DNA from: a plasmid
Strand: one strand, 5' to 3'
Length of the DNA stretch: 64,000 nucleotides
Sequence record: NZ_CP137560.1
The notes beneath the pieces are model-generated. The model had not been told where the DNA came from, searched no databases, and saw only the letters and a program-made list of their open reading frames with translations. The translations under genes and the position numbers were made by a program. Below, one piece after another: positions 1 through 64,000 of this stretch. Every line of letters starts with the position of its first letter. Positions within the stretch are counted from its first letter, which is position 1.

Positions 1-919
1 TGACCCGTTGCTTGCCAAAGCCACTCATTTGAGCATATAGATAGGTTCCTTTCTTGACCGTAAGGTTACCTATTTCAATGTCATCCAACAGGCGAAGACG
101 GACGCGACTTCCATCCACGGCTTTCACATCTTCATCAATAATGGCGGAAATGAGCTTGGTTTTTCCCTTTTCCATACCCAAGGTATTGAAATACTCAGAT
201 ACCTCCTTGGTCTTCTTTGCAACTTTTTGAGGTTTCTCCTCATCTGTTTCCTTGCTCTTTGGATATGGTGTATTTGTATCCATGCTTTTTCCCGATTGAT
301 ACGTCTGTTCTCGTTTGAAAGTCCCTCTATCATATTTGTCTGCCACATGGCTTGGATAGTTCTGTTCATCCAGTTCAGAATTGGTATATCCGGCTAGGTT
401 CCGATTCATTTCCTCCCATTCTCTGTTCCTGCGTTGTCGCTGAAGCCTTGCGATTTCAGAGTCACTTACAGGAGCTACAAACTCATTAGAGGATGACGAA
501 TTTCGGCTTGCATTTTGACGAACCTTATTCTGCATGGCACGAAGTTTCTTCAGTTCTTCCTGTTCTGCCTGCTGTTGCTGGATAAGTTCAGCCTCCTTCT
601 CGTTATATTGACTCTCATAGTTTTCCTTCTTATTGACGGAATCACGGTCGTTTTCAACACTCTCAATACCGGAGAGGTCTGTTATCTTACCATACTGTCG
701 CTCCGTGTTATCCATCTTGCTACCAAGCAGTGAGTCTGTCTTGGCATCTGGAAGCGCACTGGATAGGTAGTCCGTGGTCTTGAGATTGGCATTGCCTGTA
801 TCCTTAATATCCAAGTTGAAGGTATCGATTACGAAATATCCCACGAAGAGAGAAAGTACGTAAACAAGAAGGGGCATCCAATACTTTCCTTCCTTAAAGT
901 TTATATTCTTAACTTTCAT
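1..919 (-). CDS. traM: Conjugative transposon TraM-like protein, C-terminus cut by window start
   Basis: Reverse-strand ORF starts at ATG 917-919 (MKVKNINFKEGKYWMPLLVYVLSLF... with an N-terminal TM). It runs off the window and lies downstream of traK/traL in a CTnDOT-like order. Confidence 0.65.
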   Translation of the reverse strand, partial: MKVKNINFKEGKYWMPLLVYVLSLFVGYFVIDTFNLDIKDTGNANLKTTDYLSSALPDAKTDSLLGSKMDNTERQYGKITDLSGIESVENDRDSVNKKENYESQYNEKEAELIQQQQAEQEELKKLRAMQNKVRQNASRNSSSSNEFVAPVSDSEIARLQRQRRNREWEEMNRNLAGYTNSELDEQNYPSHVADKYDRGTFKREQTYQSGKSMDTNTPYPKSKETDEEKPQKVAKKTKEVSEYFNTLGMEKGKTKLISAIIDEDVKAVDGSRVRLRLLDDIEIGNLTVKKGTYLYAQMSGFGKQRV

Positions 920-933
920 CATTGCAATGCGTA

Positions 934-1254
934 TTAATTGTTATGCTGTGGCTTATGCAAGGCTGAATCTACCTTTTCTACGGCCGTTATTCGTTCATGA
1001 CTTCGTTGCTTGTAAGACTTGACCAGATTCACCACATTGATGGTAAAACATCCAATGACTATGGTAAATACGGTAGCAAGAAATCCAATGCGATGTTTAT
1101 TAGCCGTCATCTGTAGGCGAGCTGCCAAGAAATTGATTCCGGATTTCTCAGCGAATTTCATACCTGCTCGTTTTTCCTTTTCGTAACGTTCCTTATATTT
1201 TGGATCGTCCTTGCTGGGCATTTGCTCGCCCAAGACCATTCTCTTTAAGCTCAT
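934..1254 (-). CDS. traL: Small membrane protein in the TraL position of the tra operon
   Basis: 106-aa ORF with a C-terminal TM helix, tightly packed between traK and traM. Confidence 0.5.
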   Translation of the reverse strand: MSLKRMVLGEQMPSKDDPKYKERYEKEKRAGMKFAEKSGINFLAARLQMTANKHRIGFLATVFTIVIGCFTINVVNLVKSYKQRSHERITAVEKVDSALHKPQHNN

Positions 1255-1272
1255 ATATTTTTCATTTATATG

Positions 1273-1914
1273 TTAGTATTCCGTTTTCTTTTTCTCTTCC
1301 AAGTCCTTGTTCAGAAGCGTTCTCCAGTTGGTAATCAAAATGCCATGAGGATTATTCTCCGTTCGGGGAACTTTCTTCAAGCTGCCAGCAGTCACAATCT
1401 GGCGCATCAGGATATTGGTTCTTCGCTCTATTCTCTGCCTGCCATAGTAGGTGAATGAAAGTGAGTCCTTGTTGAGTTTGATGCTGTCACAGAAAATACT
1501 GCAGATGGTGGAAGTACCAATGAGATTATTGTAGAATCCCTTTTCCTTGAGCGCATTATATTGTGCCAAGCCTGTTTCGTCAATGAGATACATGGCTTTC
1601 TCCATAGTGTATCGAATGTACTTATCGTCAGGAGCGAGCGTAAAGAATAAATGATGGAACATCTCAATATCACTCTTGGCTTCCACTTCAAAGGTCTCTT
1701 CCATGGATGTTTGTCTAACCAACACTGGTACATTTCCATCCAGCACATATACTTTTTTATGGGCATCGCTGACCATGCCTCTGGCTATGATGATGCTGCC
1801 CAAGCTGATGACGATACAGCCCATGAGAAAAAGGCTGCTGATGATCATCACCATCTTAATTTTGTTTTCTACGTTTTTTAATACTGCCATAATAGTATTT
1901 TCGTTATTAATCAA
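1273..1914 (-). CDS. traK: Conjugative transposon TraK-like protein
   Basis: 213-aa ORF with an N-terminal TM, 3 bp downstream of the traJ C-terminal fragment. Size and position match TraK of CTnDOT-family elements. Confidence 0.65.
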   Translation of the reverse strand: MINNENTIMAVLKNVENKIKMVMIISSLFLMGCIVISLGSIIIARGMVSDAHKKVYVLDGNVPVLVRQTSMEETFEVEAKSDIEMFHHLFFTLAPDDKYIRYTMEKAMYLIDETGLAQYNALKEKGFYNNLIGTSTICSIFCDSIKLNKDSLSFTYYGRQRIERRTNILMRQIVTAGSLKKVPRTENNPHGILITNWRTLLNKDLEEKKKTEY

Positions 1915-1916
1915 AT

Positions 1917-2223
1917 TTATCCCTTTGGTAATAGGCTCATGGCACTTTGCTTGGCCGACGCAGCCACACCCTCACCGAAATTTCTGGTACTGAAGGCTGT
2001 GTCACTTTCAGGAATCATCCAAGCTGCCAGGTCTGGAACCAGGTTCAAGCACTTCAGCGAGACAATTGATGCCACAAGTAAATAGCCGCAAGTCATAAAG
2101 GCATTATGAATGTAGCCTGTCATCTCACCCTTACCAGCTGTTATCACGGTTAAGTTTTCCACCTGAACGCTGATGACAATGTCAAAAAGCAGAAGGACAT
2201 AAAAACCTACGAAGTAGAGGATA
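1917..2223 (-). pseudogene. traJ: traJ C-terminal fragment, left junction of the IME-A insertion
   Basis: Encodes ...LYFVGFYVLLLFDIV...GEGVAASAKQSAMSLLPKG*. The shared LYFVG peptide continues the traJ N-fragment at 20118-20861. Sequence upstream of 2224 is element DNA. Confidence 0.65.
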
Positions 2224-2348
2224 TTATGGCATAAAACAAAGTCGTAATAAATCAAAAGAAACACACGTTATCCAATTGATACACAGATACTTCTTTGATT
2301 TGATTTCTTTTATTTCCTTGACTGTTAAAAATCTATTTTTGGTGCATT

Positions 2349-2370
2349 TTTGTTGCACGTTTGTTACGCG
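2349..2370 (+). repeat. 21-bp direct repeat TTTTGTTGCACGTTTGTTACG, copy 1 near the IME-A left end
   Basis: Identical 21-mer at 20064-20085. Copy 1 overlaps the -33 region of a TAACTTTG (-7) promoter upstream of int at 2454. Confidence 0.6.
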
Positions 2371-2453
2371 AAATAAAATAATCTTTATAACTTTGACCTC
2401 AGAGAAACCCGAATGGGGGCATAAAATAGAAACAAATAAAAGCATATAACAGC

Positions 2454-3620
2454 ATGGGAAGACAAAAGAAAGTATCAAAACCAAAAGAGCCTGTTCGCAT
2501 TCGTCAGCGCAAGTTGAAGAATGGAAATATCAGCCTCTATCTCGACATTTATTCAGATGGTATCAGAAAATACGAGTCGCTGTCGCTCTACCTCGTTCCT
2601 GAGAAAGACCCGATTTCAAAAGACCAGAACAGACACGCTATGCAGGTGGCAAACAAGGTGAAGTCAGAAAGAATATTGGGGCTGCAGAACCGTGGCATCA
2701 AACAATGGGAGAAAATCAAGCAGGAGAATATGCCACTGCTGACTTGGCTCTGCAAATATGAGCAGTCGGACGGCAACTTTGCCAAATCCACATTGAAAGG
2801 CAGAAAGGAGATGCGCCACAAGATAGAACAGTACCTTGCCACGACTGGCGACATCAATATCTGTTTGTCAGAAATAGATGTGGATTTCTGCCGTGGCTTC
2901 GTGAAGTTTTTGAAAACGGCACATCATGGAGTGAAGAAAGACGCTACAGCTGTAATCAGTCAAGGTTGCGCCCATCATCATCAGGCGGTATTCAATGGAG
3001 CGTTGAACAAGGCGGTGCGTGAGGGTATCATAGCAAGCAATCCAATGAAACTGTTGGATGCTAAGGAGAAGCATCAGCCAGCCGAAAGCGTAAGAGAATA
3101 TCTGACCATTGACGAGTTGAAAGCCATTATGAAAGCGGACTGCGCCAACACGGAAGTAAAAAAGGCTTTTATCTTCTCTTGCTTTGCAGGATTGCGCTTG
3201 GGAGATGTACGTGCGCTCACATGGAACAAGGTGTTTCTCGCATCTGACGGAAAGACAAAATTTGTCCGCACGATCATGGAGAAGACAAACAAGCTCGTTA
3301 ATGTTCCACTATCAAAAGAGGCTCTGAACTGCCTTAATGAAAAGGAAGACCCGAACGAGCCGATATTCACTTTGCCAGGCACTCCAACGGTATGTCACGA
3401 CATCCGTAAATGGATGCAAAATGCTGATATTAAAAAGCACATCTCGTTTCACTGCTCACGGCACACCTTCGCCACGATGATGCTGACACTTGGAGTTGAC
3501 ATCTATACAACAAGCAAATTATTGGGGCATAGCAATGTCTCTACAACACAGATATACAGCAAGATAGTGGACGAGAAAAAAGTGGAGGCAGTCAACAAGG
3601 TTGATAATCTATTTGATTAG
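2454..3620 (+). CDS. Tyrosine site-specific recombinase/integrase, first of a tandem pair
   Basis: 388 aa. N-terminus MGRQKKVSKPKEPVRIRQRK..ISLYLDIY is conserved with 21086 and 53830(-). C-terminal HxxR...Y catalytic region (HCSRHTFAT...LGHSNVSTTQIYSK). Confidence 0.9.
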   Translation: MGRQKKVSKPKEPVRIRQRKLKNGNISLYLDIYSDGIRKYESLSLYLVPEKDPISKDQNRHAMQVANKVKSERILGLQNRGIKQWEKIKQENMPLLTWLCKYEQSDGNFAKSTLKGRKEMRHKIEQYLATTGDINICLSEIDVDFCRGFVKFLKTAHHGVKKDATAVISQGCAHHHQAVFNGALNKAVREGIIASNPMKLLDAKEKHQPAESVREYLTIDELKAIMKADCANTEVKKAFIFSCFAGLRLGDVRALTWNKVFLASDGKTKFVRTIMEKTNKLVNVPLSKEALNCLNEKEDPNEPIFTLPGTPTVCHDIRKWMQNADIKKHISFHCSRHTFATMMLTLGVDIYTTSKLLGHSNVSTTQIYSKIVDEKKVEAVNKVDNLFD

Positions 3621-3644
3621 CACTAATAAAAAAGGTAACTGAAA

Positions 3645-4799
3645 ATGAGTATAGAGATAAGAACAAGAGTGTTAAAAAATGGTAGTCAGTCGCTATACCT
3701 TGACTGCTATGAGAATGGTAAAAGGGAATATGAGGCATTGCATTTGTACCTTATTCCAGAGGTGAACGAAGACGCAAAGCGAGAGAACAAGAACGCCATG
3801 AAAAAGGCGGTCGCTATAAAGGCTGAAAGACTCCTTGGTATTCGTAAGGAGGCAAAGTCTCCAGATGAAACGGCATTAAGAAAGGCATCGCCTGTTTTCT
3901 ATGAATGGCTGCTTGATTATCACAAGGGATTGATTGACAGCCAAGCGTATTCTCAGAACTACATCAAGAATGTATGGAAGCTGATAGCCATCATGCACCA
4001 ATATATGAAATACAGCCATAAAAGTGGCATACGATTGATAGACTTCAATAAAAACGTATATATGGGCTTCTTGAACTACATGAGGGACATCTATGTTTCG
4101 CCAAAGTCTCCAAGCAACCCTCAGAAGTTGGCACAGTCCACCATGCACCAAATGCAGACCACACTCAACACCATATTGAACAAGGCGGTCAGAAACGGTC
4201 TGATAAGTGCAAATCCTTTTGCTTCATTGGATATAAGGGAAAGGGTCAGCAAGGCAGAAAGTAATATCGTTGCATTGACAAAAGAAGAGGTCATGTCATT
4301 GGCTTCCGTAGAAACAGGCAGTCCTGCAACTAAACAATGTTATATGTTCTGTTGCTTTACAGGTTTAAGACATAGTGACATATCCAACTTAAGATGGAAG
4401 GATATTCGCCAAACTGATGCGGGATTGGCTATCTATCTGCCTCGTATGCAGAAAACCAAGCACCCCATTCTGATACCATTAGGCAAAAAGGCATTGGAAT
4501 GGTTGCCCGACAGGGAAGATAAAAGTGAAGATAGCCTTGTGTTTAACACACCGCAAATCTGCAACTGTGACAGAGCCCTGAAACACATGGCAAAACGAGC
4601 TGGCATTACAAAGGTTCTCGGATTTCACACAAGTCGGCACACTTTTGGAACATTGGCTATCCTCGCAGGATGTGACATCTTGACTGTGAGCAAACTATTG
4701 GGTCATAAAAGTGTTAAGACAACACAGATATATGCTTCCGTAGCCATGCAGATGAGAGCGGATGCCGTTAAGCGAGTGGAAAAAGTATTTGGAAATTAG
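3645..4799 (+). CDS. Tyrosine site-specific recombinase/integrase, second of a tandem pair
   Basis: 384 aa with SLYLDCY..LHLYLIP N-domain and C-terminal HTSRHTFGT...LGHKSVKTTQIYAS. Confidence 0.9.
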   Translation: MSIEIRTRVLKNGSQSLYLDCYENGKREYEALHLYLIPEVNEDAKRENKNAMKKAVAIKAERLLGIRKEAKSPDETALRKASPVFYEWLLDYHKGLIDSQAYSQNYIKNVWKLIAIMHQYMKYSHKSGIRLIDFNKNVYMGFLNYMRDIYVSPKSPSNPQKLAQSTMHQMQTTLNTILNKAVRNGLISANPFASLDIRERVSKAESNIVALTKEEVMSLASVETGSPATKQCYMFCCFTGLRHSDISNLRWKDIRQTDAGLAIYLPRMQKTKHPILIPLGKKALEWLPDREDKSEDSLVFNTPQICNCDRALKHMAKRAGITKVLGFHTSRHTFGTLAILAGCDILTVSKLLGHKSVKTTQIYASVAMQMRADAVKRVEKVFGN

Positions 4800-4965
4800 G
4801 GAAGAAAAGAAAGGGAGTAAGGAGGATAAAATCTCTTTATTCCCTTATTTCGTATCAAATGGGTGTAAAAGTGTGAAATATCGTTATATTTTTGCCTATT
4901 AGAGCCACATAACGAATTATTATCGCAAAATTTAATGTATATTTGCAGTAAAATTCGGTGAAAAT

Positions 4966-5172
4966 ATGAAACTGAACAGAATAAAAGATACGTTGGAAGA
5001 AAAAGGCATCTCTCAGACATGGCTTGCAAAACAGCTTGGGAAGAGCTTTAGTACAGTAAACTGCTACGCCAGGAATAAATACCAGCCAGATTTGGAAACA
5101 TTGCTTGAAATATCCAAAATTCTACAAGTCGATTTGAAGGACTTGATAACAGACGAGGACGAGCGAGAGTAA
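4966..5172 (+). CDS. XRE-family HTH transcriptional regulator, candidate controller of the R-M operon
   Basis: 68 aa with ISQTWLAKQLGKSFSTVNCYARNKYQPDLETLLEISKILQV, a Cro/C1-type HTH. It ends 60 bp upstream of hsdR. Confidence 0.7.
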   Translation: MKLNRIKDTLEEKGISQTWLAKQLGKSFSTVNCYARNKYQPDLETLLEISKILQVDLKDLITDEDERE

Positions 5173-5232
5173 AAACGCCAAATGCTGGATTTTTAGAACT
5201 GGACAAAATAACTTCCGATAATAAAACGTTAT

Positions 5233-7635
5233 TTGAACATGGGCATAAGCAAAGAACTTACAGAAGAGGACATCAAGTTCCGCTATATCAACGAAGCCAT
5301 CACAAGCAAGGGATGGTCAAAGGATAGTATATTCATGGAACAGAAGGTTAAATTTACTGACGGTAAAATTAGCCTTCATGGTAATCTTGTGCATAGAGAG
5401 AAACCGAAGTTTGCCGACTATGTACTTTATGCAAATAAGGCAACACCCATTGCTATTGTAGAAGCAAAGGATGCCAATCATTCTGTTTCTCATGGATTGC
5501 AACAAGCCATGACCTATGCCCAAATGCTTGATGTGAAGTTTGCATACAGTTCAAATGGTGAAGGTTTTGCCGAACATGACTTCTTGACAGGCAGGGAACG
5601 CACTTTTGCTATGAACGAATTTCCAACAAAAGAAGAACTTGTCGAAAGATATAAAAATGAGGCTAACGATGGAAACGGACTTAACGAACAAGAGCTGGCT
5701 ATTATAGAGCAGCCTTTTTGCACTGGTCAGAATATATTTCCGCCACGATATTATCAGCGCAATGCAGTAAACCGCACAGTTGGTGCCATTGCCAAAGGAC
5801 AAAACCGTGTGCTCCTTGTCATGGCAACTGGCACAGGCAAGACATATACTGCATTTCAGATTGTATGGCGTTTGCTTAAAAGTGGTTTGAAGAAGAAAGT
5901 GTTGTATCTTGCAGACCGAAACATATTGGTTGACCAATCCATACAGCAGGATTTCAAGCCATTAGAAAAGGTGACACACAAGATTGACTACTCAAAAGAT
6001 AAGAACCACTTGGAAGAACTTGGCTCTTATCAAGTGTTCTTTGCACTCTATCAACAGTTGATTGGACAGAATGATGCCAAAAACTATAAGGAGCTGTTTC
6101 CTAATCCAGACTATTTTGACCTTGTTATCGTTGATGAGTGTCATAGAGGTAGCGCAAAGGATGATAGCAACTGGCGAAACATCTTGGAATACTTTTCTTC
6201 GGCTACTCATATAGGTATGACTGCCACACCTAAAGAAACAAAATATCAGTCAAGTATTGGCTACTTTGGTGAACCAGTCTATACTTACAGTCTTAAAAAC
6301 GGAATTGAGGACGGTTTCCTTGCTCCTTTCAAGGTTATCAACATCACAACGAACATCGGTGACGAGTGGAGACCGACAAAGGGACAAAAGGATATATACG
6401 GCAACGAGATAGAAGACCGCATTTATAATAACAGCGACTATGATTATAACATTGTCATAGAAGATCGTATAAGGGAAGTTGCGAAAGAGATAACCAACTA
6501 TCTGAAAAGTACAGATCGCATGGCTAAGACCATAGTGTTCTGTGCTGATGAAACTCATGCGGAACGTATGCGTATGGCTTTGGCTAATGCCAATGCTGAC
6601 ATGTGCAAGAAAAATCCCGACTATGTGGTTCGTATAACTGGTAGTGACGAATACGGAAAAGGCAAGTTGGATTATTTCATTTCTGTTGCCGAGAAATATC
6701 CTGTCATAGCAACTACAAGTAAGTTGCTTTCAACAGGTGTTGATTGCAAAATGACAAAACTGATTGTGCTTGACCAACAAATCGGCTCTATGACAGAGTT
6801 CAAACAAATAATTGGTCGTGGCACTCGTCTTCGTGAGAAAGAAGGAAAGACATACTTCACAGTAATGGACTTCCGCAACGTAACACGATTGTTTGCTGAC
6901 CCTGATTGGGATGGACCGATTGAGATAGACCCGAATTATCCGCCTAAACCACATATTTGTCCTGTATGTGGACAGAATCCATGCGTGTGTCCCAAACCGA
7001 CACCAGAACCCTGCCCAGTATGTGGTCAGATACCATGTATTTGCCAACAACCGCCCAAACTGCCTAAGCCAATAGTCAACTCGGACGGTTGTACAGTAAA
7101 GGTCATTAACAAGGTCGTTTCTGTCTATGACACAAATGGTAAGTTGCTTCGCACGGAAAGCATTACCGACTATACAAAGAAAAGTATCATAGACACATAC
7201 GCTACGATTGATACATTCACTTCCAAGTGGCAAGAAACCAAGAAAAAGTCAGATATTGCTGAAATGCTTAAAGACAGTGGTATTGATCTTGCAGCATTGA
7301 AGCACGACCAAGACATGGACGATGTGGATGATTTCGATTTCATCTGCCATATAGCCTACGGCAAGAAAACACTTACACGACATGAGCGTGCCGAACAAGT
7401 GAAGAAACGAGACATATTCAGCAAGTATGGTGAACAGGCACGACTTGTGCTTGAAGCCCTGTTGGATAAGTACACCAAGGAAGGTGTGTCTGAATTGGAA
7501 AGCCTTACTGTGCTTGAAAATGACCCATTCCGCAAATTGGGCTCAAAGGCAAACATCGTGAAGTTCTTTGGTGGCAAGCAAGGCTATCTTGATGCCGTAA
7601 AGGAACTGGAACAATACATATATAATATAGCATAA
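5233..7635 (+). CDS. hsdR: Type I restriction enzyme R subunit
   Basis: 800 aa. N-terminal PD-(D/E)xK (ADYVLYANKATPIAIVEAKD). Helicase motifs LLVMATGTGKTYTAFQ (Walker A) and DLVIVDECHRG (DEAH). Unusual Cys-rich CPVCGQxPCxC x2 insert near the C-terminus. Confidence 0.93.
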   Translation: MNMGISKELTEEDIKFRYINEAITSKGWSKDSIFMEQKVKFTDGKISLHGNLVHREKPKFADYVLYANKATPIAIVEAKDANHSVSHGLQQAMTYAQMLDVKFAYSSNGEGFAEHDFLTGRERTFAMNEFPTKEELVERYKNEANDGNGLNEQELAIIEQPFCTGQNIFPPRYYQRNAVNRTVGAIAKGQNRVLLVMATGTGKTYTAFQIVWRLLKSGLKKKVLYLADRNILVDQSIQQDFKPLEKVTHKIDYSKDKNHLEELGSYQVFFALYQQLIGQNDAKNYKELFPNPDYFDLVIVDECHRGSAKDDSNWRNILEYFSSATHIGMTATPKETKYQSSIGYFGEPVYTYSLKNGIEDGFLAPFKVINITTNIGDEWRPTKGQKDIYGNEIEDRIYNNSDYDYNIVIEDRIREVAKEITNYLKSTDRMAKTIVFCADETHAERMRMALANANADMCKKNPDYVVRITGSDEYGKGKLDYFISVAEKYPVIATTSKLLSTGVDCKMTKLIVLDQQIGSMTEFKQIIGRGTRLREKEGKTYFTVMDFRNVTRLFADPDWDGPIEIDPNYPPKPHICPVCGQNPCVCPKPTPEPCPVCGQIPCICQQPPKLPKPIVNSDGCTVKVINKVVSVYDTNGKLLRTESITDYTKKSIIDTYATIDTFTSKWQETKKKSDIAEMLKDSGIDLAALKHDQDMDDVDDFDFICHIAYGKKTLTRHERAEQVKKRDIFSKYGEQARLVLEALLDKYTKEGVSELESLTVLENDPFRKLGSKANIVKFFGGKQGYLDAVKELEQYIYNIA

Positions 7636-7649
7636 AATAGAAACAAAAT

Positions 7650-9161
7650 ATGAGTTTATCAAATTTCGTAAAACGAGTACGCAATATAATGCGCAATGAT
7701 GCCGGTATCAACGGTGATGCGCAACGCATAGAACAAATGGCGTGGATGCTGTTTTTGAAAGTCTATGACGAGAAAGAGAATGACTGGGAGTTGGACGATG
7801 ATGATTACAAGTCTATTATTCCAGAAGAATGCCGTTGGCGCAACTGGGCGCATGACGATGGAAGCGGTAAAGCCTTGACTGGTGATGAGCTACTTTCGTT
7901 TGTCAACAACACATTGTTTGTGGAACTCAAAAACATAGAGATAACACCAACTACCCCTATCCGTCAGGCGATTGTAAAGACCACATTTGAGGATGCCAAC
8001 CAATATATGAAAGACGGAGTTCAACTTCGTCAAGTGCTGAATGTGATTGACGGTTTGAACCTTGGTGACTATGAGGAAAGTCATGCTTTCGGTGAGATAT
8101 ACGAGACTATTCTCAAAGAAATGCAGTCGGCTGGTTCTTCTGGTGAGTTCTACACCCCAAGAGCCTTAACCGAATTTATGGCAGAGATAGTCAATCCGCA
8201 GATTGGTGAGAAAATGGCAGACTTCGCTTGTGGTACAGGAGGTTTCATCACAAGTTGGTTGGGTGAATTGGACAAGAAGGTAAAGACTGCAGAAGACCGC
8301 AAAGAGTACAATCAGTCTGTATTTGGCATAGAAAAGAAACAGTTCCCATATATGTTATGTGTAACAAACCTGTTGCTGCATGGCATTGATACACCATTGG
8401 TATATCACGACAACTCGCTTACAAAAGATGTACTCAACTATACAGACGGAGACAAGTTTGATGTTGTGTTGATGAACCCACCATACGGTGGTAACGAGAA
8501 ATCGGATGTCAAGTCACACTTCCCTTCAGATATGCGCAGTAGCGAGACTGCCGACCTCTTCATGGTGCTTATCATGTATCGCTTGAAGAAGAATGGTCGT
8601 GCAGCGGTCATTGTCCCAGACGGTTTCCTGTTTGGAGCAGACAACACAAAGATAGCCATCAAGACCAAGCTGCTTAGAGATTTCAACTTGCATACCATTA
8701 TCCGTTTGCCAGGCAGCATCTTTGCGCCCTACACTTCCATTGCCACGAACATTCTATTCTTCGACAATACCAGTGCGGAGGGTGCTCCAGAGGGCTATTC
8801 TACAAAGGAAACGTGGTTCTATCGTTTGGATATGCCAGAGGGTTACAAGCATTTCTCCAAGACAAAGTCCATGAAGTCGGAACATTGCGACCCAATCCGT
8901 GAGTGGTGGAACGACCGTAAGGAGATTATTATTGCTGATGGTGACGAGAAATCTCGTTGCTATTCAGTTGAAGACCTTATCGCCACCGATTGCAACTTCG
9001 ACTTGTGCAAGTTCCCGAAAGAGGATGAAGAAATCTTGCCTCCTGCCGAACTGCTTGCCGACTATTTCAAGAAGCGCAAAGCTCTTGATCATGAAATTGA
9101 TAAGACATTGGCGGAGATACAGCGTATCTTGGGAATAAATGTAAATGTGGACGAATTGTAA
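7650..9161 (+). CDS. hsdM: Type I R-M N6-adenine DNA methyltransferase M subunit
   Basis: 503 aa with an HsdM N-domain and the catalytic motif VLMNPPYGG. It lies 15 bp after hsdR. Confidence 0.93.
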   Translation: MSLSNFVKRVRNIMRNDAGINGDAQRIEQMAWMLFLKVYDEKENDWELDDDDYKSIIPEECRWRNWAHDDGSGKALTGDELLSFVNNTLFVELKNIEITPTTPIRQAIVKTTFEDANQYMKDGVQLRQVLNVIDGLNLGDYEESHAFGEIYETILKEMQSAGSSGEFYTPRALTEFMAEIVNPQIGEKMADFACGTGGFITSWLGELDKKVKTAEDRKEYNQSVFGIEKKQFPYMLCVTNLLLHGIDTPLVYHDNSLTKDVLNYTDGDKFDVVLMNPPYGGNEKSDVKSHFPSDMRSSETADLFMVLIMYRLKKNGRAAVIVPDGFLFGADNTKIAIKTKLLRDFNLHTIIRLPGSIFAPYTSIATNILFFDNTSAEGAPEGYSTKETWFYRLDMPEGYKHFSKTKSMKSEHCDPIREWWNDRKEIIIADGDEKSRCYSVEDLIATDCNFDLCKFPKEDEEILPPAELLADYFKKRKALDHEIDKTLAEIQRILGINVNVDEL

Positions 9162-9198
9162 AATGTGGAACGGTGTTCCACAAATCTAAAAGATTGGC

Positions 9199-10224
9199 AT
9201 GGAGAATAAAGGTTTGACAAACATAAATGATGCTGCCTATCAGAAGTTGATAGACAACATAACCACGCTATGGGGTGAGGCGAAGTCAAAAGCCATTGCT
9301 GCGGTCAATACGGAATTGCTTGATGCCAACTGGCAAACAGGAAAGTATATTGTTGAATTTGAACAGGGTGGTAAACAAAGAGCAGAATATGGCAAAAGGT
9401 TACTTGTAAACCTTGCAAAGGATTTGACAGCAAGAAACGGAAAAGGTTTTAACCGAACAAACCTTACCTATATGCGCAAGTTGTACTTGGCTTTCCCAAA
9501 ATGTGGGACACTGTCCCACAAATTGACATGGAGCCATTATTATGAACTGTTGAAGTGTGATAATGCGCTTGAAATGCAGTTCTATTATAAGGAATCCATC
9601 AAGGAATGTTGGAAAGTTAGGGAACTAAAAAGACAGATGAAAAGTTGTCTGTTTCAGCGACTTGCACTAAGCACAGACAAGGCTGGAGTTCTTTCTTTGG
9701 CAAACGAGGGGCATCAAGTACAAACACCGCAAGACATCATCCGTGACCCTTTCGTGCTTGAATTTGCAGGACTTCCCAAACAGAAACGCTATAAGGAGAG
9801 TGACTTAGAAAAGGCTCTTAAAGACCACATGGAGCAGTTCCTTTTGGAAATGGGACGTGGTTTTGCATTTGTGGGCAGACAATACTCCATGCAGATAGGA
9901 AGCCGACAGTTCAAGGTGGATTTGGTGTTCTACCACTGTATCTTGAAGTGCTATGTGTTGATTGATTTGAAGCGAGCAGAGATAAAGCATGGTGATATTG
10001 GGCAGATGAACCTCTACTTGAACTACTTCAAAACAGAAGTGTGTCAACCTGACGATAATCCACCCATTGGCATAGTTTTGGGAGCAAGAAAAGACGAACT
10101 TCTGATGGAGTATGCCTTGGAAGGCATAACCAATCAATTGTTTGTAGCACGTTACCAACTCTATTTGCCAAAGCGTGAAGAACTGCAAGCGCAACTTGAC
10201 AAATTATTGGACGAAGCAGAGTAA
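9199..10224 (+). CDS. YhcG-like DUF1016 / PD-(D/E)xK nuclease-family protein embedded in the hsd operon
   Basis: 341 aa with the C-terminal pattern ...FKVDLVFYHCILKCYVLIDLKRAEIKHGDIGQMNLYLNYF, typical of DUF1016 proteins often found between hsdM and hsdS. Confidence 0.65.
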   Translation: MENKGLTNINDAAYQKLIDNITTLWGEAKSKAIAAVNTELLDANWQTGKYIVEFEQGGKQRAEYGKRLLVNLAKDLTARNGKGFNRTNLTYMRKLYLAFPKCGTLSHKLTWSHYYELLKCDNALEMQFYYKESIKECWKVRELKRQMKSCLFQRLALSTDKAGVLSLANEGHQVQTPQDIIRDPFVLEFAGLPKQKRYKESDLEKALKDHMEQFLLEMGRGFAFVGRQYSMQIGSRQFKVDLVFYHCILKCYVLIDLKRAEIKHGDIGQMNLYLNYFKTEVCQPDDNPPIGIVLGARKDELLMEYALEGITNQLFVARYQLYLPKREELQAQLDKLLDEAE

Positions 10225-10264
10225 CAACAATAAAATAAGGACATTTCGATTTTATAGAATAATT

Positions 10265-10771
10265 ATGAAAAGTAACATTGGAATACTAATCATTTTGTCT
10301 ATTGTACTGACTATGTGCAGTATCAATATAAATGCACAAACGGTTGGATATACATATCGACCTTTGGCTGCCGAGGGATGCAATATGAAATATAGCGTTG
10401 CAAAGCAAGATACGGCATATTACATTATCGCAACCGTAAAGTCAGACAGACTGAATTTCCTGAAAGAATCAACCATGTTGTTGAAAACATTCGATGGTGA
10501 AGTTATTAAACTTTATGGTTCTCAGATTGGTAGCGGTTCCGAAACGGCAGGTATTGTTTCTGGCAATATAGTCCTTCCAGTGACAGAAATCAGTTCTACA
10601 GCTCAATTCAAGATAAGTCCACAACAATTTGAGTTGTTGAAAAAAGGCGTGGCTAAGATAAGGTTATCTACCATACCTATTGAGCATGAGCGGACATTTG
10701 CCAAAGATAAAATAGGCAAGAAACTTTATCAGTTCTTCTTGAAGCAGAAGAATAAGGACAATGATTTCTAA
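10265..10771 (+). CDS. Small secreted protein/lipoprotein of unknown function inside the R-M operon
   Basis: Internal start MKSNIGILIILSIVLTMCSININAQ gives a signal peptide with a lipobox-like LTMC. It sits between the DUF1016 gene and hsdS. Confidence 0.45.
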   Translation: MKSNIGILIILSIVLTMCSININAQTVGYTYRPLAAEGCNMKYSVAKQDTAYYIIATVKSDRLNFLKESTMLLKTFDGEVIKLYGSQIGSGSETAGIVSGNIVLPVTEISSTAQFKISPQQFELLKKGVAKIRLSTIPIEHERTFAKDKIGKKLYQFFLKQKNKDNDF

Positions 10772-10786
10772 CGATAGAAAATTACA

Positions 10787-12343
10787 ATGAACGGAAAGCA
10801 ATTAAAGAATAGCATATTACAATGGGCGATACAGGGAAAACTTGTGCCGCAAGACCCTAATGACGAACCAGCAAGCGTTTTGCTTGATAAGATTCGCCAA
10901 GAGAAAGAACGCTTGATCAAGGAGAAGAAAATCAAGCGTGACAAGAACGCATCCATTATCTACCGTGGTGAGGACAATTCCTATTATGAGAAGATGCTCG
11001 CCACAGGGGAGGTGAAGTGCATAGATGAGGAAGTGGCGTTTGATATACCACAGGGGTGGGAATGGACTCGTATAGGCAATATATTCAACCATACAAGCGG
11101 AAAGCAACAGAGTAGTAGCAATAAAGGTGGTGGAACCCCACAAAAGTTCATAACGACCTCTAATCTATATTGGGGACACTTTATCCTTGATAATGTAAAG
11201 GTTATGAATTTTACTGACGAAGAGATTAAGACTTGTTCGGCTACAAAAGGAGATTTGCTTGTTTGTGAAGGTGGTGCTGGTTATGGACGTTCAGCAATAT
11301 GGAATGAAGATTATGATATTTGTCTTCAAAATCATGTTCATAGATTGCGTCCGTGTGTTAGCGGCATATGTGAATATGTATATCATTTCATTTACCTATT
11401 GAAAGAAAGCAACAATTTGGCATCTGTTGGAACTGCCATGCCTGGACTGTCTGCAAATCGTTTGAAAGGATTACTTTTGCCTTTTCCACCTCTATCAGAA
11501 CAAAGAAGAATTGTGGCAAAGTTAGCTGAACTATTACCACAAATAGAGAAATATAATAATGTTCAGAACAAATTGGACGAACTGAACACTACTATAAAGG
11601 ATTGTCTTAAAAAGAGCATCTTACAAGAGGCAATACAAGGTAAGCTCGTTCCGCAACTTGCAGAAGAAGGCACAGCGCAAGAACTGCTTGAACAAATAAA
11701 GACAGAGAAGCAGAAACTCGTTAAAGAGGGCAAACTAAAGAAGTCTGCCCTCAAAGATTCCGTTATCTTCAAAGGTGACGATAACAAGTATTGGGAGAAG
11801 TCAACTGAATGTATGGAGTGTATTGACGATAAAATTCCATTTGAAATACCTTCAACATGGTGTTGGGTTAGGCACAATCAATTGTTTGAAATATCAGGCG
11901 GTTCACAGCCTCCTAAATCTCAGTTTGTTGATAGTCCTAAATCAGGATATATAAGACTGTATCAAATCAGAGATTATGGTTCAAATCCTATGCCTGTTTA
12001 TATACCACAAGAAAAAGCAAATAAAATAACAAAAGAAGGTGATATTATATTAGCAAGGTATGGCGGTTCTTTAGGTAAAGTCTTTTGGGCTAAAGATGGA
12101 GCATATAATGTAGCGATGGCAAAGGTAATTCCTCTTTTTGACTCTGAGTTCGTGAACAAACAGTATTTATTCTTGTTTTATCAGTCAAGCATATACCAAT
12201 ATTTAGTAAAAGATCATTCTAGAAGTGCCCAAGCAGGATTTAACAAAGACGATTTGAAGGATTTGTTTTTTCCATTGCCTCCTTTAGAGGAACAATCTCG
12301 AATTGTTGAAATATACAAGTCTGTAACAAGTATTATGAGTTGA
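10787..12343 (+). CDS. hsdS: Type I R-M specificity subunit, expressed copy with two target-recognition domains
   Basis: 518 aa with two TRDs separated by the conserved coiled-coil LVPQLAEEGTAQELLEQIKTEKQKLVKEGKLKK and the C-terminal LPPLEEQSRIVE motif. Confidence 0.9.
   Translation: MNGKQLKNSILQWAIQGKLVPQDPNDEPASVLLDKIRQEKERLIKEKKIKRDKNASIIYRGEDNSYYEKMLATGEVKCIDEEVAFDIPQGWEWTRIGNIFNHTSGKQQSSSNKGGGTPQKFITTSNLYWGHFILDNVKVMNFTDEEIKTCSATKGDLLVCEGGAGYGRSAIWNEDYDICLQNHVHRLRPCVSGICEYVYHFIYLLKESNNLASVGTAMPGLSANRLKGLLLPFPPLSEQRRIVAKLAELLPQIEKYNNVQNKLDELNTTIKDCLKKSILQEAIQGKLVPQLAEEGTAQELLEQIKTEKQKLVKEGKLKKSALKDSVIFKGDDNKYWEKSTECMECIDDKIPFEIPSTWCWVRHNQLFEISGGSQPPKSQFVDSPKSGYIRLYQIRDYGSNPMPVYIPQEKANKITKEGDIILARYGGSLGKVFWAKDGAYNVAMAKVIPLFDSEFVNKQYLFLFYQSSIYQYLVKDHSRSAQAGFNKDDLKDLFFPLPPLEEQSRIVEIYKSVTSIMS
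11731..11770 (+). repeat. 40-bp perfect inverted repeat in the hsdS central conserved region, plus-strand arm
   Basis: CAAACTAAAGAAGTCTGCCCTCAAAGATTCCGTTATCTTC. Its reverse complement is found exactly at 13971-14010 and extends to about 60 bp with 3 mismatches. Confidence 0.85.
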
Positions 12344-12930
12344 TAGACAACAGCCCTGTTTGTATAGACGAGTTTTTGCCGTTCCAAATACCCGAAACAT
12401 GGGCTTGGTGCAAGGTCAAAGACCTGTTGGAAATACAAACAGGGGCTTCGTTCAAAAAAGAACAAGTAAACGCAAATAAAAAAGGCATTAGAATATTGCG
12501 TGGGGAAAATATTTTGCCCAATAAGTATATATTCAAAAATAATGATGTATTTGTGTCAGATGAGTTTGTCAATACGAATACCCTTCTGAAGAAGAATTGC
12601 ATCATTACTCCTGCTGTAACCAGTTTGGAGAATATTGGTAAAATGGCTGTGATAGAAAAAGACTACAATAATGTTAGTGCTGGCGGTTTTGTATTCATCT
12701 TTAGCCCATACATTCAAGACTTTAATCACTCCTTGTTACTTGCGTATTTTCTTCAAAGTCCATTTCTGATAGAGGCTATGCGAGGAATAACCAAGAAGTC
12801 TGGTGCTGCTTTTTATAATCTTGGGAAAGAACGACTGAAAGAGCTGTATCTACCATTGCCTCCAATGGCAGAACAAAGTAGAGTAGTAGCCAAAATAAAA
12901 GAGGTTTTATCAAGTATTATGAGCAGATAG
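12340..12930 (+). pseudogene. Silent half-hsdS cassette with a single TRD and no proper start codon
   Basis: Opens with TTG immediately at the hsdS stop and ends LPLPPMAEQSRVVAKIKEVLSSIMSR. The 13-bp direct repeat CAAGTATTATGAG occurs at both the hsdS and cassette ends. Confidence 0.65.
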
Positions 12931-13022
12931 GGAGCGAAATAACTGAGATTGACCTTCCTTTTGAGTTTCCAAGTTCTTGGTCTATTGCTCGATTAAATGC
13001 AGTTTGCCAACTTACAGACGGC

Positions 13023-13415
13023 TTGAAAACCACAGGCAAGCAGTGCTTGTTAGATGCTAAATACTTACGTGGTAAAAGTTCTGAAACTATTCTAGAACAT
13101 GGTAAATTTGTATATAAAGGTGACAATATAATGCTTGTGGACGGTGAAAACTCTGGTGAAGTTTTCATCGTTCCACAAGACGGTTATATGGGTAGTACTT
13201 TCAAGCAATTATGGATAAGTTCCTCTATGTACGAACCTTATATTTTGGCTTTCATACAGTTCTACAAAGAAACTTTGCGCAATTCTAAGAAAGGTGCAGC
13301 TATACCACACCTCAACAAGGAATTGTTTTATGGGCTTATTATTGGTATTCCGCCACTACAAGAGCAGAAAAGAATCTTCCAAAAGATAGAGGATTCATCA
13401 CAATTGCTCAAATAG
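13023..13415 (+). pseudogene. Partial hsdS TRD cassette
   Basis: 130-aa fragment ending GIPPLQEQKRIFQKIED (HsdS conserved end). It converges on and overlaps the minus-strand hsdS by 18 bp. Confidence 0.55.
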
Positions 13416-14762
13416 AGTTTCAATTCTTTCGACAATGCGTTTCTGCTCATTTAAAGGAGGTAAAGGTATCAAGTGCTCAACTAATTTGACACGTGATATG
13501 TTTGGTTGGGCACCACCTTCACCTTTCTTGATAAATGTATCTCGACTTGCCATTAAGAAATAAAACAAGAACCAATTATAAACAATATAGGGAGTACAGC
13601 CACAACACGCTTGATTGGTAGTTAATTCCTTGCCTACAATAGCCAACTTTCCTATTGTAGCTCCATACATAGCAATAAGAACGTCACCTATTTTATTCAT
13701 ACGTAGAGAGCATTCTTGAAAAGCTCTCTGCGTTATTCTTTCTTCAGTATCACATATGACACCATTGTTCAACTCCCCTGTTTTAAGCCACAAAATATTG
13801 CCTCCATAATAATCTTGGTTGCTGCGCTGAGGTGTAGAACCTGCGCCCCAATCTCCAATCTGTCCCATTCTTGTCCAAGTCCAACTATTAGGGATTTCAA
13901 AGGGAATTAGCTCTGTTATATCCAAGCATTTTTTGCCTATCTGCTCATAATACTTGTTATCGTCACCACGGAAGATAACGGAATCTTTGAGGGCAGACTT
14001 CTTTAGTTTGCCCCCTTTTACGAGTTTCAGCTTTTCTTCTTTTATCTGTTTGAGCAGATCTTGGGCTGTACCTTCTTCGGCAATTTGCGGAACGAGTTTG
14101 CCTTGGATGGCTTCTTGCAGAATAGCCTTCTTCAAGCGTTGGTACATATTAGAATTTAACTTATTAAGTTCTTCTTGCTTATTGCTGTAAATACCAAGAA
14201 AATGTGTTAACTCTGTAATGTTCGCAACAATTCTTTCCTGTTCATTTATTGGTGGTAAAGGGAACAACAAAGTTTCCCAATTACCCCTATTGATTATAGG
14301 GGTTGCTGTTCCTGTAGCCTTATCCATTATTGCCAACCTAAAGTATTCTGAATGCAAAACTATATGGACAAACTCCACATTACACAAATAGGGCGTTATA
14401 GAATTTATCTGCTGATTAAAAGTAACAGGCTTGTCTGTTATGGCGCATTTACCAATAGAACCTCCAATGCAGACTTGCAAAATAGTATTCTTTGGTACAA
14501 TACGCCCATAATCAACTCCAATATCTGACAATCCCTGTGTTACACTTACAATTTTGGAATTTAGTATGTTTGCAGGACCTAAAAATGGAATATAATCACC
14601 AAAGTATTCAGGATGAGATTTGGATGGTGTTGTACCTGTTTCTGTTTTTCCAACCTCAACTAATCTACACCATTCCCACCCCTGGGGTACCTCAAACGGT
14701 ATCTCCTCATCAATACATTTCACCTTCCCCGTAGCAAGCCACTTCTCATAATAGGAACTCAT
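13398..14762 (-). CDS. hsdS: Inverted second hsdS copy with two TRDs, partner for shufflon inversion
   Basis: 454 aa. N-terminus SSYYEKWLATGKVKCIDEE and central AILQEAIQGKLVPQIAEEGTAQDLLKQIKEEKLKLVKGGKLKKSALKDSVIF are near-identical to the plus-strand hsdS but on the opposite strand. Confidence 0.85.
   Translation of the reverse strand: MSSYYEKWLATGKVKCIDEEIPFEVPQGWEWCRLVEVGKTETGTTPSKSHPEYFGDYIPFLGPANILNSKIVSVTQGLSDIGVDYGRIVPKNTILQVCIGGSIGKCAITDKPVTFNQQINSITPYLCNVEFVHIVLHSEYFRLAIMDKATGTATPIINRGNWETLLFPLPPINEQERIVANITELTHFLGIYSNKQEELNKLNSNMYQRLKKAILQEAIQGKLVPQIAEEGTAQDLLKQIKEEKLKLVKGGKLKKSALKDSVIFRGDDNKYYEQIGKKCLDITELIPFEIPNSWTWTRMGQIGDWGAGSTPQRSNQDYYGGNILWLKTGELNNGVICDTEERITQRAFQECSLRMNKIGDVLIAMYGATIGKLAIVGKELTTNQACCGCTPYIVYNWFLFYFLMASRDTFIKKGEGGAQPNISRVKLVEHLIPLPPLNEQKRIVERIETLFEQL
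13971..14010 (-). repeat. 40-bp inverted repeat arm inside the minus-strand hsdS
   Basis: Exact reverse complement of 11731-11770. Confidence 0.85.
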
Positions 14763-14822
14763 AGAACAAATCCATGCCTATTTATTAGGACAACTTAATG
14801 TTTCACTAATAAACGAATAGAA

Positions 14823-15629
14823 ATGGAATTAGACAAATTTGAAGAGTTCCTAAGCCAAGGCAATATGGCTAAGAACACGATTTCGGCATATCTGTATGCT
14901 GTGAAGGAGTTTGGCTCTCGACACAAAGAGTTGAACAAGAGAAACCTGTTGATTTACAAGACCTACTTGATTGAGACTTACAAGCCCAAGACGGTGAACC
15001 TCCGTATTCAGGCGATGAACAAGTACCTTGTATTTGTAGGCAAGACGAAACTCCGCTTGAAGTCGGTCAAGGTGCAGCAACGTTCTTATTTGGAGAATGT
15101 CATCAGCAATGCCGACTACACCTTCCTGAAGAACAAGTTGAAGAAGGAAGACAACTTGGAGTGGTACTTTGTGGTGCGTTTCTTGGCTGCGACTGGTGCC
15201 AGAGTGAGCGAACTTGTGCAAATCAAAATTGAGCATGTGCAAGTAGGCTATTATGACATCTACACCAAGGGTGGCAAGATACGGCGTATCTATATCCCCA
15301 AGACATTGCGCACGGAAACAGAAAAGTGGTTGCAGACACTCAACCGTACAAGTGGCTATCTCTTTCTCAATCGCTTTGGCGAGCGCATCACGACAAGAGG
15401 CATATCACAGCAGTTGAAGAACTATGCGGTGAAGTATGGCTTGAATGAGAAAGTGGTTTACCCTCACTCATTCCGCCATCGTTATGCCAAAAATTTCTTG
15501 GAGAAGTTCAACGACATTGCCCTGCTTGCAGACCTTATGGGGCATGAAAGCATCGAAACGACACGTATCTATCTACGAAGAAGCAGCATTGAGCAACAAG
15601 AGATAGTTGACAAAGTGATAACCTGGTAA
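14823..15629 (+). CDS. Tyrosine recombinase (XerC/D-like) adjacent to the hsdS cassettes, likely hsdS invertase
   Basis: 268 aa with ATGARVSELVQIKIEHV..., HSFRHRYAKNF..LMGHESIETTRIYL and the catalytic R..H..R..Y pattern. It lies immediately downstream of the inverted hsdS. Confidence 0.88.
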   Translation: MELDKFEEFLSQGNMAKNTISAYLYAVKEFGSRHKELNKRNLLIYKTYLIETYKPKTVNLRIQAMNKYLVFVGKTKLRLKSVKVQQRSYLENVISNADYTFLKNKLKKEDNLEWYFVVRFLAATGARVSELVQIKIEHVQVGYYDIYTKGGKIRRIYIPKTLRTETEKWLQTLNRTSGYLFLNRFGERITTRGISQQLKNYAVKYGLNEKVVYPHSFRHRYAKNFLEKFNDIALLADLMGHESIETTRIYLRRSSIEQQEIVDKVITW

Positions 15630-15761
15630 TCGGAGCATATTCTATATCTTTTGATATGTTATCCATGCTATTAAACTATGCAAACGAGTATATGCTTTTT
15701 ACAACAAGTAGAATTGATTATCAGCGTTTTGCATTACCTTTGCACTCAAAAGGAAATACGC

Positions 15762-16709
15762 ATGGGACTATTCAAGAAGATAAAAGACATATTCAGCAAC
15801 GACAAAGGCAAGGAGACAAACACGCAAGAGAAAGTTTCCTTGCCTTCTTCTATAAATGTACCTCAACAGTCCATCAAGCAGCCTTTGGTAATGCCTGGTG
15901 TTACAGAGGTTATAAAGGCAAGGTCATATCTGAAAGCAAATGACACAGAACAGACTAAATGCCAATACGAGAGTGCGGTTCAAAAAGGATATTCATTGAA
16001 CCTTGAACCCTATAATTGGCTACTTCGCCATTATACAAGCAAAGAACAATGGAGCGATGCCAAGCGTGTTCTATTGCTTGTCCCTGCAAAATTCAGCCAA
16101 GATGCGCTTGTTGTCGAATTTAGGGAAGTAATAAGGCAACGAGAAGACAAACTACCCAAACAAGCCAATCTCCACAGAAACATTACCACCAAAGATACAT
16201 TGGCAAACCGATACAAAAGTTTGATTGCTCAACTGCCCGAATTTGATTTCTATACAAATGGAAACGACACATTGTTTTCAGAAGACGTTCCAGTGTGCCA
16301 TCAGATAGAAGATATAATCAGCCATATAGAGAATGAACTACGCAAGGCAAAGGTTGCCGAAAAAAGCAAGGATTACATCACTGCAACCAATATCTATGAA
16401 GAGCTGATTGCCAATGGCTATTGGAAGCCAGAGCCTTACAACCGTCTGCTTTATATCTATGATAAGGCAGGGCTTACAAATGGTATAAAGGAGTTGCTTA
16501 TTCTTGCAATAAGTTTCTTTGAAAATCAGCAAAAGAAACAGAAACAGGAATTGTTACGCCTTGCCGACAAGTACAAAAGCAGAGCCTATGCAGAGGCGAA
16601 AATAAATCAAGGAAAGACAGTGGCATATTTCGATGGTTTCTTTGAAATATACATGCCTTTCCCTGATATTGATGTCTGGAAGCGAATACTCGCTGATACT
16701 ACCGCTTAA
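15762..16709 (+). CDS. Hypothetical protein, possibly TPR-like
   Basis: Internal start MGLFKKIKDIFS within ORF 15678-16709. No recognisable catalytic motif. It converges on the MobV gene. Confidence 0.4.
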   Translation: MGLFKKIKDIFSNDKGKETNTQEKVSLPSSINVPQQSIKQPLVMPGVTEVIKARSYLKANDTEQTKCQYESAVQKGYSLNLEPYNWLLRHYTSKEQWSDAKRVLLLVPAKFSQDALVVEFREVIRQREDKLPKQANLHRNITTKDTLANRYKSLIAQLPEFDFYTNGNDTLFSEDVPVCHQIEDIISHIENELRKAKVAEKSKDYITATNIYEELIANGYWKPEPYNRLLYIYDKAGLTNGIKELLILAISFFENQQKKQKQELLRLADKYKSRAYAEAKINQGKTVAYFDGFFEIYMPFPDIDVWKRILADTTA

Positions 16710-18135
16710 TGCCCGAACTCTTTTTGGGATAGTGTTTGCTGTGGGCGAATCTCATGCAGCGTCTGGCAAAGCTGAAAATATCCTCGTCCTTATCCCTCCA
16801 AGGCAATTCCGAATTGGAGCCACCGCCACCTCCCGACTGCGTGATGCTTGTTGCCCCATTGATGCCCTCAATGAACATCTTGACGGCTGTGCCAAGTACA
16901 TCTTTGAAACGCATATCGCACATATCTTCAATAATGGTGTTCTCTGCCATTTTCTTGGCTTCGGGTACATTGGCGCAAATTCTACTGCTCATCGTCAGCA
17001 GTTCTTGAAAACTGCCTGCAAGGATAGAGGCTTGGGCGTATGTTTGCAATGTCCGTGAAGTCTGCTCCTGCACGACACGCAAAGTTTCAGCCTCAGACTT
17101 CTGCGCCCTTGTCATGGCTCTGAACTCGGCAAGGGCTTCATCGGCTGCACTCAGTTTTTCTCGTTTGTCCGTCAGTTTGAACTCCAAGGTGGACAACTGA
17201 CTTTTGAGCCGTTCCAGTTCTTTTGACAACTCGGAATGTTCGCCATTCTGTTGTTCCAACAATTTCTCAACCTCATGAATTTTATTCTCCACCTCGGACT
17301 TCTGGTGAGTGAGGTTTTCTATCATCGTTTTCAGACCTTTAACGGCATTCTCCTTTCTGCGAATGTCAAGTTCCAGTTTGCCATTTGCGATTTCCAACTC
17401 ACGGCTTTCGGCTTGGAGTTGTCTATACCATTCGTCACGAGGGACATGCTGGGCATTGGTAGCCGAAACTGATTCGCCACGTACCAAGCCCCACTTTTTG
17501 TTGACCTCTGCCAAGTAGTCGTGGATAGCATCCAGTTTGTTTGCGTCACCACCAAAAGTATCTCGGTATTTGATACGCATCTTCTGTTTCTTTTCATCGT
17601 ACATAATTGGCGTGACAAGGCAATGGATATGCGGTGAAGACTCGTCAAGATGAACGGAAAAGTCTATGATGTTGTCTTCGCCCCATGCATCGGCAACAGC
17701 CTTGTAGATGTCCTTTGCCCACAATTCTATCTCCGCTTTGCGCTTGACATGACTGTTGTCTGCGCCTTTCGCTCGCTCCACATTTTGGTCTCCGAAAGCC
17801 ATTTCTCGCATTCTGTCGGCATCGCCCGAAAATATCATGTTGCAGGCAATGCGATATTTGGGCGTTTCAAGCCCTTTGTTAGGGTCTTCCGCACCAGTGA
17901 CTTCCAAACGGTCTTGAAACCGCTCCAAAATGGGCTTAGAAGAGCCGAGAGGTACAATCTTACCGCCCTTGACTATCTCAAAGTTGAGATGCGCACGGCT
18001 CTTGTCGTAGTTAAACTTCTTGTTGGAGGCTTTTGCTTCCCATTGGGATTCCGTCCAACGCCTCTGATGTTCGTTATCTTCACCTGCCGAAAACGACTTG
18101 ACGGCTTGTTGGTGAAACACTTGGTATTCTGGCAT
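16699..18135 (-). CDS. MobV/Mob_Pre-family relaxase (plasmid recombination enzyme) with a poly-Gly/WRDKDED C-terminal tail
   Basis: 478 aa. Motif III HLDESSPHIHCLV (HxDExxPHxH), a long coiled-coil middle, and the C-terminal SGGGGGSNSELPWRDKDEDIFSFARRCMRFAH shared with the MobB-type relaxases of IME-B and IME-C. Confidence 0.8.
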   Translation of the reverse strand: MPEYQVFHQQAVKSFSAGEDNEHQRRWTESQWEAKASNKKFNYDKSRAHLNFEIVKGGKIVPLGSSKPILERFQDRLEVTGAEDPNKGLETPKYRIACNMIFSGDADRMREMAFGDQNVERAKGADNSHVKRKAEIELWAKDIYKAVADAWGEDNIIDFSVHLDESSPHIHCLVTPIMYDEKKQKMRIKYRDTFGGDANKLDAIHDYLAEVNKKWGLVRGESVSATNAQHVPRDEWYRQLQAESRELEIANGKLELDIRRKENAVKGLKTMIENLTHQKSEVENKIHEVEKLLEQQNGEHSELSKELERLKSQLSTLEFKLTDKREKLSAADEALAEFRAMTRAQKSEAETLRVVQEQTSRTLQTYAQASILAGSFQELLTMSSRICANVPEAKKMAENTIIEDMCDMRFKDVLGTAVKMFIEGINGATSITQSGGGGGSNSELPWRDKDEDIFSFARRCMRFAHSKHYPKKSSGIKR

Positions 18136-18409
18136 AATGTTATTTCTAAGATGGGGTAATGAAATTTATAAAACGAGCTTGCTCTGGTGTCCTCCTAAGG
18201 GCTTGCCCGATGGAGCATAATTCGGTTGGTGATAACCATACCGAGGATTATGTTCCCCATCTACATTATGCGTACATATAGGCAAGCCTCTTCTGTTGTG
18301 TACCATCACTGCTCTAAAACGGTTTTGATGAAGTCTTGGCATTGCGTTCTTACTGGCAAACTGACATCATGAAGGCAAATGCCAAGACTAAAAATGAATG
18401 AACGGTAGG

Positions 18410-19066
18410 TTACATTTCACGTTGCTCGTGGAATTGCTCCATATCTTCCGCCAACAACTGCTCTCTCACATCATCAGGGATTTCTTCCAAGGAATGGATT
18501 TGCTCCATTTCCGAAGGAGTGATTTCTGATGAATCGGAAGAAGGCAAAGGCAAAGTTGAAGAAGTCGGATCTGAAACAGACTTGTTCGGGTTCTGTTCCG
18601 ACTTCGCTTTGCCGTTGTCTCGCTTATAAAGGGCATTGGCTGTATAAACCGTTTCACCCTCATGCTTCCACGCTGCTATGCACCTCATATCCATAATGGT
18701 GGTAAGGCAATCAGTTTTTATTGTTACGATACCCAACTGTTCCAACTGTTTCAAGAAGCGGATAACTGTCTTTCGGTTGCAGTTCCATTCCTTTGAAAGT
18801 TCAAGGGCAGATACACAAGTTTGTCCTTGCATTAGTGGTTTGGATATGCCACGCTTGGTATAGGTGGTATCGGCAGTTGCCGTGTGGTGAAGCAGTCTGC
18901 GGAAACATTGTATTCTGTTGATGCCTCCCTCGTTGCTACTGAGAAAATTCAGTTGTTCGTCCGTCAATGACAAATAGTAAGTGACAGGGCGAGTTTTGTC
19001 TATCTCTTTTCTTTCCATGTCCGAATGGTTTATAAATGGTGAATGACTGAAAGGACAACAAATCAT
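18410..19066 (-). CDS. IME HTH-domain protein paralogous to 32552-33202 and 49695-50519
   Basis: Contains ELSKEWNCNRKTVIRFLKQLEQLGIV (HTH) and an acidic/Ser-rich C-terminus. The probable start is MERKEIDK at about 19020. Confidence 0.5.
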   Translation of the reverse strand: MICCPFSHSPFINHSDMERKEIDKTRPVTYYLSLTDEQLNFLSSNEGGINRIQCFRRLLHHTATADTTYTKRGISKPLMQGQTCVSALELSKEWNCNRKTVIRFLKQLEQLGIVTIKTDCLTTIMDMRCIAAWKHEGETVYTANALYKRDNGKAKSEQNPNKSVSDPTSSTLPLPSSDSSEITPSEMEQIHSLEEIPDDVREQLLAEDMEQFHEQREM

Positions 19067-19371
19067 CGGTGAAGACCATGCTGTTGCCGTGGCATATCCT
19101 CACTGACAATCTTCATGAGTTTTCTATCCAAGCGTTGAAGTTCATCTTTGTTAAGACTGTTTATTGCCTCTATGCTTACTCGTAATGCAACGGCACGTCT
19201 TCCATACAAAATGGCTTGTTCGTCATTGTCTATGGCATGGTTTGCACCAGTTGCTTCAATGTAATCATTGACGGCATCCCTCATGGATAGTTCACGAAGT
19301 CCTGTCTTAGCCCAGAGGACAGACAGTTTGACTGCCTGTTCCTTCTTGGCTTCAAATTCTGTTGTCCTCAT
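19063..19371 (-). CDS. Small conserved IME protein of unknown function
   Basis: Probable start MRTTEFEAKK overlaps the upstream stop (ATGA coupling). Positional homologs at 33274-33621 and 50584-50901. Confidence 0.45.
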   Translation of the reverse strand: MRTTEFEAKKEQAVKLSVLWAKTGLRELSMRDAVNDYIEATGANHAIDNDEQAILYGRRAVALRVSIEAINSLNKDELQRLDRKLMKIVSEDMPRQQHGLHR

Positions 19372-19373
19372 GA

Positions 19374-19784
19374 CTACTTGACACTTAAATTTTTCAAGAT
19401 ACGGTTGGCTTCTTCTGAAACCTGCGCCTTTGACGCAATCGCATTTCTGCGAATCCATGTCAAGAGTTCCGCTTTCTCGAAATACACCATCTTGCCATTC
19501 GGCTTGTAATAAGGAATGGTCTGCTCATGGGTCATCTTGTAGAGCGAACTTTTTGTCACTCCCATAAATCGGGCAGCTTCTTCCAAAGTCAGCACTTCCT
19601 TACCTGCTGACAGGGTATTTTCAAGCACTTCTACTCGCTTGGCGAGTTTTAGGTTCTCCAGCATGAGCGCTTGAACATCTGGAGTTACACTTTGATTGGT
19701 TCGTGATTCCATAATCTGTTGATGTTTTAATTTGACTATTTCATCATGACCATTGTTTGTGATTGCAAGTTGAAAGTGGTGCAA
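19374..19784 (-). CDS. Excisionase-family HTH DNA-binding protein (xis-like)
   Basis: LTLEEAARFMGVTKSSLYKMTHEQTIPYYKPNGKMVYFEKAELLTWI. The same motif recurs in 33626-33958 and 50904-51221. The true start is probably internal (MESRTNQS). Confidence 0.75.
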   Translation of the reverse strand: MHHFQLAITNNGHDEIVKLKHQQIMESRTNQSVTPDVQALMLENLKLAKRVEVLENTLSAGKEVLTLEEAARFMGVTKSSLYKMTHEQTIPYYKPNGKMVYFEKAELLTWIRRNAIASKAQVSEEANRILKNLSVK

Positions 19785-20063
19785 AGGTATGTAAGATATT
19801 TCTCATTCTGTTAGAAATGCTTGGTCAATGACGAAATCTTAAGCTATATTATAATAATGAAGTTATTTCATACTCTAAATCATACTTGGATGAAATAAAG
19901 TGAGGACAAAATCAAACTTAGAAACGATAGTAAGAATACAAGAGAAACGCTGTTTTTGGAACTTGGTTGTCAAATCCTCAAAACAGCCATAAAATGCAGA
20001 AATGGTGCTTGGGCTGTAATTTTATAGTTGCAAATACGCAATTATCTCTTTTTATTTGGAAAT

Positions 20064-20085
20064 TTTTGTTGCACGTTTGTTACGT
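20064..20085 (+). repeat. 21-bp direct repeat, copy 2, near the IME-A right end
   Basis: Identical to 2349-2370. Confidence 0.6.
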
Positions 20086-20141
20086 GGAGGTGTTTTGTGA
20101 AATAGCAACACTGATAATCAGCGAGTTACATAGCGAAATAA

Positions 20142-20986
20142 TCCCACGAAGTAAAGCATTGCACCATAGAAATGAACCGTCAAATACCTAGTAAGCCACT
20201 TAGCCCAGGCTCCCTCCCATTTTGGAAGGACAGAAAAAGCCCATTGGATAGGGCCAAAGATAGTGAGCATACCCAACAATATCTGCTGACAGAAGATGGT
20301 ACTCCACCATCCTACACGATAAATGACGAGAGCAAAGAACATCACTATCTTATCCAGTCCTATGATAAGACCTGCAAAAACGGAACGGTCAGCGGCCTCC
20401 TGCACCATGGCTTCTCCTTCTTGCTTACTCTCGATGTCTTCCACTTGCATGGAGGCATCTTGAACGATTTCACTTAGAATCAATTCCTTGGCAACCTCTT
20501 GCTTGGGTGCTATTTTTCGATAGAGTGAGTCACGTTTCTGTACCAGCGGCATCAACTCATTATATTTCTCACTCACCTGTATGGCCTCCGCCTCATATAG
20601 GTCATGTGTATAGGAACCTATGCAGTTAGGTATAAATGCGAGGGCATCCAAGATGCTTCCATTATTGTTGGTAGAAGAAGGATACCAGAAGCACATAACC
20701 AGTGCGATACCCATCACTTTCATGATTTTGATCACGTCAATGGGTTCCCCTTTGACAAGCATCTTGTAACACATGCCACCAGCCACAAGAATGGAGAAAA
20801 GTGCTCCAAGAGCCATGCACATCTGCAAAATCCACCAATTATCCCAAGCGGGTCTAACCATCGGAAATGAAAGGATAGTAAAGTGATGTAATATCGCTGA
20901 TTTACAGTCTATTAGGAATGAAAGCCGGTTTTGGATTGGTTCGTTATTCTTTCCTAAATTAGCGGATTGTTTACCCACTTTTGTCT
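20142..20986 (-). pseudogene. traJ: traJ middle fragment between IME-A and IME-B
   Basis: Multi-TM protein ...MVRPAWDNWWILQMCMALGALFSILVAGG...HFYGAMLYFVG. It stops prematurely at 20118 inside IME-A DNA and is in frame with the 34493-34778 N-part once IME-B is removed in silico. Confidence 0.6.
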
Positions 20987-21001
20987 CGTTTTTGTCCCTC
21001 G
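20987..21001 (+). repeat. 15-bp perfect direct repeat CGTTTTTGTCCCTCG, left flank of IME-B
   Basis: Identical 15-mer at 34478-34492. GCTGATTTACAG motifs also occur on both outer flanks (20889 and 34530). Confidence 0.7.
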
Positions 21002-21085
21002 TTGTATTATCTTTGTATCGCAAGTTAAATGCTTGATAATCAGTGATAAAAGAATATATTAACATCAGAAAAGAAAGGAAATAAA

Positions 21086-22267
21086 ATGGGACGAAAGAAG
21101 AAGGAAATCCGTTTGAAGGAGCCAGTGCGCATCCGAGAAAAGAAGATAGCTGGTGGCAACATCAGCCTCTATCTTGACATTTACCAAAAGGGATTGAGAA
21201 AGAAAGAGACGTTGAAACTCTATCTTGTGCCAGAAATCAACGCTGCTACCAAGTTGCAAAACGCCAATACAAGAAAGTTGGCAGAGCAAATCAAGGCGCA
21301 GCGCATTCTTGACATCCAGAGAGAGGGTCTTGTGGATTGGGACAAGGTGAAGAAGTCACGCATGACACTTACCAAGTGGATGGATGACTTTGTGAAGTAC
21401 AATGCCGAGTTGTCTGAGTCTTCCATGAAGACAAAGCGCAACACTCATGCTCGCATTGACCAATACCTATTACATATAGGCAAGCCAGAGTTTCTGTTGA
21501 AAGACGTGGACAAGGAGTTTTGCAAAGGCTTCATTACTTTTTTGAAGACTTGCACCTACAATGATGGAAAGAAACAACTCAGCACCACCACTTGCCGTAT
21601 GTTCGTCAACTATTTCGGCTCGTCATTGGCAAAGGCAGTAAGGGACGGACTGATTGAGCAAAATCCATTCTTGCTGTTGGAGGCAAAGGAGAAGCCACAG
21701 AAGCGAGTGGCTGAGCGTGAGTTTCTGACGATAGAGGAAATAAAGAAGGTGATGAACACACCATGCCGTTATGAACTGGTGAAGAAAGCCTTTCTATTCT
21801 CCTGTTTCACCGGTCTGCGATATAGCGACATGAAAGCCTTGAACTGGAGTGAAATCCACAAGGCTGCTGACGGCAAGACAGAATACATTGACCATATCCA
21901 AGTCAAGACCAAGGATAGAGTAACCATCCCCTTGTCGGAAGAAACAAAGAAGTGGATGCCTAAAAGAGAAGAAGGCATAGACAACATCTTCCACAACTTG
22001 ACAATCACATCTACAACTGTAGAAGTGGTGCTGAAAGAATGGATGGAGGCAGCAGGAATAACCAAGCATATAACCTACCATTGCTCACGACATACAGCGG
22101 CTACGATGCTCCTGACTCTTGGTGCAAGTATCTATGTAGTAAGCAAGATACTTGGACACAAGAGCATCAAGATGACGGAGATTTACGCGAAGATAGTTGA
22201 CAAGAAGAAGTTGGAAACCGTGAACCTCGTGAACGGAATGTTTGACCAAATACCAGTAATACAATGA
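21086..22267 (+). CDS. Tyrosine integrase, first of a tandem pair
   Basis: 393 aa, MGRKKKEIRLKEPVRIREKKIAGGNISLYLDIY..., C-terminal HCSRHTAAT..LGHKSIKMTEIYAK. Confidence 0.9.
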   Translation: MGRKKKEIRLKEPVRIREKKIAGGNISLYLDIYQKGLRKKETLKLYLVPEINAATKLQNANTRKLAEQIKAQRILDIQREGLVDWDKVKKSRMTLTKWMDDFVKYNAELSESSMKTKRNTHARIDQYLLHIGKPEFLLKDVDKEFCKGFITFLKTCTYNDGKKQLSTTTCRMFVNYFGSSLAKAVRDGLIEQNPFLLLEAKEKPQKRVAEREFLTIEEIKKVMNTPCRYELVKKAFLFSCFTGLRYSDMKALNWSEIHKAADGKTEYIDHIQVKTKDRVTIPLSEETKKWMPKREEGIDNIFHNLTITSTTVEVVLKEWMEAAGITKHITYHCSRHTAATMLLTLGASIYVVSKILGHKSIKMTEIYAKIVDKKKLETVNLVNGMFDQIPVIQ

Positions 22268-23424
22268 AGATAGAAATCAAGGAACGTAAGCTGACGGAAG
22301 GCAAAAGAGCCTTATATCTGGAATACTACGAGACTGGCTTCCGCAAGAGAGAAAACCTGCACCTCTATCTCTTGCCCGATGATGCCGTTGGTGCTGCAAA
22401 GCACAATCGGCTTACATACAACAAGGCTATGGAGATACGAGCAGAGCGCATCCTCACCCCTCCTGTATTGGAGAAAGAGAATGCCAAAAGCGAAGAACAA
22501 GGCAACGGCTTGACTTGGCTGCAATGGTGCGATGACTATATCAAATGGTCTGTTGATTGTGGCAACTGCAAGAAGATGATAGGTCATAAGAATGTTGTCC
22601 GTAAGCGTATAGCCACTTATCTGCGAAGAGTAGATAAGAAAGAAATCCTGCTGAAAGATGTCAGTAAAGATGAAATTTGCGGTCTTTTTGATTATATGCG
22701 CAACAAGTATCGCAACAAACGCCAAATCAAGACCAACGGAGGACGGTTGGCTGATTACACATTACTGTTGTTTGAGGAAACTGTCAAAGCGATATTTAAT
22801 AAGGCTATGCGTGAAGGACTTGTAAAATTCAATCCTGTACACAGTCTAAACAAGTTGGAACGCTTCCATGCTCCTGACAAACACAGAGAGTATCTTACGC
22901 CCGAAGAACTCACACGTTTCCTGGCGGTGGAAGCTGAATGCGAGAATGAACGAACCGTACAACTCGCATTTGGCTTATCATCCATGACAGCCCTTCGCCT
23001 TGGCGATATGCAGCATCTGAGGTGGTGTGATATTAAAATGATAGATGGCGTACCGACAATCAGCATCATACAGCGAAAGACAAAGCGTCCTGCCATTATT
23101 CCGCTCAATGAAATGGCGCAATCGTTGTTGCCACCTCGGGCGGATGACAATCCGGAAAGTCTTGTGTTTCACCTTGTCAAGAAGTCAGACAACGTATCTA
23201 AATACGTAAGAAGACTTAAAGAAAAGGCTGGCATAGAAAAGGATTTGACCTACCATTGCTCACGGCATACGACAGCATCGTTGGCTATCTCAGCAGGAGC
23301 AGACATATCAGCAGTGAAGGATGTTTTGGGACATGGAAGCATCACTTCAACCGAAGTTTATGCAAAAGTGGCTCTTGAAAAGAAGATAGGGGCGGTCAAT
23401 CTGTTTAATGGCGTGTTTGATTGA
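22264..23424 (+). CDS. Tyrosine integrase, second of a tandem pair (ATGA overlap with the first)
   Basis: 386 aa, RALYLEYYETGFRKRENLHLYLLP..., C-terminal HCSRHTTAS..LGHGSITSTEVYAK. Confidence 0.9.
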   Translation: MKIEIKERKLTEGKRALYLEYYETGFRKRENLHLYLLPDDAVGAAKHNRLTYNKAMEIRAERILTPPVLEKENAKSEEQGNGLTWLQWCDDYIKWSVDCGNCKKMIGHKNVVRKRIATYLRRVDKKEILLKDVSKDEICGLFDYMRNKYRNKRQIKTNGGRLADYTLLLFEETVKAIFNKAMREGLVKFNPVHSLNKLERFHAPDKHREYLTPEELTRFLAVEAECENERTVQLAFGLSSMTALRLGDMQHLRWCDIKMIDGVPTISIIQRKTKRPAIIPLNEMAQSLLPPRADDNPESLVFHLVKKSDNVSKYVRRLKEKAGIEKDLTYHCSRHTTASLAISAGADISAVKDVLGHGSITSTEVYAKVALEKKIGAVNLFNGVFD

Positions 23425-23444
23425 GACATACAGCAGGGAGCGAA

Positions 23445-23482
23445 CAATGGGGAAGTCTTACTTCTTCCCTTTTGTTGGTAAA
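23445..23482 (+). terminator. Intrinsic terminator-like hairpin after the integrase pair
   Basis: GGGGAAG-tcttactt-CTTCCC followed by TTTTGTTGG, about 20 bp after the int stop. Confidence 0.5.
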
Positions 23483-23582
23483 TTGCCGTCAGGCTGTATT
23501 CAAAAAACGCTTGTGTTCAAATAAATCTGCAAGACTTATCTGGGCACAGGCTTTTTCATGTTCTATTTAATCTTTGATAAAG

Positions 23583-24227
23583 ATGACAACAGGGGTAATA
23601 TACGCTCGTGTCTCCAGTATTGGTGACAGACAGAGCACGGAAAGACAGATCAAGGACTTGTCGGAGTATGCAAAATATAAGGGTATAGAAGTCCGCAAGG
23701 TCTTTGAGGAACACATTTCTGGCGCAAAGAAGAATGATGAGCGTCCAGTGTTGTGTGAAGCAATGGAATACTGCAAGGCAAACCGCATTGGAATCCTACT
23801 TGTCAGTGAACTGTCAAGATTGGGGCGTAATGCGTTTGAGGTGCTTGCCTCTGTCAAGGAACTCATAGACTGTGGCATTAACCTCTACATACAAAAGGAA
23901 CAGCTTACATTATTGGACGAAGAAGGACATCCGTCCCTCTTTGCCCCGATAATGATAGCCACGCTTTCGACCTGTGCGCAATTGGAACGTGACAATATCT
24001 CATTCCGATTGCAGTCAGGAAGGAAGCAGTATATAGAGAAAGGTGGAAAACTCGGACGCAAGATAGGCTCTGTAAAAACGGAAGAACAGATGAAAGCCGA
24101 ATATAGGGAAGTAATAAGTCTGCTTCGCAAGGGATATTCAATTCGGGATGTGGCGAAGTTGAGTGGTAAAGGGGTAAGTACCGTACAACGAGTTAAGCGA
24201 TTAATAAAAGTACAATCATCGCAATAA
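23583..24227 (+). CDS. Small serine recombinase (resolvase/invertase family)
   Basis: MTTGVIYARVSSIGDRQSTERQ... with the catalytic Ser in the YARVSS context and a C-terminal HTH (GYSIRDVAKLSGKGVSTVQRV). Confidence 0.85.
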   Translation: MTTGVIYARVSSIGDRQSTERQIKDLSEYAKYKGIEVRKVFEEHISGAKKNDERPVLCEAMEYCKANRIGILLVSELSRLGRNAFEVLASVKELIDCGINLYIQKEQLTLLDEEGHPSLFAPIMIATLSTCAQLERDNISFRLQSGRKQYIEKGGKLGRKIGSVKTEEQMKAEYREVISLLRKGYSIRDVAKLSGKGVSTVQRVKRLIKVQSSQ

Positions 24228-24368
24228 TACTATTGATTTTACGTTCTTTTCAAAGAAAGGGGTTGTGCAATAGTGGCTTAAAGGCTAAAAGCACTACCTT
24301 TGTATACAATAATAAGTAACAACACGTTTAAGGTCACAAATTGTGATCTCAAAAATAAAGATAGAAAT

Positions 24369-25325
24369 ATGGCAGATAATATAGAACATCAAGATAAAGG
24401 AGAACTGGTCGCAAATTGTGACCAGTTACAAAATGATGAAGTCGTAGTTACCACTCCTGTAGAAAGTCGAATAATGTCTATTCGTGGAAAGCAGATTATG
24501 ATAGACAGAGACTTGGCTGAACTTTATGGAGTGGAAACTAAAAGATTAAACGAGGCTGTAAAACGTAATATAGAACGTTTCCCTGAGCGTTTCCGTTTTC
24601 AACTGATTAAGGAGGAAATGGCTGAACTGGTCGCAAATTGCGACCGGTTCAATAGTTTGAAGCACTCAACAGTTCGTTCATATGCTTTCACGGAGCAGGG
24701 AGTGGCTATGCTCTCCACTGTTCTTAGAAGTGAAACCGCAATTCGTGTAAGCATACGAATTATGGATGCATTTGTTGCAATGAGACGCTTCATGGTGACA
24801 AATGCAGAAGTTTTCCAACGTCTTTCAACAATGGAGTACCATCAACTGGAAATGCAGCAACATCAGCAAGAAACAGACAAACGCATAGACGAGGTGTTTC
24901 GCAGATTGGACGAGGGCAACGCAAAGCCGAAGCAGGGTGTGTTCTACAATGGGCAAGTTTATGATGCCTATACTTTCGTGTCCGACTTGATTAAGAGTGC
25001 GAAGAAACGTATTGTCCTTATCGACAACTATGTTGACGAGACTGTACTGACATTGCTCGATAAAAGAGATAATAACGTGTCTGCAATCATCTACACTCAG
25101 CAGATAAGCCGTCAGTTACAACTTGACATAGACCGTCATAATGCTCAATATGCACCGATTGATGTTGAAACATTCCGTTTATCACATGACCGCTTCCTTT
25201 GTATAGACGATGATGTGTATCATATAGGAGCATCCATAAAGGACTTGGGCAAAAAGTGGTTTGGCTTCTCAAAGATGGAGATTCTTACACCAGATGAATT
25301 GGTGGAACGAATCAACAAAGAGTAA
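24369..25325 (+). CDS. ORF6N (KilA-N-like) domain protein with an uncharacterised C-terminal domain
   Basis: SIRGKQIMIDRDLAELYGVETKRLNEAVKRNIERFPERFRFQL matches ORF6N. Two copies of the ELVANCD peptide, encoded by a palindromic 21-mer, flank the domain. Confidence 0.7.
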   Translation: MADNIEHQDKGELVANCDQLQNDEVVVTTPVESRIMSIRGKQIMIDRDLAELYGVETKRLNEAVKRNIERFPERFRFQLIKEEMAELVANCDRFNSLKHSTVRSYAFTEQGVAMLSTVLRSETAIRVSIRIMDAFVAMRRFMVTNAEVFQRLSTMEYHQLEMQQHQQETDKRIDEVFRRLDEGNAKPKQGVFYNGQVYDAYTFVSDLIKSAKKRIVLIDNYVDETVLTLLDKRDNNVSAIIYTQQISRQLQLDIDRHNAQYAPIDVETFRLSHDRFLCIDDDVYHIGASIKDLGKKWFGFSKMEILTPDELVERINKE

Positions 25326-25371
25326 TCAATACGCAATATTTCAAGAATATAAACATTAAAAATTACGAATT

Positions 25372-26751
25372 ATGAAAAGCAATTTAGATATACTATTAAT
25401 GAAACGGATAGTATTTTTATTTTCCATTGTTCTCATGCTTTGCTCATGCAAATCATTTGAAGACCACAGCAACGAAAAGGCAGTGGGTACTTACAAGAAT
25501 GGGTATATCCTCAATCTAAACAAGGAGATTGTTGCGACATATAGAAATGGATATGTCTTTAGTGAAAAGGCGTTAGGAACTCCTAATGATTATGGTTTGG
25601 GGTTGGAACAAGACATATATACAACAGGAAAAATAGATACCCTAATGCTGAAATCAAAATATTTTGATTTCAAGCGTAAAGTGTTTGTATATTTGCCTCC
25701 TTTCTATCCTTATTTTGATGCAAATGACTTTGATGTGGTTTATACAACTGATGCACAAACAATGGAACAGTTTTTCATGACTTGTGCATGGCCTTTGTTT
25801 CAGAATAAGTATAAGTGGTTTATTGTTGTTGGTATATGCAGTCCACAGACAGAAACGTATAGTCGCCAAGATGATTTCTTGCCAAACGATAGCGCTACCA
25901 TCAAGAGCTACGATGGACATGGAGGACATTCTGAGAAATTGATGAATTTTGTTAAGTATGAGTTGATACCTTATATCCATAGTCATTATAGGACTACAGA
26001 ACGAAGCTTAGGTGTTGGGCATTCTTTGGGGGCTTCTTTTATGATGCAATGTCTCATGAATGGTAATCCATTTACAGATTATTTTTTTCTTTCTCCAAAT
26101 TTGACTTTTGGCAATGATAAGTTGATGCTTGCCTCGCAATTTTGCAATTATAAATTTGATGTAAACAAGCGATGCTATCTCTTTTTCAGCGATGCGGGAG
26201 AAGAAAGACTGTCTCATGGGTGGAGAGCATGGAAACCTGCACGAGAAATGGTTTATCATTATCTTGACACCCAACAACTACCGAGCAACATTGTATGGAA
26301 AAGGAAATCATATTTGAATTATAACCATCTCACCTCATTCCCTATGGCTCTTCATGATGCCTATCAAGGGTATTTTGATTATATTGACTCTATCAAATCT
26401 TTGGCTCCAAACGATACGACTACGCTTTCAAAACAAGTATATCGTAAGCATATTGAGATTGTGGTAAAAGATGCCAAGCAAGAAGTTTATATCACAGGAA
26501 ACCAAAAGTCCTTAGGTATGTGGAATCCAGGCTTGATTAAGCTAAAACATATTAATGACTCTATCCGCGCCATAGATGTTGATTTGCATTTGCCAGCATT
26601 ATTTAAGTTTACTCTTGGAAGTTGGAAATACGAAGCAGGCTTTGAAAATTCCTATTATGGAGATAATCTTGAAATAAATAATACTGAGCGGAAGAACTAT
26701 CGTTATATATTGACTGAGTGGATGAACATAGAAGATGATGAAAATCAATAA
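25372..26751 (+). CDS. Lipoprotein with an esterase-D/enterochelin-esterase-like alpha/beta hydrolase domain and a C-terminal CBM20-like beta-sandwich
   Basis: Signal peptide plus Cys (LMLCSC). GxSxG nucleophile elbow GHSLGASF. C-terminal VYITGNQKSLGMWNPGLIKLK...LGSWKYEAGF resembles a starch-binding-type CBM. Confidence 0.55.
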   Translation: MKSNLDILLMKRIVFLFSIVLMLCSCKSFEDHSNEKAVGTYKNGYILNLNKEIVATYRNGYVFSEKALGTPNDYGLGLEQDIYTTGKIDTLMLKSKYFDFKRKVFVYLPPFYPYFDANDFDVVYTTDAQTMEQFFMTCAWPLFQNKYKWFIVVGICSPQTETYSRQDDFLPNDSATIKSYDGHGGHSEKLMNFVKYELIPYIHSHYRTTERSLGVGHSLGASFMMQCLMNGNPFTDYFFLSPNLTFGNDKLMLASQFCNYKFDVNKRCYLFFSDAGEERLSHGWRAWKPAREMVYHYLDTQQLPSNIVWKRKSYLNYNHLTSFPMALHDAYQGYFDYIDSIKSLAPNDTTTLSKQVYRKHIEIVVKDAKQEVYITGNQKSLGMWNPGLIKLKHINDSIRAIDVDLHLPALFKFTLGSWKYEAGFENSYYGDNLEINNTERKNYRYILTEWMNIEDDENQ

Positions 26752-26856
26752 TTATTAGTTTACTTCACCTATAGATTTGGTAGAACGAATCAATAGAGGA
26801 TAATACTTACGAAAATTTCAAGAAAAAGAACTTAATACATAAATATAAAGTAAGCA

Positions 26857-28305
26857 ATGAAAAGGATTTGGATTTTTCTGATGGCGATGCTCTGCATCGT
26901 TTCTTTTACAGGTTGTGATAAGACTGAGGAACCTAACGGACCGGTTATTGACTATGACAATCTGTTCGATAGAACTTATTCTATTAACGACGATGGCTGC
27001 TGTGTGCTCGAAAGTTGCGAGCCCACAAGAGCTACAGTTATTGAGGATGAGGTAAAGGGATATGGATGGAAAGTCATTGGCATATATGAAGTTCAGAATG
27101 ACGGCAGGCTTTCACAGAAAGATTATCGCGAAACAGTTTGTGGTGGAGGATATGAAGATTACTGGTTTGAGTCAGACAGTCGGCTTGTCGTTTTCCACCA
27201 TAGTGACATCCCAGGCAAATTCTATAATAAGACAACGTGGCGCTACGATGCTACAAAGGGTTTCATCATGCGTGGCACAGAAAGCGAAAGTTTGCAAAAC
27301 CGCTATATGCAAGTGCTGGCTTTGACCACTCTCCAAGGAAAGAAATTCTATATGTACACCATGCAAAATATTGGTGTCAAATTCGACGAACACGGTAATC
27401 AGAAACCTTTTTATTGCATGGTTGTCTATCAACGCATGACCGACAATGAACTTGCCAAAATGAAGAAAGCATACGATTATGATGCAAACTTTGATTTTAC
27501 CGGTGCCGTTCCTGACGACTGCAAGTTCCGTGTAAGTGCAAGATACTACAATCCCGACGATTTTGAAGAAGGTACCAACGGAAGTGTCATCGTCGCTTTT
27601 GGAAATGTAGAATTCTCACTGACCGACCATCTCGGCACGGCAATGCTTCCAAACCCAGCATTGGAATATTTCGACTCCATCGTTTGGAGAGCCAACGACA
27701 GAATTGTTCCAGACAGATATGTCATACACCGCAACAATCAGAGCAAGGCGCAGACTGTCCTGACATGGACTACCCGTTTCTTCTATACGAACCCAAACCT
27801 GACCACATACTTTGAGGGTTACAAGAAAGGTCGCATCGTCTATACATACACGATGCACCACGACATCTACTTCGACAAATTCTTGTGCTTCGATTGGGGA
27901 AAGTTTTCGATGAGCAAGCCAAGAGAGTTTACTGCTACATGTTTGCTTGACAAAAGCCGGAGTTTCACCGTTTACGAACCAAGGACATACAACAATGATA
28001 TGAACAAGGTGTATGCCGAACTGCGCTACAATTCCGAAGAAAAAGGCAAGGGCAACGATATTGCCATCCTGGAAAAGGAAATCAGTGAACTGACGGAACT
28101 TATGATTAACCATTATGGCAAGGGAACCGAAGTGGGTAAGCAGGTAGAGCATTACCGCACCTTATTCAAGGCTCTTCCTGAAAAAGCGCATATTATTACA
28201 TACTGGGCAACTGCTGATACAAGAATTGCACTTGTTTTCAATCGCGACGATGCTGACTCCAAGAATGATTACTATTACGTTCATGCAGAACCAGTTCAAC
28301 AATAA
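26857..28305 (+). CDS. Lipoprotein of unknown function
   Basis: MKRIWIFLMAMLCIVSFTGC lipobox. 482 aa with no recognisable motif. Confidence 0.5.
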   Translation: MKRIWIFLMAMLCIVSFTGCDKTEEPNGPVIDYDNLFDRTYSINDDGCCVLESCEPTRATVIEDEVKGYGWKVIGIYEVQNDGRLSQKDYRETVCGGGYEDYWFESDSRLVVFHHSDIPGKFYNKTTWRYDATKGFIMRGTESESLQNRYMQVLALTTLQGKKFYMYTMQNIGVKFDEHGNQKPFYCMVVYQRMTDNELAKMKKAYDYDANFDFTGAVPDDCKFRVSARYYNPDDFEEGTNGSVIVAFGNVEFSLTDHLGTAMLPNPALEYFDSIVWRANDRIVPDRYVIHRNNQSKAQTVLTWTTRFFYTNPNLTTYFEGYKKGRIVYTYTMHHDIYFDKFLCFDWGKFSMSKPREFTATCLLDKSRSFTVYEPRTYNNDMNKVYAELRYNSEEKGKGNDIAILEKEISELTELMINHYGKGTEVGKQVEHYRTLFKALPEKAHIITYWATADTRIALVFNRDDADSKNDYYYVHAEPVQQ

Positions 28306-28418
28306 CAAAGCAATCCATTCACAACTGGAGGTTTAATCCGCAAAATAGTTGATGGAACGAATCGCTATAGTATAGTGGTGAATTACATTATTAATACGGA
28401 ACTATAAATCAAAATAAT

Positions 28419-29585
28419 ATGAGAATAAAAAAAATATTGCCTTTTATACTATTGGTATTCTTATTTATTTCATGTGAAAAAGAAGACTTTGAAATAGAAA
28501 CCAATAATCAAAGAACAGTTTTTATGTATCTCCCATGGTCAACAAATCTGACAAGTTATTTTTATAATAACATTTCTGATATGGAAGAAGCTATACAAGA
28601 AAAAGGATTAGAGAATGAAAGAATTATAGTGTTTTTATCTACAAGCCCTTCTGAATCGGAGATGTTTGAAATAACTTTAAATAACGGTTCGTGTAAAAGG
28701 ACTATCTTAAAAGAATATGTAAATCCTTCTTTTACCACAGAAGCTGGTTTGACAGAGATTCTCGGAGATATGAAAACATTTGCTCCTGCTGAAAGTTATT
28801 CAATGATTATCGGTTGTCACGGCATGGGCTGGCTTCCTGTTGTACAAAGCCGTAGCAAAGCGAAGGAAGATTTTGTTTATCATTGGGATTTTGAGAATGT
28901 TCCTATGACACGTTTTTTTGGCGGATTAACAGCAGAATACCAAACAAACATAAGCACTCTTGCTCAAAGCTTATCTAATAACGGATTGTCAATGGAGTAT
29001 ATTCTATTTGATGATTGCTATATGTCATCGTTGGAAGTTGCCTATGAGTTACGCCATGTAACCAACTATATGATTGCCTGTCCAACAGAAGTGATGGTCT
29101 TTGGTATGCCATATTCCACAATAGGCAAATATCTCTTATCAGAAAAACCAGATTACAAAGCTATATGTGAGTCATTTTATCAGTTTTATTCTAACTATCA
29201 ATATCCTTATGGAACGTTGGCTGTAACAGACTGCTCTTACTTGGATGAGTTGGCAGAACTAATGAAATATATTCACTCTAATTATTCTTTTGATAGTACA
29301 CAAGCTATAAATATTCAACGTATGGATGGCTACTCCCCTGTGATATTCTATGATTTCGGAGATTATGTACAGACTTTATGTGGTACAGACACAGAAATAT
29401 ATAATAATTTTAAAACACTATTGGAGAAAGTTATCCCTTACAAAACTCATACCAAAGAATTCTACACGGCATCAAGAGGTCCTATTACAGTTGAAAGATA
29501 TTCAGGAATAACAACCTCTGAACCAAGTACAAATAGCAAGATGGTAGATTACCCAAAAACATCATGGTGCATTGACACACATTAA
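28419..29585 (+). CDS. Lipoprotein, clostripain-like (peptidase C11) cysteine peptidase
   Basis: Signal peptide plus FISC. A His-Gly dyad context (IIGCHGMGW) and the catalytic-Cys context (ILFDDCYMSS) are typical of C11 proteins. Confidence 0.5.
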   Translation: MRIKKILPFILLVFLFISCEKEDFEIETNNQRTVFMYLPWSTNLTSYFYNNISDMEEAIQEKGLENERIIVFLSTSPSESEMFEITLNNGSCKRTILKEYVNPSFTTEAGLTEILGDMKTFAPAESYSMIIGCHGMGWLPVVQSRSKAKEDFVYHWDFENVPMTRFFGGLTAEYQTNISTLAQSLSNNGLSMEYILFDDCYMSSLEVAYELRHVTNYMIACPTEVMVFGMPYSTIGKYLLSEKPDYKAICESFYQFYSNYQYPYGTLAVTDCSYLDELAELMKYIHSNYSFDSTQAINIQRMDGYSPVIFYDFGDYVQTLCGTDTEIYNNFKTLLEKVIPYKTHTKEFYTASRGPITVERYSGITTSEPSTNSKMVDYPKTSWCIDTH

Positions 29586-30156
29586 ATTATCACTCTGAAC
29601 CAAGTTGTGATATAGTCCAAAATCTCCAACGAAGTAACTATCCGTGGGGGGCTTGACCCTTGCACATATAAAAAGCAAAAAGAAAGCGTTATCGGAGTAT
29701 TACACAAAAAACAGCTGGCTATTACATAATGAAACAACATACTTGACTGATTGGTACGCTTCTCCTACCATGCGGACAAATCCCGGTAACAAAATGACAA
29801 AGCGGACAATGTTCTTAACATGCCAACTTGTAAATGGGATGAATGATTTTCGTTTTTCGCAAGTTGATTTTATAAAATTGCTGCCAACAGTTCGTACTTT
29901 CGGAAAAAGATGTTATATTTGCAAATGAAAGAGTTATTTGACAGCATAGCAACGCAAAACGCTGAAATTCGCACAGTTGCCAAATCGTTACCTCTATTTC
30001 TCAAATAATTCGCTAATAGTTTATTTCTCAATCGGTTAAGTCAAACCGATAAAAATCTAAAATAAACTGTGTCAGGCTATAAAAGTTATAGTTAGACACG
30101 GTTTATTTACATTTCTATCCTTTCCTTTGCAGAGTATAATTCTTCCCATCCTCAGC

Positions 30157-30777
30157 TTACTTGTCTATGTATGATGCAACAAAATATACAATCGAAATGA
30201 CCGTATAAAGGAAACACGGCAAGAATATCCAAAGCAAAGTCTTTACCCAACCGTTTGACAACCACACACCTTCATTCCTTGACATCATATTAGACATATC
30301 ATAGAAATGGCGAGTGAGGATTTCTTTGTTTTTCTTTCGGTGGTCTTCAAGAAGTTTGGACTCGTTTTCAATGAGTTTCTTCCTGTTGTTGATTGCCTGT
30401 TCCATATCGGCATCATCAATCTTTGCTTTGACAGTTATGTCTTTTACTTTGCCGATGTAGGCTTCAATAGCTTTGGTGACAGTATTCGCTTTATCTGAGG
30501 CTTCACTCAATTTGTCTTTTGCTTCATGCATGGAAGCAGTAGCCATTTCAACGCCACTTTTTGCCAAAGTCAAACTATTGCCAGCATCCTTGTAGGCTTG
30601 AAGTTGTTGGTCAAACTTGTCCGAGGTCTTGTCCGTTTCGATATTCTTGTCTATCGTGTTCTCGAAAGATCCGAAATCCATATCTGAGATTTTACTTTTA
30701 CCTATTGGCATAATATCAGTGCTGTTGGTTGAACATTCGGTTATCTGCCATACCCTTGCTTCTTGCGAGGTCTGCAC
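30157..30777 (-). CDS. mobC: MobC-like mobilization protein with a C-terminal TM
   Basis: 206 aa, coiled-coil then a C-terminal hydrophobic segment. Positional and sequence homolog at 47170-47772. Confidence 0.6.
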   Translation of the reverse strand: MQTSQEARVWQITECSTNSTDIMPIGKSKISDMDFGSFENTIDKNIETDKTSDKFDQQLQAYKDAGNSLTLAKSGVEMATASMHEAKDKLSEASDKANTVTKAIEAYIGKVKDITVKAKIDDADMEQAINNRKKLIENESKLLEDHRKKNKEILTRHFYDMSNMMSRNEGVWLSNGWVKTLLWIFLPCFLYTVISIVYFVASYIDK

Positions 30778-31964
30778 AGTCGATTAGCCATCATAGCGCA
30801 ACGATACGCCCAAGACAGTTCATCCTCGTCCTTGTCACGTCCCCAACCTGAGGTAGCACCACCTCCGCCACCGCCAGACTGGGCGGCAATGGTTGTGGCA
30901 GCATCAATGTATTCAGCAAAGAGAAGAATGGCGGTCTTCTGCACATCACCTATCTTGGCAAATACATTGTCGGCATCCAAAGCTATATTCTTATCGATGA
31001 TATCCAGACAATTCTGAGGAATATCAACAGGGTAATGATGAAACTCGTCCGTATAGAAGTCGAAGTGACGTATCTTTGGAGAGTTGTCCGCAGTAGGCAT
31101 GGGTTTGGGTACAGTCATAATCTTTGGCTGTTGGGTATTCTTTGTTGGAGTTGAAACTGGTTTCTCCAATTCTTGATGATGCAGTTTTGCCCAAGTACCT
31201 TCAATCTTTGAGGGCATCAGACAACGACCTTTGCCAAGTTCCGAGGACTTATAAATGGAGTTACCACGCTTGATGGCATAGCCACGCATTTGTCCTTTAT
31301 TGTCAGATTGTAGTTTGACATCATATCCCATTTGCGTGAGGCATTTTGTGTATAGTCCCCAATCAAAGTACGACATCTTAGCCAAAACGGAAAGGCAATC
31401 ATTGGTTATCGCTTCCTTATTTTGGCGGCTCACCTCTTGTGCATCTTTCCATCCACGCTGTTGCCCAACCTTGGCGGCAGCAGCCATCGCTCGCTCATAG
31501 ATATAATGGGCATCATTCACGTTGCCCCTTATGTCTATGCGGTTCGCATCAATGTGAAGGTGCATAATGCCACTCTTGCTGTCACGATGAAGCGCAACAA
31601 CATATTGGCTGTCTTTGAGGTTGGTTGTCTTTGCACTCTTGCGCTTCGACTTGGCTGAAAGGTCAACAGCATCAAACTCACGGATAAAGTCATCCGCCAA
31701 CCTCTGCCAGTCCTCCATTGTCCAACCTTGCGTTTCCTCCGAGGTTGGGGAAACCTCGATACGTATCATGTTCCGTTTGAGCGGATGATAACGGTTCAAC
31801 TTGTCCTCAAACTTCTTCTGCAAGGCAAGCATTCTCGCCCACATTGCCGTTGGGGAAATATCATCGGGCAAGAGATTGGTCTTTACAATCTCTGCCTTGT
31901 CCTTATCTACTGAGTAACGTATGGCATTTGCGCCATGACTTATTACCTTTGCTTTTGCTATCAT
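30741..31964 (-). CDS. mobB: Relaxase/mobilization nuclease (Bacteroides MobB type) with a poly-Gly/RDKDEDE tail
   Basis: MIAKAKVISHGANAIRYSVDKDKAE... matches the relaxase/mobilisation nuclease N-terminus. HxH context (IMHLHIDANRID). C-terminal SGGGGGGATSGWGRDKDEDELSWAYRCAMMANR. Confidence 0.85.
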   Translation of the reverse strand: MIAKAKVISHGANAIRYSVDKDKAEIVKTNLLPDDISPTAMWARMLALQKKFEDKLNRYHPLKRNMIRIEVSPTSEETQGWTMEDWQRLADDFIREFDAVDLSAKSKRKSAKTTNLKDSQYVVALHRDSKSGIMHLHIDANRIDIRGNVNDAHYIYERAMAAAAKVGQQRGWKDAQEVSRQNKEAITNDCLSVLAKMSYFDWGLYTKCLTQMGYDVKLQSDNKGQMRGYAIKRGNSIYKSSELGKGRCLMPSKIEGTWAKLHHQELEKPVSTPTKNTQQPKIMTVPKPMPTADNSPKIRHFDFYTDEFHHYPVDIPQNCLDIIDKNIALDADNVFAKIGDVQKTAILLFAEYIDAATTIAAQSGGGGGGATSGWGRDKDEDELSWAYRCAMMANRLCRPRKKQGYGR

Positions 31965-31978
31965 ATATGTCGTATGTT

Positions 31979-32380
31979 CTATTGTGTTAAGTATTTCTCT
32001 ATCTCAATCATGCGGTTCAAGATAACCTCTGCGCTTGTTCTCCATCGTTTCATGAAGATTTCGCTGCGGAGAATGTTCTCACGTTCCGTAAGCGGACGAC
32101 CTTTGAGGAAACCGAACAATTTCTGTATATCGCCCCTGGCATCCGATAGGCTGTTCAAAGCCTCCATTTCTTTGTCTGTCAAGCGTTGTTTGGGGTATTT
32201 GCCCTCCAACCGCTTGCGTGCGTATGCGCTTGTGGTTAGTCCGCAAAGAGCAGCATATTCCGCTATCTCCTTATGGAGTTGCGGTGTCAGCCTTACTATC
32301 AGGCGGCTCGTGTATTTCGGAGCCTCCTTATCTATAATTCTCTTATTCATACCAAGTATTGCTTCTATAAAAGTGTGCAA
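31979..32380 (-). CDS. mobA: MobA/MobC-type relaxosome accessory protein (RHH)
   Basis: 133 aa, ...LTPQLHKEIAEYAALCGLTTSAYARKRL..., typical of a mobilization protein upstream of a relaxase. Homolog at 49014-49424. Confidence 0.65.
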   Translation of the reverse strand: MHTFIEAILGMNKRIIDKEAPKYTSRLIVRLTPQLHKEIAEYAALCGLTTSAYARKRLEGKYPKQRLTDKEMEALNSLSDARGDIQKLFGFLKGRPLTERENILRSEIFMKRWRTSAEVILNRMIEIEKYLTQ

Positions 32381-32425
32381 CCCAATGCGAGCTTGCGAGC
32401 GTTCAAGAAGTCCATTGGCATACGG

Positions 32426-32444
32426 ACAAACGAAGTGCGTTTGT
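32426..32444. other. Candidate oriT hairpin ACAAACG-aagtg-CGTTTGT upstream of mobA (IME-B)
   Basis: Perfect 7-bp inverted repeat. The GCGAGCTTGCGAGC motif at 32388-32400 is also conserved upstream of the IME-C mobA (49471-49483). Confidence 0.4.
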
Positions 32445-32551
32445 ATGACATTGGTATTTCTTGCATAGCACTGCCATCAGAGTTTACGCACAAGCACGCT
32501 ACGCACTGCGATTGCACCAGTTCACAGACTTGTTGTATAACGGTTCTCAAA

Positions 32552-33202
32552 TTACCCAAGCAACAGCAATTGTGGGGCATCCTCCGCTTCCATCTGTTCT
32601 TTGAAGAATTGCCTTCTGGCTTCTGCCTCCAGTTCCATGTCAGAGACGCTTGGCGGTGGAACATCTTCCTCCTCTCCATTATTGCCATTTCCTGAAGTTA
32701 GGGAAGAAAAGGAACTGTTGGCAAGTTGTGTTGGAGAAGTACCGCCATTTTTGATGGGTGGATCCTCCTTGTTAGGGAATGCGGTTGTGGAAGTCATAGT
32801 ATTAGACTTGCCGGAACAGTCTCTTTGGTTGATGGGAACATAGTGAGGATTGACATATTTCTTGCCGTCAACAATCCATGCAGAAATGCAGAGCAATGTG
32901 TGAACACTTCCTCGTCTTGTCTGTACAGAAGAAAGGATGCCCAATTTGTTCATGTGGTCAAGCATCTTGGAGACGGTTTTTCGGTCACACTTCCATAGTT
33001 TGGATAGAGCCACCTCTGACATGTTCACCTCCCATAATGCGGTTGTGGATTCCCCAACCTCATTTGATGTTTCAATCTGTCGTGTCACAATCTGAATGAG
33101 TTGATAAAGGCATGAAAGGCGATTGATGCCAGCCGTGCCACCCATCAGATAGTTTACTTGTTCATTACTCAGGATAATGCTGTTGAAAATATTACTGTTC
33201 AT
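32552..33202 (-). CDS. IME HTH-domain protein (paralog family)
   Basis: ALSKLWKCDRKTVSKMLDHMNKLGIL HTH with an acidic tail. Homolog of 18410-19066. Confidence 0.5.
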   Translation of the reverse strand: MNSNIFNSIILSNEQVNYLMGGTAGINRLSCLYQLIQIVTRQIETSNEVGESTTALWEVNMSEVALSKLWKCDRKTVSKMLDHMNKLGILSSVQTRRGSVHTLLCISAWIVDGKKYVNPHYVPINQRDCSGKSNTMTSTTAFPNKEDPPIKNGGTSPTQLANSSFSSLTSGNGNNGEEEDVPPPSVSDMELEAEARRQFFKEQMEAEDAPQLLLLG

Positions 33203-33273
33203 CGTTGTTTATTTTTGTTGTGTGAATTTTTTCTTGCTGTTATGCGGAAAACTCTCTGCCGTCAAAAGAGAAG

Positions 33274-33621
33274 CTATCGCCTCATGCCGAAGCCTCTCTC
33301 TGGCATATAATACTCCTTGTCGTATGCGATATGGTCAAGCACACGTTGCAGTCGGTCAAGTTGAAGACTGTCAAGCACTTGTATGGCATTGATGGTAATT
33401 TTCTGTGATGCAATTCTTCGATGCTCACAGTTTCTTTCAGACATGGTTCCGTCACCGTCAGCATAGACCGAATGAAGATAGGTATTGACTGCTTCCGTCT
33501 GTTCCTTGCTTGGGTAAGCAGCAGGAAAGCGGTCGGAAATGTAGTCTACCATATTGCTGACCGCATTAGCCAACAGAGGGTCACGTTTTTGCAGACTGTT
33601 TACAAGTTCATCTTTCGTCAT
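33274..33621 (-). CDS. Small conserved IME protein of unknown function
   Basis: 115 aa, positional homolog of 19063-19371 and 50584-50901. Confidence 0.45.
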   Translation of the reverse strand: MTKDELVNSLQKRDPLLANAVSNMVDYISDRFPAAYPSKEQTEAVNTYLHSVYADGDGTMSERNCEHRRIASQKITINAIQVLDSLQLDRLQRVLDHIAYDKEYYMPERGFGMRR

Positions 33622-33625
33622 GATG

Positions 33626-33958
33626 CTATGGTCTATTGTTCATTTCATTCAGACGGTTTGCAGCCTCCAGTCTTATCTCCTCCTCCGACATGGCTCTTGC
33701 TCCTCGTACCCAGTCAAGCAAGGCTTTCTTCTCAAAGAAGATGAGCTTGCCAGCAGGCTTGAAGTACGGCAACTGGTTAAGATGCGTCATCTTGTAGAGC
33801 GTGCTCTTGGCAATGCCGAGAAAGGCGGAAGCCTCTTCAAGGTTCAACACTTCCTTTGTCATATAGCAAAGGTTCTCCAACTTGTTCACTCTCGACTGAA
33901 GCTCCACTATCTTGCGCTCATGGTCGAGGTTCATCTTTAATGCGTTTTTTTCTGTCAT
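33626..33958 (-). CDS. Excisionase-family HTH protein (xis-like)
   Basis: LNLEEASAFLGIAKSTLYKMTHLNQLPYFKPAGKLIFFEKKALLDWV. Confidence 0.75.
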   Translation of the reverse strand: MTEKNALKMNLDHERKIVELQSRVNKLENLCYMTKEVLNLEEASAFLGIAKSTLYKMTHLNQLPYFKPAGKLIFFEKKALLDWVRGARAMSEEEIRLEAANRLNEMNNRP

Positions 33959-34477
33959 AAATCTGATATTTTGTTTATTTTGTTATCGATTTCGGCTGCA
34001 AAGGTATATTGTTGCCAATGATATTCAAGCAGCCGTTATGGTTTATTAAAAGTGCTGATTTTCAATTCTTTGGTTCTATTTTACCATGCTGCAATGTGGT
34101 AGATTGGTCGGACACTCACTTGAAATTCAGCATCTTCAAATGTCTATCGTTCAAACATTCACAAAACCAAGGATTGGACAATAAGGGTGGCAAATCTTTG
34201 GTTCTATTGCCAGTTCTCGTTTTTGAAAATGTCCAACAGAGTGAAAAACAAAATTTAACACCCGATATTTGCAAGTCATACTGTTTGAGGTCAAAATCGC
34301 TTGCAATAACCACATTTGGGGTACAATGGTAGGAAAATGAGTTGTGAATGAGAGAAATAGGGATTTCCCCTCGTTTTTCAAGGGACAAATTTGTACCTTT
34401 GCAAACGAAACAGAGGTATTCCACAAGGGATATTTCGGGCAAAGTGTTCTTGACTTTATTTTTCCGTGGTTTTGTCC

Positions 34478-34492
34478 CGTTTTTGTCCCTCG
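34478..34492 (+). repeat. 15-bp direct repeat CGTTTTTGTCCCTCG, right flank of IME-B
   Basis: Identical to 20987-21001. Confidence 0.7.
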
Positions 34493-34778
34493 CTGATTTT
34501 GTATCACGAGACAAAAAATTATAAATAGCTGATTTACAGCGATAAAAGTCGTGTTTTGAAGAATTGGTAACGGCAACCACCAGTAACCACCAAAACGGAC
34601 CTTGGGAACCAATGAAATCAGCGTTACAAAGGAACTCGTTGGTCTGAAATACAACGTTGTCTATATCTTCCTCGAATAAATCCACGCCTATGGTTTTTGA
34701 AAGGTCCGAGATATAATCGCCCATTCCCGTCATAGTGCTACCTACAGAAGTATCTAAGAATAATGATGTAAATGCCAT
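34493..34778 (-). pseudogene. traJ: N-terminal 95 codons of a tra protein (most likely traJ N-part), separated from its continuation by IME-B
   Basis: Removing 21002-34492 in silico joins this ORF in frame to the traJ middle fragment (...AIYNFLSRDTKSARDKN|ETKVGKQS...MVRPAWDNWW...). Its start lies 27 bp after the upstream gene stop. Confidence 0.5.
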
Positions 34779-34805
34779 AATGATATTTTTCTATTTTTTA
34801 AAGTT

Positions 34806-35546
34806 CTAGGGTTTTTCCTTAGCAAAGCCATCCACCGCCATGGCCGCTTGCCAGCGTTTATAAGCATCCTTGGCGATGACAACATTGGAAGAAAGTCGCT
34901 CCGGGGTGACGGCTTGCTCTGATATTTTTTTACTCTTTTTCAAGGAATTCCAATAAAGCAATTGTTTGACGAGAGTCAGATTTCTTTTGACCACATCCTG
35001 ATAGATGGCCAGGTACTCCTTCTTCCTCTTACCCAAGTCCTGATAGGACTCATGGGTAATCTTGATGGCGGTCTCAAAGCAATTGTAGAGATTTCTCCAA
35101 GATTGGTAGTCATTGGGGGAACCACCATAAGATACAATATTGTTGATGTTCTTGTTAAAGATCTCCATCTTACCATCGAGTTTGCTTTTCTCCAGTACCC
35201 ATGAAAGGTCACTGGCACTTGACCTTGAAACAATGTTGATAGCTTCCACCTTCGCTCGCTTGGTGTAATCAGAATCCACTTTCTCTGCCAAGTCTTGCTC
35301 CAGGGTTGTGTAGCCCATGACCTCCGTGCGGTAGAGCAATTTGTTTCTTGCATTGGCATCTTTTTGGTATTTCTTATGAAATGTGTTATAATACCAGGCA
35401 GGGGATAGGCTTCCAGCACCTGTCTCCATGGTAGTGAACTGGTTCATGATGTCACGTTCATGGACATAGGTCACTTCCTGAGCACCGGCATGTAGGCTCA
35501 TTGCGCACAGCAAACCTAAAATCAACTGTTTGAATTTACGTTTCAT
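34806..35546 (-). CDS. Secreted protein of unknown function within the tra operon
   Basis: 246 aa with signal peptide MKRKFKQLILGLLCAMSLHAGAQ. The C-terminal ...AYKRWQAAMAVDG resembles ...DSYTRWLAAGDEAH of the adjacent paralog. Confidence 0.55.
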   Translation of the reverse strand: MKRKFKQLILGLLCAMSLHAGAQEVTYVHERDIMNQFTTMETGAGSLSPAWYYNTFHKKYQKDANARNKLLYRTEVMGYTTLEQDLAEKVDSDYTKRAKVEAINIVSRSSASDLSWVLEKSKLDGKMEIFNKNINNIVSYGGSPNDYQSWRNLYNCFETAIKITHESYQDLGKRKKEYLAIYQDVVKRNLTLVKQLLYWNSLKKSKKISEQAVTPERLSSNVVIAKDAYKRWQAAMAVDGFAKEKP

Positions 35547-35570
35547 ATCTTTTAATTGCTTTTTTAAAGT

Positions 35571-36386
35571 TTAATCTTCTTTTCTTCCTCCAATCAAACT
35601 GCCGCCACCCAGGGGAGCATGGGTAACAGACTTCTTGTCTTGCAAGCAGTTATGAGCTTCATCACCAGCAGCCAACCATCTGGTATAGGAGTCCTTGACG
35701 ATCTCTTTGATGGTACGAGCCATGAATATCTCCTTTTTCCAGTACCCAAGCCTGATGGTCATATAGGTATGAATGTCCAAATAGGCATGATAGATGGTAT
35801 AGTCAATATGATCCATACTCTCGTTGATGGAATTAAGAATAACCATCAAGTTGGCTGTAGAACACTCTGACTCACCTGAAATAATCAAAGATAAATCCAA
35901 GTATGACTTATAGAGATTTAAAACGGACTTCTCAACCTCCTTGACGGCTCTTTTGCTGGTGTTGACAATCAGCGTATCAGATGACCAGATGGCACCATGG
36001 GAGAGGATTTTCTCATTGTATGTATCTATGAGCTTCCAATATCCAGTGATATTATGCTTGATGCTCTCATAGGTATTTACCCCATGAAAGGCCGTGGCAG
36101 TTCCCTTGAGAATCAAGTCCACAATTTCAAAGCAACGTTTATAATTATCGAGCTTTTGTTCTATCTCCCTATAGTCCGTTATTTTTTTGGAGGTTTTCTT
36201 ATGATAGGTATATGCGCCTAGTTCAGAGATGGCTCTTACTTCCAATACGGTTCTTACCGTCTTGTGGTTTTTAATCATTGCCTCCAAGCTGCCAACGTCA
36301 TCCTGTGCCCAAACATGAGAAGGCAATAAGAGTAGAAGCAAGAGTGTCAGAGGGTTGACTCTTGTTTTTATGATGGAGTATTTCAT
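35571..36386 (-). CDS. Secreted protein of unknown function, paralog of 34806-35546
   Basis: 271 aa, signal peptide ...LLLLLLLPSHVWAQ, operon-tight spacing. Confidence 0.55.
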   Translation of the reverse strand: MKYSIIKTRVNPLTLLLLLLLPSHVWAQDDVGSLEAMIKNHKTVRTVLEVRAISELGAYTYHKKTSKKITDYREIEQKLDNYKRCFEIVDLILKGTATAFHGVNTYESIKHNITGYWKLIDTYNEKILSHGAIWSSDTLIVNTSKRAVKEVEKSVLNLYKSYLDLSLIISGESECSTANLMVILNSINESMDHIDYTIYHAYLDIHTYMTIRLGYWKKEIFMARTIKEIVKDSYTRWLAAGDEAHNCLQDKKSVTHAPLGGGSLIGGRKED

Positions 36387-36395
36387 ACTTGATAC

Positions 36396-39077
36396 TTATT
36401 GTTTACTTTGTTTCAGACTGGTTGGCTTTTGTTCCGTTTCCAGGGGAGAGCACTTCTTCATGGCCTGAAGACTGGCTTCTTCCCATCTTTGAAGAGCATA
36501 GGATGCAATCGTGTTCCTCAATCTCCTGGAAACCACATCGAATATTTGTCGCTTGAGAAAATCCAGAACACATTCCCTTTGTGTCATCACCTTTTCTATG
36601 AGAACCAACTGAGCATAGATGCGGGTCAGTTCTTGCTCCACATAGCGAGCCACCTGCAAACGGTCACTGGCCAAGAGCAGATGAATCCCATCTTCATCAT
36701 CCTCATCATCTTTTGTCTGGCTTTGATAGTTGTATCTCATGGAAATGCTACAGTTCGGCATGTCATCCATCCACTTGCGCATTCTCTCGTTGACTTCATC
36801 AGTCAGTTCCTTCTCACTCTTGTTCATGTCAAGCTGCATGACCTCCAATACATTTTCAGAGCTGCTACTAGAGGTTAGCTTAAAATCCACGGACAAGATT
36901 GCTCTATGGATGCGGATGCCCAATGCATAACGAGGCTTACGAGAAAGCTTCAACGTAGCTGTGTAAGTAACTTGACTTTTGGCATCCGGACAGTAAGCGT
37001 GTCTTACGAATACATATTCATCGCTCCCCTGAATCCATTCTCCTTCATCCGCCCACTGCAAGTGGTACATGGAAGCGAGGCTTGCCATGTTGGATGGGAT
37101 GCGATAGGAACCAGAAAGATTGTCGCCCAAGTCCTTGTAATAATCATCCAAAGCCTGATTGAGCTCAGAAAGCATGCGTTCTTTCTGTTGCAAGTCCTGT
37201 TTAAGCAGGGCGTTCTCATTGGAAAGAGCATTATACTCATCATCCAACTTATTGGCCAGCGGATAATTCTTGCTAAACTTGGCCTGTTGGATCCTGGAAA
37301 GGAGATTTTTCTGCTTTGTATCATTCTCCTTGATTTCAGCTTTCAAATTCGCTATTTGCTGATTGAGCTTATTTTGTTTTTCAATGAGTGCCTTAGAGGA
37401 ATCATCCGCCAAGTTGGGCGTTGCTTCCATGGCAAAGTCCTTGGACTTTGGCCATTCCAAGGAGCCACCTTGATTACCATTTTCTTTCCAATTGAAACTT
37501 CCTTCTCCCAAGGAGGCTCCATCCTCACAGGCTGCAAGGAAACTCACAGAAGAGCAGCCTTGCATCTTCCTTTCATCGGCCATAGTATAGTAGCGTGGAT
37601 TGTCACTGCCTAGCTTGAAAGAGATAGTAGGGTGTTCGCCAAGAAACTTTTCATGCTCATCGATAACACCCTGAAGCCTTGCCTGCATTCTCTTCATGAA
37701 GGTGGTCTTGTCCATGGTCTGTGAGTCAAATATTTCCTCATAAACATCTTCCCTGATATCCCATTGGTCTCTCACCTTAACACGGTAAGAATGGAAACAA
37801 TAGCGTTCATCATAAGAATGGCTGAACAAGCCTCCTCCATAGTGGCGGTTTCTGTCCTCATGTCTCTTAACATAGGTAATGGTGCAGTCATGACCAGGGT
37901 TTTGGATATTATACTCATTACATTTAGCCTCATTCCACTCACATCTTTGGAAAAGTTTGTCCTTGAGCTCGGTATCTTCCGCTTCAGTAAGATACTTGTA
38001 GCAAGGTATTACAGAATAGTTCTGTCGTTTTTTCCCACTGGAATGGACAAACCAATCAAGATTCCATCCTGCGTCTCCCCAATTGTTATATCCGGCAGGA
38101 TTGTAGTCGCAAAGTACTCTGCTTCCAGCATCTTGCTGATAGATATACCAACGTTGGGTATAATACTGTCCTTGCATTTCTTCTATATAGGAGGAAATAT
38201 AACCAGAAATATTATAATCACTGATTTGGAATAATTTATCCACTGTGGCTTCATCTCCTTCACCAATCACGGTATAAAGAATCTCCTTGACATTAGTAGC
38301 ATTCTTGAAGGATTTGTATTTATCCCTGAAACTCTCATAGAGTCTGGCTATCTCCCTGGGCTTGGCCTTAAAGATACCTCCAATTTTGGTGACATCCTCC
38401 AGATTATGGTCAATGGCCACCTTACCTGCTTGCGCAATCACGCTGCCCAAATGCTTGAAATCATCAGCGATGTCATCCTGGGAAATTCCCTTGCCAAACT
38501 CTCCAAGCTTAGAAAAAAGACTCTTCCAGTCCACATCAGCAAGCTGCGCCAAGTCGAATAACTTTTGAAGCTTCTCATTGATTAGCAAGAATTGGATATC
38601 CTTGAAGGAGAACTTGCCATTGGTGACCACGCACTCAAACTGTTTGCAGAGGTTTTCGACATTATGGGTGGTCTTATACAGATAAGGTCCCCAATAGAGT
38701 GCATTCTCTGGCTGCTTGATCATTTTGCCAGCCACTGTGATGAACTTAGGCATGATGCCATCCTTTACCAATCTGAATATTCTATGGTAATAGTAATTTT
38801 CCTCCGTGGCAAACAAGCCTGGATTCCGGCGGGCCTCTCTCTCTTTCTTCTTGCTCAGGAAAATGCCGGCAGATGCGATACCTGCCGTTTTGTAATGCTC
38901 CAGTATTTTACTGATATGTGTAGCTGTGTTGCTCTCCTCCAAGGCTTCCGTAGCGTAGGCTGCCGACATGGCTGCCGCCGTGGTATAATCCACGTTGACT
39001 GCGTGCCAGCTCAAGGCCTGCGCCCGAGAGAACAAAAATATGGCAAAACAAACGAATGCTATGATTTTACGCATCAT
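36396..39077 (-). CDS. Large secreted coiled-coil protein of unknown function immediately downstream of traG
   Basis: About 893 aa from MMRKIIAFVCFAIFLFSRAQA (signal peptide). It has a central heptad-rich region and no recognisable enzymatic motif, and abuts the traG stop. Confidence 0.55.
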   Translation of the reverse strand: MMRKIIAFVCFAIFLFSRAQALSWHAVNVDYTTAAAMSAAYATEALEESNTATHISKILEHYKTAGIASAGIFLSKKKEREARRNPGLFATEENYYYHRIFRLVKDGIMPKFITVAGKMIKQPENALYWGPYLYKTTHNVENLCKQFECVVTNGKFSFKDIQFLLINEKLQKLFDLAQLADVDWKSLFSKLGEFGKGISQDDIADDFKHLGSVIAQAGKVAIDHNLEDVTKIGGIFKAKPREIARLYESFRDKYKSFKNATNVKEILYTVIGEGDEATVDKLFQISDYNISGYISSYIEEMQGQYYTQRWYIYQQDAGSRVLCDYNPAGYNNWGDAGWNLDWFVHSSGKKRQNYSVIPCYKYLTEAEDTELKDKLFQRCEWNEAKCNEYNIQNPGHDCTITYVKRHEDRNRHYGGGLFSHSYDERYCFHSYRVKVRDQWDIREDVYEEIFDSQTMDKTTFMKRMQARLQGVIDEHEKFLGEHPTISFKLGSDNPRYYTMADERKMQGCSSVSFLAACEDGASLGEGSFNWKENGNQGGSLEWPKSKDFAMEATPNLADDSSKALIEKQNKLNQQIANLKAEIKENDTKQKNLLSRIQQAKFSKNYPLANKLDDEYNALSNENALLKQDLQQKERMLSELNQALDDYYKDLGDNLSGSYRIPSNMASLASMYHLQWADEGEWIQGSDEYVFVRHAYCPDAKSQVTYTATLKLSRKPRYALGIRIHRAILSVDFKLTSSSSSENVLEVMQLDMNKSEKELTDEVNERMRKWMDDMPNCSISMRYNYQSQTKDDEDDEDGIHLLLASDRLQVARYVEQELTRIYAQLVLIEKVMTQRECVLDFLKRQIFDVVSRRLRNTIASYALQRWEEASLQAMKKCSPLETEQKPTSLKQSKQ

Positions 39078-41979
39078 GATTTTTCTTGTCTTTAAAATTG
39101 AATACCTTTTGTTCCTTGAGAACAAGTTGGGCAAACTCCAGTGGCTTCTTTATGCCACTGAGTTTCCAGTCTCTGACGTAAGTCTCAAGTGCTACCTGAT
39201 AGTTCGAACGAAGCATTTTTTTATATAGCTTTAGAGCTTCCTTCTCTTGCTTTTCAGTGGTATACGCCATGTAGCACTCCGGTGGTTCCTCCACGCCAAA
39301 GACATCACCCACCAAACCGCGCTTGATGAAAACTTCCATGAAAGGAGAGCGATTGTCCTTATTGTCCAGGGCATTGATGGTAAATATCTTCTGACAGTCA
39401 TTATCTGTCAGCGCCAAGGCAGCCTTGATCTCCGAGAACTTGTCCTTGAACCTGCTCTGGTCCAAAAGCATGAACACATCTGAATTATTCACGATTGCTT
39501 CCTTAACAATAGGAGAGGAAGTAATATCCTGGATTTCCTGGGTAACAACACCTACCATCGCCCAATGCTTTCTGGCAGTCTTATAGAGATACTTGATGTA
39601 GTTGGCCATGACTGGAGTGGCGATGGCCTTCCATGCTTCCTCGATAACTAGGCATTTTCGACCTTTTTTAATACGCATTTTCTGCGTAAAGACATCCATG
39701 ATGATGAGGACAATAATAGGAAAGAGCACAGGATCATCCTTTACCTTGTCTATTTCGAAGACTATGAACTTTTCATCGAAAAGTGTACTGTCCAAGTCAT
39801 TGTTCAAAATGTTCTCCTGCTCGCCACCCTTATAATAAGGCTTCAGAATAGCCGCAAAGTCGTGGATGGGAAACTCAATGTTCTGCTGCAAGATGAGCTG
39901 AGGGATTCTCTCCAAGGCAAACTCATAATAAGAGTTGAAGGATAACTCCGCAACCTTTAAGTTCTTTCTTTGTCGTTCGATTTTATCAATCTTACGCTCA
40001 ATCCTCTGCAAGTAGTTTCTCTCCACCAACTCCGGAGTGAGTCTTTGGAGCTGTTTTTGTGCAGCTTCCTTTTCACCCTCTGTGGCAGCACTGTCAACCA
40101 CTAGGGCTTGGAGTTTACTTTTCAAACGTTCATTGCGTTCTATTGATGAATCCTGCTCCAGAGTTTGTTCCATCTTTTCTTCAAACTCTCTTTCATACTG
40201 GTCATATTTTCCATTCTTCTTATCCTCAAGAAGGATGATTTCCTTCATTTGCTTTCTTTCAATAGCATTGAAATGCTCAAAAGGATGGAAATACTCCTCA
40301 TAATACTCCGTAATAGTCTGATTGATAATGGTATCTTCTATCTTGGTAGGATAATCTGTGCCCTTGAAGAGTTGGAAGATAAGGCTCTTGAGAAAATTCT
40401 TCTTCTCGCCAAAGTTCTCCTCATACTCTATCTTGGAAATTTTGAAAGGGTTCATGGAAATAGGTTTTTCCTTACTGTAAGAGATATAAGTTCCCTCAAA
40501 GTAATGACAGATACCCTCATAGCTATCTCCAGTATCCACAATTACGATATCTGTATCTTGTTCAAAATACTGTCTCATCACGGTGTTCATAAAGAAACTC
40601 TTGCCGCTTCCAGAGGGACCAAGGACGAAGAAATTGGCATTGTTGGTATATTTAACCTTACCTTCTTTTCCTGTGGTGTCTATAGGCAATGGCACTCCTT
40701 GTCGGTCAGTATAGTAGCATTTCAAGGGTGAATCATCTCCTTTTTGCTGGTGCTCCTTATACATCAAACATAAGGCTGGCTCGGACAAGGTGAGGAACCT
40801 GTCATAATCCGGATTCAGCTTGAAGCAATTCCCAGGAAAGCTTGCCACGAAGAGTTCTAGCTGGTTATAGGCTCTCTTGGAAATGTGTATGTTGTGCTTG
40901 GAAAAGAGATTCTCCAAGGCATTTGTAGCCTTTTGGAAATCCTTACCTCCATCCAGTTTGATGACCATGTTATAGTGGGCATATACAAGCGTCTTGCCGT
41001 TGCGGGCTATTTCAGATTGCACCTTATTGATGTCCTCAACGGCAATCTGATTGTTAGAATTAGGAATGGAAGCATGTCTGTTCTTTTTCTTGTCCAGTTT
41101 CATCATCTCCTTTTTTTGGTTAGGAAGAAAGATGACCTGATTATATACCAAGGTATCTACATCACCAAGGCTATCTATGTTAGATAGTAAGTCTTCTGAG
41201 AAAGACGCATTGCCCACTTGATTCTCAGAGAAAGGACGAATCGTGCCAGGAAGTCCAGCTTGGTCCACATCCAAAAGACTATAGACCTTGACATGCTCGT
41301 TTCCCATACCTATTTCCTCGTTGGTAACCTTAAAGTTACTCATGGCTACTGTCTCATGCTTGAAGTCCATGGCAAAAAAGCGCTCGGTAAATTCCCTGCA
41401 ATCTTCTGCGCTAAGGAAACTGCATTCCACATTGTAACCTGTTAAACGGTCCGCAACTTTCTGGAGCTTGACCAAGAAATCCTTCCATTTTGCACTATCA
41501 TAGCTATGAATACTACCATTCTTACCTTTTTGGGTAACAATGAGATAAGTGAAATGCTCCGTATAAGTGCGTCCATTGAAGAAACGGAAATAAGAATCAG
41601 AAAGGAATCTTTTCGATGGATCTCTATCCTCCAAGGATGATATTTTTTTCATATCAAAGCGCTTGCGAACAAATATATCTTGCTTATGAAGGGCATAGCC
41701 TTCACCCAATATTTGCAGGATAGAGGCAAACAAAGTTGTGAAATCATAATAGCTGCTCTTCTCGGCAGAATACTTTCTTACGGGATTCGTCATTTTCAAG
41801 ATGGCAGAATAGTCTCCTCCCTTTGTATAGACAATTCCCATATCATTTGTATCCTCCACGCTGAAATAAATGTCCTCAAATATCTTGGCTCTTTTACCTC
41901 CGGTGCCAAAGGCATAAACAGAAATGGCCATACCTATGGAGATAGCCACGAGGATTGTTATCACTGCGATTGCAACCAT
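39067..41979 (-). CDS. traG: Conjugative transposon TraG, VirB4-family T4SS ATPase
   Basis: 970 aa with N-terminal TMs, Walker A FFVLGPSGSGKSF and Walker B ...CLVIEEAW. It lies downstream of traF. Confidence 0.9.
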   Translation of the reverse strand: MVAIAVITILVAISIGMAISVYAFGTGGKRAKIFEDIYFSVEDTNDMGIVYTKGGDYSAILKMTNPVRKYSAEKSSYYDFTTLFASILQILGEGYALHKQDIFVRKRFDMKKISSLEDRDPSKRFLSDSYFRFFNGRTYTEHFTYLIVTQKGKNGSIHSYDSAKWKDFLVKLQKVADRLTGYNVECSFLSAEDCREFTERFFAMDFKHETVAMSNFKVTNEEIGMGNEHVKVYSLLDVDQAGLPGTIRPFSENQVGNASFSEDLLSNIDSLGDVDTLVYNQVIFLPNQKKEMMKLDKKKNRHASIPNSNNQIAVEDINKVQSEIARNGKTLVYAHYNMVIKLDGGKDFQKATNALENLFSKHNIHISKRAYNQLELFVASFPGNCFKLNPDYDRFLTLSEPALCLMYKEHQQKGDDSPLKCYYTDRQGVPLPIDTTGKEGKVKYTNNANFFVLGPSGSGKSFFMNTVMRQYFEQDTDIVIVDTGDSYEGICHYFEGTYISYSKEKPISMNPFKISKIEYEENFGEKKNFLKSLIFQLFKGTDYPTKIEDTIINQTITEYYEEYFHPFEHFNAIERKQMKEIILLEDKKNGKYDQYEREFEEKMEQTLEQDSSIERNERLKSKLQALVVDSAATEGEKEAAQKQLQRLTPELVERNYLQRIERKIDKIERQRKNLKVAELSFNSYYEFALERIPQLILQQNIEFPIHDFAAILKPYYKGGEQENILNNDLDSTLFDEKFIVFEIDKVKDDPVLFPIIVLIIMDVFTQKMRIKKGRKCLVIEEAWKAIATPVMANYIKYLYKTARKHWAMVGVVTQEIQDITSSPIVKEAIVNNSDVFMLLDQSRFKDKFSEIKAALALTDNDCQKIFTINALDNKDNRSPFMEVFIKRGLVGDVFGVEEPPECYMAYTTEKQEKEALKLYKKMLRSNYQVALETYVRDWKLSGIKKPLEFAQLVLKEQKVFNFKDKKNHDA

Positions 41980-42007
41980 TGTTAGTTATTTTATTTGAAA
42001 TTTAAAT

Positions 42008-42307
42008 TTAATATTTATATGAATGGGCAAAGATAAAAATGCCCTTTGGCGTCTTTTTGGTATGGAGTCCCTTATGCTGCTTGATGAAAATCATGGTTCC
42101 ACCCACACCTACCATCGTGGTAAGGAGAATGAGTCCTACCAAAAAGCCAAAAACAATATAGCCTGCAAGAAAGGATAGCAGCCCTCCTCCCACGGCTCCT
42201 GCGGCCCAATAGATGTATCTTCCCTTCAGTCCCATGAATTCAAGGGGCTTTTGAAGCCCCTTGAAAACAGGGAAATCTGGGAATTTCTCCTGTTCTGCTG
42301 TATTCAT
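42008..42307 (-). CDS. traF: Conjugative transposon TraF-like (DUF4133-type) small membrane protein
   Basis: 99 aa with two TM helices (GAVGGGLLSFLAGYIVFGFLVGLILLTTMVGVGG). Confidence 0.6.
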   Translation of the reverse strand: MNTAEQEKFPDFPVFKGLQKPLEFMGLKGRYIYWAAGAVGGGLLSFLAGYIVFGFLVGLILLTTMVGVGGTMIFIKQHKGLHTKKTPKGIFIFAHSYKY

Positions 42308-42317
42308 AAACTAATGA

Positions 42318-42402
42318 TTACAGACCAAAGAACAAAGGCAAGCTCTGAGCTGCGGCAATGAGGAAGATACAAGCACCTACTATCAGCATGATGCTCTTCT
42401 TG
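42318..42402 (-). pseudogene. traE: C-terminal remnant of a TraE-like (DUF4134-type) gene cut off by IME-C
   Basis: ...QQDFKKSIMLIVGACIFLIAAAQSLPLFFGL* matches the C-terminal TM of TraE-like 54531-54884. Its N-part is at 54167-54390. Confidence 0.55.
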
Positions 42403-42652
42403 AAATCTTGCTGATTGTTCGTAACGTACTGATAATCAACACTGATTGGAATGATAAAATGACGAAAGAAACAAATTAGGAACAACATAATTGAGAAACC
42501 CCAAAATGAAAGTATGGGAAAACAAAAATTAACATAGAAAACAACGGAATTTTTCCGATTTTGGCATTCATAAATCAACTACAAAAGAAGAATCTTATAA
42601 GTAGGTACATCTGTTTTCATTTTAACAGAATATAGTGATATGCAAGATAAAG
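42403..42652 (+). repeat. About 250-bp direct repeat, copy 1 (IME-C left terminus)
   Basis: Near-identical (about 95%) to 45433-45682 with scattered mismatches and small indels. Confidence 0.8.
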
Positions 42653-43024
42653 AGGGAAAGAGTCACTGTAAATCATACAAAAATCAATGGGATTTCCAAT
42701 TAGACAAATTATTTTCGCTTTTTATAATGATTTTCGGATTTAACAAACGATATTTGGAGAAGAATGAGTATTTTTGCAACCGAAAACAAAAATAATATAC
42801 GCAATGGCTTACGGAAAATCGTTTGTCAAGATTCCAAAATAGAATCACTCCGTCTTGGATAAAAGATATGGGGGAAAACGAGATTTTTGTGTTTGCCAGT
42901 AATGTCAACGGTTATCATGGAGGTGGACCTCATGTGAATTTTGAAACACTGAAGCCAAATCCCAACAAACCTGGAAAGATGATGGTTGATCAAAATTATC
43001 ATGTTTTCATAACCGAATAATAGA

Positions 43025-43285
43025 ATGAAAAAAGTCACATTAAATGTTCCGAATTATTCCCCTGATACCGGAGTGGCACTCAATTGGGAAGGTAATTTCA
43101 CAATTAAGGTCTCCGATATAAATGGGAGCGTCTCAATTGAGGCTAATACCGAGGGATTAGTTTCTTTAGCAAATCACTTGCTAAATTTATCCCAATCATC
43201 GGTTCCTATAGGAACTCATCTTCATCTTGATGAGTACAACTCTCTTGAAGAAGGATCTTTAGATTTAATAATCGAAAAGATTTGA
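43025..43285 (+). CDS. Small hypothetical protein, immunity-like, in the toxin/immunity island
   Basis: 86 aa, compact, follows a short possible toxin-tip ORF (42823-43020). Confidence 0.35.
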   Translation: MKKVTLNVPNYSPDTGVALNWEGNFTIKVSDINGSVSIEANTEGLVSLANHLLNLSQSSVPIGTHLHLDEYNSLEEGSLDLIIEKI

Positions 43286-43348
43286 TTCCAATAAGTCTGT
43301 TTATGGGTCTGACAATACGATCCATAAACAAATCTAATAGATTAACAG

Positions 43349-43699
43349 ATGATTGAAGATATGTTCTTTTGCGTTCTTTCAATTGTAGTGGGAGGCTATT
43401 TAGTGTCTCAAAAATTAAGAGCTATTTATAATAGACTCCCCCTTTCTCTAAAAGATAAGATTTCTTTTGGGGAAGGACTCATCCTAATTATATCTGGGTT
43501 CATTGCATTATATGTGAAATCGGCTATACCAATTAATGCTTTGCTTTTTGGGTGTTTCCTACTTCCGAAAATGTATCAACAAGAAAAGTATTGGAATGCT
43601 CGTCGTTTTACAACCGCATACATAATGCATTGTAGCGGTTGGATTTTAAGTATAGGGCTTATTATCTATGGTATTCTCCAATTATTTCAGCCTATATAA
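43349..43699 (+). CDS. Small multi-TM membrane protein (immunity-like)
   Basis: 116 aa with 3-4 predicted TM helices. Confidence 0.35.
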   Translation: MIEDMFFCVLSIVVGGYLVSQKLRAIYNRLPLSLKDKISFGEGLILIISGFIALYVKSAIPINALLFGCFLLPKMYQQEKYWNARRFTTAYIMHCSGWILSIGLIIYGILQLFQPI

Positions 43700-43740
43700 A
43701 TTGTAAGAACATAGATTAGTTCAACAATAAAACAAATTCA

Positions 43741-44118
43741 GTGAGGCTATGTTTAAAAAAAATTGAAAATCGAATTGTTATCACACCGCCTTCAGGCATG
43801 ACTGTTGAGCAATTTGATGAGATGGTTATTAAAACAGGTAATAGCTTTGGAAATAATCCCAATATTACATACTGTTTAGAGCCATTCGAACAAACACAAG
43901 GTAATTGTAATTCAAGTTCAAGTACGTTGCTTTATAAAGCGGGGGTTCCTTTAAGTAGGATAAAGGATTTGAGGAAGCAAATATCAGGTTTTGTTTGGGG
44001 ATTTGGTGATATTAAACCGTGGACAGTAGAGGAACAGTCAAAAGCTGTTCAGAGGCAGAGGGAATTCGACCAACTCCGTAATGAAATGATGAACACAATC
44101 ATCCTTAACAAATATTAA
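43741..44118 (+). CDS. Hypothetical protein, possible orphan toxin C-terminal module
   Basis: 125 aa. Its stop abuts the start of the next membrane ORF, a toxin-immunity-like spacing. Confidence 0.3.
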   Translation: MRLCLKKIENRIVITPPSGMTVEQFDEMVIKTGNSFGNNPNITYCLEPFEQTQGNCNSSSSTLLYKAGVPLSRIKDLRKQISGFVWGFGDIKPWTVEEQSKAVQRQREFDQLRNEMMNTIILNKY

Positions 44119-44595
44119 ATGAGAAAATTGAGTTTTAAAATGGTCATAAGAGCATATTTAATATGTGCTCTTATGACATCAATATTAGGAATTATATCAT
44201 GCAGTGTTCATGACATAATAAATTGGTTTCCAATCGTATTACTTTATGCTTGGATAATATTGTCTCCAATATCTATTTTAGCATTGATAACTGTATATTT
44301 ATTGGGAGTTCAAAGAGATTGGATTTGTAAGATACCGTTAATTTGCTTATGCGCATTTATAGTATATTTTATAAACCTAAACTCATCAGAATCTTATTTG
44401 ATTAATTTTTTTGCAACCCAAACCGTACCATATGACCTTCTATATTACAATAATGGAATAGAGATAAGGGTCAATGACACTATTTTTTCTATTTTCACAT
44501 GGGTATTATCGTATTTTATATTAGTATTGCTTATTGTTATATCTACAATTATGTATAGATTTTTTAAAAAGCATAGCAAAATAAAATTATTCTAA
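44119..44595 (+). CDS. Multi-TM membrane protein (immunity-like)
   Basis: 158 aa with 4 hydrophobic helices, in an AT-rich context. Confidence 0.35.
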   Translation: MRKLSFKMVIRAYLICALMTSILGIISCSVHDIINWFPIVLLYAWIILSPISILALITVYLLGVQRDWICKIPLICLCAFIVYFINLNSSESYLINFFATQTVPYDLLYYNNGIEIRVNDTIFSIFTWVLSYFILVLLIVISTIMYRFFKKHSKIKLF

Positions 44596-44639
44596 AATAA
44601 AGTGTTCTCATTAGTGATGATACTAAATCATTCTGTACA

Positions 44640-45434
44640 ATGCTCACCATCCAGCACAGCGGCCCAGACGGTGAGATTACCACCACCTTCGAGTACGACG
44701 GCATACAGCGCCTTGTTCGTGTCACCGACATGGAGGGCAATGTAACGACCTCTACTTACGACATGGGTGACCGCCGTACTGAGGTGAACCATCCTGCAAG
44801 CGGCATCACAAGTTTCACTTATGATGCGCTCGGCAATGTGCAGACTAAGCAGACTGCCAACCTTGCCAAGGAAGGAAAGTTCATTACTTACGATTACGAC
44901 TATCAGCGTCTGACGGGTATCAACTACCCAGACCATCCGGAGAACAACGTGAAGTATTACTATGGTGGTCGCAACGCCTCTCAGAACCGTATCGGTAGAT
45001 TGATGCTCCGCGAGGACGGAACAGGTGCCATTGAGTATTTCTATGGCAAGATTGGCGAGGTGACGAAGACCCGCCGCACGATGATTGTGCCTAACCAGGC
45101 GATAGCAACCTACGTGACGCAATGGACTTACGACAGCCACAACCGTCTGTTGGAGATGATTTATCCTGATGAGGAGAAAATCACTTACTCTTACAATCTC
45201 GGTGGTCAGCTTGAAAAGGTCCATGGCTACAAGTCATACGGCTATGACTATGTGAGCAAGATTGGCTATGACAAGTTCGAGCAGCGCAGCTACCTGAAGT
45301 ATTGCAACGGCGCGGAGACATTCTACACCTTCGACAACCGCCGCCGTCTCAGCAATCTCGCGGTCAACAGCGGCAACACGTCCATCATGGACAATGACTA
45401 TACGTTTGACGCGGTGAGCAATGTCCTCTCTTGA
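44640..45434 (+). pseudogene. Internal fragment of an Rhs/YD-repeat protein, truncated at both ends
   Basis: YD repeats (TSTYDMGDRRTE, FTYDALGNV, TYDYDYQRLTGINYPD, TYSYNLGGQLEKV). It is GC-rich relative to its surroundings, has no start context, and ends exactly at the second copy of the direct repeat. Confidence 0.8.
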
Positions 45435-45682
45435 ATCTTGCTGATTGTTCGTAACGTACTGATAATCAACACTGATTGGAATGATAAAATGACGAAAGAA
45501 ACAAATTAGGAACAACATAATTGAGAAAACCCCCAAAAAAAGTATGGGAAAACAAAAATTAACATGGAAAACAACGAAATTTTTCCGATTTTGGCATTCA
45601 TAAATCAACTACAAAAGAAGAATCTTATAAGTAGGCACATCTGTTTTCATTTTAACAGAATATAGTGATATGCAAGATAAAG
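45433..45682 (+). repeat. About 250-bp direct repeat, copy 2 (internal to IME-C)
   Basis: See 42403-42652. Confidence 0.8.
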
Positions 45683-45818
45683 GTAACTATTCAGTTCACC
45701 ACTACACAGAATGATAAGATTGCTTAATAAATACGAAATAGTATAAACTTGTTTAATAAAAATAACAACATGTTTGTTTTTGGACTATATTTACAACAAA
45801 TTTTAAAATTTATCAATT

Positions 45819-46178
45819 ATGTATATGGCTAATACTGCTACGGATACGTTGTCAACGGAAACCATGAATCCTCCAAAAGGTTCTTATGTCAATATGGTTG
45901 GTCAAGCGACAGGGAAAAGAGTAAGTGGAACTATCTCCAATGTTTCATATGATGTTCTTAATGCAAGTAAGAAAGTGTTGCTTCAAGATGTTTATCTTGC
46001 GACATATACTTCAAAAAGCGGTGATAGTGGGGGTATTGTATATGCTCTACGTTCAGCACACAATCAACGTCTAACTGTAGGTATAAATATAGGTTCTGCA
46101 AAAATTAACCGTACTACTTATGGCATGTGTGTAAAAGCATCGAATATAAATAGAATTTTTGGACTTACAAGATACTAA
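45819..46178 (+). CDS. Trypsin-like serine protease C-terminal fragment, possible orphan toxin domain
   Basis: Active-site Ser context TSKSGDSGGIVYAL (GDSGG). 119 aa, missing the His/Asp half of the fold. Confidence 0.5.
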   Translation: MYMANTATDTLSTETMNPPKGSYVNMVGQATGKRVSGTISNVSYDVLNASKKVLLQDVYLATYTSKSGDSGGIVYALRSAHNQRLTVGINIGSAKINRTTYGMCVKASNINRIFGLTRY

Positions 46179-46187
46179 AGGGCTGTC

Positions 46188-46697
46188 ATGAATTTCTTAT
46201 TTAAGACATTTTGCATTATGGTCATATTCACGATGTTCGTGGATATGACCGCTCTAAGTAATAACATAACGAATAGAGATGGTTTATGGCGTGTTGATTC
46301 AGACTCCGTCACAATTACCACAAGCTATAGTGAGAAACAGCCAGAAAAATTAAATGTATGCATTTATAATCACAGCAATTCGACGATATATATAGGGCGA
46401 ACTTATGGATTGTTGATGCAAGTAGATGGGGAATGGAAATACATTGCCAAAGGTAGAAATCAAAAGTGCATAACTATATGGCCAGCGTCAAAACGTAACT
46501 TTCAAGTCAGTCTATGCGCTAAGAAAATAAAAAGCTCCTCTGGATGGGCATATAGAACAGATTCACTTTACAAAGTAAGATTTGACATGTATGACAGCGA
46601 TGGCGTTTTTATTGACAAAATGGACTCTGATTTCAAAGTTTCTGGTAATATTGTTTGGCATCTGACTGACGGATTAGTGATTATACATTTAGATTGA
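46188..46697 (+). CDS. Secreted small protein (immunity-like)
   Basis: 169 aa with an N-terminal signal/TM, 10 bp after the protease fragment. Confidence 0.4.
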   Translation: MNFLFKTFCIMVIFTMFVDMTALSNNITNRDGLWRVDSDSVTITTSYSEKQPEKLNVCIYNHSNSTIYIGRTYGLLMQVDGEWKYIAKGRNQKCITIWPASKRNFQVSLCAKKIKSSSGWAYRTDSLYKVRFDMYDSDGVFIDKMDSDFKVSGNIVWHLTDGLVIIHLD

Positions 46698-46706
46698 ATA
46701 TTCCAA

Positions 46707-47111
46707 ATGCGACATCTCAATTCTTCAATATACGTAGATTGGTTGGATCCATCAATGCCCGCTCGTACATGTGGAAGAACAGCAGAAAATATAAAAGAGA
46801 AAATAAAAAAATATGATAAGTTTATACTTGTTGCTACAGAAGGTGCTATTGCGTCAAAATGGTGCAATTGGGAATTAGGCTTTGGTGATGCTCAAAAGTA
46901 TGCTTACGGTAAAATAGCCTTATTTCCTATCCGTTATGACGAAAAGGATTGGTCAGAAAGTGAATACTTAGAACTATATCCTGTTATAGGATATATTGAT
47001 AGTTGTCAATATTCGGATGAGTTTAATCAATCCCTTTTTACAGGTTATTATGTTTTTTGTCATTATGGCACGAAGAAGGCAATAAAATTGGTTGATTGGT
47101 TATCGAGATAA
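46707..47111 (+). CDS. TIR-like domain fragment
   Basis: DKFILVATEGAIASKWCNWELGFG resembles the TIR beta-C/alpha-C region (S.WC..EL). The N-terminal part of the domain is absent. Confidence 0.35.
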   Translation: MRHLNSSIYVDWLDPSMPARTCGRTAENIKEKIKKYDKFILVATEGAIASKWCNWELGFGDAQKYAYGKIALFPIRYDEKDWSESEYLELYPVIGYIDSCQYSDEFNQSLFTGYYVFCHYGTKKAIKLVDWLSR

Positions 47112-47169
47112 TAATAGAAATCGCCTAACTTTAAGTGCAAACTTAATGTTAGGCAGTAACTCGTCTATC

Positions 47170-47772
47170 TCATATATAGTTCTGTGCAATTATCATTCCA
47201 ACACCTCCTGCAACAACAAAGATACCAATCGTGAAGAAAAAACAAAAGAACCATTGTGCATAGTGACCGAGATAGCAACCATCATATTCCTTGTAGCGTT
47301 CACGGACTTTCTTCCGTTCATCGGCAAACATGGAATTGACCTCACGGATATGCATCTGCATCTGTGCGGTCATCCATTGGCGTTCTTTGGCAAACAGTTC
47401 TTGGATTTTCTGCCAGTCAGCATCATTGACATTTACAGACACCTTTAATTTAGTGGAAGCATTCTCCAAGACCTTGTCTATGTGCTGATTGATGGTATCT
47501 ACCTTTTTGCCGATGGTAGTCACAGCACCACCCAATTGAACTTCCGAACGCTGATACTGCTGAATGGCAGACTCCAGTTCAAGTGTGGCATTGATGAAGG
47601 TGTCGGTTGCCTTATCAATGTCCTTACTCAACTGCTTCAACTCAGGAACACGGTTTACAAGTCCGTCTTCGGCTTGCTGTTCCTCGACCTCGTTTTCGAC
47701 ATCATTCATCATGTTGTCGAAGTCGGATCTTTCTTCTGTGTCTATGTTTATCTTGCTTTTTCTGATTGCCAT
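47170..47772 (-). CDS. mobC: MobC-like mobilization protein with a C-terminal TM
   Basis: 200 aa, homolog of 30157-30777. Confidence 0.6.
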   Translation of the reverse strand: MAIRKSKINIDTEERSDFDNMMNDVENEVEEQQAEDGLVNRVPELKQLSKDIDKATDTFINATLELESAIQQYQRSEVQLGGAVTTIGKKVDTINQHIDKVLENASTKLKVSVNVNDADWQKIQELFAKERQWMTAQMQMHIREVNSMFADERKKVRERYKEYDGCYLGHYAQWFFCFFFTIGIFVVAGGVGMIIAQNYI

Positions 47773-47784
47773 ATTGTTATTGAT

Positions 47785-49017
47785 TTATCGGTGGAAACTT
47801 CTACTGCGTGGTTTAGGCTTGCACATGGAATGAGCCATCTGTGCGCAACGGTGGGCAAACTTCCAGTCATCTTCATCGTCTTTCTTTCCCCAACCAGATT
47901 CAGGAGAAGAACCGCCACCGCCACATGACTCAGACATGGAAGTGGCTGCATCAATGTACCCTGCAAACAACAGCATTGCTACATGAGCGACATTCTCCGT
48001 TGTCGCTATATCATTATCCTCTGGAATCTGAGCCTCATTAGTAAAGACATCTTTGACAGAGTTCGGAATCCACACCTTCTTGACTCCATCGCCAATGTTA
48101 ATTTGGAATGCTGTTTTTGAAGGTTGAACTTGTGCCTTTGGTTGTGATGCTGTTGAAGTCTGAGCGACAGGACGAACTGGGCGAGGCGTTGAAGCAACGG
48201 ATGGTGAAACAGGCTTTTCCTTGACCTGTGTAGGTTGTGGGTGCAGTTTCTTCCATGTGTCTTCAATCTTTGACACCATGTACTTTCTGCCAATCTCAGA
48301 AGCCTTGAACACGGAAGCGTTCTTGCCGACTGTATAGCCGACAAGTTTCCGCTGCTTGTCGTAACGAGGTTTAACCTCATAGCCTTTCATGCGCAACAGA
48401 TTGAAATATCTGTCAATGTTGAACTGCTGCATATCTTTGAGGATATGTTCGCAATCCTCCGCAAGTTCAGCCTTTCGCATATTCCGAATCTCCTGCGGTT
48501 GTTCCCATCCATGGCGCTTATTGATGATTTCCGCAGCCTTCATTGCCCGAAGGTGAATATCGTGTACATCATTGGTCTTACCCTCCATATCCACACGACA
48601 ACAATCAATGTGAAGGTGCAGCATTCCAGACTTGGAATCAGAGTGCAGTCCGCCCACATTCATAGAATTGGTGAAGTTGGTCTTTATTTCATTGGAGAAA
48701 CCGTTGGGCGAAAGTCCAACAGAATCCAAAACTCCCAATGCTTCGTCTTGGAGGTTTGCCCAATCTGCCATCGTGAAGTTTGCAGACTCTTCCTTTGATG
48801 GGGAAAGTACAAAAGTGGTCATGAACCTTTCCAACTTTCTGCCAACCGTCCTTTCCGCCTGATGATACTGGCAATGATGCTTCATCATGTACCAGATGGC
48901 GGTAGGGTCAAGACCATCGGGCATGTTGTTCACCTTGACCGTCTTTGCCTTCTCCTTTTCCAATGCGTACCTTACGGAATTGCCTCCATACGATACGACC
49001 TTTGCGAGCATAATCAT
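47785..49017 (-). CDS. mobB: Relaxase/mobilization nuclease (MobB type) with a poly-Gly/KKDDEDD tail
   Basis: MIMLAKVVSYGGNSVRYALEKEKAK..., HxH (MLHLHIDCCRVD), C-terminal SESCGGGGSSPESGWGKKDDEDDWKFAHRCAQMAH. Confidence 0.85.
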   Translation of the reverse strand: MIMLAKVVSYGGNSVRYALEKEKAKTVKVNNMPDGLDPTAIWYMMKHHCQYHQAERTVGRKLERFMTTFVLSPSKEESANFTMADWANLQDEALGVLDSVGLSPNGFSNEIKTNFTNSMNVGGLHSDSKSGMLHLHIDCCRVDMEGKTNDVHDIHLRAMKAAEIINKRHGWEQPQEIRNMRKAELAEDCEHILKDMQQFNIDRYFNLLRMKGYEVKPRYDKQRKLVGYTVGKNASVFKASEIGRKYMVSKIEDTWKKLHPQPTQVKEKPVSPSVASTPRPVRPVAQTSTASQPKAQVQPSKTAFQINIGDGVKKVWIPNSVKDVFTNEAQIPEDNDIATTENVAHVAMLLFAGYIDAATSMSESCGGGGSSPESGWGKKDDEDDWKFAHRCAQMAHSMCKPKPRSRSFHR

Positions 49018-49424
49018 GATTGTTCCTTTGATTTTGTCTGTACGTTTGTTGCGATATTCTCTTCAATGCTATACCAATGTTGGATAAGTCCTGCAACGGC
49101 ATCAATCCACCAACGCATGAACTTCTCATTCTTGAAGAACCGAGCCTTTTCCTCAGCCGTTTTCTTGGATAGCACGTTGCTGATTTTTATCAAATCCGTC
49201 CTTGCGATGGCGAGAGAGTTGAGAGCGTCCACCTCTTCCTTGGTGAGCCTCATGCGTGGACGGTGCTTTAAGCCAGTCTCAACGACATAGCGGCTCAGGC
49301 TTAACCCACACTCCTTGGCATGTGTCTGGAGACGTTTCAATTCCTCTTCCGTGCATCGGTAGGTATGGACTTCCGTAGGCGGTTTTCTTATGATGTTCTT
49401 CTTTCTCATTTGTTCTTGTCTCAA
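49014..49424 (-). CDS. mobA: MobA/MobC-type relaxosome accessory protein
   Basis: 136 aa, homolog of 31979-32380. Confidence 0.65.
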   Translation of the reverse strand: MRQEQMRKKNIIRKPPTEVHTYRCTEEELKRLQTHAKECGLSLSRYVVETGLKHRPRMRLTKEEVDALNSLAIARTDLIKISNVLSKKTAEEKARFFKNEKFMRWWIDAVAGLIQHWYSIEENIATNVQTKSKEQS

Positions 49425-49503
49425 ATTAAAATGGGATGATTACAAGCATCTTACAAAGGTGGTCACGACTGCGAGCCTGCGAGTAGTCCGAGAAACTTTT
49501 AGG

Positions 49504-49534
49504 AATACAGAAAGACGGACACGGCTTCTGTATT
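49504..49534. other. Candidate oriT hairpin AATACAGAA-(13 nt)-TTCTGTATT upstream of mobA (IME-C)
   Basis: 9-bp perfect inverted repeat. The conserved GCGAGCCTGCGAG is at 49471-49483. Confidence 0.4.
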
Positions 49535-49694
49535 ACAAAAGGATTTCTCGAAAAGTACCTATAAAATGACGGCACTTTTAACAGCCTCCGTCCCCAAGGC
49601 TGCTTAAACGTATAACAGTTGGGCGGTAGCCTATGGCGGTTAATCGTCCTTTGGGATGATTTTTATGTATAGTGGCTTATTTGCCTCTGTATGC

Positions 49695-50519
49695 CTATTG
49701 ATTGCCGTTATGGTATTCGTTAGGTTTGTAGCCATTGGCATTAGAACCGTTCGACTGTTGTGTTTGACCTCCAAACTGATGCTGTGGATATGTGTTGTGC
49801 TCTCCCTCATTCTGTTTGGCATCTGCTTCTTGCAGGGAAGAAGGATTGCCAACAGACTGTCTGGAGTAGTTTTGCTGTGGAGAAATTCCACCAGTAATAG
49901 CATCGGAAAGATTGCCATTAGTTCCGATCTTACCCACGCTTCCATTATCATTAGATGAAGCCGAATTTAGGGAAGAAGAAATATCTGCCGTAGAAGAATT
50001 GCCCTTTTTGTCTGTATCGGATATTCCATTGGAAAAATGCCCATCTTCCTTGTCCGACTTTGTATCAACCCCCGTTGTCGTAACAATTACTCTTACTTGT
50101 GGAACTTCCGTGTGGATGATTGCAGAGCCATCAGTATTGCGCTTCAATGAAAATCCGTTCTTGAAAAATCTTCCGTCCACATACCAACCAGAGAGGGAAT
50201 GCAGGGTAATGATGCGGTTGTCTCCAACTTTTTGTGAAGAGGAAATCCCCACAGCCTCCATAGCCTGTAAAAGTTTGGGTACGGTCTTGCGGTCTTTATC
50301 CCAGAGTTTGGCAAGTTGGGTATTGTCAACCATACATTGCCCACACAAGATTTCCACTTGTTGGGTCTTGCTGATAGGTACAAGTGTTGTTTCACGTTCG
50401 GCAAGAGAGGCAAGAGACATGAAGCATTCCATGCGGTCAATCTTGTACTTCTTGCAGCGAAGATACTCCATCTGTACATCGGACAGCGTGAAGTAGTAAT
50501 GTATCTTTTGTTTATCCAT
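49695..50519 (-). CDS. IME HTH-domain protein (paralog family) with a long Ser/Asn/Gly-rich tail
   Basis: LAKLWDKDRKTVPKLLQAMEAVGIS HTH. Homolog of 18410-19066 and 32552-33202. Confidence 0.5.
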   Translation of the reverse strand: MDKQKIHYYFTLSDVQMEYLRCKKYKIDRMECFMSLASLAERETTLVPISKTQQVEILCGQCMVDNTQLAKLWDKDRKTVPKLLQAMEAVGISSSQKVGDNRIITLHSLSGWYVDGRFFKNGFSLKRNTDGSAIIHTEVPQVRVIVTTTGVDTKSDKEDGHFSNGISDTDKKGNSSTADISSSLNSASSNDNGSVGKIGTNGNLSDAITGGISPQQNYSRQSVGNPSSLQEADAKQNEGEHNTYPQHQFGGQTQQSNGSNANGYKPNEYHNGNQ

Positions 50520-50583
50520 CTTCTGTAAATTTTGAATATTATAACCATAAATGGCAAGACTGTTTTTCTCAGTAAAGAGAAAA

Positions 50584-50901
50584 TCATCTGTGCCGTCCTC
50601 TCCTTGGGGAAATGTCCTCTGCTATAACATAGAGCTCGCCTTGCAACCTGTCATTAGAATGGCTGCTTAATCGTGAAATGCACTCAATGCAGACAGACTG
50701 GGCAAGAAGTTTTCTTCTTCCGACAGTTGCTTCATCATTGATGCCCTTGTTGGCTCCGCATTGTTCGGCAAGCTGATTGAAAGCATCACGCATCCGAAAG
50801 TAGCCGTTGCCAGTATTGATGTAGCTCACGGCAAGGTCAGCGACATTCGCCAACTTGCTTCTGTACTCCTCATGGGAAATATCGTCCTTCATCATCGCCA
50901 T
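50584..50901 (-). CDS. Small conserved IME protein of unknown function
   Basis: 105 aa, positional homolog. Confidence 0.45.
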   Translation of the reverse strand: MAMMKDDISHEEYRSKLANVADLAVSYINTGNGYFRMRDAFNQLAEQCGANKGINDEATVGRRKLLAQSVCIECISRLSSHSNDRLQGELYVIAEDISPRRGRHR

Positions 50902-50903
50902 GT

Positions 50904-51221
50904 CTATTTACAAAGTTCACTCATGTGCTTGGTCGCTGCAGCCTTGGTCTCAGCCTCGGACATACTGCGGTTCTGGCGCATCCAGTTCAAAAGTTCGGAC
51001 TTCTCAAAGTAGATAATCTTGCCGTTGGGACGGAAGAACGGAAGTTCATGCTTGTGTGTCATCTTGTAGAGACTACTCTTTGATATACCCATGAATAAGG
51101 CTGCTTCCTCCAGTGTCAATACTTGCTTGGCATCACGGAGTAGGTTCTCCATTATCCCAATGCGGTGCTCATGTGACTCTACCTTCAAGAGAAGAGTCTC
51201 GGTGTCGATAGTTTTGTTCAT
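50904..51221 (-). CDS. Excisionase-family HTH protein (xis-like)
   Basis: LTLEEAALFMGISKSSLYKMTHKHELPFFRPNGKIIYFEKSELLNWM. Confidence 0.75.
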   Translation of the reverse strand: MNKTIDTETLLLKVESHEHRIGIMENLLRDAKQVLTLEEAALFMGISKSSLYKMTHKHELPFFRPNGKIIYFEKSELLNWMRQNRSMSEAETKAAATKHMSELCK

Positions 51222-51360
51222 TATCCTGTAATTTATTGTTTGTAATTCGTTGTACTGCTTGTTTTGAAAGTGTAGTCCCCCAAGACAGAGAGAATTCCCT
51301 GCCCGAAAAATGGGGACTACAAAAGTGAAATTTACTGGTTGTTATCCTGAAAAGTTCCGT

Positions 51361-52626
51361 TTACTTGTTATCCTGTAAAAAAGTTATTCTGCGTGGATGG
51401 GTGTTGGTGGCTGCTGTCCGCTTTGTCCTCGGTATTTGCTTGTTCTCCTCACGCTGTTTGCGACCTCGAAAGGCTTTCTTCGTGTTGTCAACAGCCTTGA
51501 CCTTTTCATTCGTCAGCACATCTGCATAGATGGCGGTGGATTTGAGCGACTTGTGTCCCATCAGTTTCTTGGTAGTCTCAATGTTGCCGGTAACCGCCTG
51601 CACCAAAATTCCGAATGTATGTCGGGAACAGTGAAAAGAGATATTCTTCTCAATGCCCACCTTTTTGGCTATCCTTTTAAGGGCAGCATCCACATTAGCC
51701 TTAGCAGGAAGGTGGAACACAAAATCATCATCACCTTTGGGTGGCATCCATGACAAGGCGGTATTGCCGATTGGTACGGCATTGAGAGCCTTTGTTTTCT
51801 TTTGGACGATTACAAGCGTGTTCGTTTCCTTGTTTCTCTTGATGTCACTCCACCGCAGAGCCTTGATGTCGCTTATACGAAGTCCTGTCAGACAGGCGAA
51901 ACCGAAAGCCTTTTGTGTCTCTGCAACTCCTGGACTTCTCTCATCTGAAGCCATGAACCTTTTCAGTTCATCGGGAGTGAGATACTGCTTATGTGATGAC
52001 TTTGGCTTGGGAAAGATGTCAGACTTCTCCAACAGGTAGAAAGGGTTAGCCTTCAATTTACCGAACTTGACAGCCTTGTTGAATACCGCCACTGTGCGCT
52101 GTTGAACATTGTGAAGCGAGCCTTCACACAAAGGCTTGGCTTCAACTCGTACATACTTCTGTGGTACATAGTCGTTCTTCAGCCAAAGGAAGAAAGCCTT
52201 GAACCATTCCTTGTCGAACTTCCTCAGAGTGATGTGAGGTCTGCGCTTGTTGGCAAGGAACTCGCTCATTAGGTATTTCAAATACTTTGACTGGTCAACA
52301 ATAGCCTTGGAGTAGTCTGTATTGTCGCTCATCCAGTCGATGTAAGTCTGGATCCAGTCCATGACTTCGGGAGACTCGTCATTGGGGATTTCCTTCACAA
52401 TCATCAAGTGACCTACCTCTGGGATGGTCTCTGGATGAAGAATACGCTCTGCCCTTATCTGGTGAGCACGTTGCAATGTTTCTTCGTTTCTTGCTTTGGT
52501 CTCTGCATCAACCTCTGGCAACAAATAGAGAGAAAGAAATTCAAACTTGCGCTTGCCACCATCGTAGATGTCAAGATACAAGCTTATGTTGTCGTTGGCA
52601 AGTGCCTTTTGTCTGATAGTTATTGT
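51361..52626 (-). CDS. Tyrosine integrase, second of a tandem pair
   Basis: Start taken at MTITIRQKALANDNISLYLDIYDGG. C-terminal HCSRHTFGIL...LMGHKSLKSTAIYAD. Confidence 0.85.
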   Translation of the reverse strand, partial: TITIRQKALANDNISLYLDIYDGGKRKFEFLSLYLLPEVDAETKARNEETLQRAHQIRAERILHPETIPEVGHLMIVKEIPNDESPEVMDWIQTYIDWMSDNTDYSKAIVDQSKYLKYLMSEFLANKRRPHITLRKFDKEWFKAFFLWLKNDYVPQKYVRVEAKPLCEGSLHNVQQRTVAVFNKAVKFGKLKANPFYLLEKSDIFPKPKSSHKQYLTPDELKRFMASDERSPGVAETQKAFGFACLTGLRISDIKALRWSDIKRNKETNTLVIVQKKTKALNAVPIGNTALSWMPPKGDDDFVFHLPAKANVDAALKRIAKKVGIEKNISFHCSRHTFGILVQAVTGNIETTKKLMGHKSLKSTAIYADVLTNEKVKAVDNTKKAFRGRKQREENKQIPRTKRTAATNTHPRRITFLQDNK

Positions 52627-52657
52627 CATGTCTATATATATATTCGTTGTCAATGAT

Positions 52658-53830
52658 TTATGTGAACATACCGTCAATGAGGTTTATGGCTTCCTCCTTC
52701 TTCTTATCCACGATTTTAGCATAGATTTCCGTGGTCTGAATGTTGGAATGTCCCATCAGCTTGCTTGTGGTAAAAAGGTCTGCACCGAGAGTGAGCATCA
52801 TCGTTCCGAACGTGTGCCGTGAGCTATGGAATGAGATATGCTTCTCTATCCCTGCCGCTTCCGCCCATTTGCGGAGAGCCCTGCCTATAACGGTCTGTGT
52901 GGTCGGTATGTCAAAGAAAGGAATATCATTTCCTCTTGGCTTTGGCAACCACCGCTTAGCCTCTTCCGAGAGAGGTATTATAACTGGCTTCTCCGTCTTT
53001 TGCATTTCCATGTCTATGTATTCGCCCTTTCCGTCAGCGGTCTTGAAGATGTGCATCGGAGCAAGATGGTACATGTCACTTAATCGCAATCCAGTAAAAC
53101 AGGCGAAGATGAAAGCCTCCTTGACCTCTGGGCGGTAACTGTCCGTAGCCATGAGGGTACGAAGTTCCTCAATGGTCAGATACTCTTTCTTGCCGTCCTT
53201 GGGCTGAATGCGCTCACGTGCATCAAGTTCTTTCATAGGGTTGTTGCGAATAATGCCTTGTCGCACAGCGTTATTGAGAGCAGTGGAGAACATTCCGAGG
53301 TATCGGCTTGCCGTATTCTCGCTGATTGGTCTTGGCTCGCCATACTTGATATGGGAGTTTGGGAAGTTACGCAAGAACTTCACATATCCACGGCAGAACT
53401 CCGCATTGACCTCTTCAAGCGAAATGAAGCCTTTGTTGGTCTCGTCAAGATACTTCTCCACGGTGTGCAGCATTTCCACACGGCAATGGAGCGTTGACTT
53501 CTTGATGCCGACACCACCTTCACAATACTTCTTTATCCATGTGGTAAGAAGCATCGAGCCTTGTTTTACTGTCTCCCAGTCCTGTATGCCGTGACCATGC
53601 AGGGCTTTGATGCGCTCTGCCTTGATGCGTTCTGCAACTGCCATAGTCTGCTTGTTCTGTTCCTTGCAAATGGGATTGATTTCGGGAACGAGGTAGAGTT
53701 TGAGGTATTCATACTTCCTCACTCCCTTGTAGTAGATGTCAAGATAGATACTCTTGTTGCCATCTGCGAGCGACTTCAACCGAATTTTAATCGGTTCTTT
53801 CAGCTTTACTTGTTTCTTTGGTCTTGCCAT
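52658..53830 (-). CDS. Tyrosine integrase, first of a tandem pair
   Basis: MARPKKQVKLKEPIKIRLKSLADGNKSIYLDIYYKG... C-terminal HSSRHTFGTMML..LMGHSNIQTTEIYAK. Confidence 0.9.
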   Translation of the reverse strand: MARPKKQVKLKEPIKIRLKSLADGNKSIYLDIYYKGVRKYEYLKLYLVPEINPICKEQNKQTMAVAERIKAERIKALHGHGIQDWETVKQGSMLLTTWIKKYCEGGVGIKKSTLHCRVEMLHTVEKYLDETNKGFISLEEVNAEFCRGYVKFLRNFPNSHIKYGEPRPISENTASRYLGMFSTALNNAVRQGIIRNNPMKELDARERIQPKDGKKEYLTIEELRTLMATDSYRPEVKEAFIFACFTGLRLSDMYHLAPMHIFKTADGKGEYIDMEMQKTEKPVIIPLSEEAKRWLPKPRGNDIPFFDIPTTQTVIGRALRKWAEAAGIEKHISFHSSRHTFGTMMLTLGADLFTTSKLMGHSNIQTTEIYAKIVDKKKEEAINLIDGMFT

Positions 53831-53982
53831 GATGTATGAAGTGTTATTTTGTTTTTGTATTCTGCTACATTGGAGGGTCTTTCTCCCTCTTGTTGAAAGT
53901 TCATGTCAGATATGGTTTCCTATGCTGACATTTGCTTTTCTTTCTCTTCCCTTACTTCGGAAAACTGATGTAAAGATAAGAA

Positions 53983-54023
53983 AACAAACCGAGAAACGAG
54001 AAACAAAACGGAAACAAGAAACA
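53983..54023 (+). repeat. Direct GAAAC(A/G)A repeats near the IME-C right end, candidate arm-type sites
   Basis: AAACAAACCGAGAAACGAGAAACAAAACGGAAACAAGAAACAG, about 150 bp inside the junction. Confidence 0.35.
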
Positions 54024-54028
54024 GTCTT

Positions 54029-54469
54029 TTATGTCTTTTTAAGAGTGAGTTTAGCAAACATCGGAAAATTCAAATTGTCGCTTAAAGCATTGATACTTAG
54101 CGCATTTACTTTCATTTGCTTTCTTGTCTTTTCAAACGCATTTTGTAGGACTAAGATATTCTTGACATCCTGCTCCTCGTTGTTCATCTTCACATACACG
54201 GAGATAGCACCGATGATAGCTACGATACCTGCAATGGCATAGCAGAGGTTGGTGACCACAGGCACATACTTCTTCAAGCTATCTGTAGAGGTCTCGATGG
54301 CTGCAAGACCGGCATCCACATTCTGTGCGAAAGTGGAAATAGACACCACCAAGAGCATCATGGTCAACATACCCATGCGTGGGTTAGAAACGAAAGACTT
54401 GGCTTTCTTCACAGTGGCTGTGGCGCAACGTTTTGCGCCGCAAGCCAAATTACTGATTACTTTGTTCAT
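54029..54469 (-). pseudogene. traE: TraE-like (DUF4134-type) paralog whose native C-terminus is at 42318-42402
   Basis: Signal peptide plus ...NLCYAIAGIVAIIGAISVYVKMNNEEQD, then non-homologous read-through into IME-C DNA. The native continuation FKKSIMLIVGACIFL... is found 11.8 kb away. Confidence 0.55.
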
Positions 54470-54530
54470 TGCTAATTGTTTCTTAGATAAAATTAAATGA
54501 TTAATATTGTTTTTAAATGAAAATTGATTC

Positions 54531-54884
54531 TTACCACAAATGATCGGTTACACCATAATGGAAACCGAAGAATGATGGGAAGACCACCGTGGAAACACAT
54601 AGGAAAATCAAACTTCCTATCAGAATAATCACGCTCTTGGTGAATCCTTCCTCTCCAGTTTGCATCTTAATGTAGATGTTGGTAGCACTATAGAGCGACA
54701 GCAAGGTGGCAATAGCGTACATGAGCTGAGCCACGTAGGAGCACATGGTCAGCACATAGGTGACCATATCATATAGCCTTCCGGTATTGCCGCTATAATC
54801 TGTTGTACCACAGTTGGCCATCGCAACCTGAGAGCATAGAAGCATGAGCAGGGCTAATGCCAATAGTCTAAAGTTATCCTTCAT
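54531..54884 (-). CDS. traE: TraE-like (DUF4134-type) small membrane protein
   Basis: 117 aa with a signal peptide and AQLMYAIATLLSLYSATNIYIKM...IILIGSLIFLCVST C-terminal TM. Confidence 0.55.
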   Translation of the reverse strand: MKDNFRLLALALLMLLCSQVAMANCGTTDYSGNTGRLYDMVTYVLTMCSYVAQLMYAIATLLSLYSATNIYIKMQTGEEGFTKSVIILIGSLIFLCVSTVVFPSFFGFHYGVTDHLW

Positions 54885-54888
54885 ACTT

Positions 54889-55362
54889 TTAACCCTCGTT
54901 TATTTGACTGAGTGAACCCAAGATTTCAGAAGAAGTTTCATCAAATTGCTGATGACCAATTTGAAAATCCTCAATAGAGTACTCTTTCTCAGCATCTGCC
55001 TTATATGTTATCATTTCCTCTTTTGCCTTCTCTATCTTTTCATGAAGTTCTGAGGCTTTGAGATTGTTGATTTCTTCTACCGAAGCTTGCGCAAAGGTGT
55101 CCTCTGAATGAGAATCGTTTTCTTGACTTGGAGATTGTTCATCCAAAGTGTTTGTTCCATGCATGAAACTATCCTCATCAACATCCACAGGCTTTTCTTC
55201 TTCCAAAGCTTCCGGAGCTTCCTGCTCCGTAGTATGGATGATTTCCACATCTTCTTTCTTTTCTTTTCGGGATTCCTTATGACAATCAAGAGTAATGATC
55301 ACCACGTAATATCCCAATAAAATGATTGTTGCTACGATAGCAAATATGCCAAATGTTCCCAT
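54889..55362 (-). CDS. Membrane-anchored acidic protein in the TraD position
   Basis: 157 aa with an N-terminal TM (GIFAIVATIILLGYYVVIITL) followed by a D/E-rich region. It is the first gene of the visible tra cluster. Confidence 0.4.
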   Translation of the reverse strand: MGTFGIFAIVATIILLGYYVVIITLDCHKESRKEKKEDVEIIHTTEQEAPEALEEEKPVDVDEDSFMHGTNTLDEQSPSQENDSHSEDTFAQASVEEINNLKASELHEKIEKAKEEMITYKADAEKEYSIEDFQIGHQQFDETSSEILGSLSQINEG

Positions 55363-55847
55363 TGTAATTTAAATTGTTAAATTCCTGAATACGGCTGCAA
55401 AGGAATAGCTTTTTTCCCTCATAGCGAGCAAAAACATAATAAAACTCAATTTTTAACTAAAATCGGACGTTTTGGGGCAAAAAACGTCTGACAAGTGTTA
55501 AAATTATCAAGATACCATTATGAGATTTTTATCACCTCCAAGAACGTAATGGGAGAAAAACTGTCAGATTTGATAGATTTTATCCTATCTAGTTCTTCGT
55601 TTTGTTCTTGGATGGTTCACCTCAATCTTCTTTTCTTGTTATCCGGGTCGCATACCCATTTACTACCTGCTTTTTTCTTTGCAAAGGTACGGATGCCTTG
55701 ACAGACACCAAACACCATCCCCAAAGGGGATTATGGCATAAAAAACTATTTGGAAGCCTTCCCGATTGCCTTGCAATAGGGTATTCCAAAAGTTTTTAAT
55801 GGCATTGCTTGGTTTTCTGTCATCATTTGGCAACCGTATTTTAAAGC

Positions 55848-55965
55848 ACGAAAAAAGGCATAGTGGTAAAGGATACGCCGGAATGTATCTTTTAAAAAAA
55901 AGCTCGGATTCTCCAAGAACAAAAGTCTTAAAAAGGCAGTGGTTGCAGGAAATCCAGAATATATT
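55848..55965 (+). repeat. About 118-bp conserved intergenic element, copy 1
   Basis: About 80% identical to 61338-61455 (AGCACGaAAAAAGGCaTAGTGGT...CCGGAATgTATC...GAAATCCAGAAT). Confidence 0.6.
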
Positions 55966-55994
55966 TTATTGTTGAACTTTTAAATTTTATAGAA

Positions 55995-56309
55995 ATGGAA
56001 AGATTAATTTCTGAAAATGACCAAGAGTTTGCGGACGTGTTCTCACGATTTGTCAATGGGAAGATGGGCAGTGCTCAGCGAGTAGGGGAAAAGTTGGCTG
56101 ATGACCACAGATTTCTCGTGAATGAGAAATTCAAGGTAGTCATGGCGTTTATTGACAAACTATCCTTCTGTTATGGCAAGGGTCACTATGACCTTAGAGA
56201 CGAGTGGGCTTGTAAGTTGGCGGCATCCATCATGGAGCATTTGGAAGAGCATGAATTGTATTATTCACAAATAGATAATCAGGAAGAATATGACATATTG
56301 GGCAAGTAA
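55995..56309 (+). CDS. Hypothetical protein
   Basis: 104 aa, first of three co-directional small ORFs divergent from the tra operon. Confidence 0.45.
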   Translation: MERLISENDQEFADVFSRFVNGKMGSAQRVGEKLADDHRFLVNEKFKVVMAFIDKLSFCYGKGHYDLRDEWACKLAASIMEHLEEHELYYSQIDNQEEYDILGK

Positions 56310-56859
56310 CAGCTATCGAATCGAGGGTAAGCAAGAGGACCTTCAGCAGATTTATGACCTTTTCGTTAAGTTTGACAAGGGAAGAAGAAAGCCGTTTGAT
56401 GAGCAGACATCCAAAGACTGGGAAGGTAACATCGTTTGGGCTTTGGGAGGTGAAACAAAGGATTATTATCTCCGTGGTTTCATCCAGACTTGTGAGATTT
56501 CAGAGGGACTTTTATGCATCGAGGCAGAAGAGGCATGGGGAGCCACAGACTTCCGCCATTTCCTTGAAAAGCATTATCAAGACATGAGCGTCTATTTCTG
56601 TGTGGAAGAAGAAGGTGAAGAGATTTATGCCACCAATGACATTGAGGGCAAATACTTCAAATTTCGCTATATGGTTAATTCTTGCATTGATGGAGTGGAT
56701 GAATGGGAATATTTCAATACTTCAGAAGAGGCACTTCAATATATTGCCAATCGTTTGGAAATAGACTCCTTAACCATTTCTCAGTTAGAAACATGGCAAG
56801 AGAACCATGTGAATGAGGATGATTACATCTGCTTCAATGAATATAAAATAGTAGCATAA
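56290..56859 (+). CDS. Hypothetical acidic protein
   Basis: 189 aa, visibly D/E-rich (EEEGEEIYATNDIEG..., ENHVNEDDY). Confidence 0.5.
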   Translation: MTYWASNSYRIEGKQEDLQQIYDLFVKFDKGRRKPFDEQTSKDWEGNIVWALGGETKDYYLRGFIQTCEISEGLLCIEAEEAWGATDFRHFLEKHYQDMSVYFCVEEEGEEIYATNDIEGKYFKFRYMVNSCIDGVDEWEYFNTSEEALQYIANRLEIDSLTISQLETWQENHVNEDDYICFNEYKIVA

Positions 56860-56911
56860 ACATTAAAGGTAACGGAGAGGCTAACCACCTCTCCACAAAA
56901 TAACTCATGAT

Positions 56912-57247
56912 ATGAAATACGTAGATTTTACCAAGAAGAGAATGGAACTTCACAAGGAAATTGAGAATGCCATCAAGGACTTGATGAAAGAAAAGGAAGT
57001 GAAGGAGATAGATTTAACCACAGACGAGGATACCTATGATACTGGATGGATAGTAAGGTGCTTTTACGGTGAAAGCACAGTGGAAGAGGTTCAGGTTGCA
57101 GCTATCAAGTTAGATGGTAACACATTATTATATAAGGGGAAGAATACCTGGATAACAGATTCCGATTGGCTTCCATTTGATGTATCAGACAATGTCATTG
57201 CAGGTACAATAGATACAGTTTATGATGCGGTTTTCCAGCGTATCTAA
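56912..57247 (+). CDS. Hypothetical acidic protein
   Basis: 111 aa, D/E-rich (EIDLTTDEDTYDTGW). Confidence 0.5.
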   Translation: MKYVDFTKKRMELHKEIENAIKDLMKEKEVKEIDLTTDEDTYDTGWIVRCFYGESTVEEVQVAAIKLDGNTLLYKGKNTWITDSDWLPFDVSDNVIAGTIDTVYDAVFQRI

Positions 57248-57293
57248 GAATTTGATTATGGGTGGAGGGTGGGGAAGATGGGGGTGGTTAATA

Positions 57294-57345
57294 CGGCGGC
57301 GCAGGCTCATTTCTTTGGATGGAAGAAATGAGCCTGCGCGCAGTT
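57294..57345 (+). terminator. GC-rich hairpin terminator candidate
   Basis: GCGCAGGCTCATTTCTTT-ggatgg-AAGAAATGAGCCTGCGC, a perfect 14-18-bp stem about 50 bp after the 56912 gene stop. Confidence 0.5.
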
Positions 57346-57807
57346 TATATCTAAGATGTATTCTTTGCTGTTGTTTTCGTGTCCTCATGGCTACCTATAG
57401 TATGATACAATCTGATATTTGATTTAATTTAGTTTACTCTGAAAAAAGTAGTACTATATCAAAAGAGTTAGTTACTTTTATAATGTAATGAACCTATGAG
57501 ACCAATGGATATAACTCTCCTATAAGGAAATATCCAAATAATTAATGGCAATGATATAGCAGTTGGTATAGAACAATATTTTATACGTATAACGGAAAAT
57601 CGCAAATGCTTTGCTTTTCGTAAATTTGCAATATCGTTTAAGAAAAGTTCAGCGTTATGATTAATTTCAAGAAGTTCAACAACATCATCTCACTTACAGC
57701 ATACTTCAAAACGCAGTTACATTCCCAAAATTAACTTTTTTGAAACTTTTTTTGTGCTACGAAAAAAGACTTCACTCTCCCTTTATACCTTTGCATCGTC
57801 AAAACAA

Positions 57808-57895
57808 GGAAGTATGGGTGAGCGGCTTAAACCAGCACACTGCTAACGTGCCGGACCGAAAGGTTCCGAAGGTTCGAAATCCTTCTGCTTCCGCA
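57808..57895 (+). tRNA. tRNA-Ser (anticodon GCT)
   Basis: Cloverleaf with acceptor GGAAGTA/TGCTTCC, anticodon loop CTGCTAA, long variable arm and T-loop GGTTCGAAT. Confidence 0.8.
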
Positions 57896-57899
57896 CTTT

Positions 57900-57974
57900 G
57901 GCTCGTTAGCTCAGTTGGATTAGAGCACGACGCTACGAACGTCGGTGTCGGGAGTTCGAGTCTCTCACGAGTCA
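57900..57974 (+). tRNA. tRNA-Arg (anticodon ACG)
   Basis: GGCTCGTTAGCTCAGTTGG... with anticodon loop CTACGAA and T-arm GGGAGTTCGAGTCTC. Confidence 0.8.
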
Positions 57975-57981
57975 CAACATT

Positions 57982-58069
57982 GGAGGTTTGGCAGAGTTGG
58001 TCTATTGCACCGGTCTTGAAAACCGGCAGGCGGCAACGTCTCAAAGGTTCGAATCCTTTAGCCTCCGCA
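57982..58069 (+). tRNA. tRNA-Ser (anticodon TGA)
   Basis: GGAGGTT...CCGGTCTTGAAAACCGG... with a long variable arm and T-loop GGTTCGAAT. Confidence 0.8.
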
Positions 58070-58077
58070 AACTTGCC

Positions 58078-58146
58078 CTATGGTATATGGTAGCACAACG
58101 GGTTTTGGTCCTGTTAGCGAAGGTTCGATTCCATCTGGAGTTTATA
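58078..58146 (+). other. Degenerate tRNA-like element with a TTG (Gln-type) anticodon stem-loop but no pairing acceptor stem
   Basis: Anticodon arm ACGGG-TTTTGGT-CCTGT and T-arm GAAGGTTCGATTCCATC are recognisable. The 5' half and acceptor do not fold, and the 3' end runs into GGAGTTT, which duplicates the tRNA-His 5' end. Confidence 0.35.
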
Positions 58147-58147
58147 T

Positions 58148-58223
58148 GGAGTTTGTAGCTCAGTTGGTAGAGTGCCAGATTGTGGCTCTGGTGGTCGTGG
58201 GTTCGATTCCCATCAAACTCCCA
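58148..58223 (+). tRNA. tRNA-His (anticodon GTG) with an encoded G-1
   Basis: 8-bp acceptor with G-1:C73, anticodon loop TTGTGGC, T-loop GGGTTCGATTCCC. Confidence 0.8.
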
Positions 58224-58226
58224 AAT

Positions 58227-58301
58227 GCTTCAATAGCACAGTGGTAGTGCAGCTCACTTGTAATGAGCAGGTCGTAGGTCCGAATCCTACTTGAAGCTCC
58301 A
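58227..58301 (+). tRNA. tRNA-Thr (anticodon TGT), CCA encoded
   Basis: GCTTCAATAGCACAGTGGTAG... with anticodon loop CTTGTAA, T-arm GGTCCGAATCC and 3' CCA. Confidence 0.8.
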
Positions 58302-58407
58302 TATAAGAAAGGCTTCTCTTCAGGCAGTTTTGCTTGAAAAGAAGCCTTTTAGCTTTTTTGTAAGACGATGTTTTGTTGATATTCGTTCATAATTTCCTCC
58401 TTTATCC

Positions 58408-58821
58408 TTACACGAAGTTCAGAATAGATTTGAGTCTGTCCTGTGCCTTGTTGAGCACCTGAATGGTGTCTTCGTTATTCTTATCCTTCTTGTTTTCAAG
58501 AAGAATGATAGCCTTCTTTATCAACTTGCAGTCCTCTATGGATAAAGGCATTTCAGTGATAGAATAGTCAGGATCAGCGTATCTGTAGTATATTCTATCA
58601 TAAACCTCGATAGGAGCATTGTAGCCCAGTTTGTCAGATCTCATAATCTGTATATCCATCTGAACAGTTCTGGCGCATACTCCTTTGATGATTCCCTCCA
58701 TGTCGTAGAGAGCGTCGCTACATGCCTCCACGAGATCTTCGAGAGTCCATCTTCTGTATCTGTTTCTCAAACAGTTGTCTATAGTTTTGTACCTTATTAA
58801 GGCATTCTTATTTGCTGGCAT
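58408..58821 (-). CDS. YafY/WYL-family-like HTH transcriptional regulator (N-terminal HTH domain)
   Basis: ALIRYKTIDNCLRNRYRRWTLEDLVEACSDALYDMEGIIKGVCARTVQMDIQIMRSDKLGYNAPIE resembles the HTH_11/DeoR-type N-domain of WYL regulators. Confidence 0.45.
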   Translation of the reverse strand: MPANKNALIRYKTIDNCLRNRYRRWTLEDLVEACSDALYDMEGIIKGVCARTVQMDIQIMRSDKLGYNAPIEVYDRIYYRYADPDYSITEMPLSIEDCKLIKKAIILLENKKDKNNEDTIQVLNKAQDRLKSILNFV

Positions 58822-59911
58822 AGTTCTTTCATTTTAAGCGTAAAAAATGGTTGGATTTCATCCAGCTTTTTCTCGCCATGTCAGAGCAGATGCAAGCATT
58901 TGGCTAAAATGAAAAAGTTGGATTCTCCCGGCAAGGAAACTCCAACTCTTTCGTATTATCTTTGTTCTCTGTGGGGCACGCTGTTACGATACCCGATAGA
59001 AATAACTATGCGAATAATGATGTGGGAATCCTATACCGGCTGTATCTGATGTACTTGATGTATGTACATAACTATTCCGTTCAAAGCGTCGATAGCTCTG
59101 AACGAATGATTGTGATGTTATGTGCATATTTAAATTCATTTCCGTATAGGATTTTTATTGTATTTTACTTCTAAATTCTTTTAATGGGTGCAAAGATACA
59201 AAAATAGTGCGAAATCTTTTTGCGTAGCAACAAAAAAATGGTATAAACATGCGGATTTTAAGCAAAAAGAGCAGTTCTGATAGTGATAATCGGCTGATTT
59301 TCCCTGATAATGCTTCGCCCCTCGCCATGAAGGAAGCTACTGGAGTTCCACCTGATAGACTTTGCATTTATGTCAGCAGAGCATGACGTAAGTGCAAAGT
59401 CCCTCAGTCGGAAGGTGCCCACGAAACGACATCCGGTAGCTTACAAACTGAGTAGGTGGGACGCAAGCGATTCCCACTTAATCAGTTTGCCACTACTGCA
59501 TGTCCATTCGTCGAGAAGGGCACTGGCTCACAGCATCCTCCTTCATTTTCCCTCCCTTCCACCTTAATTATAATATACTGGTCTTCCTCTTTATAAGCAT
59601 TCTGTCTTTCCTTCTTACTGAAACCAAAATCTTTGATTCCGTATCGTCTTTGGGATTTCGGGATTCTTTTTCTTCAAAGTTATCGCATATTTGGCAAAAT
59701 CCTTTTGGAGTTGTTAATTAACGCAAATATGTAAAAATACTGGACTTATTTTTCTTTCTTTTCTCTTTCTTTTATTATAATTTTCTTTATCTATTTCTTT
59801 CTTTCAGAAAGTTTTTTTTTTACCGTATAGGGTAATGTTAATGGACTTTAATGGGATTTGGTGCGTAAATAGAAATGCCCTAAATTTGCTGCCAAGAAAA
59901 TTTTTGGAGTT

Positions 59912-60748
59912 ATGAAGACAAACAGAAACAGAAATGCAGAACTCATGCTTAGAATATATGAGTCTGTCATCTTTCCTGGCAAATGCCAGCACCTATCAAG
60001 AAACGAGCGAGAAGTATTTCGCTCAGTGTGGTCATACGACATCACCTATCTATATCCGTCGGTATACAAAAAGAATGATACGGATTGGATGGAGTTCGGC
60101 TTATTCGATTCCAAGAAAGTGGGACGGATGGTGCCGTTCTATAATATACAGCAAGAAAGGTTCTTGCAGCTTTCAGAAGAATGTGTTTGGATAGAGAACT
60201 TTGTGGAGTGTCCAATGGAAATTATATATCAGGATGACTTCACCTTGACATTTACCCCAGATTATCTTCTGAAGTTAGCGGACGGGAGCATCGTCATACT
60301 CATGCTGCAGTCTTACAAGTTGTTCTCCACGCAAGATGTGCAAAAGAAATGGCATAGTCTGATGGAATATTGCAAGAAACATGGCTACGGATGCGTCATG
60401 TTTGACCTAATTAAAGGCATCAGTCTCAAATGGCTTCTTGGAATCTGGCGAAACAAGGACATGAGCAGGTTTGAAAATGAGGTATTATCTATGCTGGACA
60501 GCAAGAATAGTCATTGGATGGATGGGATTACCCTATCTAAAATCATGGATAAGCATCATGCCAACTTGTTCGACTTTCAAGTACTAGTGCTTAAGAACAA
60601 TCTCTTGTTCCTCCCACAAAATGGAAAAAGAAAAGTAGATCTAATAAAGAGCCACGAACAAAACCTCTTTGATTCACAACTAATGATAGACAGTTATGCA
60701 GAAAATAATACAGCACAAAGACGAAACCATATACGAGTTAGGATGTAG
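59912..60748 (+). CDS. Hypothetical protein
   Basis: 278 aa. TFTPDYLLKLADGSIVILMLQSYK is a nuclease-fold-like strand pattern without clear catalytic residues. A T10 tract lies about 90 bp upstream. Confidence 0.4.
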   Translation: MKTNRNRNAELMLRIYESVIFPGKCQHLSRNEREVFRSVWSYDITYLYPSVYKKNDTDWMEFGLFDSKKVGRMVPFYNIQQERFLQLSEECVWIENFVECPMEIIYQDDFTLTFTPDYLLKLADGSIVILMLQSYKLFSTQDVQKKWHSLMEYCKKHGYGCVMFDLIKGISLKWLLGIWRNKDMSRFENEVLSMLDSKNSHWMDGITLSKIMDKHHANLFDFQVLVLKNNLLFLPQNGKRKVDLIKSHEQNLFDSQLMIDSYAENNTAQRRNHIRVRM

Positions 60749-61337
60749 TTCTGAAGACTTGGCTTTTTGGTCATCTTTTGGTTTTAAGCCATACCTATAT
60801 GACAAGTTTAAGGACAGTTATTCAATAAGGAAAGTCTGTCCCTTTAGAATTCATAGGAAGGTTAGCAGCTTATCCGTAGTCTCAAATGGCAGCAAGGAAG
60901 GTCTTGCCGATAGATGGGGAAATATCATTTTGGCCTGTAAGTACGAAAGGATAGAATTATGTATCAACGATGAAGCATCAGGTATTCATGTTTTACACTT
61001 TATGGCATATACCTCTCAAAGGGTAGAAATATTTAGATATATTGGTGGAAATCCGAAGAAAGTGCTTCAATTAGAAAAACTTTGAGATGACATCTAAGTT
61101 GTCATTCTTTCTCCAGTGGGCAATCCTCACCTTTTTATGCTCTTTAAAAGCAAGTCTTTACCTCTTTAGCTTTTTACGTAGCAAAGGTAAGGCAGCTAGC
61201 TTAGATGCCAAGTACCACCGTAAGTTAGATAACAGAAATCCTGCGGCAGCCTTCCACAATCAAAGATTGGGTATTCCGCAGGATTTATGTCATCTTCCTT
61301 GGCTTTCTAAGGCATTAGCCGCCTTGTGATAGAGCAC

Positions 61338-61455
61338 GTAAAAAGGCTATGGTGTAAACGGACATGCCGGAATATCATAAAAAAAAGTTCGGATTTACTG
61401 GAAAAAGAAGCATATAAAAAGGGCTGATGTACCAGAAATCCAGAATCTTTTTTTG
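61338..61455 (+). repeat. About 118-bp conserved intergenic element, copy 2
   Basis: See 55848-55965. Confidence 0.6.
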
Positions 61456-61632
61456 AGGAGTTTGAGAGTGTGTGGATGATTGCATTCCCTTTCACTTACT
61501 TCTAAACTGAAAATGGATAGATATACGCTTTAGAGGATTATTCTTGCATATATGCAGCATATAACCTCCAAGAGTGTTAAACTGGAGCTTTAATTCTGCA
61601 GAATGAGGATACCCGGATGAAATCCATTAACT

Positions 61633-61977
61633 TTGTACAGATATTTAGAGTGGAAAAATATGAAAGCAACGGAGATTATATGGAAGGAAGAGAGCATCTT
61701 GCCACATAGTGCAAATGCCTATCCTAAGGGGAAACCCTATATGGTACAGATGGTGCAGGGCAATGTATTTCCTATTTCCAAGGCTCAAGCCATCAGTTTT
61801 GTCAAAATGGGATGCTGCTTGGGCGTATTGAACAGCGAAGATGTAAGAGTTGTTGAACTTTTGCTGAAGAGACATCAACTTGAAGTCTGTTATAGATATA
61901 CCAAAGGAAAAGACTTTGTCAAGCTCATCAACCAGCGTGATTTAGACAAGGCCCTTCAGGCTGAGTATGGGTTTTAA
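61633..61977 (+). CDS. Hypothetical protein
   Basis: 114-aa ORF about 180 bp downstream of conserved element copy 2. Confidence 0.35.
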   Translation: MYRYLEWKNMKATEIIWKEESILPHSANAYPKGKPYMVQMVQGNVFPISKAQAISFVKMGCCLGVLNSEDVRVVELLLKRHQLEVCYRYTKGKDFVKLINQRDLDKALQAEYGF

Positions 61978-62159
61978 AGAAATGCCCTCCGAACTCATGT
62001 GAGAACAGAGGGCTGCCAAAGGAATTATATTTCCAGAAGCAATGGAATTTCCATCGCTGCTAAAATAGATGCAAAAGTACAAAAATAATTTCCTCAGCAC
62101 AAGATTTTAAGTGACATTTTAATAATTAAATAATAGAATTAGAGTATTAATAGACAAAA

Positions 62160-62720
62160 ATGAAAAAGATTATGAAGAAAACAATGGTAGCAATGATGAT
62201 GTTCATCATCTCCAGCAGTGCTTCTGCACAGAACGTGAAGGAGCCAGAGTACAATGGGCAAGTGGCAATTCTCCAAGCGGACAGTTCTTTGGTGGTGCTA
62301 CAAAAAGAAGTGGCCCAAATGAAGACCAAAACCACAGGTTTTGGATACATTCCCATACCAGGCAGCAGCTTGCTTGACAAGGGTAAGTCATTTTTGCAGG
62401 TCAAAGGCAATGCCTCACCTAATAAAGTGACCCAAGGAAAGGTAACCTTGGTCATTAGAGTCAAGGACAATAATGAAGACCCGAAGAACGCAATTGGGGT
62501 GTTTCAATTCGAGGCCAAGAAGAAGGAACGCAGATATCAACTGGCTGAAGTGGGTGTGCTATCCGGCATGAAGGCTACAACATCCTTCAACACCGTTGAC
62601 TATGAAGTCAAAAAGTGGGGAACAAGTTCTTATCTTATAGCCATCAAGCATCTGCAACCAGGAGAATATGGGGTGACTGCAGCCGATTTGGGCAATATCA
62701 CAACATTATCAGTTAAGTAA
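62160..62720 (+). CDS. Secreted protein of unknown function
   Basis: Signal peptide MKKIMKKTMVAMMMFIISSSASAQ, 186 aa. Confidence 0.5.
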   Translation: MKKIMKKTMVAMMMFIISSSASAQNVKEPEYNGQVAILQADSSLVVLQKEVAQMKTKTTGFGYIPIPGSSLLDKGKSFLQVKGNASPNKVTQGKVTLVIRVKDNNEDPKNAIGVFQFEAKKKERRYQLAEVGVLSGMKATTSFNTVDYEVKKWGTSSYLIAIKHLQPGEYGVTAADLGNITTLSVK

Positions 62721-62922
62721 AAATACCAATCATTTAAAATTCAAAAGTATGGGAGCAATATTTTTAGTTCTGTTTTTCGCATGGCTCTTCAAGGGATTTG
62801 GCAAAGCCATGAAGCATAGCGGCGATACCTTCAGACCAGACAAATAATCATAGGTAAAGTTCAACATTTATCATAACTCCAGCCCACCAAGCCATCGTGA
62901 GAAGGCAGGTGGGCATTTTCAT

Positions 62923-63468
62923 TTAGTCACACTCAAAACATATTTTTTTCTTAAGCTCATAGACTTTTTCTTCGGACAGAGGTCCACATAGCCTTTCTAA
63001 CAGTGGTACCATCTTGCTGGACTGAGGAACATATCTTTCATAAATTTCCACTGGGATAGTACATCGCTTCAAGAAGGTCATCAGCAAATCCTTCATTAGT
63101 TGTCCGTTTACAGTTGAATGATCATCATGATACAGGGGAATGGCCAATGAAGTAATTCCCTTGTCCTCATAGGTAGCCAGTAACTTATCAAAGCTTTGAC
63201 GAATGACATCCAAATCAATGAGTTCATTGGAGTTACAAAAAGGCATCGTCATAATGAGATGCTCCGTACTCCGATATATCCATAGCAACCCAGGTCTCAG
63301 AAGCTCTCGCTCGCAGAGGCTTTGATATTTCCTAACCATTTCTGGATACTTACGAATATAGCGCAAACCGGCCTCGCCCAATATAATGCCGTGGCAAGAA
63401 ACAGGGACAACAAGGGTCTGGCAATGACTGAACAGTATGTCTCCATACAGGATTTTCACATTTCCCAT
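62923..63468 (-). CDS. Macro-domain-like protein (ADP-ribose binding/hydrolase fold)
   Basis: Internal start MGNVKILYGDILFSHCQTLVVPVSCHGIILGEAGLRYIRKYPE aligns with the macro G-D-I-T...VNAAN..GGG..AI region. GITSLAIPLYHDDHSTV matches the GI.SIAFPAISTG segment. Confidence 0.45.
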   Translation of the reverse strand: MGNVKILYGDILFSHCQTLVVPVSCHGIILGEAGLRYIRKYPEMVRKYQSLCERELLRPGLLWIYRSTEHLIMTMPFCNSNELIDLDVIRQSFDKLLATYEDKGITSLAIPLYHDDHSTVNGQLMKDLLMTFLKRCTIPVEIYERYVPQSSKMVPLLERLCGPLSEEKVYELKKKICFECD

Positions 63469-63475
63469 AAACACA

Positions 63476-64000
63476 CTATTTGACCAATCCCTCACACATA
63501 GCTTCCACATACAAAAGAATATCATCAAAGAGTACTTTCTCATCTGAATGAAGATCAGCTTTTTGTAACTTATCAGACAATCTTTGGAATACCTCAGGTT
63601 CATACTCAAAATGGTCTATCAGGAAATACCGAAGAAACTGCTTATCCTTGGGATGTGGCAACTGAAGGAAGCGATAGACAAAAGCCATAAGCTTTTTTTG
63701 TCGAAAGCGATCCATCGTGAAACTTCTGCCTGTATCCCAGTCGAACCATACGGTCAATAAGACAGCTTCACTCTTTAATCTGTCCAACTGGATTTGAATG
63801 ACTTCTATCTTAAATTTCTCTGCCAGTACGGATTGCAAGGCTATGACATCCTCCAATTTCACATTCGGTGAAATTGGAAACCGAATTTCTCGAAAGAGTA
63901 CCATATTGGCAAAACCGAGATTGTTATTAAACTGTCTGGCTCTTAAGAGGAGCTCGCGATGCTTATCTTCTACACTTACCCCCATCCAGAATTCATCCGA
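63476..64000 (-). CDS. Hypothetical protein, N-terminus beyond the window, translationally coupled to the macro-domain gene
   Basis: ORF runs to the window edge. Its stop at 63476 overlaps the macro gene start at 63468. Confidence 0.4.
   Translation of the reverse strand, partial: SDEFWMGVSVEDKHRELLLRARQFNNNLGFANMVLFREIRFPISPNVKLEDVIALQSVLAEKFKIEVIQIQLDRLKSEAVLLTVWFDWDTGRSFTMDRFRQKKLMAFVYRFLQLPHPKDKQFLRYFLIDHFEYEPEVFQRLSDKLQKADLHSDEKVLFDDILLYVEAMCEGLVK

Follow-up and report, generated by a model that had tools for sequence, protein, structure and literature searches.

How does a conjugation operon come to be split three times, twice within traJ and once within a traE paralog? The locus lies in a stretch of 64,000 nucleotides (record NZ_CP137560.1; hereafter, the window) from a large plasmid-like replicon of Segatella hominis, which has a Bacteroidota MPF_B conjugation operon. 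The source annotation places the exact window proteins on a 317,413-bp contig as "(plasmid) [Segatella hominis]", and the same operon is carried by L003, an extrachromosomal element of strain HDE04. From the window alone, the tra region may belong to the plasmid itself or to an ICE that has inserted into it. The preliminary description of this locus had assigned the host to the CTnDOT family of conjugative transposons; instead, we find an annotated 317-kb plasmid and an MPF_B element divergent from CTnDOT, with a TraJ score of 25 bits against a profile cut-off of 290 bits and with unrelated proteins of 912, 271 and 246 aa replacing TraH and TraI of the CTnDOT type. We consider it very likely that three related, distinct integrative mobilizable elements (IMEs), referred to here as E1, E2 and E3, entered conserved coding motifs of the tra genes through site-specific integration by tyrosine recombinases.

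The operon occupies the minus strand in the order p157, traE1, traE2, traF, traG, three unnamed genes, traJ, traK, p106 and traM. Profile searches identify traE1 (DUF4134, intact; 54531-54884), traF (DUF4133; 42008-42307), traG for a VirB4-type ATPase (39067-41979; TIGR03783, 419 bits, E 2.5e-125; PF19044), traK (1273-1914; TIGR03781, 262.7 bits, above cut-off) and the 5' part of traM, which runs off the window (1-919; TIGR03779 match 2-919, E 2.8e-24) and is collinear with the TraM gene of L060-L067. The three genes between traG and traJ (34806-39134), encoding proteins of 246 aa (DUF5045), 271 aa and 912 aa, are syntenic in L001-L012, as is the 106-aa gene p106 at the traL position (934-1254). 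Thus, the minus-strand tra genes described earlier are real, and the names TraE (twice), TraF, TraG, TraK and TraM hold. By contrast, "TraL" for p106, which had no Pfam or NCBIfam match in profile searches, and "TraD-like" for the 157-aa p157 upstream of traE1 (54889-55362), a name that follows from position only, lacked family support in these searches. Further host conjugative-element backbone, recognized by synteny with L001-L005, extends over 55363-62000 and includes a six-gene tRNA array (57808-58301).

The interrupted genes are present as minus-strand fragments. For traJ, fragment 1 (34594-34778; the first 61 codons plus two bases of the next) aligns to the intact traJ 5' end in L001, L002 and L061, the middle fragment 2 (20160-20838; 679 nt) is 100% identical to L061 11663-12355, and fragment 3 (1917-2222; the C-terminal 101 codons and stop) aligns to the intact traJ 3' end in L001 and L061. 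For traE2, the N-terminal fragment 1 (54175-54469) covers DUF4134 profile positions 2-70 and the C-terminal fragment 2 (42318-42412; the last 30 full codons and stop) positions 58-93, both collinear with L061.

Empty sites were sought among metagenome contigs that encode a TraG identical to that of the window. In L061, L062 and L064, all three sites are empty. Nucleotide alignments of these contigs to the window, which extend to 58018 for L061 and to 59596 for L064, show 99.1-100% identity over four collinear blocks (58018-54159, 42412-34587, 20838-20146 and 2222-1); at the three joints, neighboring blocks share 16, 7 and 14 bp. The traJ pieces of 185, 679 and 306 nt add up to 1170 nt, equal to the 389-aa gene of L061, and the traE2 pieces of 295 and 95 nt to 390 nt, equal to an intact 129-aa gene; insert removal restores exactly the 389-aa TraJ and the 129-aa TraE paralog. 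Moreover, intact homologues span the joints, with a TraJ 91% identical across the E1 joint, a TraE2 86% identical across the E3 joint, and intact TraJ sequence also spanning the E2 joint. The empty-site contigs therefore confirm that the operon is split three times, as had been proposed, and supply the empty-site traJ and traE alleles that comparison with insert-free relatives had been suggested to reveal. The elements had also been called nested; however, they are three separate insertions, none inside another.

E1 (2223-20159; 17,937 bp) is absent from the 99.9%-identical backbones of L061, L062 and L064. It targets a YFVG-encoding sequence in the 3' third of traJ, with the core TACTTCGT at both joints and a 14-bp overlap corresponding to 2209-2222 and 20146-20159. 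E2 (20839-34593; 13,755 bp), absent from L060-L065, targets an FWW-encoding sequence at about codon 62-72 of traJ, with the core TTGGTGG at 20832-20838 and 34587-34593. E3 (42413-54174; 11,762 bp) is absent from L061, L062 and L064 and is present alone, without E1 and E2, on the same backbone in L060 and L063; its target, near codon 101 in the second of the traE paralogs, is an EEQDVKK-encoding sequence, and its core TCAAGAA lies inside an imperfect 16-bp repeat (42397-42412 and 54159-54174). The ends given earlier for E1 and E3 were right to within about 20 bp, but deleting those exact coordinates yields frameshifted TraJ and TraE products at the two joints. Those given for E2 (21002-34492) were off by 163 and 101 bp because a subterminal repeat had been taken for the att site: this 15-bp repeat, CGTTTTTGTCCCTCG, was rejected as an internal sequence, the true joint being the 7-bp core.

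All three elements share two tandem tyrosine integrases, an Xis-like HTH_17 protein, a small protein, an HTH protein and a relaxase, while the cargo differs. In E1, IntA (2454-3620) and IntB (3645-4799) on the plus strand both match tyrosine-recombinase profiles of the Xer/integron-integrase type, and a minus-strand mobilization/excision module (16699-19784), recognized by orthology to the E2 and E3 genes, encodes a MobV relaxase (16699-18135; NF041497, E 1.5e-44), the HTH protein (18410-19066), the small protein (19063-19458) and the Xis-like protein (19374-19784). In E2, IntA (21086-22267) and IntB (22264-23424), on the plus strand, have Arm-DNA-bind_5, Phage_int_SAM_5 and Phage_integrase domains, and the minus-strand module (30157-33958) comprises a 206-aa protein, an MbpB-like relaxase (30741-31964; PF03432; NF041420, E 7.9e-32), the HTH protein (32552-33202), the small protein (33274-33621) and the Xis-like protein (33626-33958). 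The E3 backbone lies entirely on the minus strand (47170-53830), with IntA (52658-53830), IntB (51361-52677), the Xis-like protein (50904-51221), the small protein (50584-50901), the HTH protein (49695-50519), a NikA-like protein (49014-49424), an MbpB-like relaxase (47785-49017) and a 200-aa protein (47170-47772). IntA orthologues are 44-50% identical (E1 and E3, 50%; E1 and E2, 44%), IntB orthologues 33-35%, the Xis-like proteins 46-49%, and the MbpB-like relaxases of E2 and E3 38%. Profile matches and orthology thus bear out the earlier view of three related IMEs with a shared gene set.

The cargo also agrees with what had been read from the open reading frames. According to Pfam, E1 (4966-15629, plus strand) carries a Type I R-M system with an HTH_3 regulator, hsdR, hsdM, a YhcG nuclease and hsdS genes; an hsdS (10787-12343, plus strand), partial copies and an inverted hsdS (13398-14762, minus strand) share inverted repeats of 192, 88 and 24-27 nt and are accompanied by a tyrosine invertase (14823-15629). 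E2 (23574-29585, plus strand) carries a serine resolvase, an ORF6N protein, an esterase/CBM20 protein, a 482-aa protein and a clostripain C11 peptidase, and E3 (43025-47111, plus strand) Imm32, an RHS-repeat fragment, a Big_14 protein, a TIR_2 fragment and small ORFs. E3 also contains a 3,030-bp module between 249-bp direct repeats (42404-42652 and 45434-45682).

Do these insertions reflect the decay of the host element or the specificity of the IMEs? The preliminary description favored a dead, decaying CTnDOT-family conjugative transposon that acts as a permissive hotspot in which mobilizable elements accumulate. Three insertions within about 52 kb, two split tra genes that look essential, and an E3 whose toxin/immunity cargo is degenerate and one of whose ends is duplicated internally would fit such passive collection. 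However, the backbone is not decayed: it is 99.1-100% identical to insert-free copies, every tra ORF apart from those split by the three inserts is intact, and the replicon is annotated as a plasmid. Moreover, fixed codon positions are occupied in many diverged backbones. Among sampled contexts, which were those on the longest contigs and not a random sample, an identical E1 IntA adjoins the traJ 3' fragment, beyond which lie traK, traM and traN, in 8/8 contexts with upstream sequence; E2 lies in traJ in 6/10, and E3 in the DUF4134 gene at the same codon in 8/10. The remaining E2 (4/10) and E3 (2/10) copies occupy secondary non-tra sites, which resemble ATCCACCAG in the case of E2 and are look-alikes in the case of E3; specificity of E2 and E3 is strong, not absolute. 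Near-identical copies occur at the same codons in backbones of other gut Bacteroidales that are only 60-80% identical. For instance, E1 copies are 97-99.7% identical while their flanks are 67-69% identical, and Leyella stercorea (L029) has a 96% identical E2 at the same site, where identity to the window is 94-100% within E2 and steps down near 34600 to 60-80% in the flanking sequence. In species-representative genomes, the sites are occupied in 1/40 (E1), 2/42 (E2) and 4-5 of about 42 cases (E3), and L057 has two of the sites occupied. Insertion at identical nucleotide positions across many diverged operons, intact in other respects, is accounted for by integrase specificity rather than by relaxed selection. 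The insertions are site-specific, with each IME lineage at its own conserved codon position, and the decaying hotspot is unlikely.

Several recombinase pairs and Xis-like factors inside one conjugation region might also recall a multipartite conjugative element, such as the tripartite ICE3 of Mesorhizobium, in which segments are reassembled by ordered recombination before transfer. This highly improbable reading already conflicts with the fact that the segments come and go independently, occurring alone or missing on the same backbone (L060 and L063 versus L061); every segment, moreover, has its own relaxase and integrase pair, and segments are also found on backbones unrelated to this one and at chromosomal positions outside tra genes. 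We give equally little credence to chimeric joins in the plasmid assembly caused by repeats common to related mobile elements. Although homologous modules recur in the three elements and E3 has its 249-bp internal repeat, the modules share only 33-50% protein identity and are too diverged to mis-assemble, the E3 joint recurs in the independent assemblies L060 and L063, hybrid ORFs across joints belong to clusters of 12 and 37 members, and the fragment lengths sum exactly to intact genes.

In our model of site-specific integration, the IntA/IntB pair and the HTH_17 protein would mediate integration and excision through a 7-8 bp overlap, with T-rich subterminal repeats as putative arm sites. Excision across these cores would precisely restore the traJ and traE2 ORFs, and the relaxase with its conserved C-terminal domain may allow the excised circle to use the MPF_B mating pore. 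A search for circular or excised element forms found none, and the sole match to the predicted E2 attP pattern was a chromosomal context with a 32-bp end-like scar. With the IMEs in place, neither TraJ nor TraE2 is encoded in one piece, so the transfer apparatus encoded here is, judged from its ORFs, probably non-functional; the intact TraE1 might substitute for TraE2.

By description, E1-E3 are similar to MTnPi1-3 of Prevotella intermedia, mobilizable transposons of the "tyrosine-duo" kind (Naito et al. 2016, PMC4755523) that appear as "Tyr duo" in the list of Guedon et al. (2017, PMC5704250): both are in Prevotellaceae and combine two tandem tyrosine integrases and a relaxase with a short att core and cargo that varies. 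However, MTnPi1-3 are reported to use loose 11-bp targets (TTACNNNNNAA) scattered over chromosomes instead of preferred targets inside traJ and traE, and a primase-family gene is reported for them, while no primase domain was detected in E1-E3. Suspected MTn-like integrative elements were also noted inside CTnPi2 and CTnPi3, one with a Type I R-M system, and no att sites were found (PMC4755523). The classical Bacteroides mobilizable transposons NBU1, NBU2 and Tn4555, which are mobilized by MPF_B elements, are likewise IMEs of Bacteroidota that encode a tyrosine integrase, accessory proteins for excision and their own relaxase, but they have a single integrase, and neither NBU1, which targets tRNA 3' ends, nor Tn4555, which uses preferred chromosomal sites, targets conjugation genes. 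As for the replicon, the large extrachromosomal elements (LEEs) of the Segatella copri complex are circular, 72-329 kb in size, enriched in integrases and transposases and present in most species including S. hominis (Blanco-Miguez et al. 2023, PMC10635906), and the 317-kb plasmid resembles them in size and host; the available part of that paper does not describe a conjugation operon or IMEs inside it.

In Firmicutes, IMEs are known in ICE conjugation genes, for instance Tn6104 and IME_Sco1050 in traG of Tn5252-related ICEs, and IME_oriT in the oriT of Tn916/ICESt3 elements (PMC5704250). They differ from E1-E3 in phylum, mating-pore class (Firmicute type versus MPF_B), target genes and recombinases, which are mostly serine recombinases or a single tyrosine integrase rather than a tandem IntCTnDOT-type pair. 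Nevertheless, in both groups conserved conjugation-module sequence of a potential helper is the attachment site, and one gene can offer more than one such site. Targeting of tra genes would provide each IME with a conserved landing site and with a helper element that is guaranteed to be present. These hitch-hiker elements specifically target the machinery that they would need for their own spread.

The minus-strand transfer operon in the window is interrupted three times, twice in traJ by the IMEs E1 and E2 and once by E3 in traE2, the second DUF4134 paralog. These interruptions, proposed in the preliminary description, are borne out by comparison with uninterrupted relatives. A TraG scan with one genome per species returned 59 loci, nearly all from Prevotellaceae, with a best identity of 83%. 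Alignments to the closest of these loci (L001-L003) run unbroken over the E3 joint for the hand-reconstructed TraE2 (86% identity) and over the E1 joint for TraJ (91% identity). At the E2 site, intact homologues read NADFIGSQGPFWW followed directly by ILQMCMAL, and homology of the window stops at 34587 and restarts at 20838; thus, the E2 insert is larger than originally proposed. Among the contigs with a TraG identical to that of the window, three (L061, L062 and L064) carry an insert-free backbone of 99.1-100% nucleotide identity with a TraE2 of 129 aa and a TraJ of 389 aa, and gene calls of two shorter contigs (L068 and L069) likewise show an intact traE2. Two others (L060 and L063) contain, of the three inserts, E3 alone, and a further one (L065) has an E3-like element other than E3. 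Against L061, the window aligns in four collinear blocks with end overlaps of 16, 7 and 14 bp, and this alignment fixes the coordinates of E1 (2223-20159; 17,937 bp), E2 (20839-34593; 13,755 bp) and E3 (42413-54174; 11,762 bp). With these boundaries, the three traJ fragments total 1170 nt and the two traE2 fragments 390 nt, exactly the lengths of the intact genes. By contrast, deleting the inserts at the coordinates of the preliminary description gives frameshifts at the E1 and E3 joints, and its E2 deletion is in frame by coincidence only and leaves 264 bp of element DNA behind.

Comparison of attB, attL and attR shows identical cores of 7-8 bp at both joints of each element (E1, TACTTCGT; E2, TTGGTGG; E3, TCAAGAA) and arms that match imperfectly, which is the pattern expected of tyrosine-recombinase integration. 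A 15-bp repeat in E2 (20987 and 34478), previously taken as its att site, is internal and subterminal: the homology with intact traJ stops 101 and 163 bp outside it. A comparable internal repeat, of 23 bp, is present in E1. The supposed E2 att site corresponds to the E2 pair of T-rich TTTTGTYYC-type subterminal repeats, which are found ~75-150 bp inside both ends of every IME (E1, 2346-2368 and 20062-20084; E2, 20979-21001 and 34470-34492; E3, ~53980-54010 and 42467-42545) and are candidates for arm-type binding sites of the integrases.

The E2 att region (34577-34593; 20832-20838) has the form CCACCA-GTAA-CCACCA. In the window and in the Leyella stercorea locus L029, the distal joint has the doubled copy, while several Bacteroides loci (L070, L074 and L077-L079, ~4744-4760) have it at the integrase-proximal joint; therefore, E2 strand exchange may use either CCACCA copy. 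The 247-bp integrase-proximal end of E2 (20839-21065, minus strand) is open and continues in frame into the downstream traJ fragment; one ATG lies eight codons ahead of the joint and a second at 21065, and 411-aa gene calls of the same kind, in frame as in the window, are present in two further E2 contigs (L072 and L073). We considered that the E2 end might restore traJ by providing an in-frame start; however, the frame is lost where the joint is doubled, and the fusion frame is, therefore, probably incidental.

ORF calling and family scans identify the interrupted operon as a Bacteroidota MPF_B transfer operon, all on the minus strand and with the gene order running from high to low coordinates. 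It comprises a 157-aa gene (54889-55362); traE1 (54531-54884; DUF4134); the N-terminal piece of traE2 (ORF 54029-54469; DUF4134 profile positions 2-70) and its C-terminal piece (ORF 42318-42578; profile positions 58-93); traF (42008-42307; DUF4133); traG/VirB4 (39067-41979; TIGR03783 at 419 bits, above the cut-off, and PF19044); three genes of 912, 271 and 246 aa between traG and traJ, for which the family scans gave no Tra family match, the 246-aa gene containing DUF5045; a weakly TraJ-like ORF (20118-21065); traK (1273-1914; TIGR03781 at 263 bits, above the cut-off); a 106-aa gene between traK and traM; and the 5' part of traM (2-919; partial TraM, TIGR03779, E 2.8e-24). The families support that the tra ORFs encode conjugation proteins, except that the labels TraD-like for the 157-aa gene and TraL for the 106-aa gene were given from position alone. 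The assignment of the host to the CTnDOT family holds for TraE, TraF, TraG, TraK and TraM at the level of MPF_B families and fails for the TraJ, TraH and TraI equivalogs: TraJ reaches 22.7-25 bits against the CTnDOT TraJ equivalog, which has a cut-off of 289.95 bits, and is VirB6-like through weak NF046089 and TIGR03782 matches, while unrelated genes take the place of CTnDOT TraH and TraI. The designation is, therefore, right only in the broad MPF_B sense. Within the window, IntDOT, Xis2c, Xis2d, Exc and RteABC are absent.

Proteins of the window have exact matches annotated as "(plasmid) [Segatella hominis]" on a 317,413-bp contig. A related operon (L003) is on an extrachromosomal element of strain HDE04, and the operons at L004, L007 and L056 are chromosomal. 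Large extrachromosomal elements of 72-329 kb have been described from this species complex (see PMC10635906); a plasmid collection queried with the tra backbone gave zero matches. The conjugative plasmid backbone also contains an array of six tRNA genes (57808-58301, plus strand; Ser-gct, Arg-acg, Ser-tga, Gln-ttg, His-gtg and Thr-tgt) with spacers of 4-7 nt, which is also spanned by the 99%-identical contig L064; tRNA genes were found in 0 of 11 related loci from other species. Beyond the tra operon, the backbone encodes a homologue of the DarG-like macrodomain antitoxin (62923-63609, minus strand; E 1.3e-09) and a protein with a weak match to TnsA-like endonucleases (59912-60748, plus strand; E 5e-04).

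All three IMEs have two adjacent tyrosine recombinases, IntA and IntB, of Arm-DNA-bind_5/SAM_5/Phage_integrase architecture, and the GLR...HxxRH...GH...Y catalytic motifs are present in all six integrase translations. This is the architecture of the IntCTnDOT subgroup of Smyshlyaev et al. (PMC8138268), a likeness that is here architectural. Each IME also encodes an HTH_17 Xis-like protein, a small protein, an HTH-like protein of 216-274 aa with weak HTH matches or none, and a relaxase; a NikA-like accessory gene is present in E3 only. Pairwise identities between orthologues are 44-50% for IntA, 33-35% for IntB and 46-49% for the Xis-like protein. E1 has a MobV catalytic domain, while the E2 and E3 relaxases are MbpB-like and 38% identical. 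Despite these different catalytic domains, the three relaxases share a C-terminal domain of ~80 aa (16699-16950, 30741-30992 and 47785-48036, all minus strand) with the motifs IDAAT, GGGG, W.RDKDED and A.RC..MA, which may be an adaptor to the coupling protein of the helper. E1 and E2 carry the mobilization module in the orientation opposite to that in E3. No T4SS or coupling-protein domains were found in the internal E1-E3 ORFs scanned. Thus, with their own recombinases, a relaxase without mating-pore or coupling-protein genes, and att-bounded ends with a matching empty site, E1-E3 have the structure of canonical IMEs of a single family.

The cargo reported in the preliminary description agrees with Pfam matches in all three elements. 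E1 contains a Type I R-M system (hsdR, hsdM and hsdS) with inverted partial hsdS copies and an adjacent invertase, and inverted repeats of 192, 88 and 24-27 nt connect the hsdS copies; from this gene set and these repeats, the system is predicted to be phase-variable (hsdS shufflon). A gene for a YhcG/DUF1016 PD-(D/E)XK nuclease (9199-10224, plus strand) lies between hsdM and hsdS of E1, and an E2-type element on contig L070 carries a related gene as cargo. E2 carries a resolvase, an ORF6N protein, an esterase/CBM20 protein and a C11 peptidase, and E3 carries Imm32, an RHS fragment and a TIR fragment. Inside E3, a 3,030-bp integrase-less module with Imm32 and the RHS fragment is framed by 249-bp direct repeats (42404-42652 and 45434-45682; 97% identical) that are copies of the cargo-side terminus. 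It looks as if a second, reduced element had been added to E3 here or a cassette had been exchanged. The inner repeat copy carries an att-like sequence, and the module is also present in the two contigs with E3 alone (L060 and L063).

How did three IMEs come to lie in one operon? The preliminary description saw a dead CTnDOT-type element serving as an integration hotspot. Passive accumulation in a decaying element would, however, fit poorly with the distribution of the inserts elsewhere. Among the species-representative loci, the E1 site is occupied in L041 and intact in 39, the E2 site is occupied in L029 and L057 and intact in 40, and the E3 site is occupied in L026, L047, L057, L059 and probably L048 and intact in 37; L021, scored as E2-occupied in a heuristic count, proved intact on inspection. 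The L. stercorea E2 copy (L029) has 96% identity over 4.6 kb compared to only 73% for TraG of the same locus, and identity falls from 94-100% inside to 60-80% outside the predicted end of the element. In public assemblies, E1 copies are 97-99.7% identical compared to 67-69% in the flank, and in 8/8 contexts with upstream sequence E1 IntA adjoins the traJ 3' fragment, then traK, traM and traN. The exact E2 IntA is indexed in 14,526 assembly blocks; among ten contexts on the longest contigs, traJ accounts for six, all at the same codon, and chromosomal sites akin to ATCCACCAG for four. For the exact E3 Xis-like protein, 46,110 assembly blocks are indexed, and 8/10 contexts are in a DUF4134 gene at the NNEEQDVK codons (the other two at look-alike sites). 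These recurrent joints indicate that each lineage has its own preferred att site, which lies inside a conserved T4SS coding motif. Because the sites are lineage-specific and the backbone is undamaged apart from the inserts, and because the matching contig is annotated as a plasmid, the data argue against passive accumulation. A plasmid-borne MPF_B operon, targeted site-specifically by three very common IME lineages, describes the arrangement better than a dead CTnDOT acting as a hotspot does.

Two of the species-representative loci show variations on this arrangement. The Bacteroides sp. CAG:530 scaffold (L057; 9206-9508 and 16914-17667) is a second genome with two of the three tra sites filled together, with an E3-type end at the traE2 site and an E2-type end at the 5' traJ site. 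In L041 (7455-11740), the 3' traJ site is occupied by a divergent relative with Xis-like and small proteins 50-53% identical to those of E1 and with an E2-type relaxase in place of MobV; thus, the traJ 3' target site appears to be older than the mobilization module.

We suggest that IntA/IntB together with the HTH_17 protein would mediate integration and excision, with the T-rich repeats serving as arm sites. While TraJ and TraE2 are split, this copy of the pore would be out of action, and excision of the IMEs would restore the traJ and traE2 ORFs exactly. The predicted attP joints are ATCCTCTACTTCGTGGGATT for E1, GGGATAATTGGTGGTTACTGGTGGTTGCC for E2 and ACAATCAGCAAGATTTCAAGAATATCTTAG for E3, and an in silico attP search turned up no genuine circular joint. 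Three metagenome contigs (L090-L092) matched the predicted E2 attP; in these contigs, however, an E2-like element lies among chromosomal genes (TPR lipoprotein and efflux genes), and its flank has only a 32-bp copy of the E2 distal end. This copy directly abuts the proximal end and may have remained as a scar of a former tandem element. We speculate, while considering it rather improbable as a whole, that tandem-integrase IMEs form a very abundant guild in gut Bacteroidales that specializes in T4SS genes of MPF_B conjugative elements as insertion targets and acts there as reversible gates, with the relaxase C-terminal domain as adaptor to the coupling protein of the helper. In such a scheme, the helper would build a mating pore only once the IME is excised, i.e. 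precisely when the IME becomes mobilizable, and helper transfer would be conditional on, and coupled to, IME transfer.

Elements of comparable architecture are known. The mobilizable transposons MTnPi1-3 of Prevotella intermedia (PMC4755523) also have two tandem tyrosine integrase genes at one end; they differ in that a primase-family protein is encoded beside the relaxase, while E1-E3 yielded neither a primase nor a Toprim domain. The att site of MTnPi1-3 is 11 bp, TTAC-N5-AA (or RR). The E1 attB contains TTACTTCGTAG, which matches TTAC-N5-RR, while those of E2 (ATCCACCAAAA) and E3 (TGTCAAGAAGA) match only the looser xxxC-N5-RR. MTn-like inserts were suspected in CTnPi2 and CTnPi3, where att sites were not found (PMC4755523). 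In the table of a 2017 review, IMEs targeting conjugation genes or oriT of ICEs are from Firmicutes only (PMC5704250), and a gut mobilome survey reported insertions into CTnDOT-like elements, mostly between operons (PMC6907783). In the literature searched, IMEs specific for traJ or traE are not described from Bacteroidota, the nearest cases being the Tyr-duo MTns, the CTnPi2/3 inserts and the IME/ICE insertions between operons of CTnDOT-like elements. Thus, the idea and the element architecture each have a precedent, while the combination, the exact sites and the apparent prevalence are without precedent in that literature.

Gene flow in gut Bacteroidales is driven by conjugative elements. The targeting described here carries a strategy recorded from Firmicutes alone into a second phylum, where the recombinase architecture is a different one. 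Because identical backbones with zero, one and three inserts exist, E1-E3 also offer a clear-cut setting in which to study how paired integrases recognize an att site in coding sequence. If very common IMEs preferentially split traJ and traE, many seemingly defective "ICEs" may be reversibly gated rather than dead. In that case, annotation pipelines for Bacteroidota ICEs and IMEs should check these three joints, and the spread of cargo such as phase-variable restriction, toxin/immunity cassettes and surface hydrolases would be tied to transfer of the helper.

Follow-up and report, generated by a model that had tools for sequence, protein, structure and literature searches.

The locus described here raises the question of how a mobile element came to lie inside a conjugation gene, and what the small differences between the two copies of the repeat at its ends record. 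The window, a 64,000-nucleotide stretch of a plasmid (sequence record NZ_CP137560.1), holds a gene of a gut Bacteroidales conjugative element that is broken at an imperfect repeat, TACTTCGTrGG. A preliminary description of this DNA took the non-identity of the two repeat copies as coupling sequences left by an integration of the NBU/CTnDOT type. Our analysis indicates that the interrupting element, an integrative mobilizable element (IME) that we call IME-A, was very probably integrated by its own tyrosine integrase(s) into a preferred site, the LYFVG codons of a T4SS gene of a Segatella/Bacteroidales conjugative element, and it assigns a different meaning to the mismatches.

The host gene of IME-A is a conjugation-pore gene, of which three pieces are present in the window; in alignment these pieces tile one intact homolog and overlap only at the cores. 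The pieces and the neighbouring gene that identifies their position are as follows.

1273-1914, minus strand: traK of the host conjugative element (TIGR03781, 263 bits against a cut-off of 152), which fixes the traJ position by synteny
1917-2216, minus strand: C-terminal piece of the traJ-like (VirB6-position) gene, running from the LYFVG codons of the core to the stop and aligning to residues ~290-389 of intact homologs
20146-20838, minus strand: middle piece of the traJ-like gene, spanning WW to LYFVG, by alignment to intact homologs
34587-34778, minus strand: N-terminal fragment of the traJ-like gene, by alignment to intact homologs

The fragments end at the core, and not at 2223 and 20142 as first proposed. 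The translation of the open reading frame at 1917-2264 (minus strand) contains ...CHNILYFVGFYVLLLFDIV..., and that of the frame at 20118-21065 (minus strand) terminates in ...HFYGAMLYFVGLFRYVTR and a stop codon. The traJ-like gene lies directly upstream of a bona fide traK, with a DUF5045 gene on its other side and a TraG-type ATPase gene further upstream. The preliminary description had placed the insertion in traJ; an integrative mobilizable element in the gene at the traJ position is indeed what was found, but the identity of that gene has to be qualified. The TraJ profile TIGR03782 gave an intact homolog (P0060) 27 bits (E 1.9e-6; profile positions 32-303) against a cut-off of 290, a score below that for membership of the curated TraJ family (TIGR03782/PF07863), and Pfam detected no TraJ domain (PF07863) in the gene fragments or in one intact homolog. 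We use 'traJ' loosely, for a gene that occupies the traJ position and whose homology to TraJ is only remote.

A reconstructed traJ-like protein, used as the search query, retrieved thousands of relatives of ~389 aa. We compared the junctions with 82 intact homologs, 80 from reference genomes and two from the fetched loci L002 and L003, which came from Segatella, Bacteroides, Phocaeicola, Parabacteroides, Muribaculaceae and others. The preliminary description had named the comparison with uninterrupted homologs as the test of its junction, and all 82 pass once through the LYFVG codons: each carries GAMLYFVGFYVLLLF a single time, and GAMLYFVGFYVLLLFDIV is read once through these codons in 80/80 reference-genome homologs and in L002 and L003. 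At the nucleotide level, TACTTCGT occurs once in 66 of the 82, the other 16 having the single- or double-base variants TATTTCGT, TACTTTGT, TATTTTGT and TACTTCAT, and the base 3' of the core is unconstrained. An uninterrupted copy of the window's exact traJ-like allele was not found by protein search or among the fetched loci, the nearest intact genes being ~90% identical at the protein level. The database proteins that are 100% identical to the window's allele (P0013-P0018) are all truncated at LYFVG by some IME.

The interrupting DNA has the organization of an integrative mobilizable element, with its integrase at one end and its own relaxase without mating-pore or coupling-protein genes. Its main features are as follows.

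2217-20153: IME-A, 17,937 bp including one core copy, bounded by alignment to intact homologs
2217-2453, minus strand: non-coding P arm of attP, from the integrase start to the core, with a 23-mer at 2346-2368 and a GATTATTTTATTTCG motif echoing the start of the P' arm
2454-3620, plus strand: IntA1, tyrosine integrase with Arm-DNA-bind_5, SAM_5 and catalytic domains (PF00589 + PF13102 + PF17293)
3645-4799, plus strand: IntA2, second tandem tyrosine integrase (PF00589 + PF13102 + PF17293), 33% identical to IntA1
5233-15629: cargo, a type I restriction-modification system (hsdR, hsdM, DUF1016 nuclease, opposed hsdS genes)
14823-15629: 268-aa recombinase in the cargo
16699-18135, minus strand: MobV-family relaxase (Pfam Mob_Pre; NF041497 MobV, 152 bits against a cut-off of 100)
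19374-19712, minus strand: HTH_17/excisionase-family DNA-binding protein of 112 aa at the right end, candidate directionality factor
20062-20084, minus strand: P' arm 23-mer near the end of the element, CGTAACAAACGTGCAACAAAAAT in gene orientation and the same sequence as 2346-2368, candidate arm-type integrase site

Among the ORFs scanned within 2217-20153 there was no transposase gene and no T4SS or coupling-protein gene; the ORFs at 15678-16709 and 19063-19458 had no family match, and that at 18410-19066 had weak HTH matches only. The exact 23-mer is present near both ends in direct orientation, ~130 bp in from the left and ~60 bp in from the right. It was exact in 23/25 relatives that carry it (L004-L028; L007 has one mismatch), and, unlike the 23-mer, the sequence between it and the core varies among relatives. 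We infer from this conservation that the 23-mers near both ends are candidate arm-type sites for the Arm-DNA-bind_5 domains. The motif AGATTATTT is also present within the P arm. In the cargo, the opposed hsdS genes lie beside the 268-aa tyrosine recombinase. The window (10787-15629) and the related locus L014 (16263-20310) differ by inversion or rearrangement of the hsdS blocks, which suggests a phase-variable specificity shufflon.

The repeat itself was confirmed at both IME-A junctions. In the window TACTTCGTRGG occurs at just two places, each on the minus strand and exactly at a break of the traJ-like gene, compared with 0.02 expected, and none of 100 shuffles contained two matches. The two copies are as follows.

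2206-2216, minus strand: left 11-mer copy TACTTCGTAGG, with the 8-bp core at 2209-2216 and a target-derived base at 2208 ('r' = A in gene orientation)
20143-20153, minus strand: right 11-mer copy TACTTCGTGGG, with the core at 20146-20153 and an element-derived base at 20145 ('r' = G)

On the plus strand the sequence reads CCTACGAAGTAGAG at 2206-2219 and CCCACGAAGTAAAG at 20143-20156. Positions 2217-2219 are GAG (CTC in gene orientation) and derive from the element, and positions 20154-20156 are AAG (CTT in gene orientation) and derive from the target, so that in gene orientation the left junction is ctC TACTTCGT A GG and the right junction ctT TACTTCGT G GG. Although two 11-mer copies are present as first reported, the strictly identical stretch is only the 8 bp TACTTCGT (ACGAAGTA on the plus strand) at 2209-2216 and 20146-20153. 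Read against the parental sequences reconstructed below, the '11-bp core' is 8 bp of shared identity, one parental base and a GG that is coincidentally common to attP and attB. The 8-bp TACTTCGT stands at both element ends and, in 66 of the 82 intact homologs, at the uninterrupted attB, as the shared core of an IME should.

The origin of each flanking base was assigned from a census of junctions in other assemblies, collected by a scan for the 23-mer and from previously gathered loci, which comprised 62 left junctions (element to C-terminal fragment) and 78 right junctions (middle fragment to element), with 13 same-contig pairs. Whatever the target, the element flank GCCATAATATC CTC TA was present in 62/62 left junctions and the element-side GGATTATT in 78/78 right junctions. 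The codon before the core is the element's CTC at left junctions; at right junctions it varies as the targets do (CTC 37, CTT 9, CTG 7, CTA 6, TTG 5 and TTA 4). The base after the core is mixed at left junctions of traJ sites (C16 G15 A13 T7; n=51) and usually G at the right junctions of such sites (54/68; C7 A4 T3); in the same-contig pairs, the right-junction base is G in 12/13 and the left-junction base differs in 8/13. Because CTC is constant at left junctions, G is usual at right junctions and the target-side base is variable, the CTT and the A of the window are assigned to the target and its CTC and G to the element. Both differences between the window's repeat copies lie outside the identical 8 bp, which is what a simple crossover inside TACTTCGT predicts. 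By this assignment, the two mismatches are the first parental bases that flank the exchanged segment and not heteroduplex, and this copy of IME-A would have no heterologous coupling sequence, the partners being identical across the core. The coupling-sequence interpretation of the mismatches is not supported by this comparison, in which both bases fit a parental origin (CTC 62/62; G 54/68, and 12/13 pairs).

The two partners can be reconstructed from the junctions. In gene orientation, attP would read ...GCCATAATATC CTC TACTTCGT G GGATTATTTCG... and attB ...GCAATG CTT TACTTCGT A GGTTTTTATG..., and the reconstruction agrees with the earlier statement that the two sites are only partly homologous outside the core. 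An exchange inside the shared TACTTCGT would yield the observed junctions, ATG CTT-core-G GGATT and ATATC CTC-core-A GGTTT. Conversely, excision, with the HTH_17 protein as the presumed excisionase, should restore an intact traJ-like gene, an expectation that follows from the core being coding and from attP mimicking the codons. The predicted circle joint is GCCATAATATCCTC-TACTTCGT-G-GGATTATTTCGC and the predicted repaired site is GCAATGCTT-TACTTCGT-A-GGTTTTTATGTCC. The predicted circle joint CCATAATATCCTCTAYTTYGTNGGATTATTTCG had 0 matches in metagenome and viral contigs, and no attP-like joint occurred in 231 fetched loci; with neither a circle joint nor an uninterrupted copy of the exact allele, attP and the attB of this lineage are reconstructed rather than observed.

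The most likely overlap within the core is TACTTCG, of 7 bp. This assignment rests on two features of the sequences, namely that attP contains a dyad, ATCC-TC-TACTTCG-TG-GGAT, centred on TACTTCG, and that TACTTCG is the sole stretch shared with a sister subfamily, which has the same 23-mer and an arm beginning with GAGG and joins the gene at TACTTCG/GAGG. At one sister-subfamily junction (L175, ~5290), the Leu codon and the core are separated by an extra G, as ATGCTC G TACTTCGGAGG, which may reflect either an imprecise event or an assembly error. Variation inside the core bears on where the strands are effectively exchanged. In the pair L130/L209, the right junction reads CTG TACTTCGT G and the left CTC TATTTCGT T; the position-3 variant and the post-core base each stay with the right-hand flank, which places the crossover 5' of position 3 in the core. 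On backbones with TATTTCGT in most of their intact genes, 9/9 right junctions show TACTTCGT. In ~16/21 informative junctions, the leading TA is where the effective crossover falls, an asymmetry of ~16 to 5 in small numbers. When the target does not match attP throughout the core, the bases from position 3 on would usually be kept with the right-hand flank, with the effective crossover at the leading TA, and we infer that TA is the edge of the 7-bp overlap at which homology matters.

The secondary sites point in the same direction. About 85% of the junctions lie in one codon block of one gene and ~15% at non-traJ sites, and TA is present at 140/140 junctions, secondary sites included. At the left junctions of secondary sites, 8/11 depart from TACTTCGT after CTC TA, five of these eight from position 3 or 4 (TAAGTATT, TATCCACA, TACTAAAA, TACCTGTC and TAAATCGT), while the right junctions keep TACTTCGTG in 8/10. 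Secondary sites that share only TA at their left junctions hint at a CTnDOT-like tolerance of heterology at the family level. At five of the ten non-traJ targets seen from the right (L110, L155, L159, L171 and L188), ATG-YTN directly precedes TAC, as at the traJ site, which suggests that the integrase reads ATGYTNTAC on the left side of the target.

Other explanations of the repeat were weighed against these observations. In one of them, which follows the heterology seen in CTnDOT, the overlap would be repeat positions 3-9 (CTTCGTr), with 'r' inside the strand exchange; each integration would then produce a one-base heteroduplex that is resolved by replication, and a single base from the previous target would travel with the element as its coupling sequence. 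Such a scheme would account for the hypervariability of the element-side 'r' (G54 C7 A4 T3) beside an invariant GGATTATT, including its variation within otherwise identical arm haplotypes, and for non-G bases that often mismatch the present target, as a memory of the previous site would predict. It also accords with the tolerance of heterology to the right of TA at secondary sites and with that of IntDOT in the second strand exchange (PMC2817482). However, all four traJ right junctions with a target-like core variant (position 3 or 6) have G at 'r', which indicates that positions 3-6 and position 9 are not inherited as one block and that 'r' is not co-inherited with core variants; in addition, left junctions are not enriched for G (15/51), the attP dyad is centred on TACTTCG and not on CTTCGTr, and the sister subfamily is identical to the target only through position 7. 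The non-G bases, which make up 14/68 right junctions, did not track the resident target in a test with the 21-nt upstream haplotype, haplotypes that are not unique to lineages, and a strict placement of 'r' outside the overlap leaves these 14 unexplained unless the position is simply polymorphic. On the junctions at hand, an overlap of CTTCGTr explains the variability of 'r' and fits the other data less well than a TACTTCG overlap, and we regard it as unlikely.

A short direct repeat flanking a large insertion could also be a target-site duplication made by a transposase and rendered imperfect by later mutation. This carries practically no weight here, since no transposase gene lies inside 2217-20153 and more than 100 independent insertions, in genes that have diverged, are flanked by this sequence. 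Moreover, where the target is not traJ, the right junction keeps TACTTCGTG (8/10) and the left has unrelated target sequence, so the repeat belongs to the element and was not copied from the target; judged by the junction census, a transposase duplication is already refuted. The two tyrosine integrases and the constant flanks (62/62 and 78/78) agree with the initial view of the repeat as an integrase attachment site. It is likewise highly improbable that the split gene is spurious, whether through a chimeric assembly or through homologous recombination between diverged traJ copies. The three related tandem-integrase elements in the window could indeed confuse assemblers, but complete genomes have identical junctions, as do dozens of independent assemblies from different pipelines, and the three gene fragments tile a single intact homolog with no overlap beyond the cores. 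Integration of IME-A by its own integrase(s), with exchange in TACTTCG, is the reading that we carry forward.

Near-identical IME-A elements occupy the same traJ-like site in many other assemblies. The exact IntA1 protein is present on 40 blocks of the collection searched, and 10/10 places listed adjoin the traJ C-terminal fragment, traK and traM on different backbones; the identical HTH_17 protein is on 39,421 collection blocks, complete genomes included. A search of PLSDB plasmids with the whole element gave no match. The IME-A family is very abundant and apparently undescribed, and it targets the traJ-like gene.

In the window, the same gene is occupied a second time.

20839-34593: IME-B, a second tandem-integrase element of 13,755 bp, with the 7-bp core CCACCAA (plus strand) at 20832-20838 and 34587-34593

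IME-B splits the traJ-like gene at the GPFWW/ILQ codons. In L014, which belongs to the same lineage and is 97-98% identical to the window, the IME-B site is empty, with the 7-bp overlap TTGGTGG, and the middle and N-terminal fragments are contiguous in L014-L018 and in P0015. A 12-mer, GCTGATTTACAG (20896-20907 and 34528-34539), was considered as the IME-B core and rejected, since the resulting 430-aa gene would have 41 extra residues relative to intact homologs; the 12-mer is an internal subterminal direct repeat of IME-B, and CGTTTTTGTCCCTCG likewise lies near both ends. P0015 is the window's own allele with IME-A and without IME-B, as are L014-L018, and in P0013-18 and L001 another IME occupies the LYFVG site of this allele. 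One allele of the conjugative element with a different IME at LYFVG, or with IME-A and without IME-B, indicates turnover, and different IMEs in an identical host allele indirectly support IME excision.

Several further features lie in the window and in other contigs. Double occupancy of the traJ-like gene recurs in other genomes, as L021, L024 and L026 have a second integrase-bearing element just upstream of an IME-A-type junction, with a short traJ middle fragment left. The window contains a third tandem integrase pair within 47785-53830 (51361-52677 and 52658-53830, minus strand), whose IntC1 is 50% identical to IntA1; an HTH_17 gene (50904-51221) adjoins this pair, and at 49031-49053 the IME-A 23-mer recurs with 78% identity. 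Small ORFs and an RHS-repeat ORF (44640-45434) are flanked by a 249-nt direct repeat (42404-42652 and 45434-45682), whose copies are 97% identical and spaced by 3,030 bp. In the sister contig L001 (1-5712), which belongs to the same lineage of conjugative elements, an element with three consecutive tyrosine recombinases (346, 325 and 410 aa) splits the TraG-type ATPase gene.

The boundaries of IME-A are fixed to the base, and the predicted attP and repaired attB sequences are given here. Several related IME lineages in Segatella, Bacteroides, Phocaeicola and Parabacteroides use the LYFVG codon block as a common landing site, and annotators will repeatedly meet 'truncated hypothetical proteins' of ~300 aa at this block. 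An insertion, predicted to be precisely reversible, that disables the pore gene of the element needed for mobilization is a plausible control point between parasite and helper in gut Bacteroidales gene flow, and the natural secondary sites provide a data set on the core homology needs of this integrase class. An abundant family, a site common to sister IMEs, double occupancy of one gene and secondary sites together make a moderately interesting pattern. More speculatively, and in a form that we hold to be doubtful as a whole, a very abundant Bacteroidales IME superfamily might use the VirB6-position traJ-like gene of its helpers as the primary site, with at least three arm types sharing TACTTCG and a second hotspot at the WW codons; excision might gate helper conjugation, and ordered exchange might be CTnDOT-like with homology at TA only. 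If this were true, the mating pore of the helper would be rebuilt only when the IME(s) excise.

The proposed integration of IME-A can be compared with several known systems. NBU1 and NBU2, with IntN1 and the Orf2x excision factor, are, like IME-A, Bacteroidales IMEs with a tyrosine integrase, their own relaxase and an excision helper, and in both cases attP and attB share a short common core. In NBU1 and NBU2, this core is 13-14 bp of identity (14 bp in NBU1) at the 3' end of a tRNA gene (tRNA-Leu for NBU1). In IME-A the identity is 8 bp and lies within a T4SS gene that codes for protein and belongs to a different mobile element; the att site of IME-A is not NBU1-like. NBU1 and NBU2 also resemble IME-A in favouring a single conserved gene and entering secondary sites now and then (PMC5704250). 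The relaxase of IME-A is MobV, compared with MobP in the NBUs (Table 2 of PMC5704250), and IME-A has two tandem integrases.

In CTnDOT, the 7-bp overlap consists of the conserved left dinucleotide GC and a variable 5-bp coupling sequence (PMC2817482), and IntDOT and the IME-A integrases have the same Bacteroidetes domain architecture at the Pfam level. The IME-A family recalls CTnDOT in that a left dinucleotide (TA instead of GC) is present at every junction and the following bases can differ, and in both systems imperfect inverted repeats flank the overlap and arm sites, in IME-A candidate ones, are subterminal (PMC2817482). However, the coupling sequence of CTnDOT normally differs between element and target, whereas the preferred target of IME-A matches attP across the whole core and therefore needs no heterology. 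IME-A also differs from CTnDOT in not being conjugative.

Integration into conjugation genes is known from Firmicutes IMEs, which enter conserved genes of Tn5252-superfamily ICEs such as traG (PMC5704250). IME-A resembles these in having its specific attB within a conjugation gene carried by a potential helper ICE, and it differs in phylum, in T4SS type (MPF-B), in a target that is a VirB6-position traJ-like gene and not the coupling protein, and in its unrelated integrases. The CTnBST-type integrase of GA1 T6SS ICEs is sequence-selective and leaves a 7-bp repeat at both junctions, with the consensus tTnCcAA (PMC8102008), but it inserts throughout genomes, compared with ~85% in one codon block for the IME-A family. 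Earlier work has noted tyrosine-recombinase elements inserted within tra regions of Bacteroides (PMC10865816), and a search of the open-access literature, itself weak evidence, found no described traJ-targeting Bacteroidales IME with attB in the LYFVG codon block. Site-selective Bacteroides IMEs and IMEs in conjugation genes are thus already known, and in this company the att site of IME-A is an ordinary integrase attachment site.

Follow-up and report, generated by a model that had tools for sequence, protein, structure and literature searches.

Organization of the IME-B locus

In the window (the whole 64,000-nucleotide stretch of plasmid record NZ_CP137560.1 that was analysed), a traJ-like gene of an ICE tra operon lies in three fragments that are separated by two inserted elements, IME-A and IME-B (Table 1). 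The gene begins with an ATG at 34778, located, as originally reported, 27 bp after the stop codon of an upstream secreted-protein (DUF5045) gene. A third such element, IME-C, splits a traE-like (DUF4134) gene and is oriented opposite to IME-A and IME-B. The only serine recombinase in IME-B is the 214-aa resolvase-type protein, and the integration module is the tyrosine recombinase duo. The cargo varies among IME-B relatives. No T4SS domains were found among the IME-B ORFs in the domain search; the ORFs at 31935-32468, 32552-33202, 33274-33621, and 26857-28305 had no Pfam match, and a divergent primase could escape such a search.

Table 1. Coordinates of the traJ-like fragments, IME-A, and IME-B in the window
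Feature	Position	Strand	Basis
traJ-like C-terminal fragment, codons 291-389 + stop	1917..2216	-	homolog alignment
IME-A core ACGAAGTA	2209-2216 and 20146-20153
IME-A, 17,937 bp (one core copy counted)	2217..20153	.
IME-A internal 23-bp putative arm repeat	2346-2368 and 20062-20084
IME-A tandem integrases	2454-3620 and 3645-4799
traJ-like middle fragment, codons 65-290 (ILQMCMALGALF...GAML)	20154..20831	-	homolog alignment
att core, left copy CCACCAA	20832..20838	.	junction/empty-site comparison
IME-B proper	20839..34586	.	divergence from isogenic empty sites; gene content
GCTGATTTACAG, integrase-end copy, internal to IME-B; conserved part TGTAAATCA on tra strand	20896..20907	+
Integrase-end putative arm repeat, two 11-bp-phased TTTTGTCYC units; includes 15-mer 20987-21001	20979..21001	+
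Int1, tyrosine recombinase with arm-binding domain (PF17293 + PF13102 + PF00589)	21086..22267	+	domain search
Int2, second tyrosine recombinase, same three domains, 35% identical to Int1	22264..23424	+	domain search, alignment
Small serine recombinase (resolvase + HTH_7), 214 aa; adjoins Int2 in relatives, conserved	23583..24227	+
Cargo: ORF6N protein, esterase/CBM20, unknown 482-aa protein, C11 (clostripain) peptidase	24369..29585	+
Relaxase (MobA/VirD2 nuclease domain, PF03432; MbpB-like)	30741..31964	-
Excisionase-like HTH_17 protein (TIGR01764, 32.1 bits, cutoff 28.8)	33626..33958	-
Further partial copies of the putative arm motif	34215-34225, 34370-34378, 34381-34389
xis-end putative arm repeat, two 11-bp-phased TTTTGTCCC units; includes 15-mer 34478-34492	34470..34492	+
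Putative arm motif, inverted copy (TTTTGTCTCGT)	34506..34516	-
GCTGATTTACAG, xis-end copy, internal to IME-B	34528..34539	+
Second TGGTGG copy (CCACCA), 10 bp inside right core; possible alternative attP crossover point (TGGTGGTTAC TGGTGGTTGC)	34577..34582	.	copy number in relatives
att core, right copy CCACCAA (TTGGTGG in traJ orientation; WW codons)	34587..34593	.	identity block at both junctions and empty site; mismatches either side
traJ-like N-terminal fragment, codons 1-64 (MAFTS...GSQGPFWW); last 7 nt = right att core	34587..34778	-	intact-homolog alignment, empty-site DNA identity, P0015
DUF5045 secreted-protein gene, upstream, ICE tra operon	34806..35546	-	domain search

IME-B interrupts a traJ-like gene

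Intact homologs of the interrupted gene are 384-394 aa long, start with MAFTSL, and read through the insertion point as GSQGPFWW followed directly by ILQMCMALGALF; in 12 aligned homologs GPFWW is joined to ILQMC without inserted residues. A 301-aa protein (P0015) is identical to codons 1-64 of the window joined directly to the middle fragment. The full-length homologs carry the N-terminal sequence MAFTSLFLDTSVG, and none was found to start at MVRPAWDNWW behind a separate upstream gene. Judged from these alignments, the original prediction holds that IME-B lies inside the traJ-like ORF, rather than between genes or in a small gene distinct from it, and that IME-B and IME-A together make traJ tripartite.

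The traJ label itself is tentative, being suggested by synteny and by a weak match over nearly the full length of TIGR03782 (TraJ, VirB6-like; model positions 31-306 of 323), which scored 27.7 bits (E 1.2e-6), below the cutoff of 289.95. All 12 aligned homologs match TIGR03782 weakly as well (best E 1e-8), and all 12 match the CD3337/EF1877 mobilome membrane family; a Pfam search of the traJ-like gene gave no match. The next gene (1273-1890, minus strand) encodes TraK (TIGR03781, 262.9 bits, above the cutoff of 152), TraM (PF12508) and DUF4138 come next in homologous loci, and TraG and DUF4133 lie upstream of the traJ-like gene.

Boundaries and att core of IME-B

The empty site of the same conjugative element is present in four contigs (L010-L013), the DNA of which is identical to the window up to 34587. 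The window diverges from these isogenic empty sites, which read ...GGTCCGTTTTGGTGGATTTTGCAGATG..., at 34586 and 20839, and the divergence falls exactly at a 7-bp core, CCACCAA, which is present at both junctions. With one core copy counted, IME-B is 13,755 bp long, and the restored protein is 389 aa. At the junctions of relatives, one or two copies of TGGTGG are found on either side in a complementary pattern, from which we deduce that attP would carry two cores 10 bp apart (TGGTGGTTAC-TGGTGGTTGC), either of which may be used; in the attP deduced for IME-B, TTAC is the spacer between them.

When viral contigs were searched with the exact 30-mer of the circular attP junction, no match was obtained, and two candidates for such a junction (L024 and L028) proved to be chromosomal flanks. 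No circular junction having been recovered, excision is deduced solely from comparison of isogenic sites with and without the element. Mobility is indicated by the integrase half of IME-B, which shares 98-99.8% identity with that in another locus (L003), whereas the adjoining ICE DNA is only ~78.5% identical. Finding an almost identical element in another ICE lineage, together with the isogenic occupied and empty sites, lends indirect support to excision through a circular intermediate.

Repeats inside the element ends

The 15-mer CGTTTTTGTCCCTCG and the 12-mer GCTGATTTACAG each occur exactly twice in the window (expected, 0.02 in each case), the 15-mer at the positions originally given and the 12-mer at 20896-20907 and 34528-34539. 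The two repeats had been described as flanking IME-B and recurring on its outer flanks, but both are internal to it: the distances to the left and right cores are 149 and 95 bp for the 15-mer and 58 and 48 bp for the 12-mer. The 15-mer grows to a 26-bp repeat of 92% identity (20979-21004 and 34470-34495). TTTTGTCYC repeats are located 95-163 bp inside both ends and the 12-mer motif 48-69 bp inside; five of the six matches to TTTTGTCYC in the 64 kb fall in the two IME-B ends.

The xis-end block containing the repeats was invariant in all 15 metagenome relatives, which had been recovered via an unrelated anchor, and conservation at this end peaks at the block (0.96, compared with 0.75 in the neighbouring spacer and ~0.85 in the xis gene). 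A genome scan yielded 44 loci, but the probe was the motif itself, so these loci cannot serve as proof of its conservation. The end layout is the same in IME-A and IME-C, each with its own phased repeats. In the classical layout of arm sites, the same motif is found in the same orientation in both arms, phased, and with extra inverted copies. The TTTTGTCYC repeats are most likely arm-type sites for the two tandem tyrosine integrases, both of which have arm-binding domains, and we infer that the 15-mer and the 12-mer are arm-type protein-binding sites for assembly of the integrative/excisive complex, not crossover sites.

Other roles for these repeats have to be weighed. In a model based on the original prediction, the perfect 15-bp repeat is an att site or target duplication flanking IME-B, such that deletion of 21002-34492 restores TraJ. 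The repeat is indeed perfect and non-random, and the deletion (13,491 bp, a multiple of three) joins the ORF from 34778 to the middle fragment in frame and with no stop, as had been stated. However, its product is 477 aa long and contains a segment, LLVVAVTNSS...MVRPAWDN, that the homologs lack; the 264 bp retained (88 codons), which are absent from the empty isogenic sites and from all intact homologs, derive from the element ends and are free of stops by chance. Moreover, all relatives keep the repeat block within the element regardless of the target that flanks it, and we consider a crossover at the 15-mer extremely improbable, the true junction being the 7-bp core defined by the empty sites and P0015. 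Strand exchange at the outer 12-mer is scarcely credible: there are exactly two copies, located outside the 15-mer by analogy with IME-A, and deletion of 20908-34539 is in frame, but about 41 extra codons absent from homologs and empty sites would be left behind, and in relatives the sequence of the 12-mer is variable although TGGTGG remains the junction. The repeats could instead be operators (for example, for autoregulation of a divergent integrase promoter), part of an oriT or relaxosome, or remnants of an older nested element that had the 15-mer at its borders. The int1 start is 85 bp downstream of the left copy, which is followed by what reads as a Bacteroides-type -7 motif (TAnnTTTG, TATCTTTG, ~21009-21016), and the non-coding region at the xis end is unusually conserved and has few stop triplets, which shows that this region has additional functions. 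Against this stand the features of an arm-site layout (one motif in the same orientation in both arms, an 11-bp phase, and extra inverted copies), the arm-binding domains of both integrases, and the recurrence of the layout with different motifs in three different elements of the window; neither a gene nor a separate conserved boundary was found in support of a nested element. We regard these roles as unlikely explanations of the repeats.

Recurrence at the traJ site and at look-alike sites

In seven metagenome contigs, the truncated gene has the same integrase-integrase-resolvase module immediately upstream, with cargo that differs. Ten of the 15 xis-end junctions of metagenome relatives were at the same traJ codon, as were 18 of the ~39 interpretable junctions among GTDB species representatives, including the isolate Leyella lascolaii khD1, in which the two element ends are 15.4 kb apart; over all 54 junctions, which come from Bacteroidales of the gut and rumen, the codon was occupied in about half. 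Independent ICEs carry an insertion at one and the same internal traJ site, and the ORF is restored when the element is excised in silico. The other insertions of IME-B relatives are at look-alike sites, GGnCCnTTyTGGTGG (codons of GPFWW), and the non-traJ flanks end with ...CCnTTyTGGTGG. As read from these junctions, the preferred attB is GGnCCnTTyTGGTGG, which encodes the conserved motif GPFWW. This accounts for insertion at the same codon of ICEs that have diverged and for the existence of look-alike secondary sites.

Proposed mechanism of insertion

Taking together the boundaries, core, recurrence, gene content, and repeat conservation observed here, IME-B is very probably a 13,755-bp IME inserted site-specifically at codons 63-64 of the traJ-like gene via the TTGGTGG core, with the internal repeats as its presumed arm-type sites. 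We propose that site-specific recombination placed the element in the Trp-Trp codons of the traJ-like (VirB6-type) gene carried by a conjugative element of Prevotellaceae, that strands were exchanged within TTGGTGG/CCACCAA (now at 20832-20838 and 34587-34593), with either of the two attP cores, 10 bp apart, being usable, and that precise excision would recreate the 389-aa ORF. The integrases would bind the repeats, IME-B would be able to excise, and the disrupted traJ would disable the ICE until excision occurs.

What the insertions mean for the ICE is less clear. The ICE could be dead, its tra genes being neutral landing pads and IME excision being uncoupled from ICE transfer, an explanation that is possible but somewhat doubtful. 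It would account for three tra-gene disruptions in one ICE (traE-like once, traJ twice) and for the location of about half of the family's insertions outside traJ, and the opposite orientation of IME-C to IME-A and IME-B argues against uniform transcriptional coupling. On the other hand, in-silico deletion of all three IMEs restores intact ORFs with no other lesions, the same ICE lineage is found with and without IME-B, and attB falls on sequence coding for a conserved protein motif, as would be the case for a dedicated site. One could also envisage that the membrane T4SS genes of the ICE (traJ at two sites and the traE-like gene at one) are dedicated docks for a guild of duo-integrase IMEs and act as reversible conjugation switches, although we think this improbable. 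Both reading frames entered from traJ via the two junction types are stop-free for more than 140 codons. If such switches existed, transcription, and even translation, would run on from the induced tra operon into the xis/mob end of both IME-A and IME-B; polarity would be prevented, IME excision driven, and traJ rebuilt, and the IME would exit via the repaired pore.

Comparison with known systems

NBU1, NBU2, and CTnDOT of Bacteroides (IntN1/IntDOT family) have integrases with an N-terminal arm-binding domain and short cores set in longer att sites with several copies of arm-type sites. The NBU elements encode only one integrase and insert at the 3' ends of tRNA genes, and CTnDOT is itself conjugative; neither a tandem integrase pair nor insertion into tra genes is known from them. 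IME-B has an arm-binding domain in both integrases and, away from the core, repeats in both arms that are conserved among relatives, which are the features of lambda Int/IntDOT-type arm sites, and binding is predicted. It resembles the NBU/CTnDOT group in its arm-binding tyrosine integrases, its short core, its secondary sites, and mobilization by a co-resident conjugative element (compare PMC5704250).

MTnPi1, MTnPi2, and MTnPi3 of Prevotella intermedia are mobilizable transposons/IMEs with a tyrosine integrase duo (PMC4755523; reviewed in PMC5704250). IME-B shares with them a Prevotellaceae host, a size of 12-18 kb, a tandem pair of tyrosine recombinase genes, only distantly related to each other, at one end, a relaxase, an excisionase, variable cargo, its own mobilization gene without T4SS genes, and a short att core with tolerance of mismatches and multiple insertion sites. 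The att site of the MTnPi elements is the 11-bp TTAC/TTGC-N5-AA, in which N5 differs between attL and attR, whereas that of IME-B is the 7-bp TTGGTGG, identical on both sides; TTAC is seen in IME-B only as the spacer of the deduced attP. The MTnPi targets are genes for hypothetical proteins or AT-rich sites, whereas IME-B prefers a site inside a T4SS gene. The MTnPi elements carry a primase-family gene, whereas none was detected in IME-B by Pfam, which a divergent one could escape; compared by features, IME-B has in addition a conserved small serine recombinase.

In Firmicutes, ICEs of the Tn5252 superfamily carry IMEs in conjugation genes, for example IME_Sco1050_traG_site1/site2 and Tn6104 in traG (VirD4), with one to three IMEs per ICE and up to two at two sites of one gene, and it has been hypothesized that induction of the ICE triggers IME excision (PMC5704250). 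Site-specific insertion inside an ICE conjugation gene that excision can restore is common to both groups, as are the occupation of two sites in one gene and the presence of up to three IMEs in one ICE. The Firmicutes elements use serine integrases, reside in Gram-positive hosts, and target genes for coupling protein, Maff2, or SNF2, whereas the IME-B group is found in Bacteroidota, uses a tyrosine integrase duo with predicted arm sites, and targets VirB6-like traJ and traE-like (DUF4134) genes. We class IME-B as a variant, found in Bacteroidota and using tyrosine integrases, of a known phenomenon, the insertion of IMEs into conjugation genes of ICEs.

Attachment core of IME-B and the restored traJ gene

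The perfect 15-mer CGTTTTTGTCCCTCG is found in exactly two places in the window (20987-21001 and 34478-34492; 0.02 expected), as is the 12-mer GCTGATTTACAG (20896-20907 and 34528-34539), and the 15-mer is part of a longer 26-bp repeat of 92% identity. In the original prediction the 15-mer bounded IME-B, an integrative mobilizable element, and removal of 21002-34492 (13,491 bp) restored the VirB6-like conjugation gene traJ. This removal indeed fuses the ORF from 34778, in frame and free of stops, to the ORF ending at 20118; however, it leaves 264 bp of element DNA, or 88 spurious codons, and is not a restoration of the gene.

When a protein database was searched with the protein restored in silico, thousands of homologs were returned, of which the full-length ones (384-394 amino acids) cover the whole query and start with MAFTSL..., which is thus the real N-terminus. 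Every intact homolog in the alignment reads ...NADFIGSQGPFWW|ILQMCMALGALF... across the junction, and none of those aligned has residues that correspond to the end of the N fragment (LLVVAVTNSS...) or to the beginning of the middle fragment (...MVRPAWDN). One homolog (P0015, 301 amino acids) has exactly the sequence of window codons 1-64 followed immediately by the middle fragment, and its four contigs (L010-L013) carry the same host conjugative element (ICE), near base-for-base, with a second element, IME-A, present and the IME-B site empty. The empty-site DNA is GGTCCGTTTTGGTGGATTTTGCAGATG, and the window diverges from it at 34586 and, at the opposite junction, at 20839; the sole sequence common to both junctions and the empty site is a 7-bp core, TTGGTGG. 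From the positions of this core, IME-B is 13,755 bp long and the restored protein has 389 amino acids. The homolog alignment and the empty-site contigs thus agree that IME-B lies inside the traJ ORF, as predicted, and that traJ is tripartite (64 + 226 + 99 codons), but they place the boundary at the core instead of at the 15-mer. They also rule out the 12-mer, which had been proposed as the true boundary from analogy with IME-A.

A separate observation concerns L006:9886-10000, where a traJ site that is otherwise empty has lost 86 bp; the deletion has its right edge inside the att core (GATCTG|GTGGATT) and causes a frameshift in traJ. It could be the scar of an aberrant excision or an assembly error.

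Gene content

The minus strand of the window carries a Bacteroidetes-type conjugation operon. The restored traJ protein gave a weak match to TIGR03782 (27.7 bits, far below the cutoff) and a CD3337/EF1877 match, and is syntenic with traK; on these grounds it is probably a distant VirB6/TraJ homolog. Searches of Pfam with the traJ fragment and the intact homologs gave no match, and only NCBIfam returned weak TraJ or VirB6-like matches. The DNA between the 15-mers codes for a tandem pair of tyrosine integrases, both of which combine an arm-binding, a SAM-like, and a catalytic domain, together with a small serine recombinase of the resolvase type, a MobA/VirD2-type relaxase, and an excisionase-type HTH_17 protein, while the cargo comprises an ORF6N protein, an esterase, an unknown protein, and a C11 peptidase. 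This stretch belongs to an integrative mobilizable element.

Features of the conjugation operon and of the three integrative mobilizable elements (window positions)
Feature	Position	Strand	Remarks
DUF4133 (traF-like) gene	42008-42307	-	first in the transcription order given
TraG/VirB4 ATPase, 970 aa	39067-41979	-	after the DUF4133 gene
893-aa and 271-aa protein genes		-	between the TraG/VirB4 and DUF5045 genes
DUF5045 protein gene	34806-35546	-	directly before interrupted traJ
TraK	1273-1890	-	after interrupted traJ; TIGR03781, 263 bits
IME-B att core TTGGTGG	20832-20838; 34587-34593		CCACCAA on plus strand; both junctions vs empty site
IME-A 23-bp direct repeat	2346-2368; 20062-20084		perfect; internal to the element
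IME-A 8-bp core ACGAAGTA	2209-2216; 20146-20153		protein alignment and empty sites
IME-A type I restriction-modification region	5239-15629		HsdR 5239-7635; HsdM 7650-9161; YhcG/DUF1016 nuclease
IME-A hsdS genes	10787-14762	both	four, full or partial
IME-A tyrosine recombinase, 268 aa	14823-15629		adjoins the hsdS genes
IME-C	42404-54163		third duo-integrase element, 11,760 bp
IME-C integrases	51361-52629; 52658-53830	-	
IME-C RHS-repeat cargo	44640-45434		
traE-like DUF4134 gene	N part 54469..54164; C part 42403..42320	-	split by IME-C

Phased arm repeats

The 15-mer belongs to two 11-bp-phased TTTTGTCYC units at each end of IME-B, with an inverted copy at 34506-34516 and partial copies further inside; five of the six TTTTGTCYC matches in the 64-kb window lie in the two ends, and the phased repeats are conserved in both arms. 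A 28-mer that is unrelated to the repeats and lies just within the xis end was used to scan metagenome contigs; in all 15 loci that it yielded, the block GAGGGACAAAAACGGGACAAAACCACGG... is invariant and the adjoining spacer variable. In a 28-sequence alignment, conservation peaked at 0.96 over the repeat, compared with 0.75 in the adjacent spacer and about 0.85 in the xis gene. In the mechanism that we propose, the TTTTGTCYC repeats would be contacted by the PF17293 domains of the two integrases (Int1 and Int2), as perhaps would the TGTAAATCA motif of the 12-mer, and the integrases and the Xis-like protein would bring attL and attR together for an excision that would restore traJ.

The sequence TATCTTTG (21009-21016) closely follows the integrase-end arm repeats, precedes int1 by about 70 bp, and fits the Bacteroides -7 promoter consensus, TAnnTTTG. 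Given this promoter-like sequence beside them, the predicted arm sites may double as regulators of int transcription.

Two cores in attP and the preferred attB

At the junction with the traJ N fragment (the N side) the window reads TGGTGG-TTAC-TGGTGG, and the other side has a single TGGTGG. The arrangement is reversed relative to the window in L002-L009 and other related loci, and one TGGTGG copy is found on the N side in L020, L032, and others. These junctions fit an attP (...GGGATAATTGGTGGTTACTGGTGGTTGCC...) in which two cores are spaced 10 bp apart and either could recombine with the single core of attB; the attP junction expected under this model is ...CCCGCTTGGGATAATTGGTGGTTACTGGTGGTTGCCGTTACC.... 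The deduced attP, searched as an exact 30-mer in viral contigs, had no matches. Based on the non-traJ flanks, which end in ...CCnTTyTGGTGG, and the traJ codon, the preferred attB is GGnCCnTTyTGGTGG, the codons of the conserved GPFWW motif; a predicted target site is GGTCCGTTTTGGTGGATT. We also considered a conserved in-frame fusion in which the element end provides the downstream part of traJ with a start codon (MVRPAWDN-WW). This is not a general feature: in relatives that have the two-copy junction on that side, a 10-nt shift puts the parts out of frame.

In two loci (L024 and L028), an IME-B-type xis end adjoins chromosomal-looking DNA, with the junction about 140 nt from the end of the locus; the last 24 nt of this DNA (CCGCTTGGCTGGGATAACTGGTGG) resemble an integrase-end terminus and may be a remnant att site of an earlier element. 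Neither locus was accepted as a circular attP, since upstream there is neither an integrase nor xis and the flank codes for chromosomal-looking proteins.

Open frames at the xis end

By mononucleotide shuffling, the probability of an open frame arising by chance is 0.003 over the 257 nt that the deletion retains and 5e-5 over the tail of 468 nt, and stop triplets at 34120-34586 are depleted on both strands (24 versus 42 expected and 26 versus 44 expected). On the tra strand every stop in the first ~430 nt falls in one frame, leaving more than 420 nt open in each of the other two, which are the frames entered from traJ through the one-copy and two-copy junctions; both are kept in most relatives. 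A hidden protein gene in this non-coding region would account for the open frames, but its translation is not protein-like, and substitutions among 28 relatives lack 3-periodicity (0.081/0.097/0.097, versus 0.10/0.097/0.141 in the xis gene), arguing that the region is not an ordinary gene. Its translation had no match in Pfam. More speculatively, the open frames could keep translation running and so avert polarity on read-through into xis and mob. A scan of 33600-34900 for Sigma-70 promoters and terminators detected fewer sites than in shuffles, Bacteroidetes promoters lying outside the scope of the tool.

IME-A and IME-C in the same ICE

IME-A (~2.2-20.1 kb) has the same build as IME-B. Its repeat is made of 11-bp-phased TTTGTTRC units, and its junction, located from the protein alignment and the empty sites, is at ...GAMLYFVG|FYV..., which confirms the pattern of a conspicuous internal repeat and a short core at the junction. 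Its hsdS genes and recombinase are arranged in the way typical of phase-variable loci that shuffle specificity. At L014:8001-9173 (P0013, P0017), in the same ICE lineage, the IME-A site is occupied by a different element (...LYFVG|Y...) with an HTH_17 gene beside the junction, so the second traJ site is also recurrent; L014 has, besides, three consecutive tyrosine recombinase genes that cut into traG. Two TraJ-like homologs, P0011 (517 amino acids) and P0034 (454 amino acids), have an internal tandem duplication that could be real or an assembly artefact. The repeated unit of P0034, about 65 amino acids, ends in ...LYFVGFYVLLLFDIV beside the IME-A attachment site, and the longer insert of P0011 has the same motif inside.

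IME-C, oriented opposite to IME-A and IME-B, carries phased GAAA(A)CAA repeats of its own in each end and a 7-bp core, TCAAGAA; an intact homolog of the gene that it splits (L006:1953-2342) reads ...NNEEQDVKKSIMMIVGAC.... Three IMEs thus occupy three T4SS-gene sites of one ICE.

Recurrence and mobility of the family

Diverse alleles of the traJ N fragment adjoin the junction at exactly the same codon in 10 of the 15 metagenome loci. A genome scan with the arm motif as probe gave 44 loci, hosted by Prevotella, Segatella, Leyella, Bacteroides, Parabacteroides, Alistipes, and Muribaculaceae; the junction lies in traJ in about 18 of the 39 that were interpretable and beside sequences ending in ...CCnTTyTGGTGG in the remainder. 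In the isolate Leyella lascolaii khD1 both ends are inside traJ in one contig, 15.4 kb apart (NZ_LT556036.1, element at about 377.1-392.9 kb), and seven further contigs have the integrase-integrase-resolvase module at the traJ site with different cargo. Across the family, cargo includes peptidases, RHS toxins, restriction-modification systems, and radical-SAM loci. L003 matches the integrase half of IME-B at 98-99.8% identity, whereas identity in the neighbouring ICE DNA is only ~78.5%, indicating that the element moves between ICE lineages. Five loci that carry the IME (L031, L032, L033, L038, and L073) come from MAGs assigned to Clostridia, Oscillibacter, Erysipelotrichaceae, and Anaerovoracaceae; all except L073 are flanked by traJ of the Bacteroidota type, and the five are most likely mis-binned mobile-element contigs.

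Discussion

The anatomy of IME-B is corrected here, the att core being 7 bp and not the conspicuous 15-mer. That a perfect direct repeat near element ends can be an arm site instead of a boundary is a general trap in annotation from sequence only. The elements form a widespread IME family of gut and rumen Bacteroidales with a preferred attachment site in the GPFWW codons of a VirB6-like gene, and one ICE can hold three duo-integrase IMEs in three T4SS gene sites.

Duo-tyrosine-integrase IMEs have been described in P. intermedia (MTnPi1-3), where the att is TTAC-N5-AA (PMC4755523). MTnPi1-c, which is without the second integrase, did not excise, and its authors considered substitutions in the remaining integrase a possible reason (PMC4755523); by analogy, this hints only weakly that both integrases are needed for excision. 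In the literature searched we found no description or direct precedent of IMEs inside tra genes of Bacteroidota; MTnBf8, considered as a candidate, is an NBU-like composite of a different kind. In Firmicutes, IMEs lie inside conserved ICE conjugation genes, including two at two traG sites and up to three per ICE, and it was hypothesized that excision on induction restores the gene (PMC5704250). The IME-B family is most closely paralleled by the IMEs with serine integrases that occupy traG in streptococcal ICEs, and the two share a question, testable in Prevotellaceae: whether such elements are harmless hitchhikers, excising when the ICE is induced, or parasites by which the ICE is disabled.
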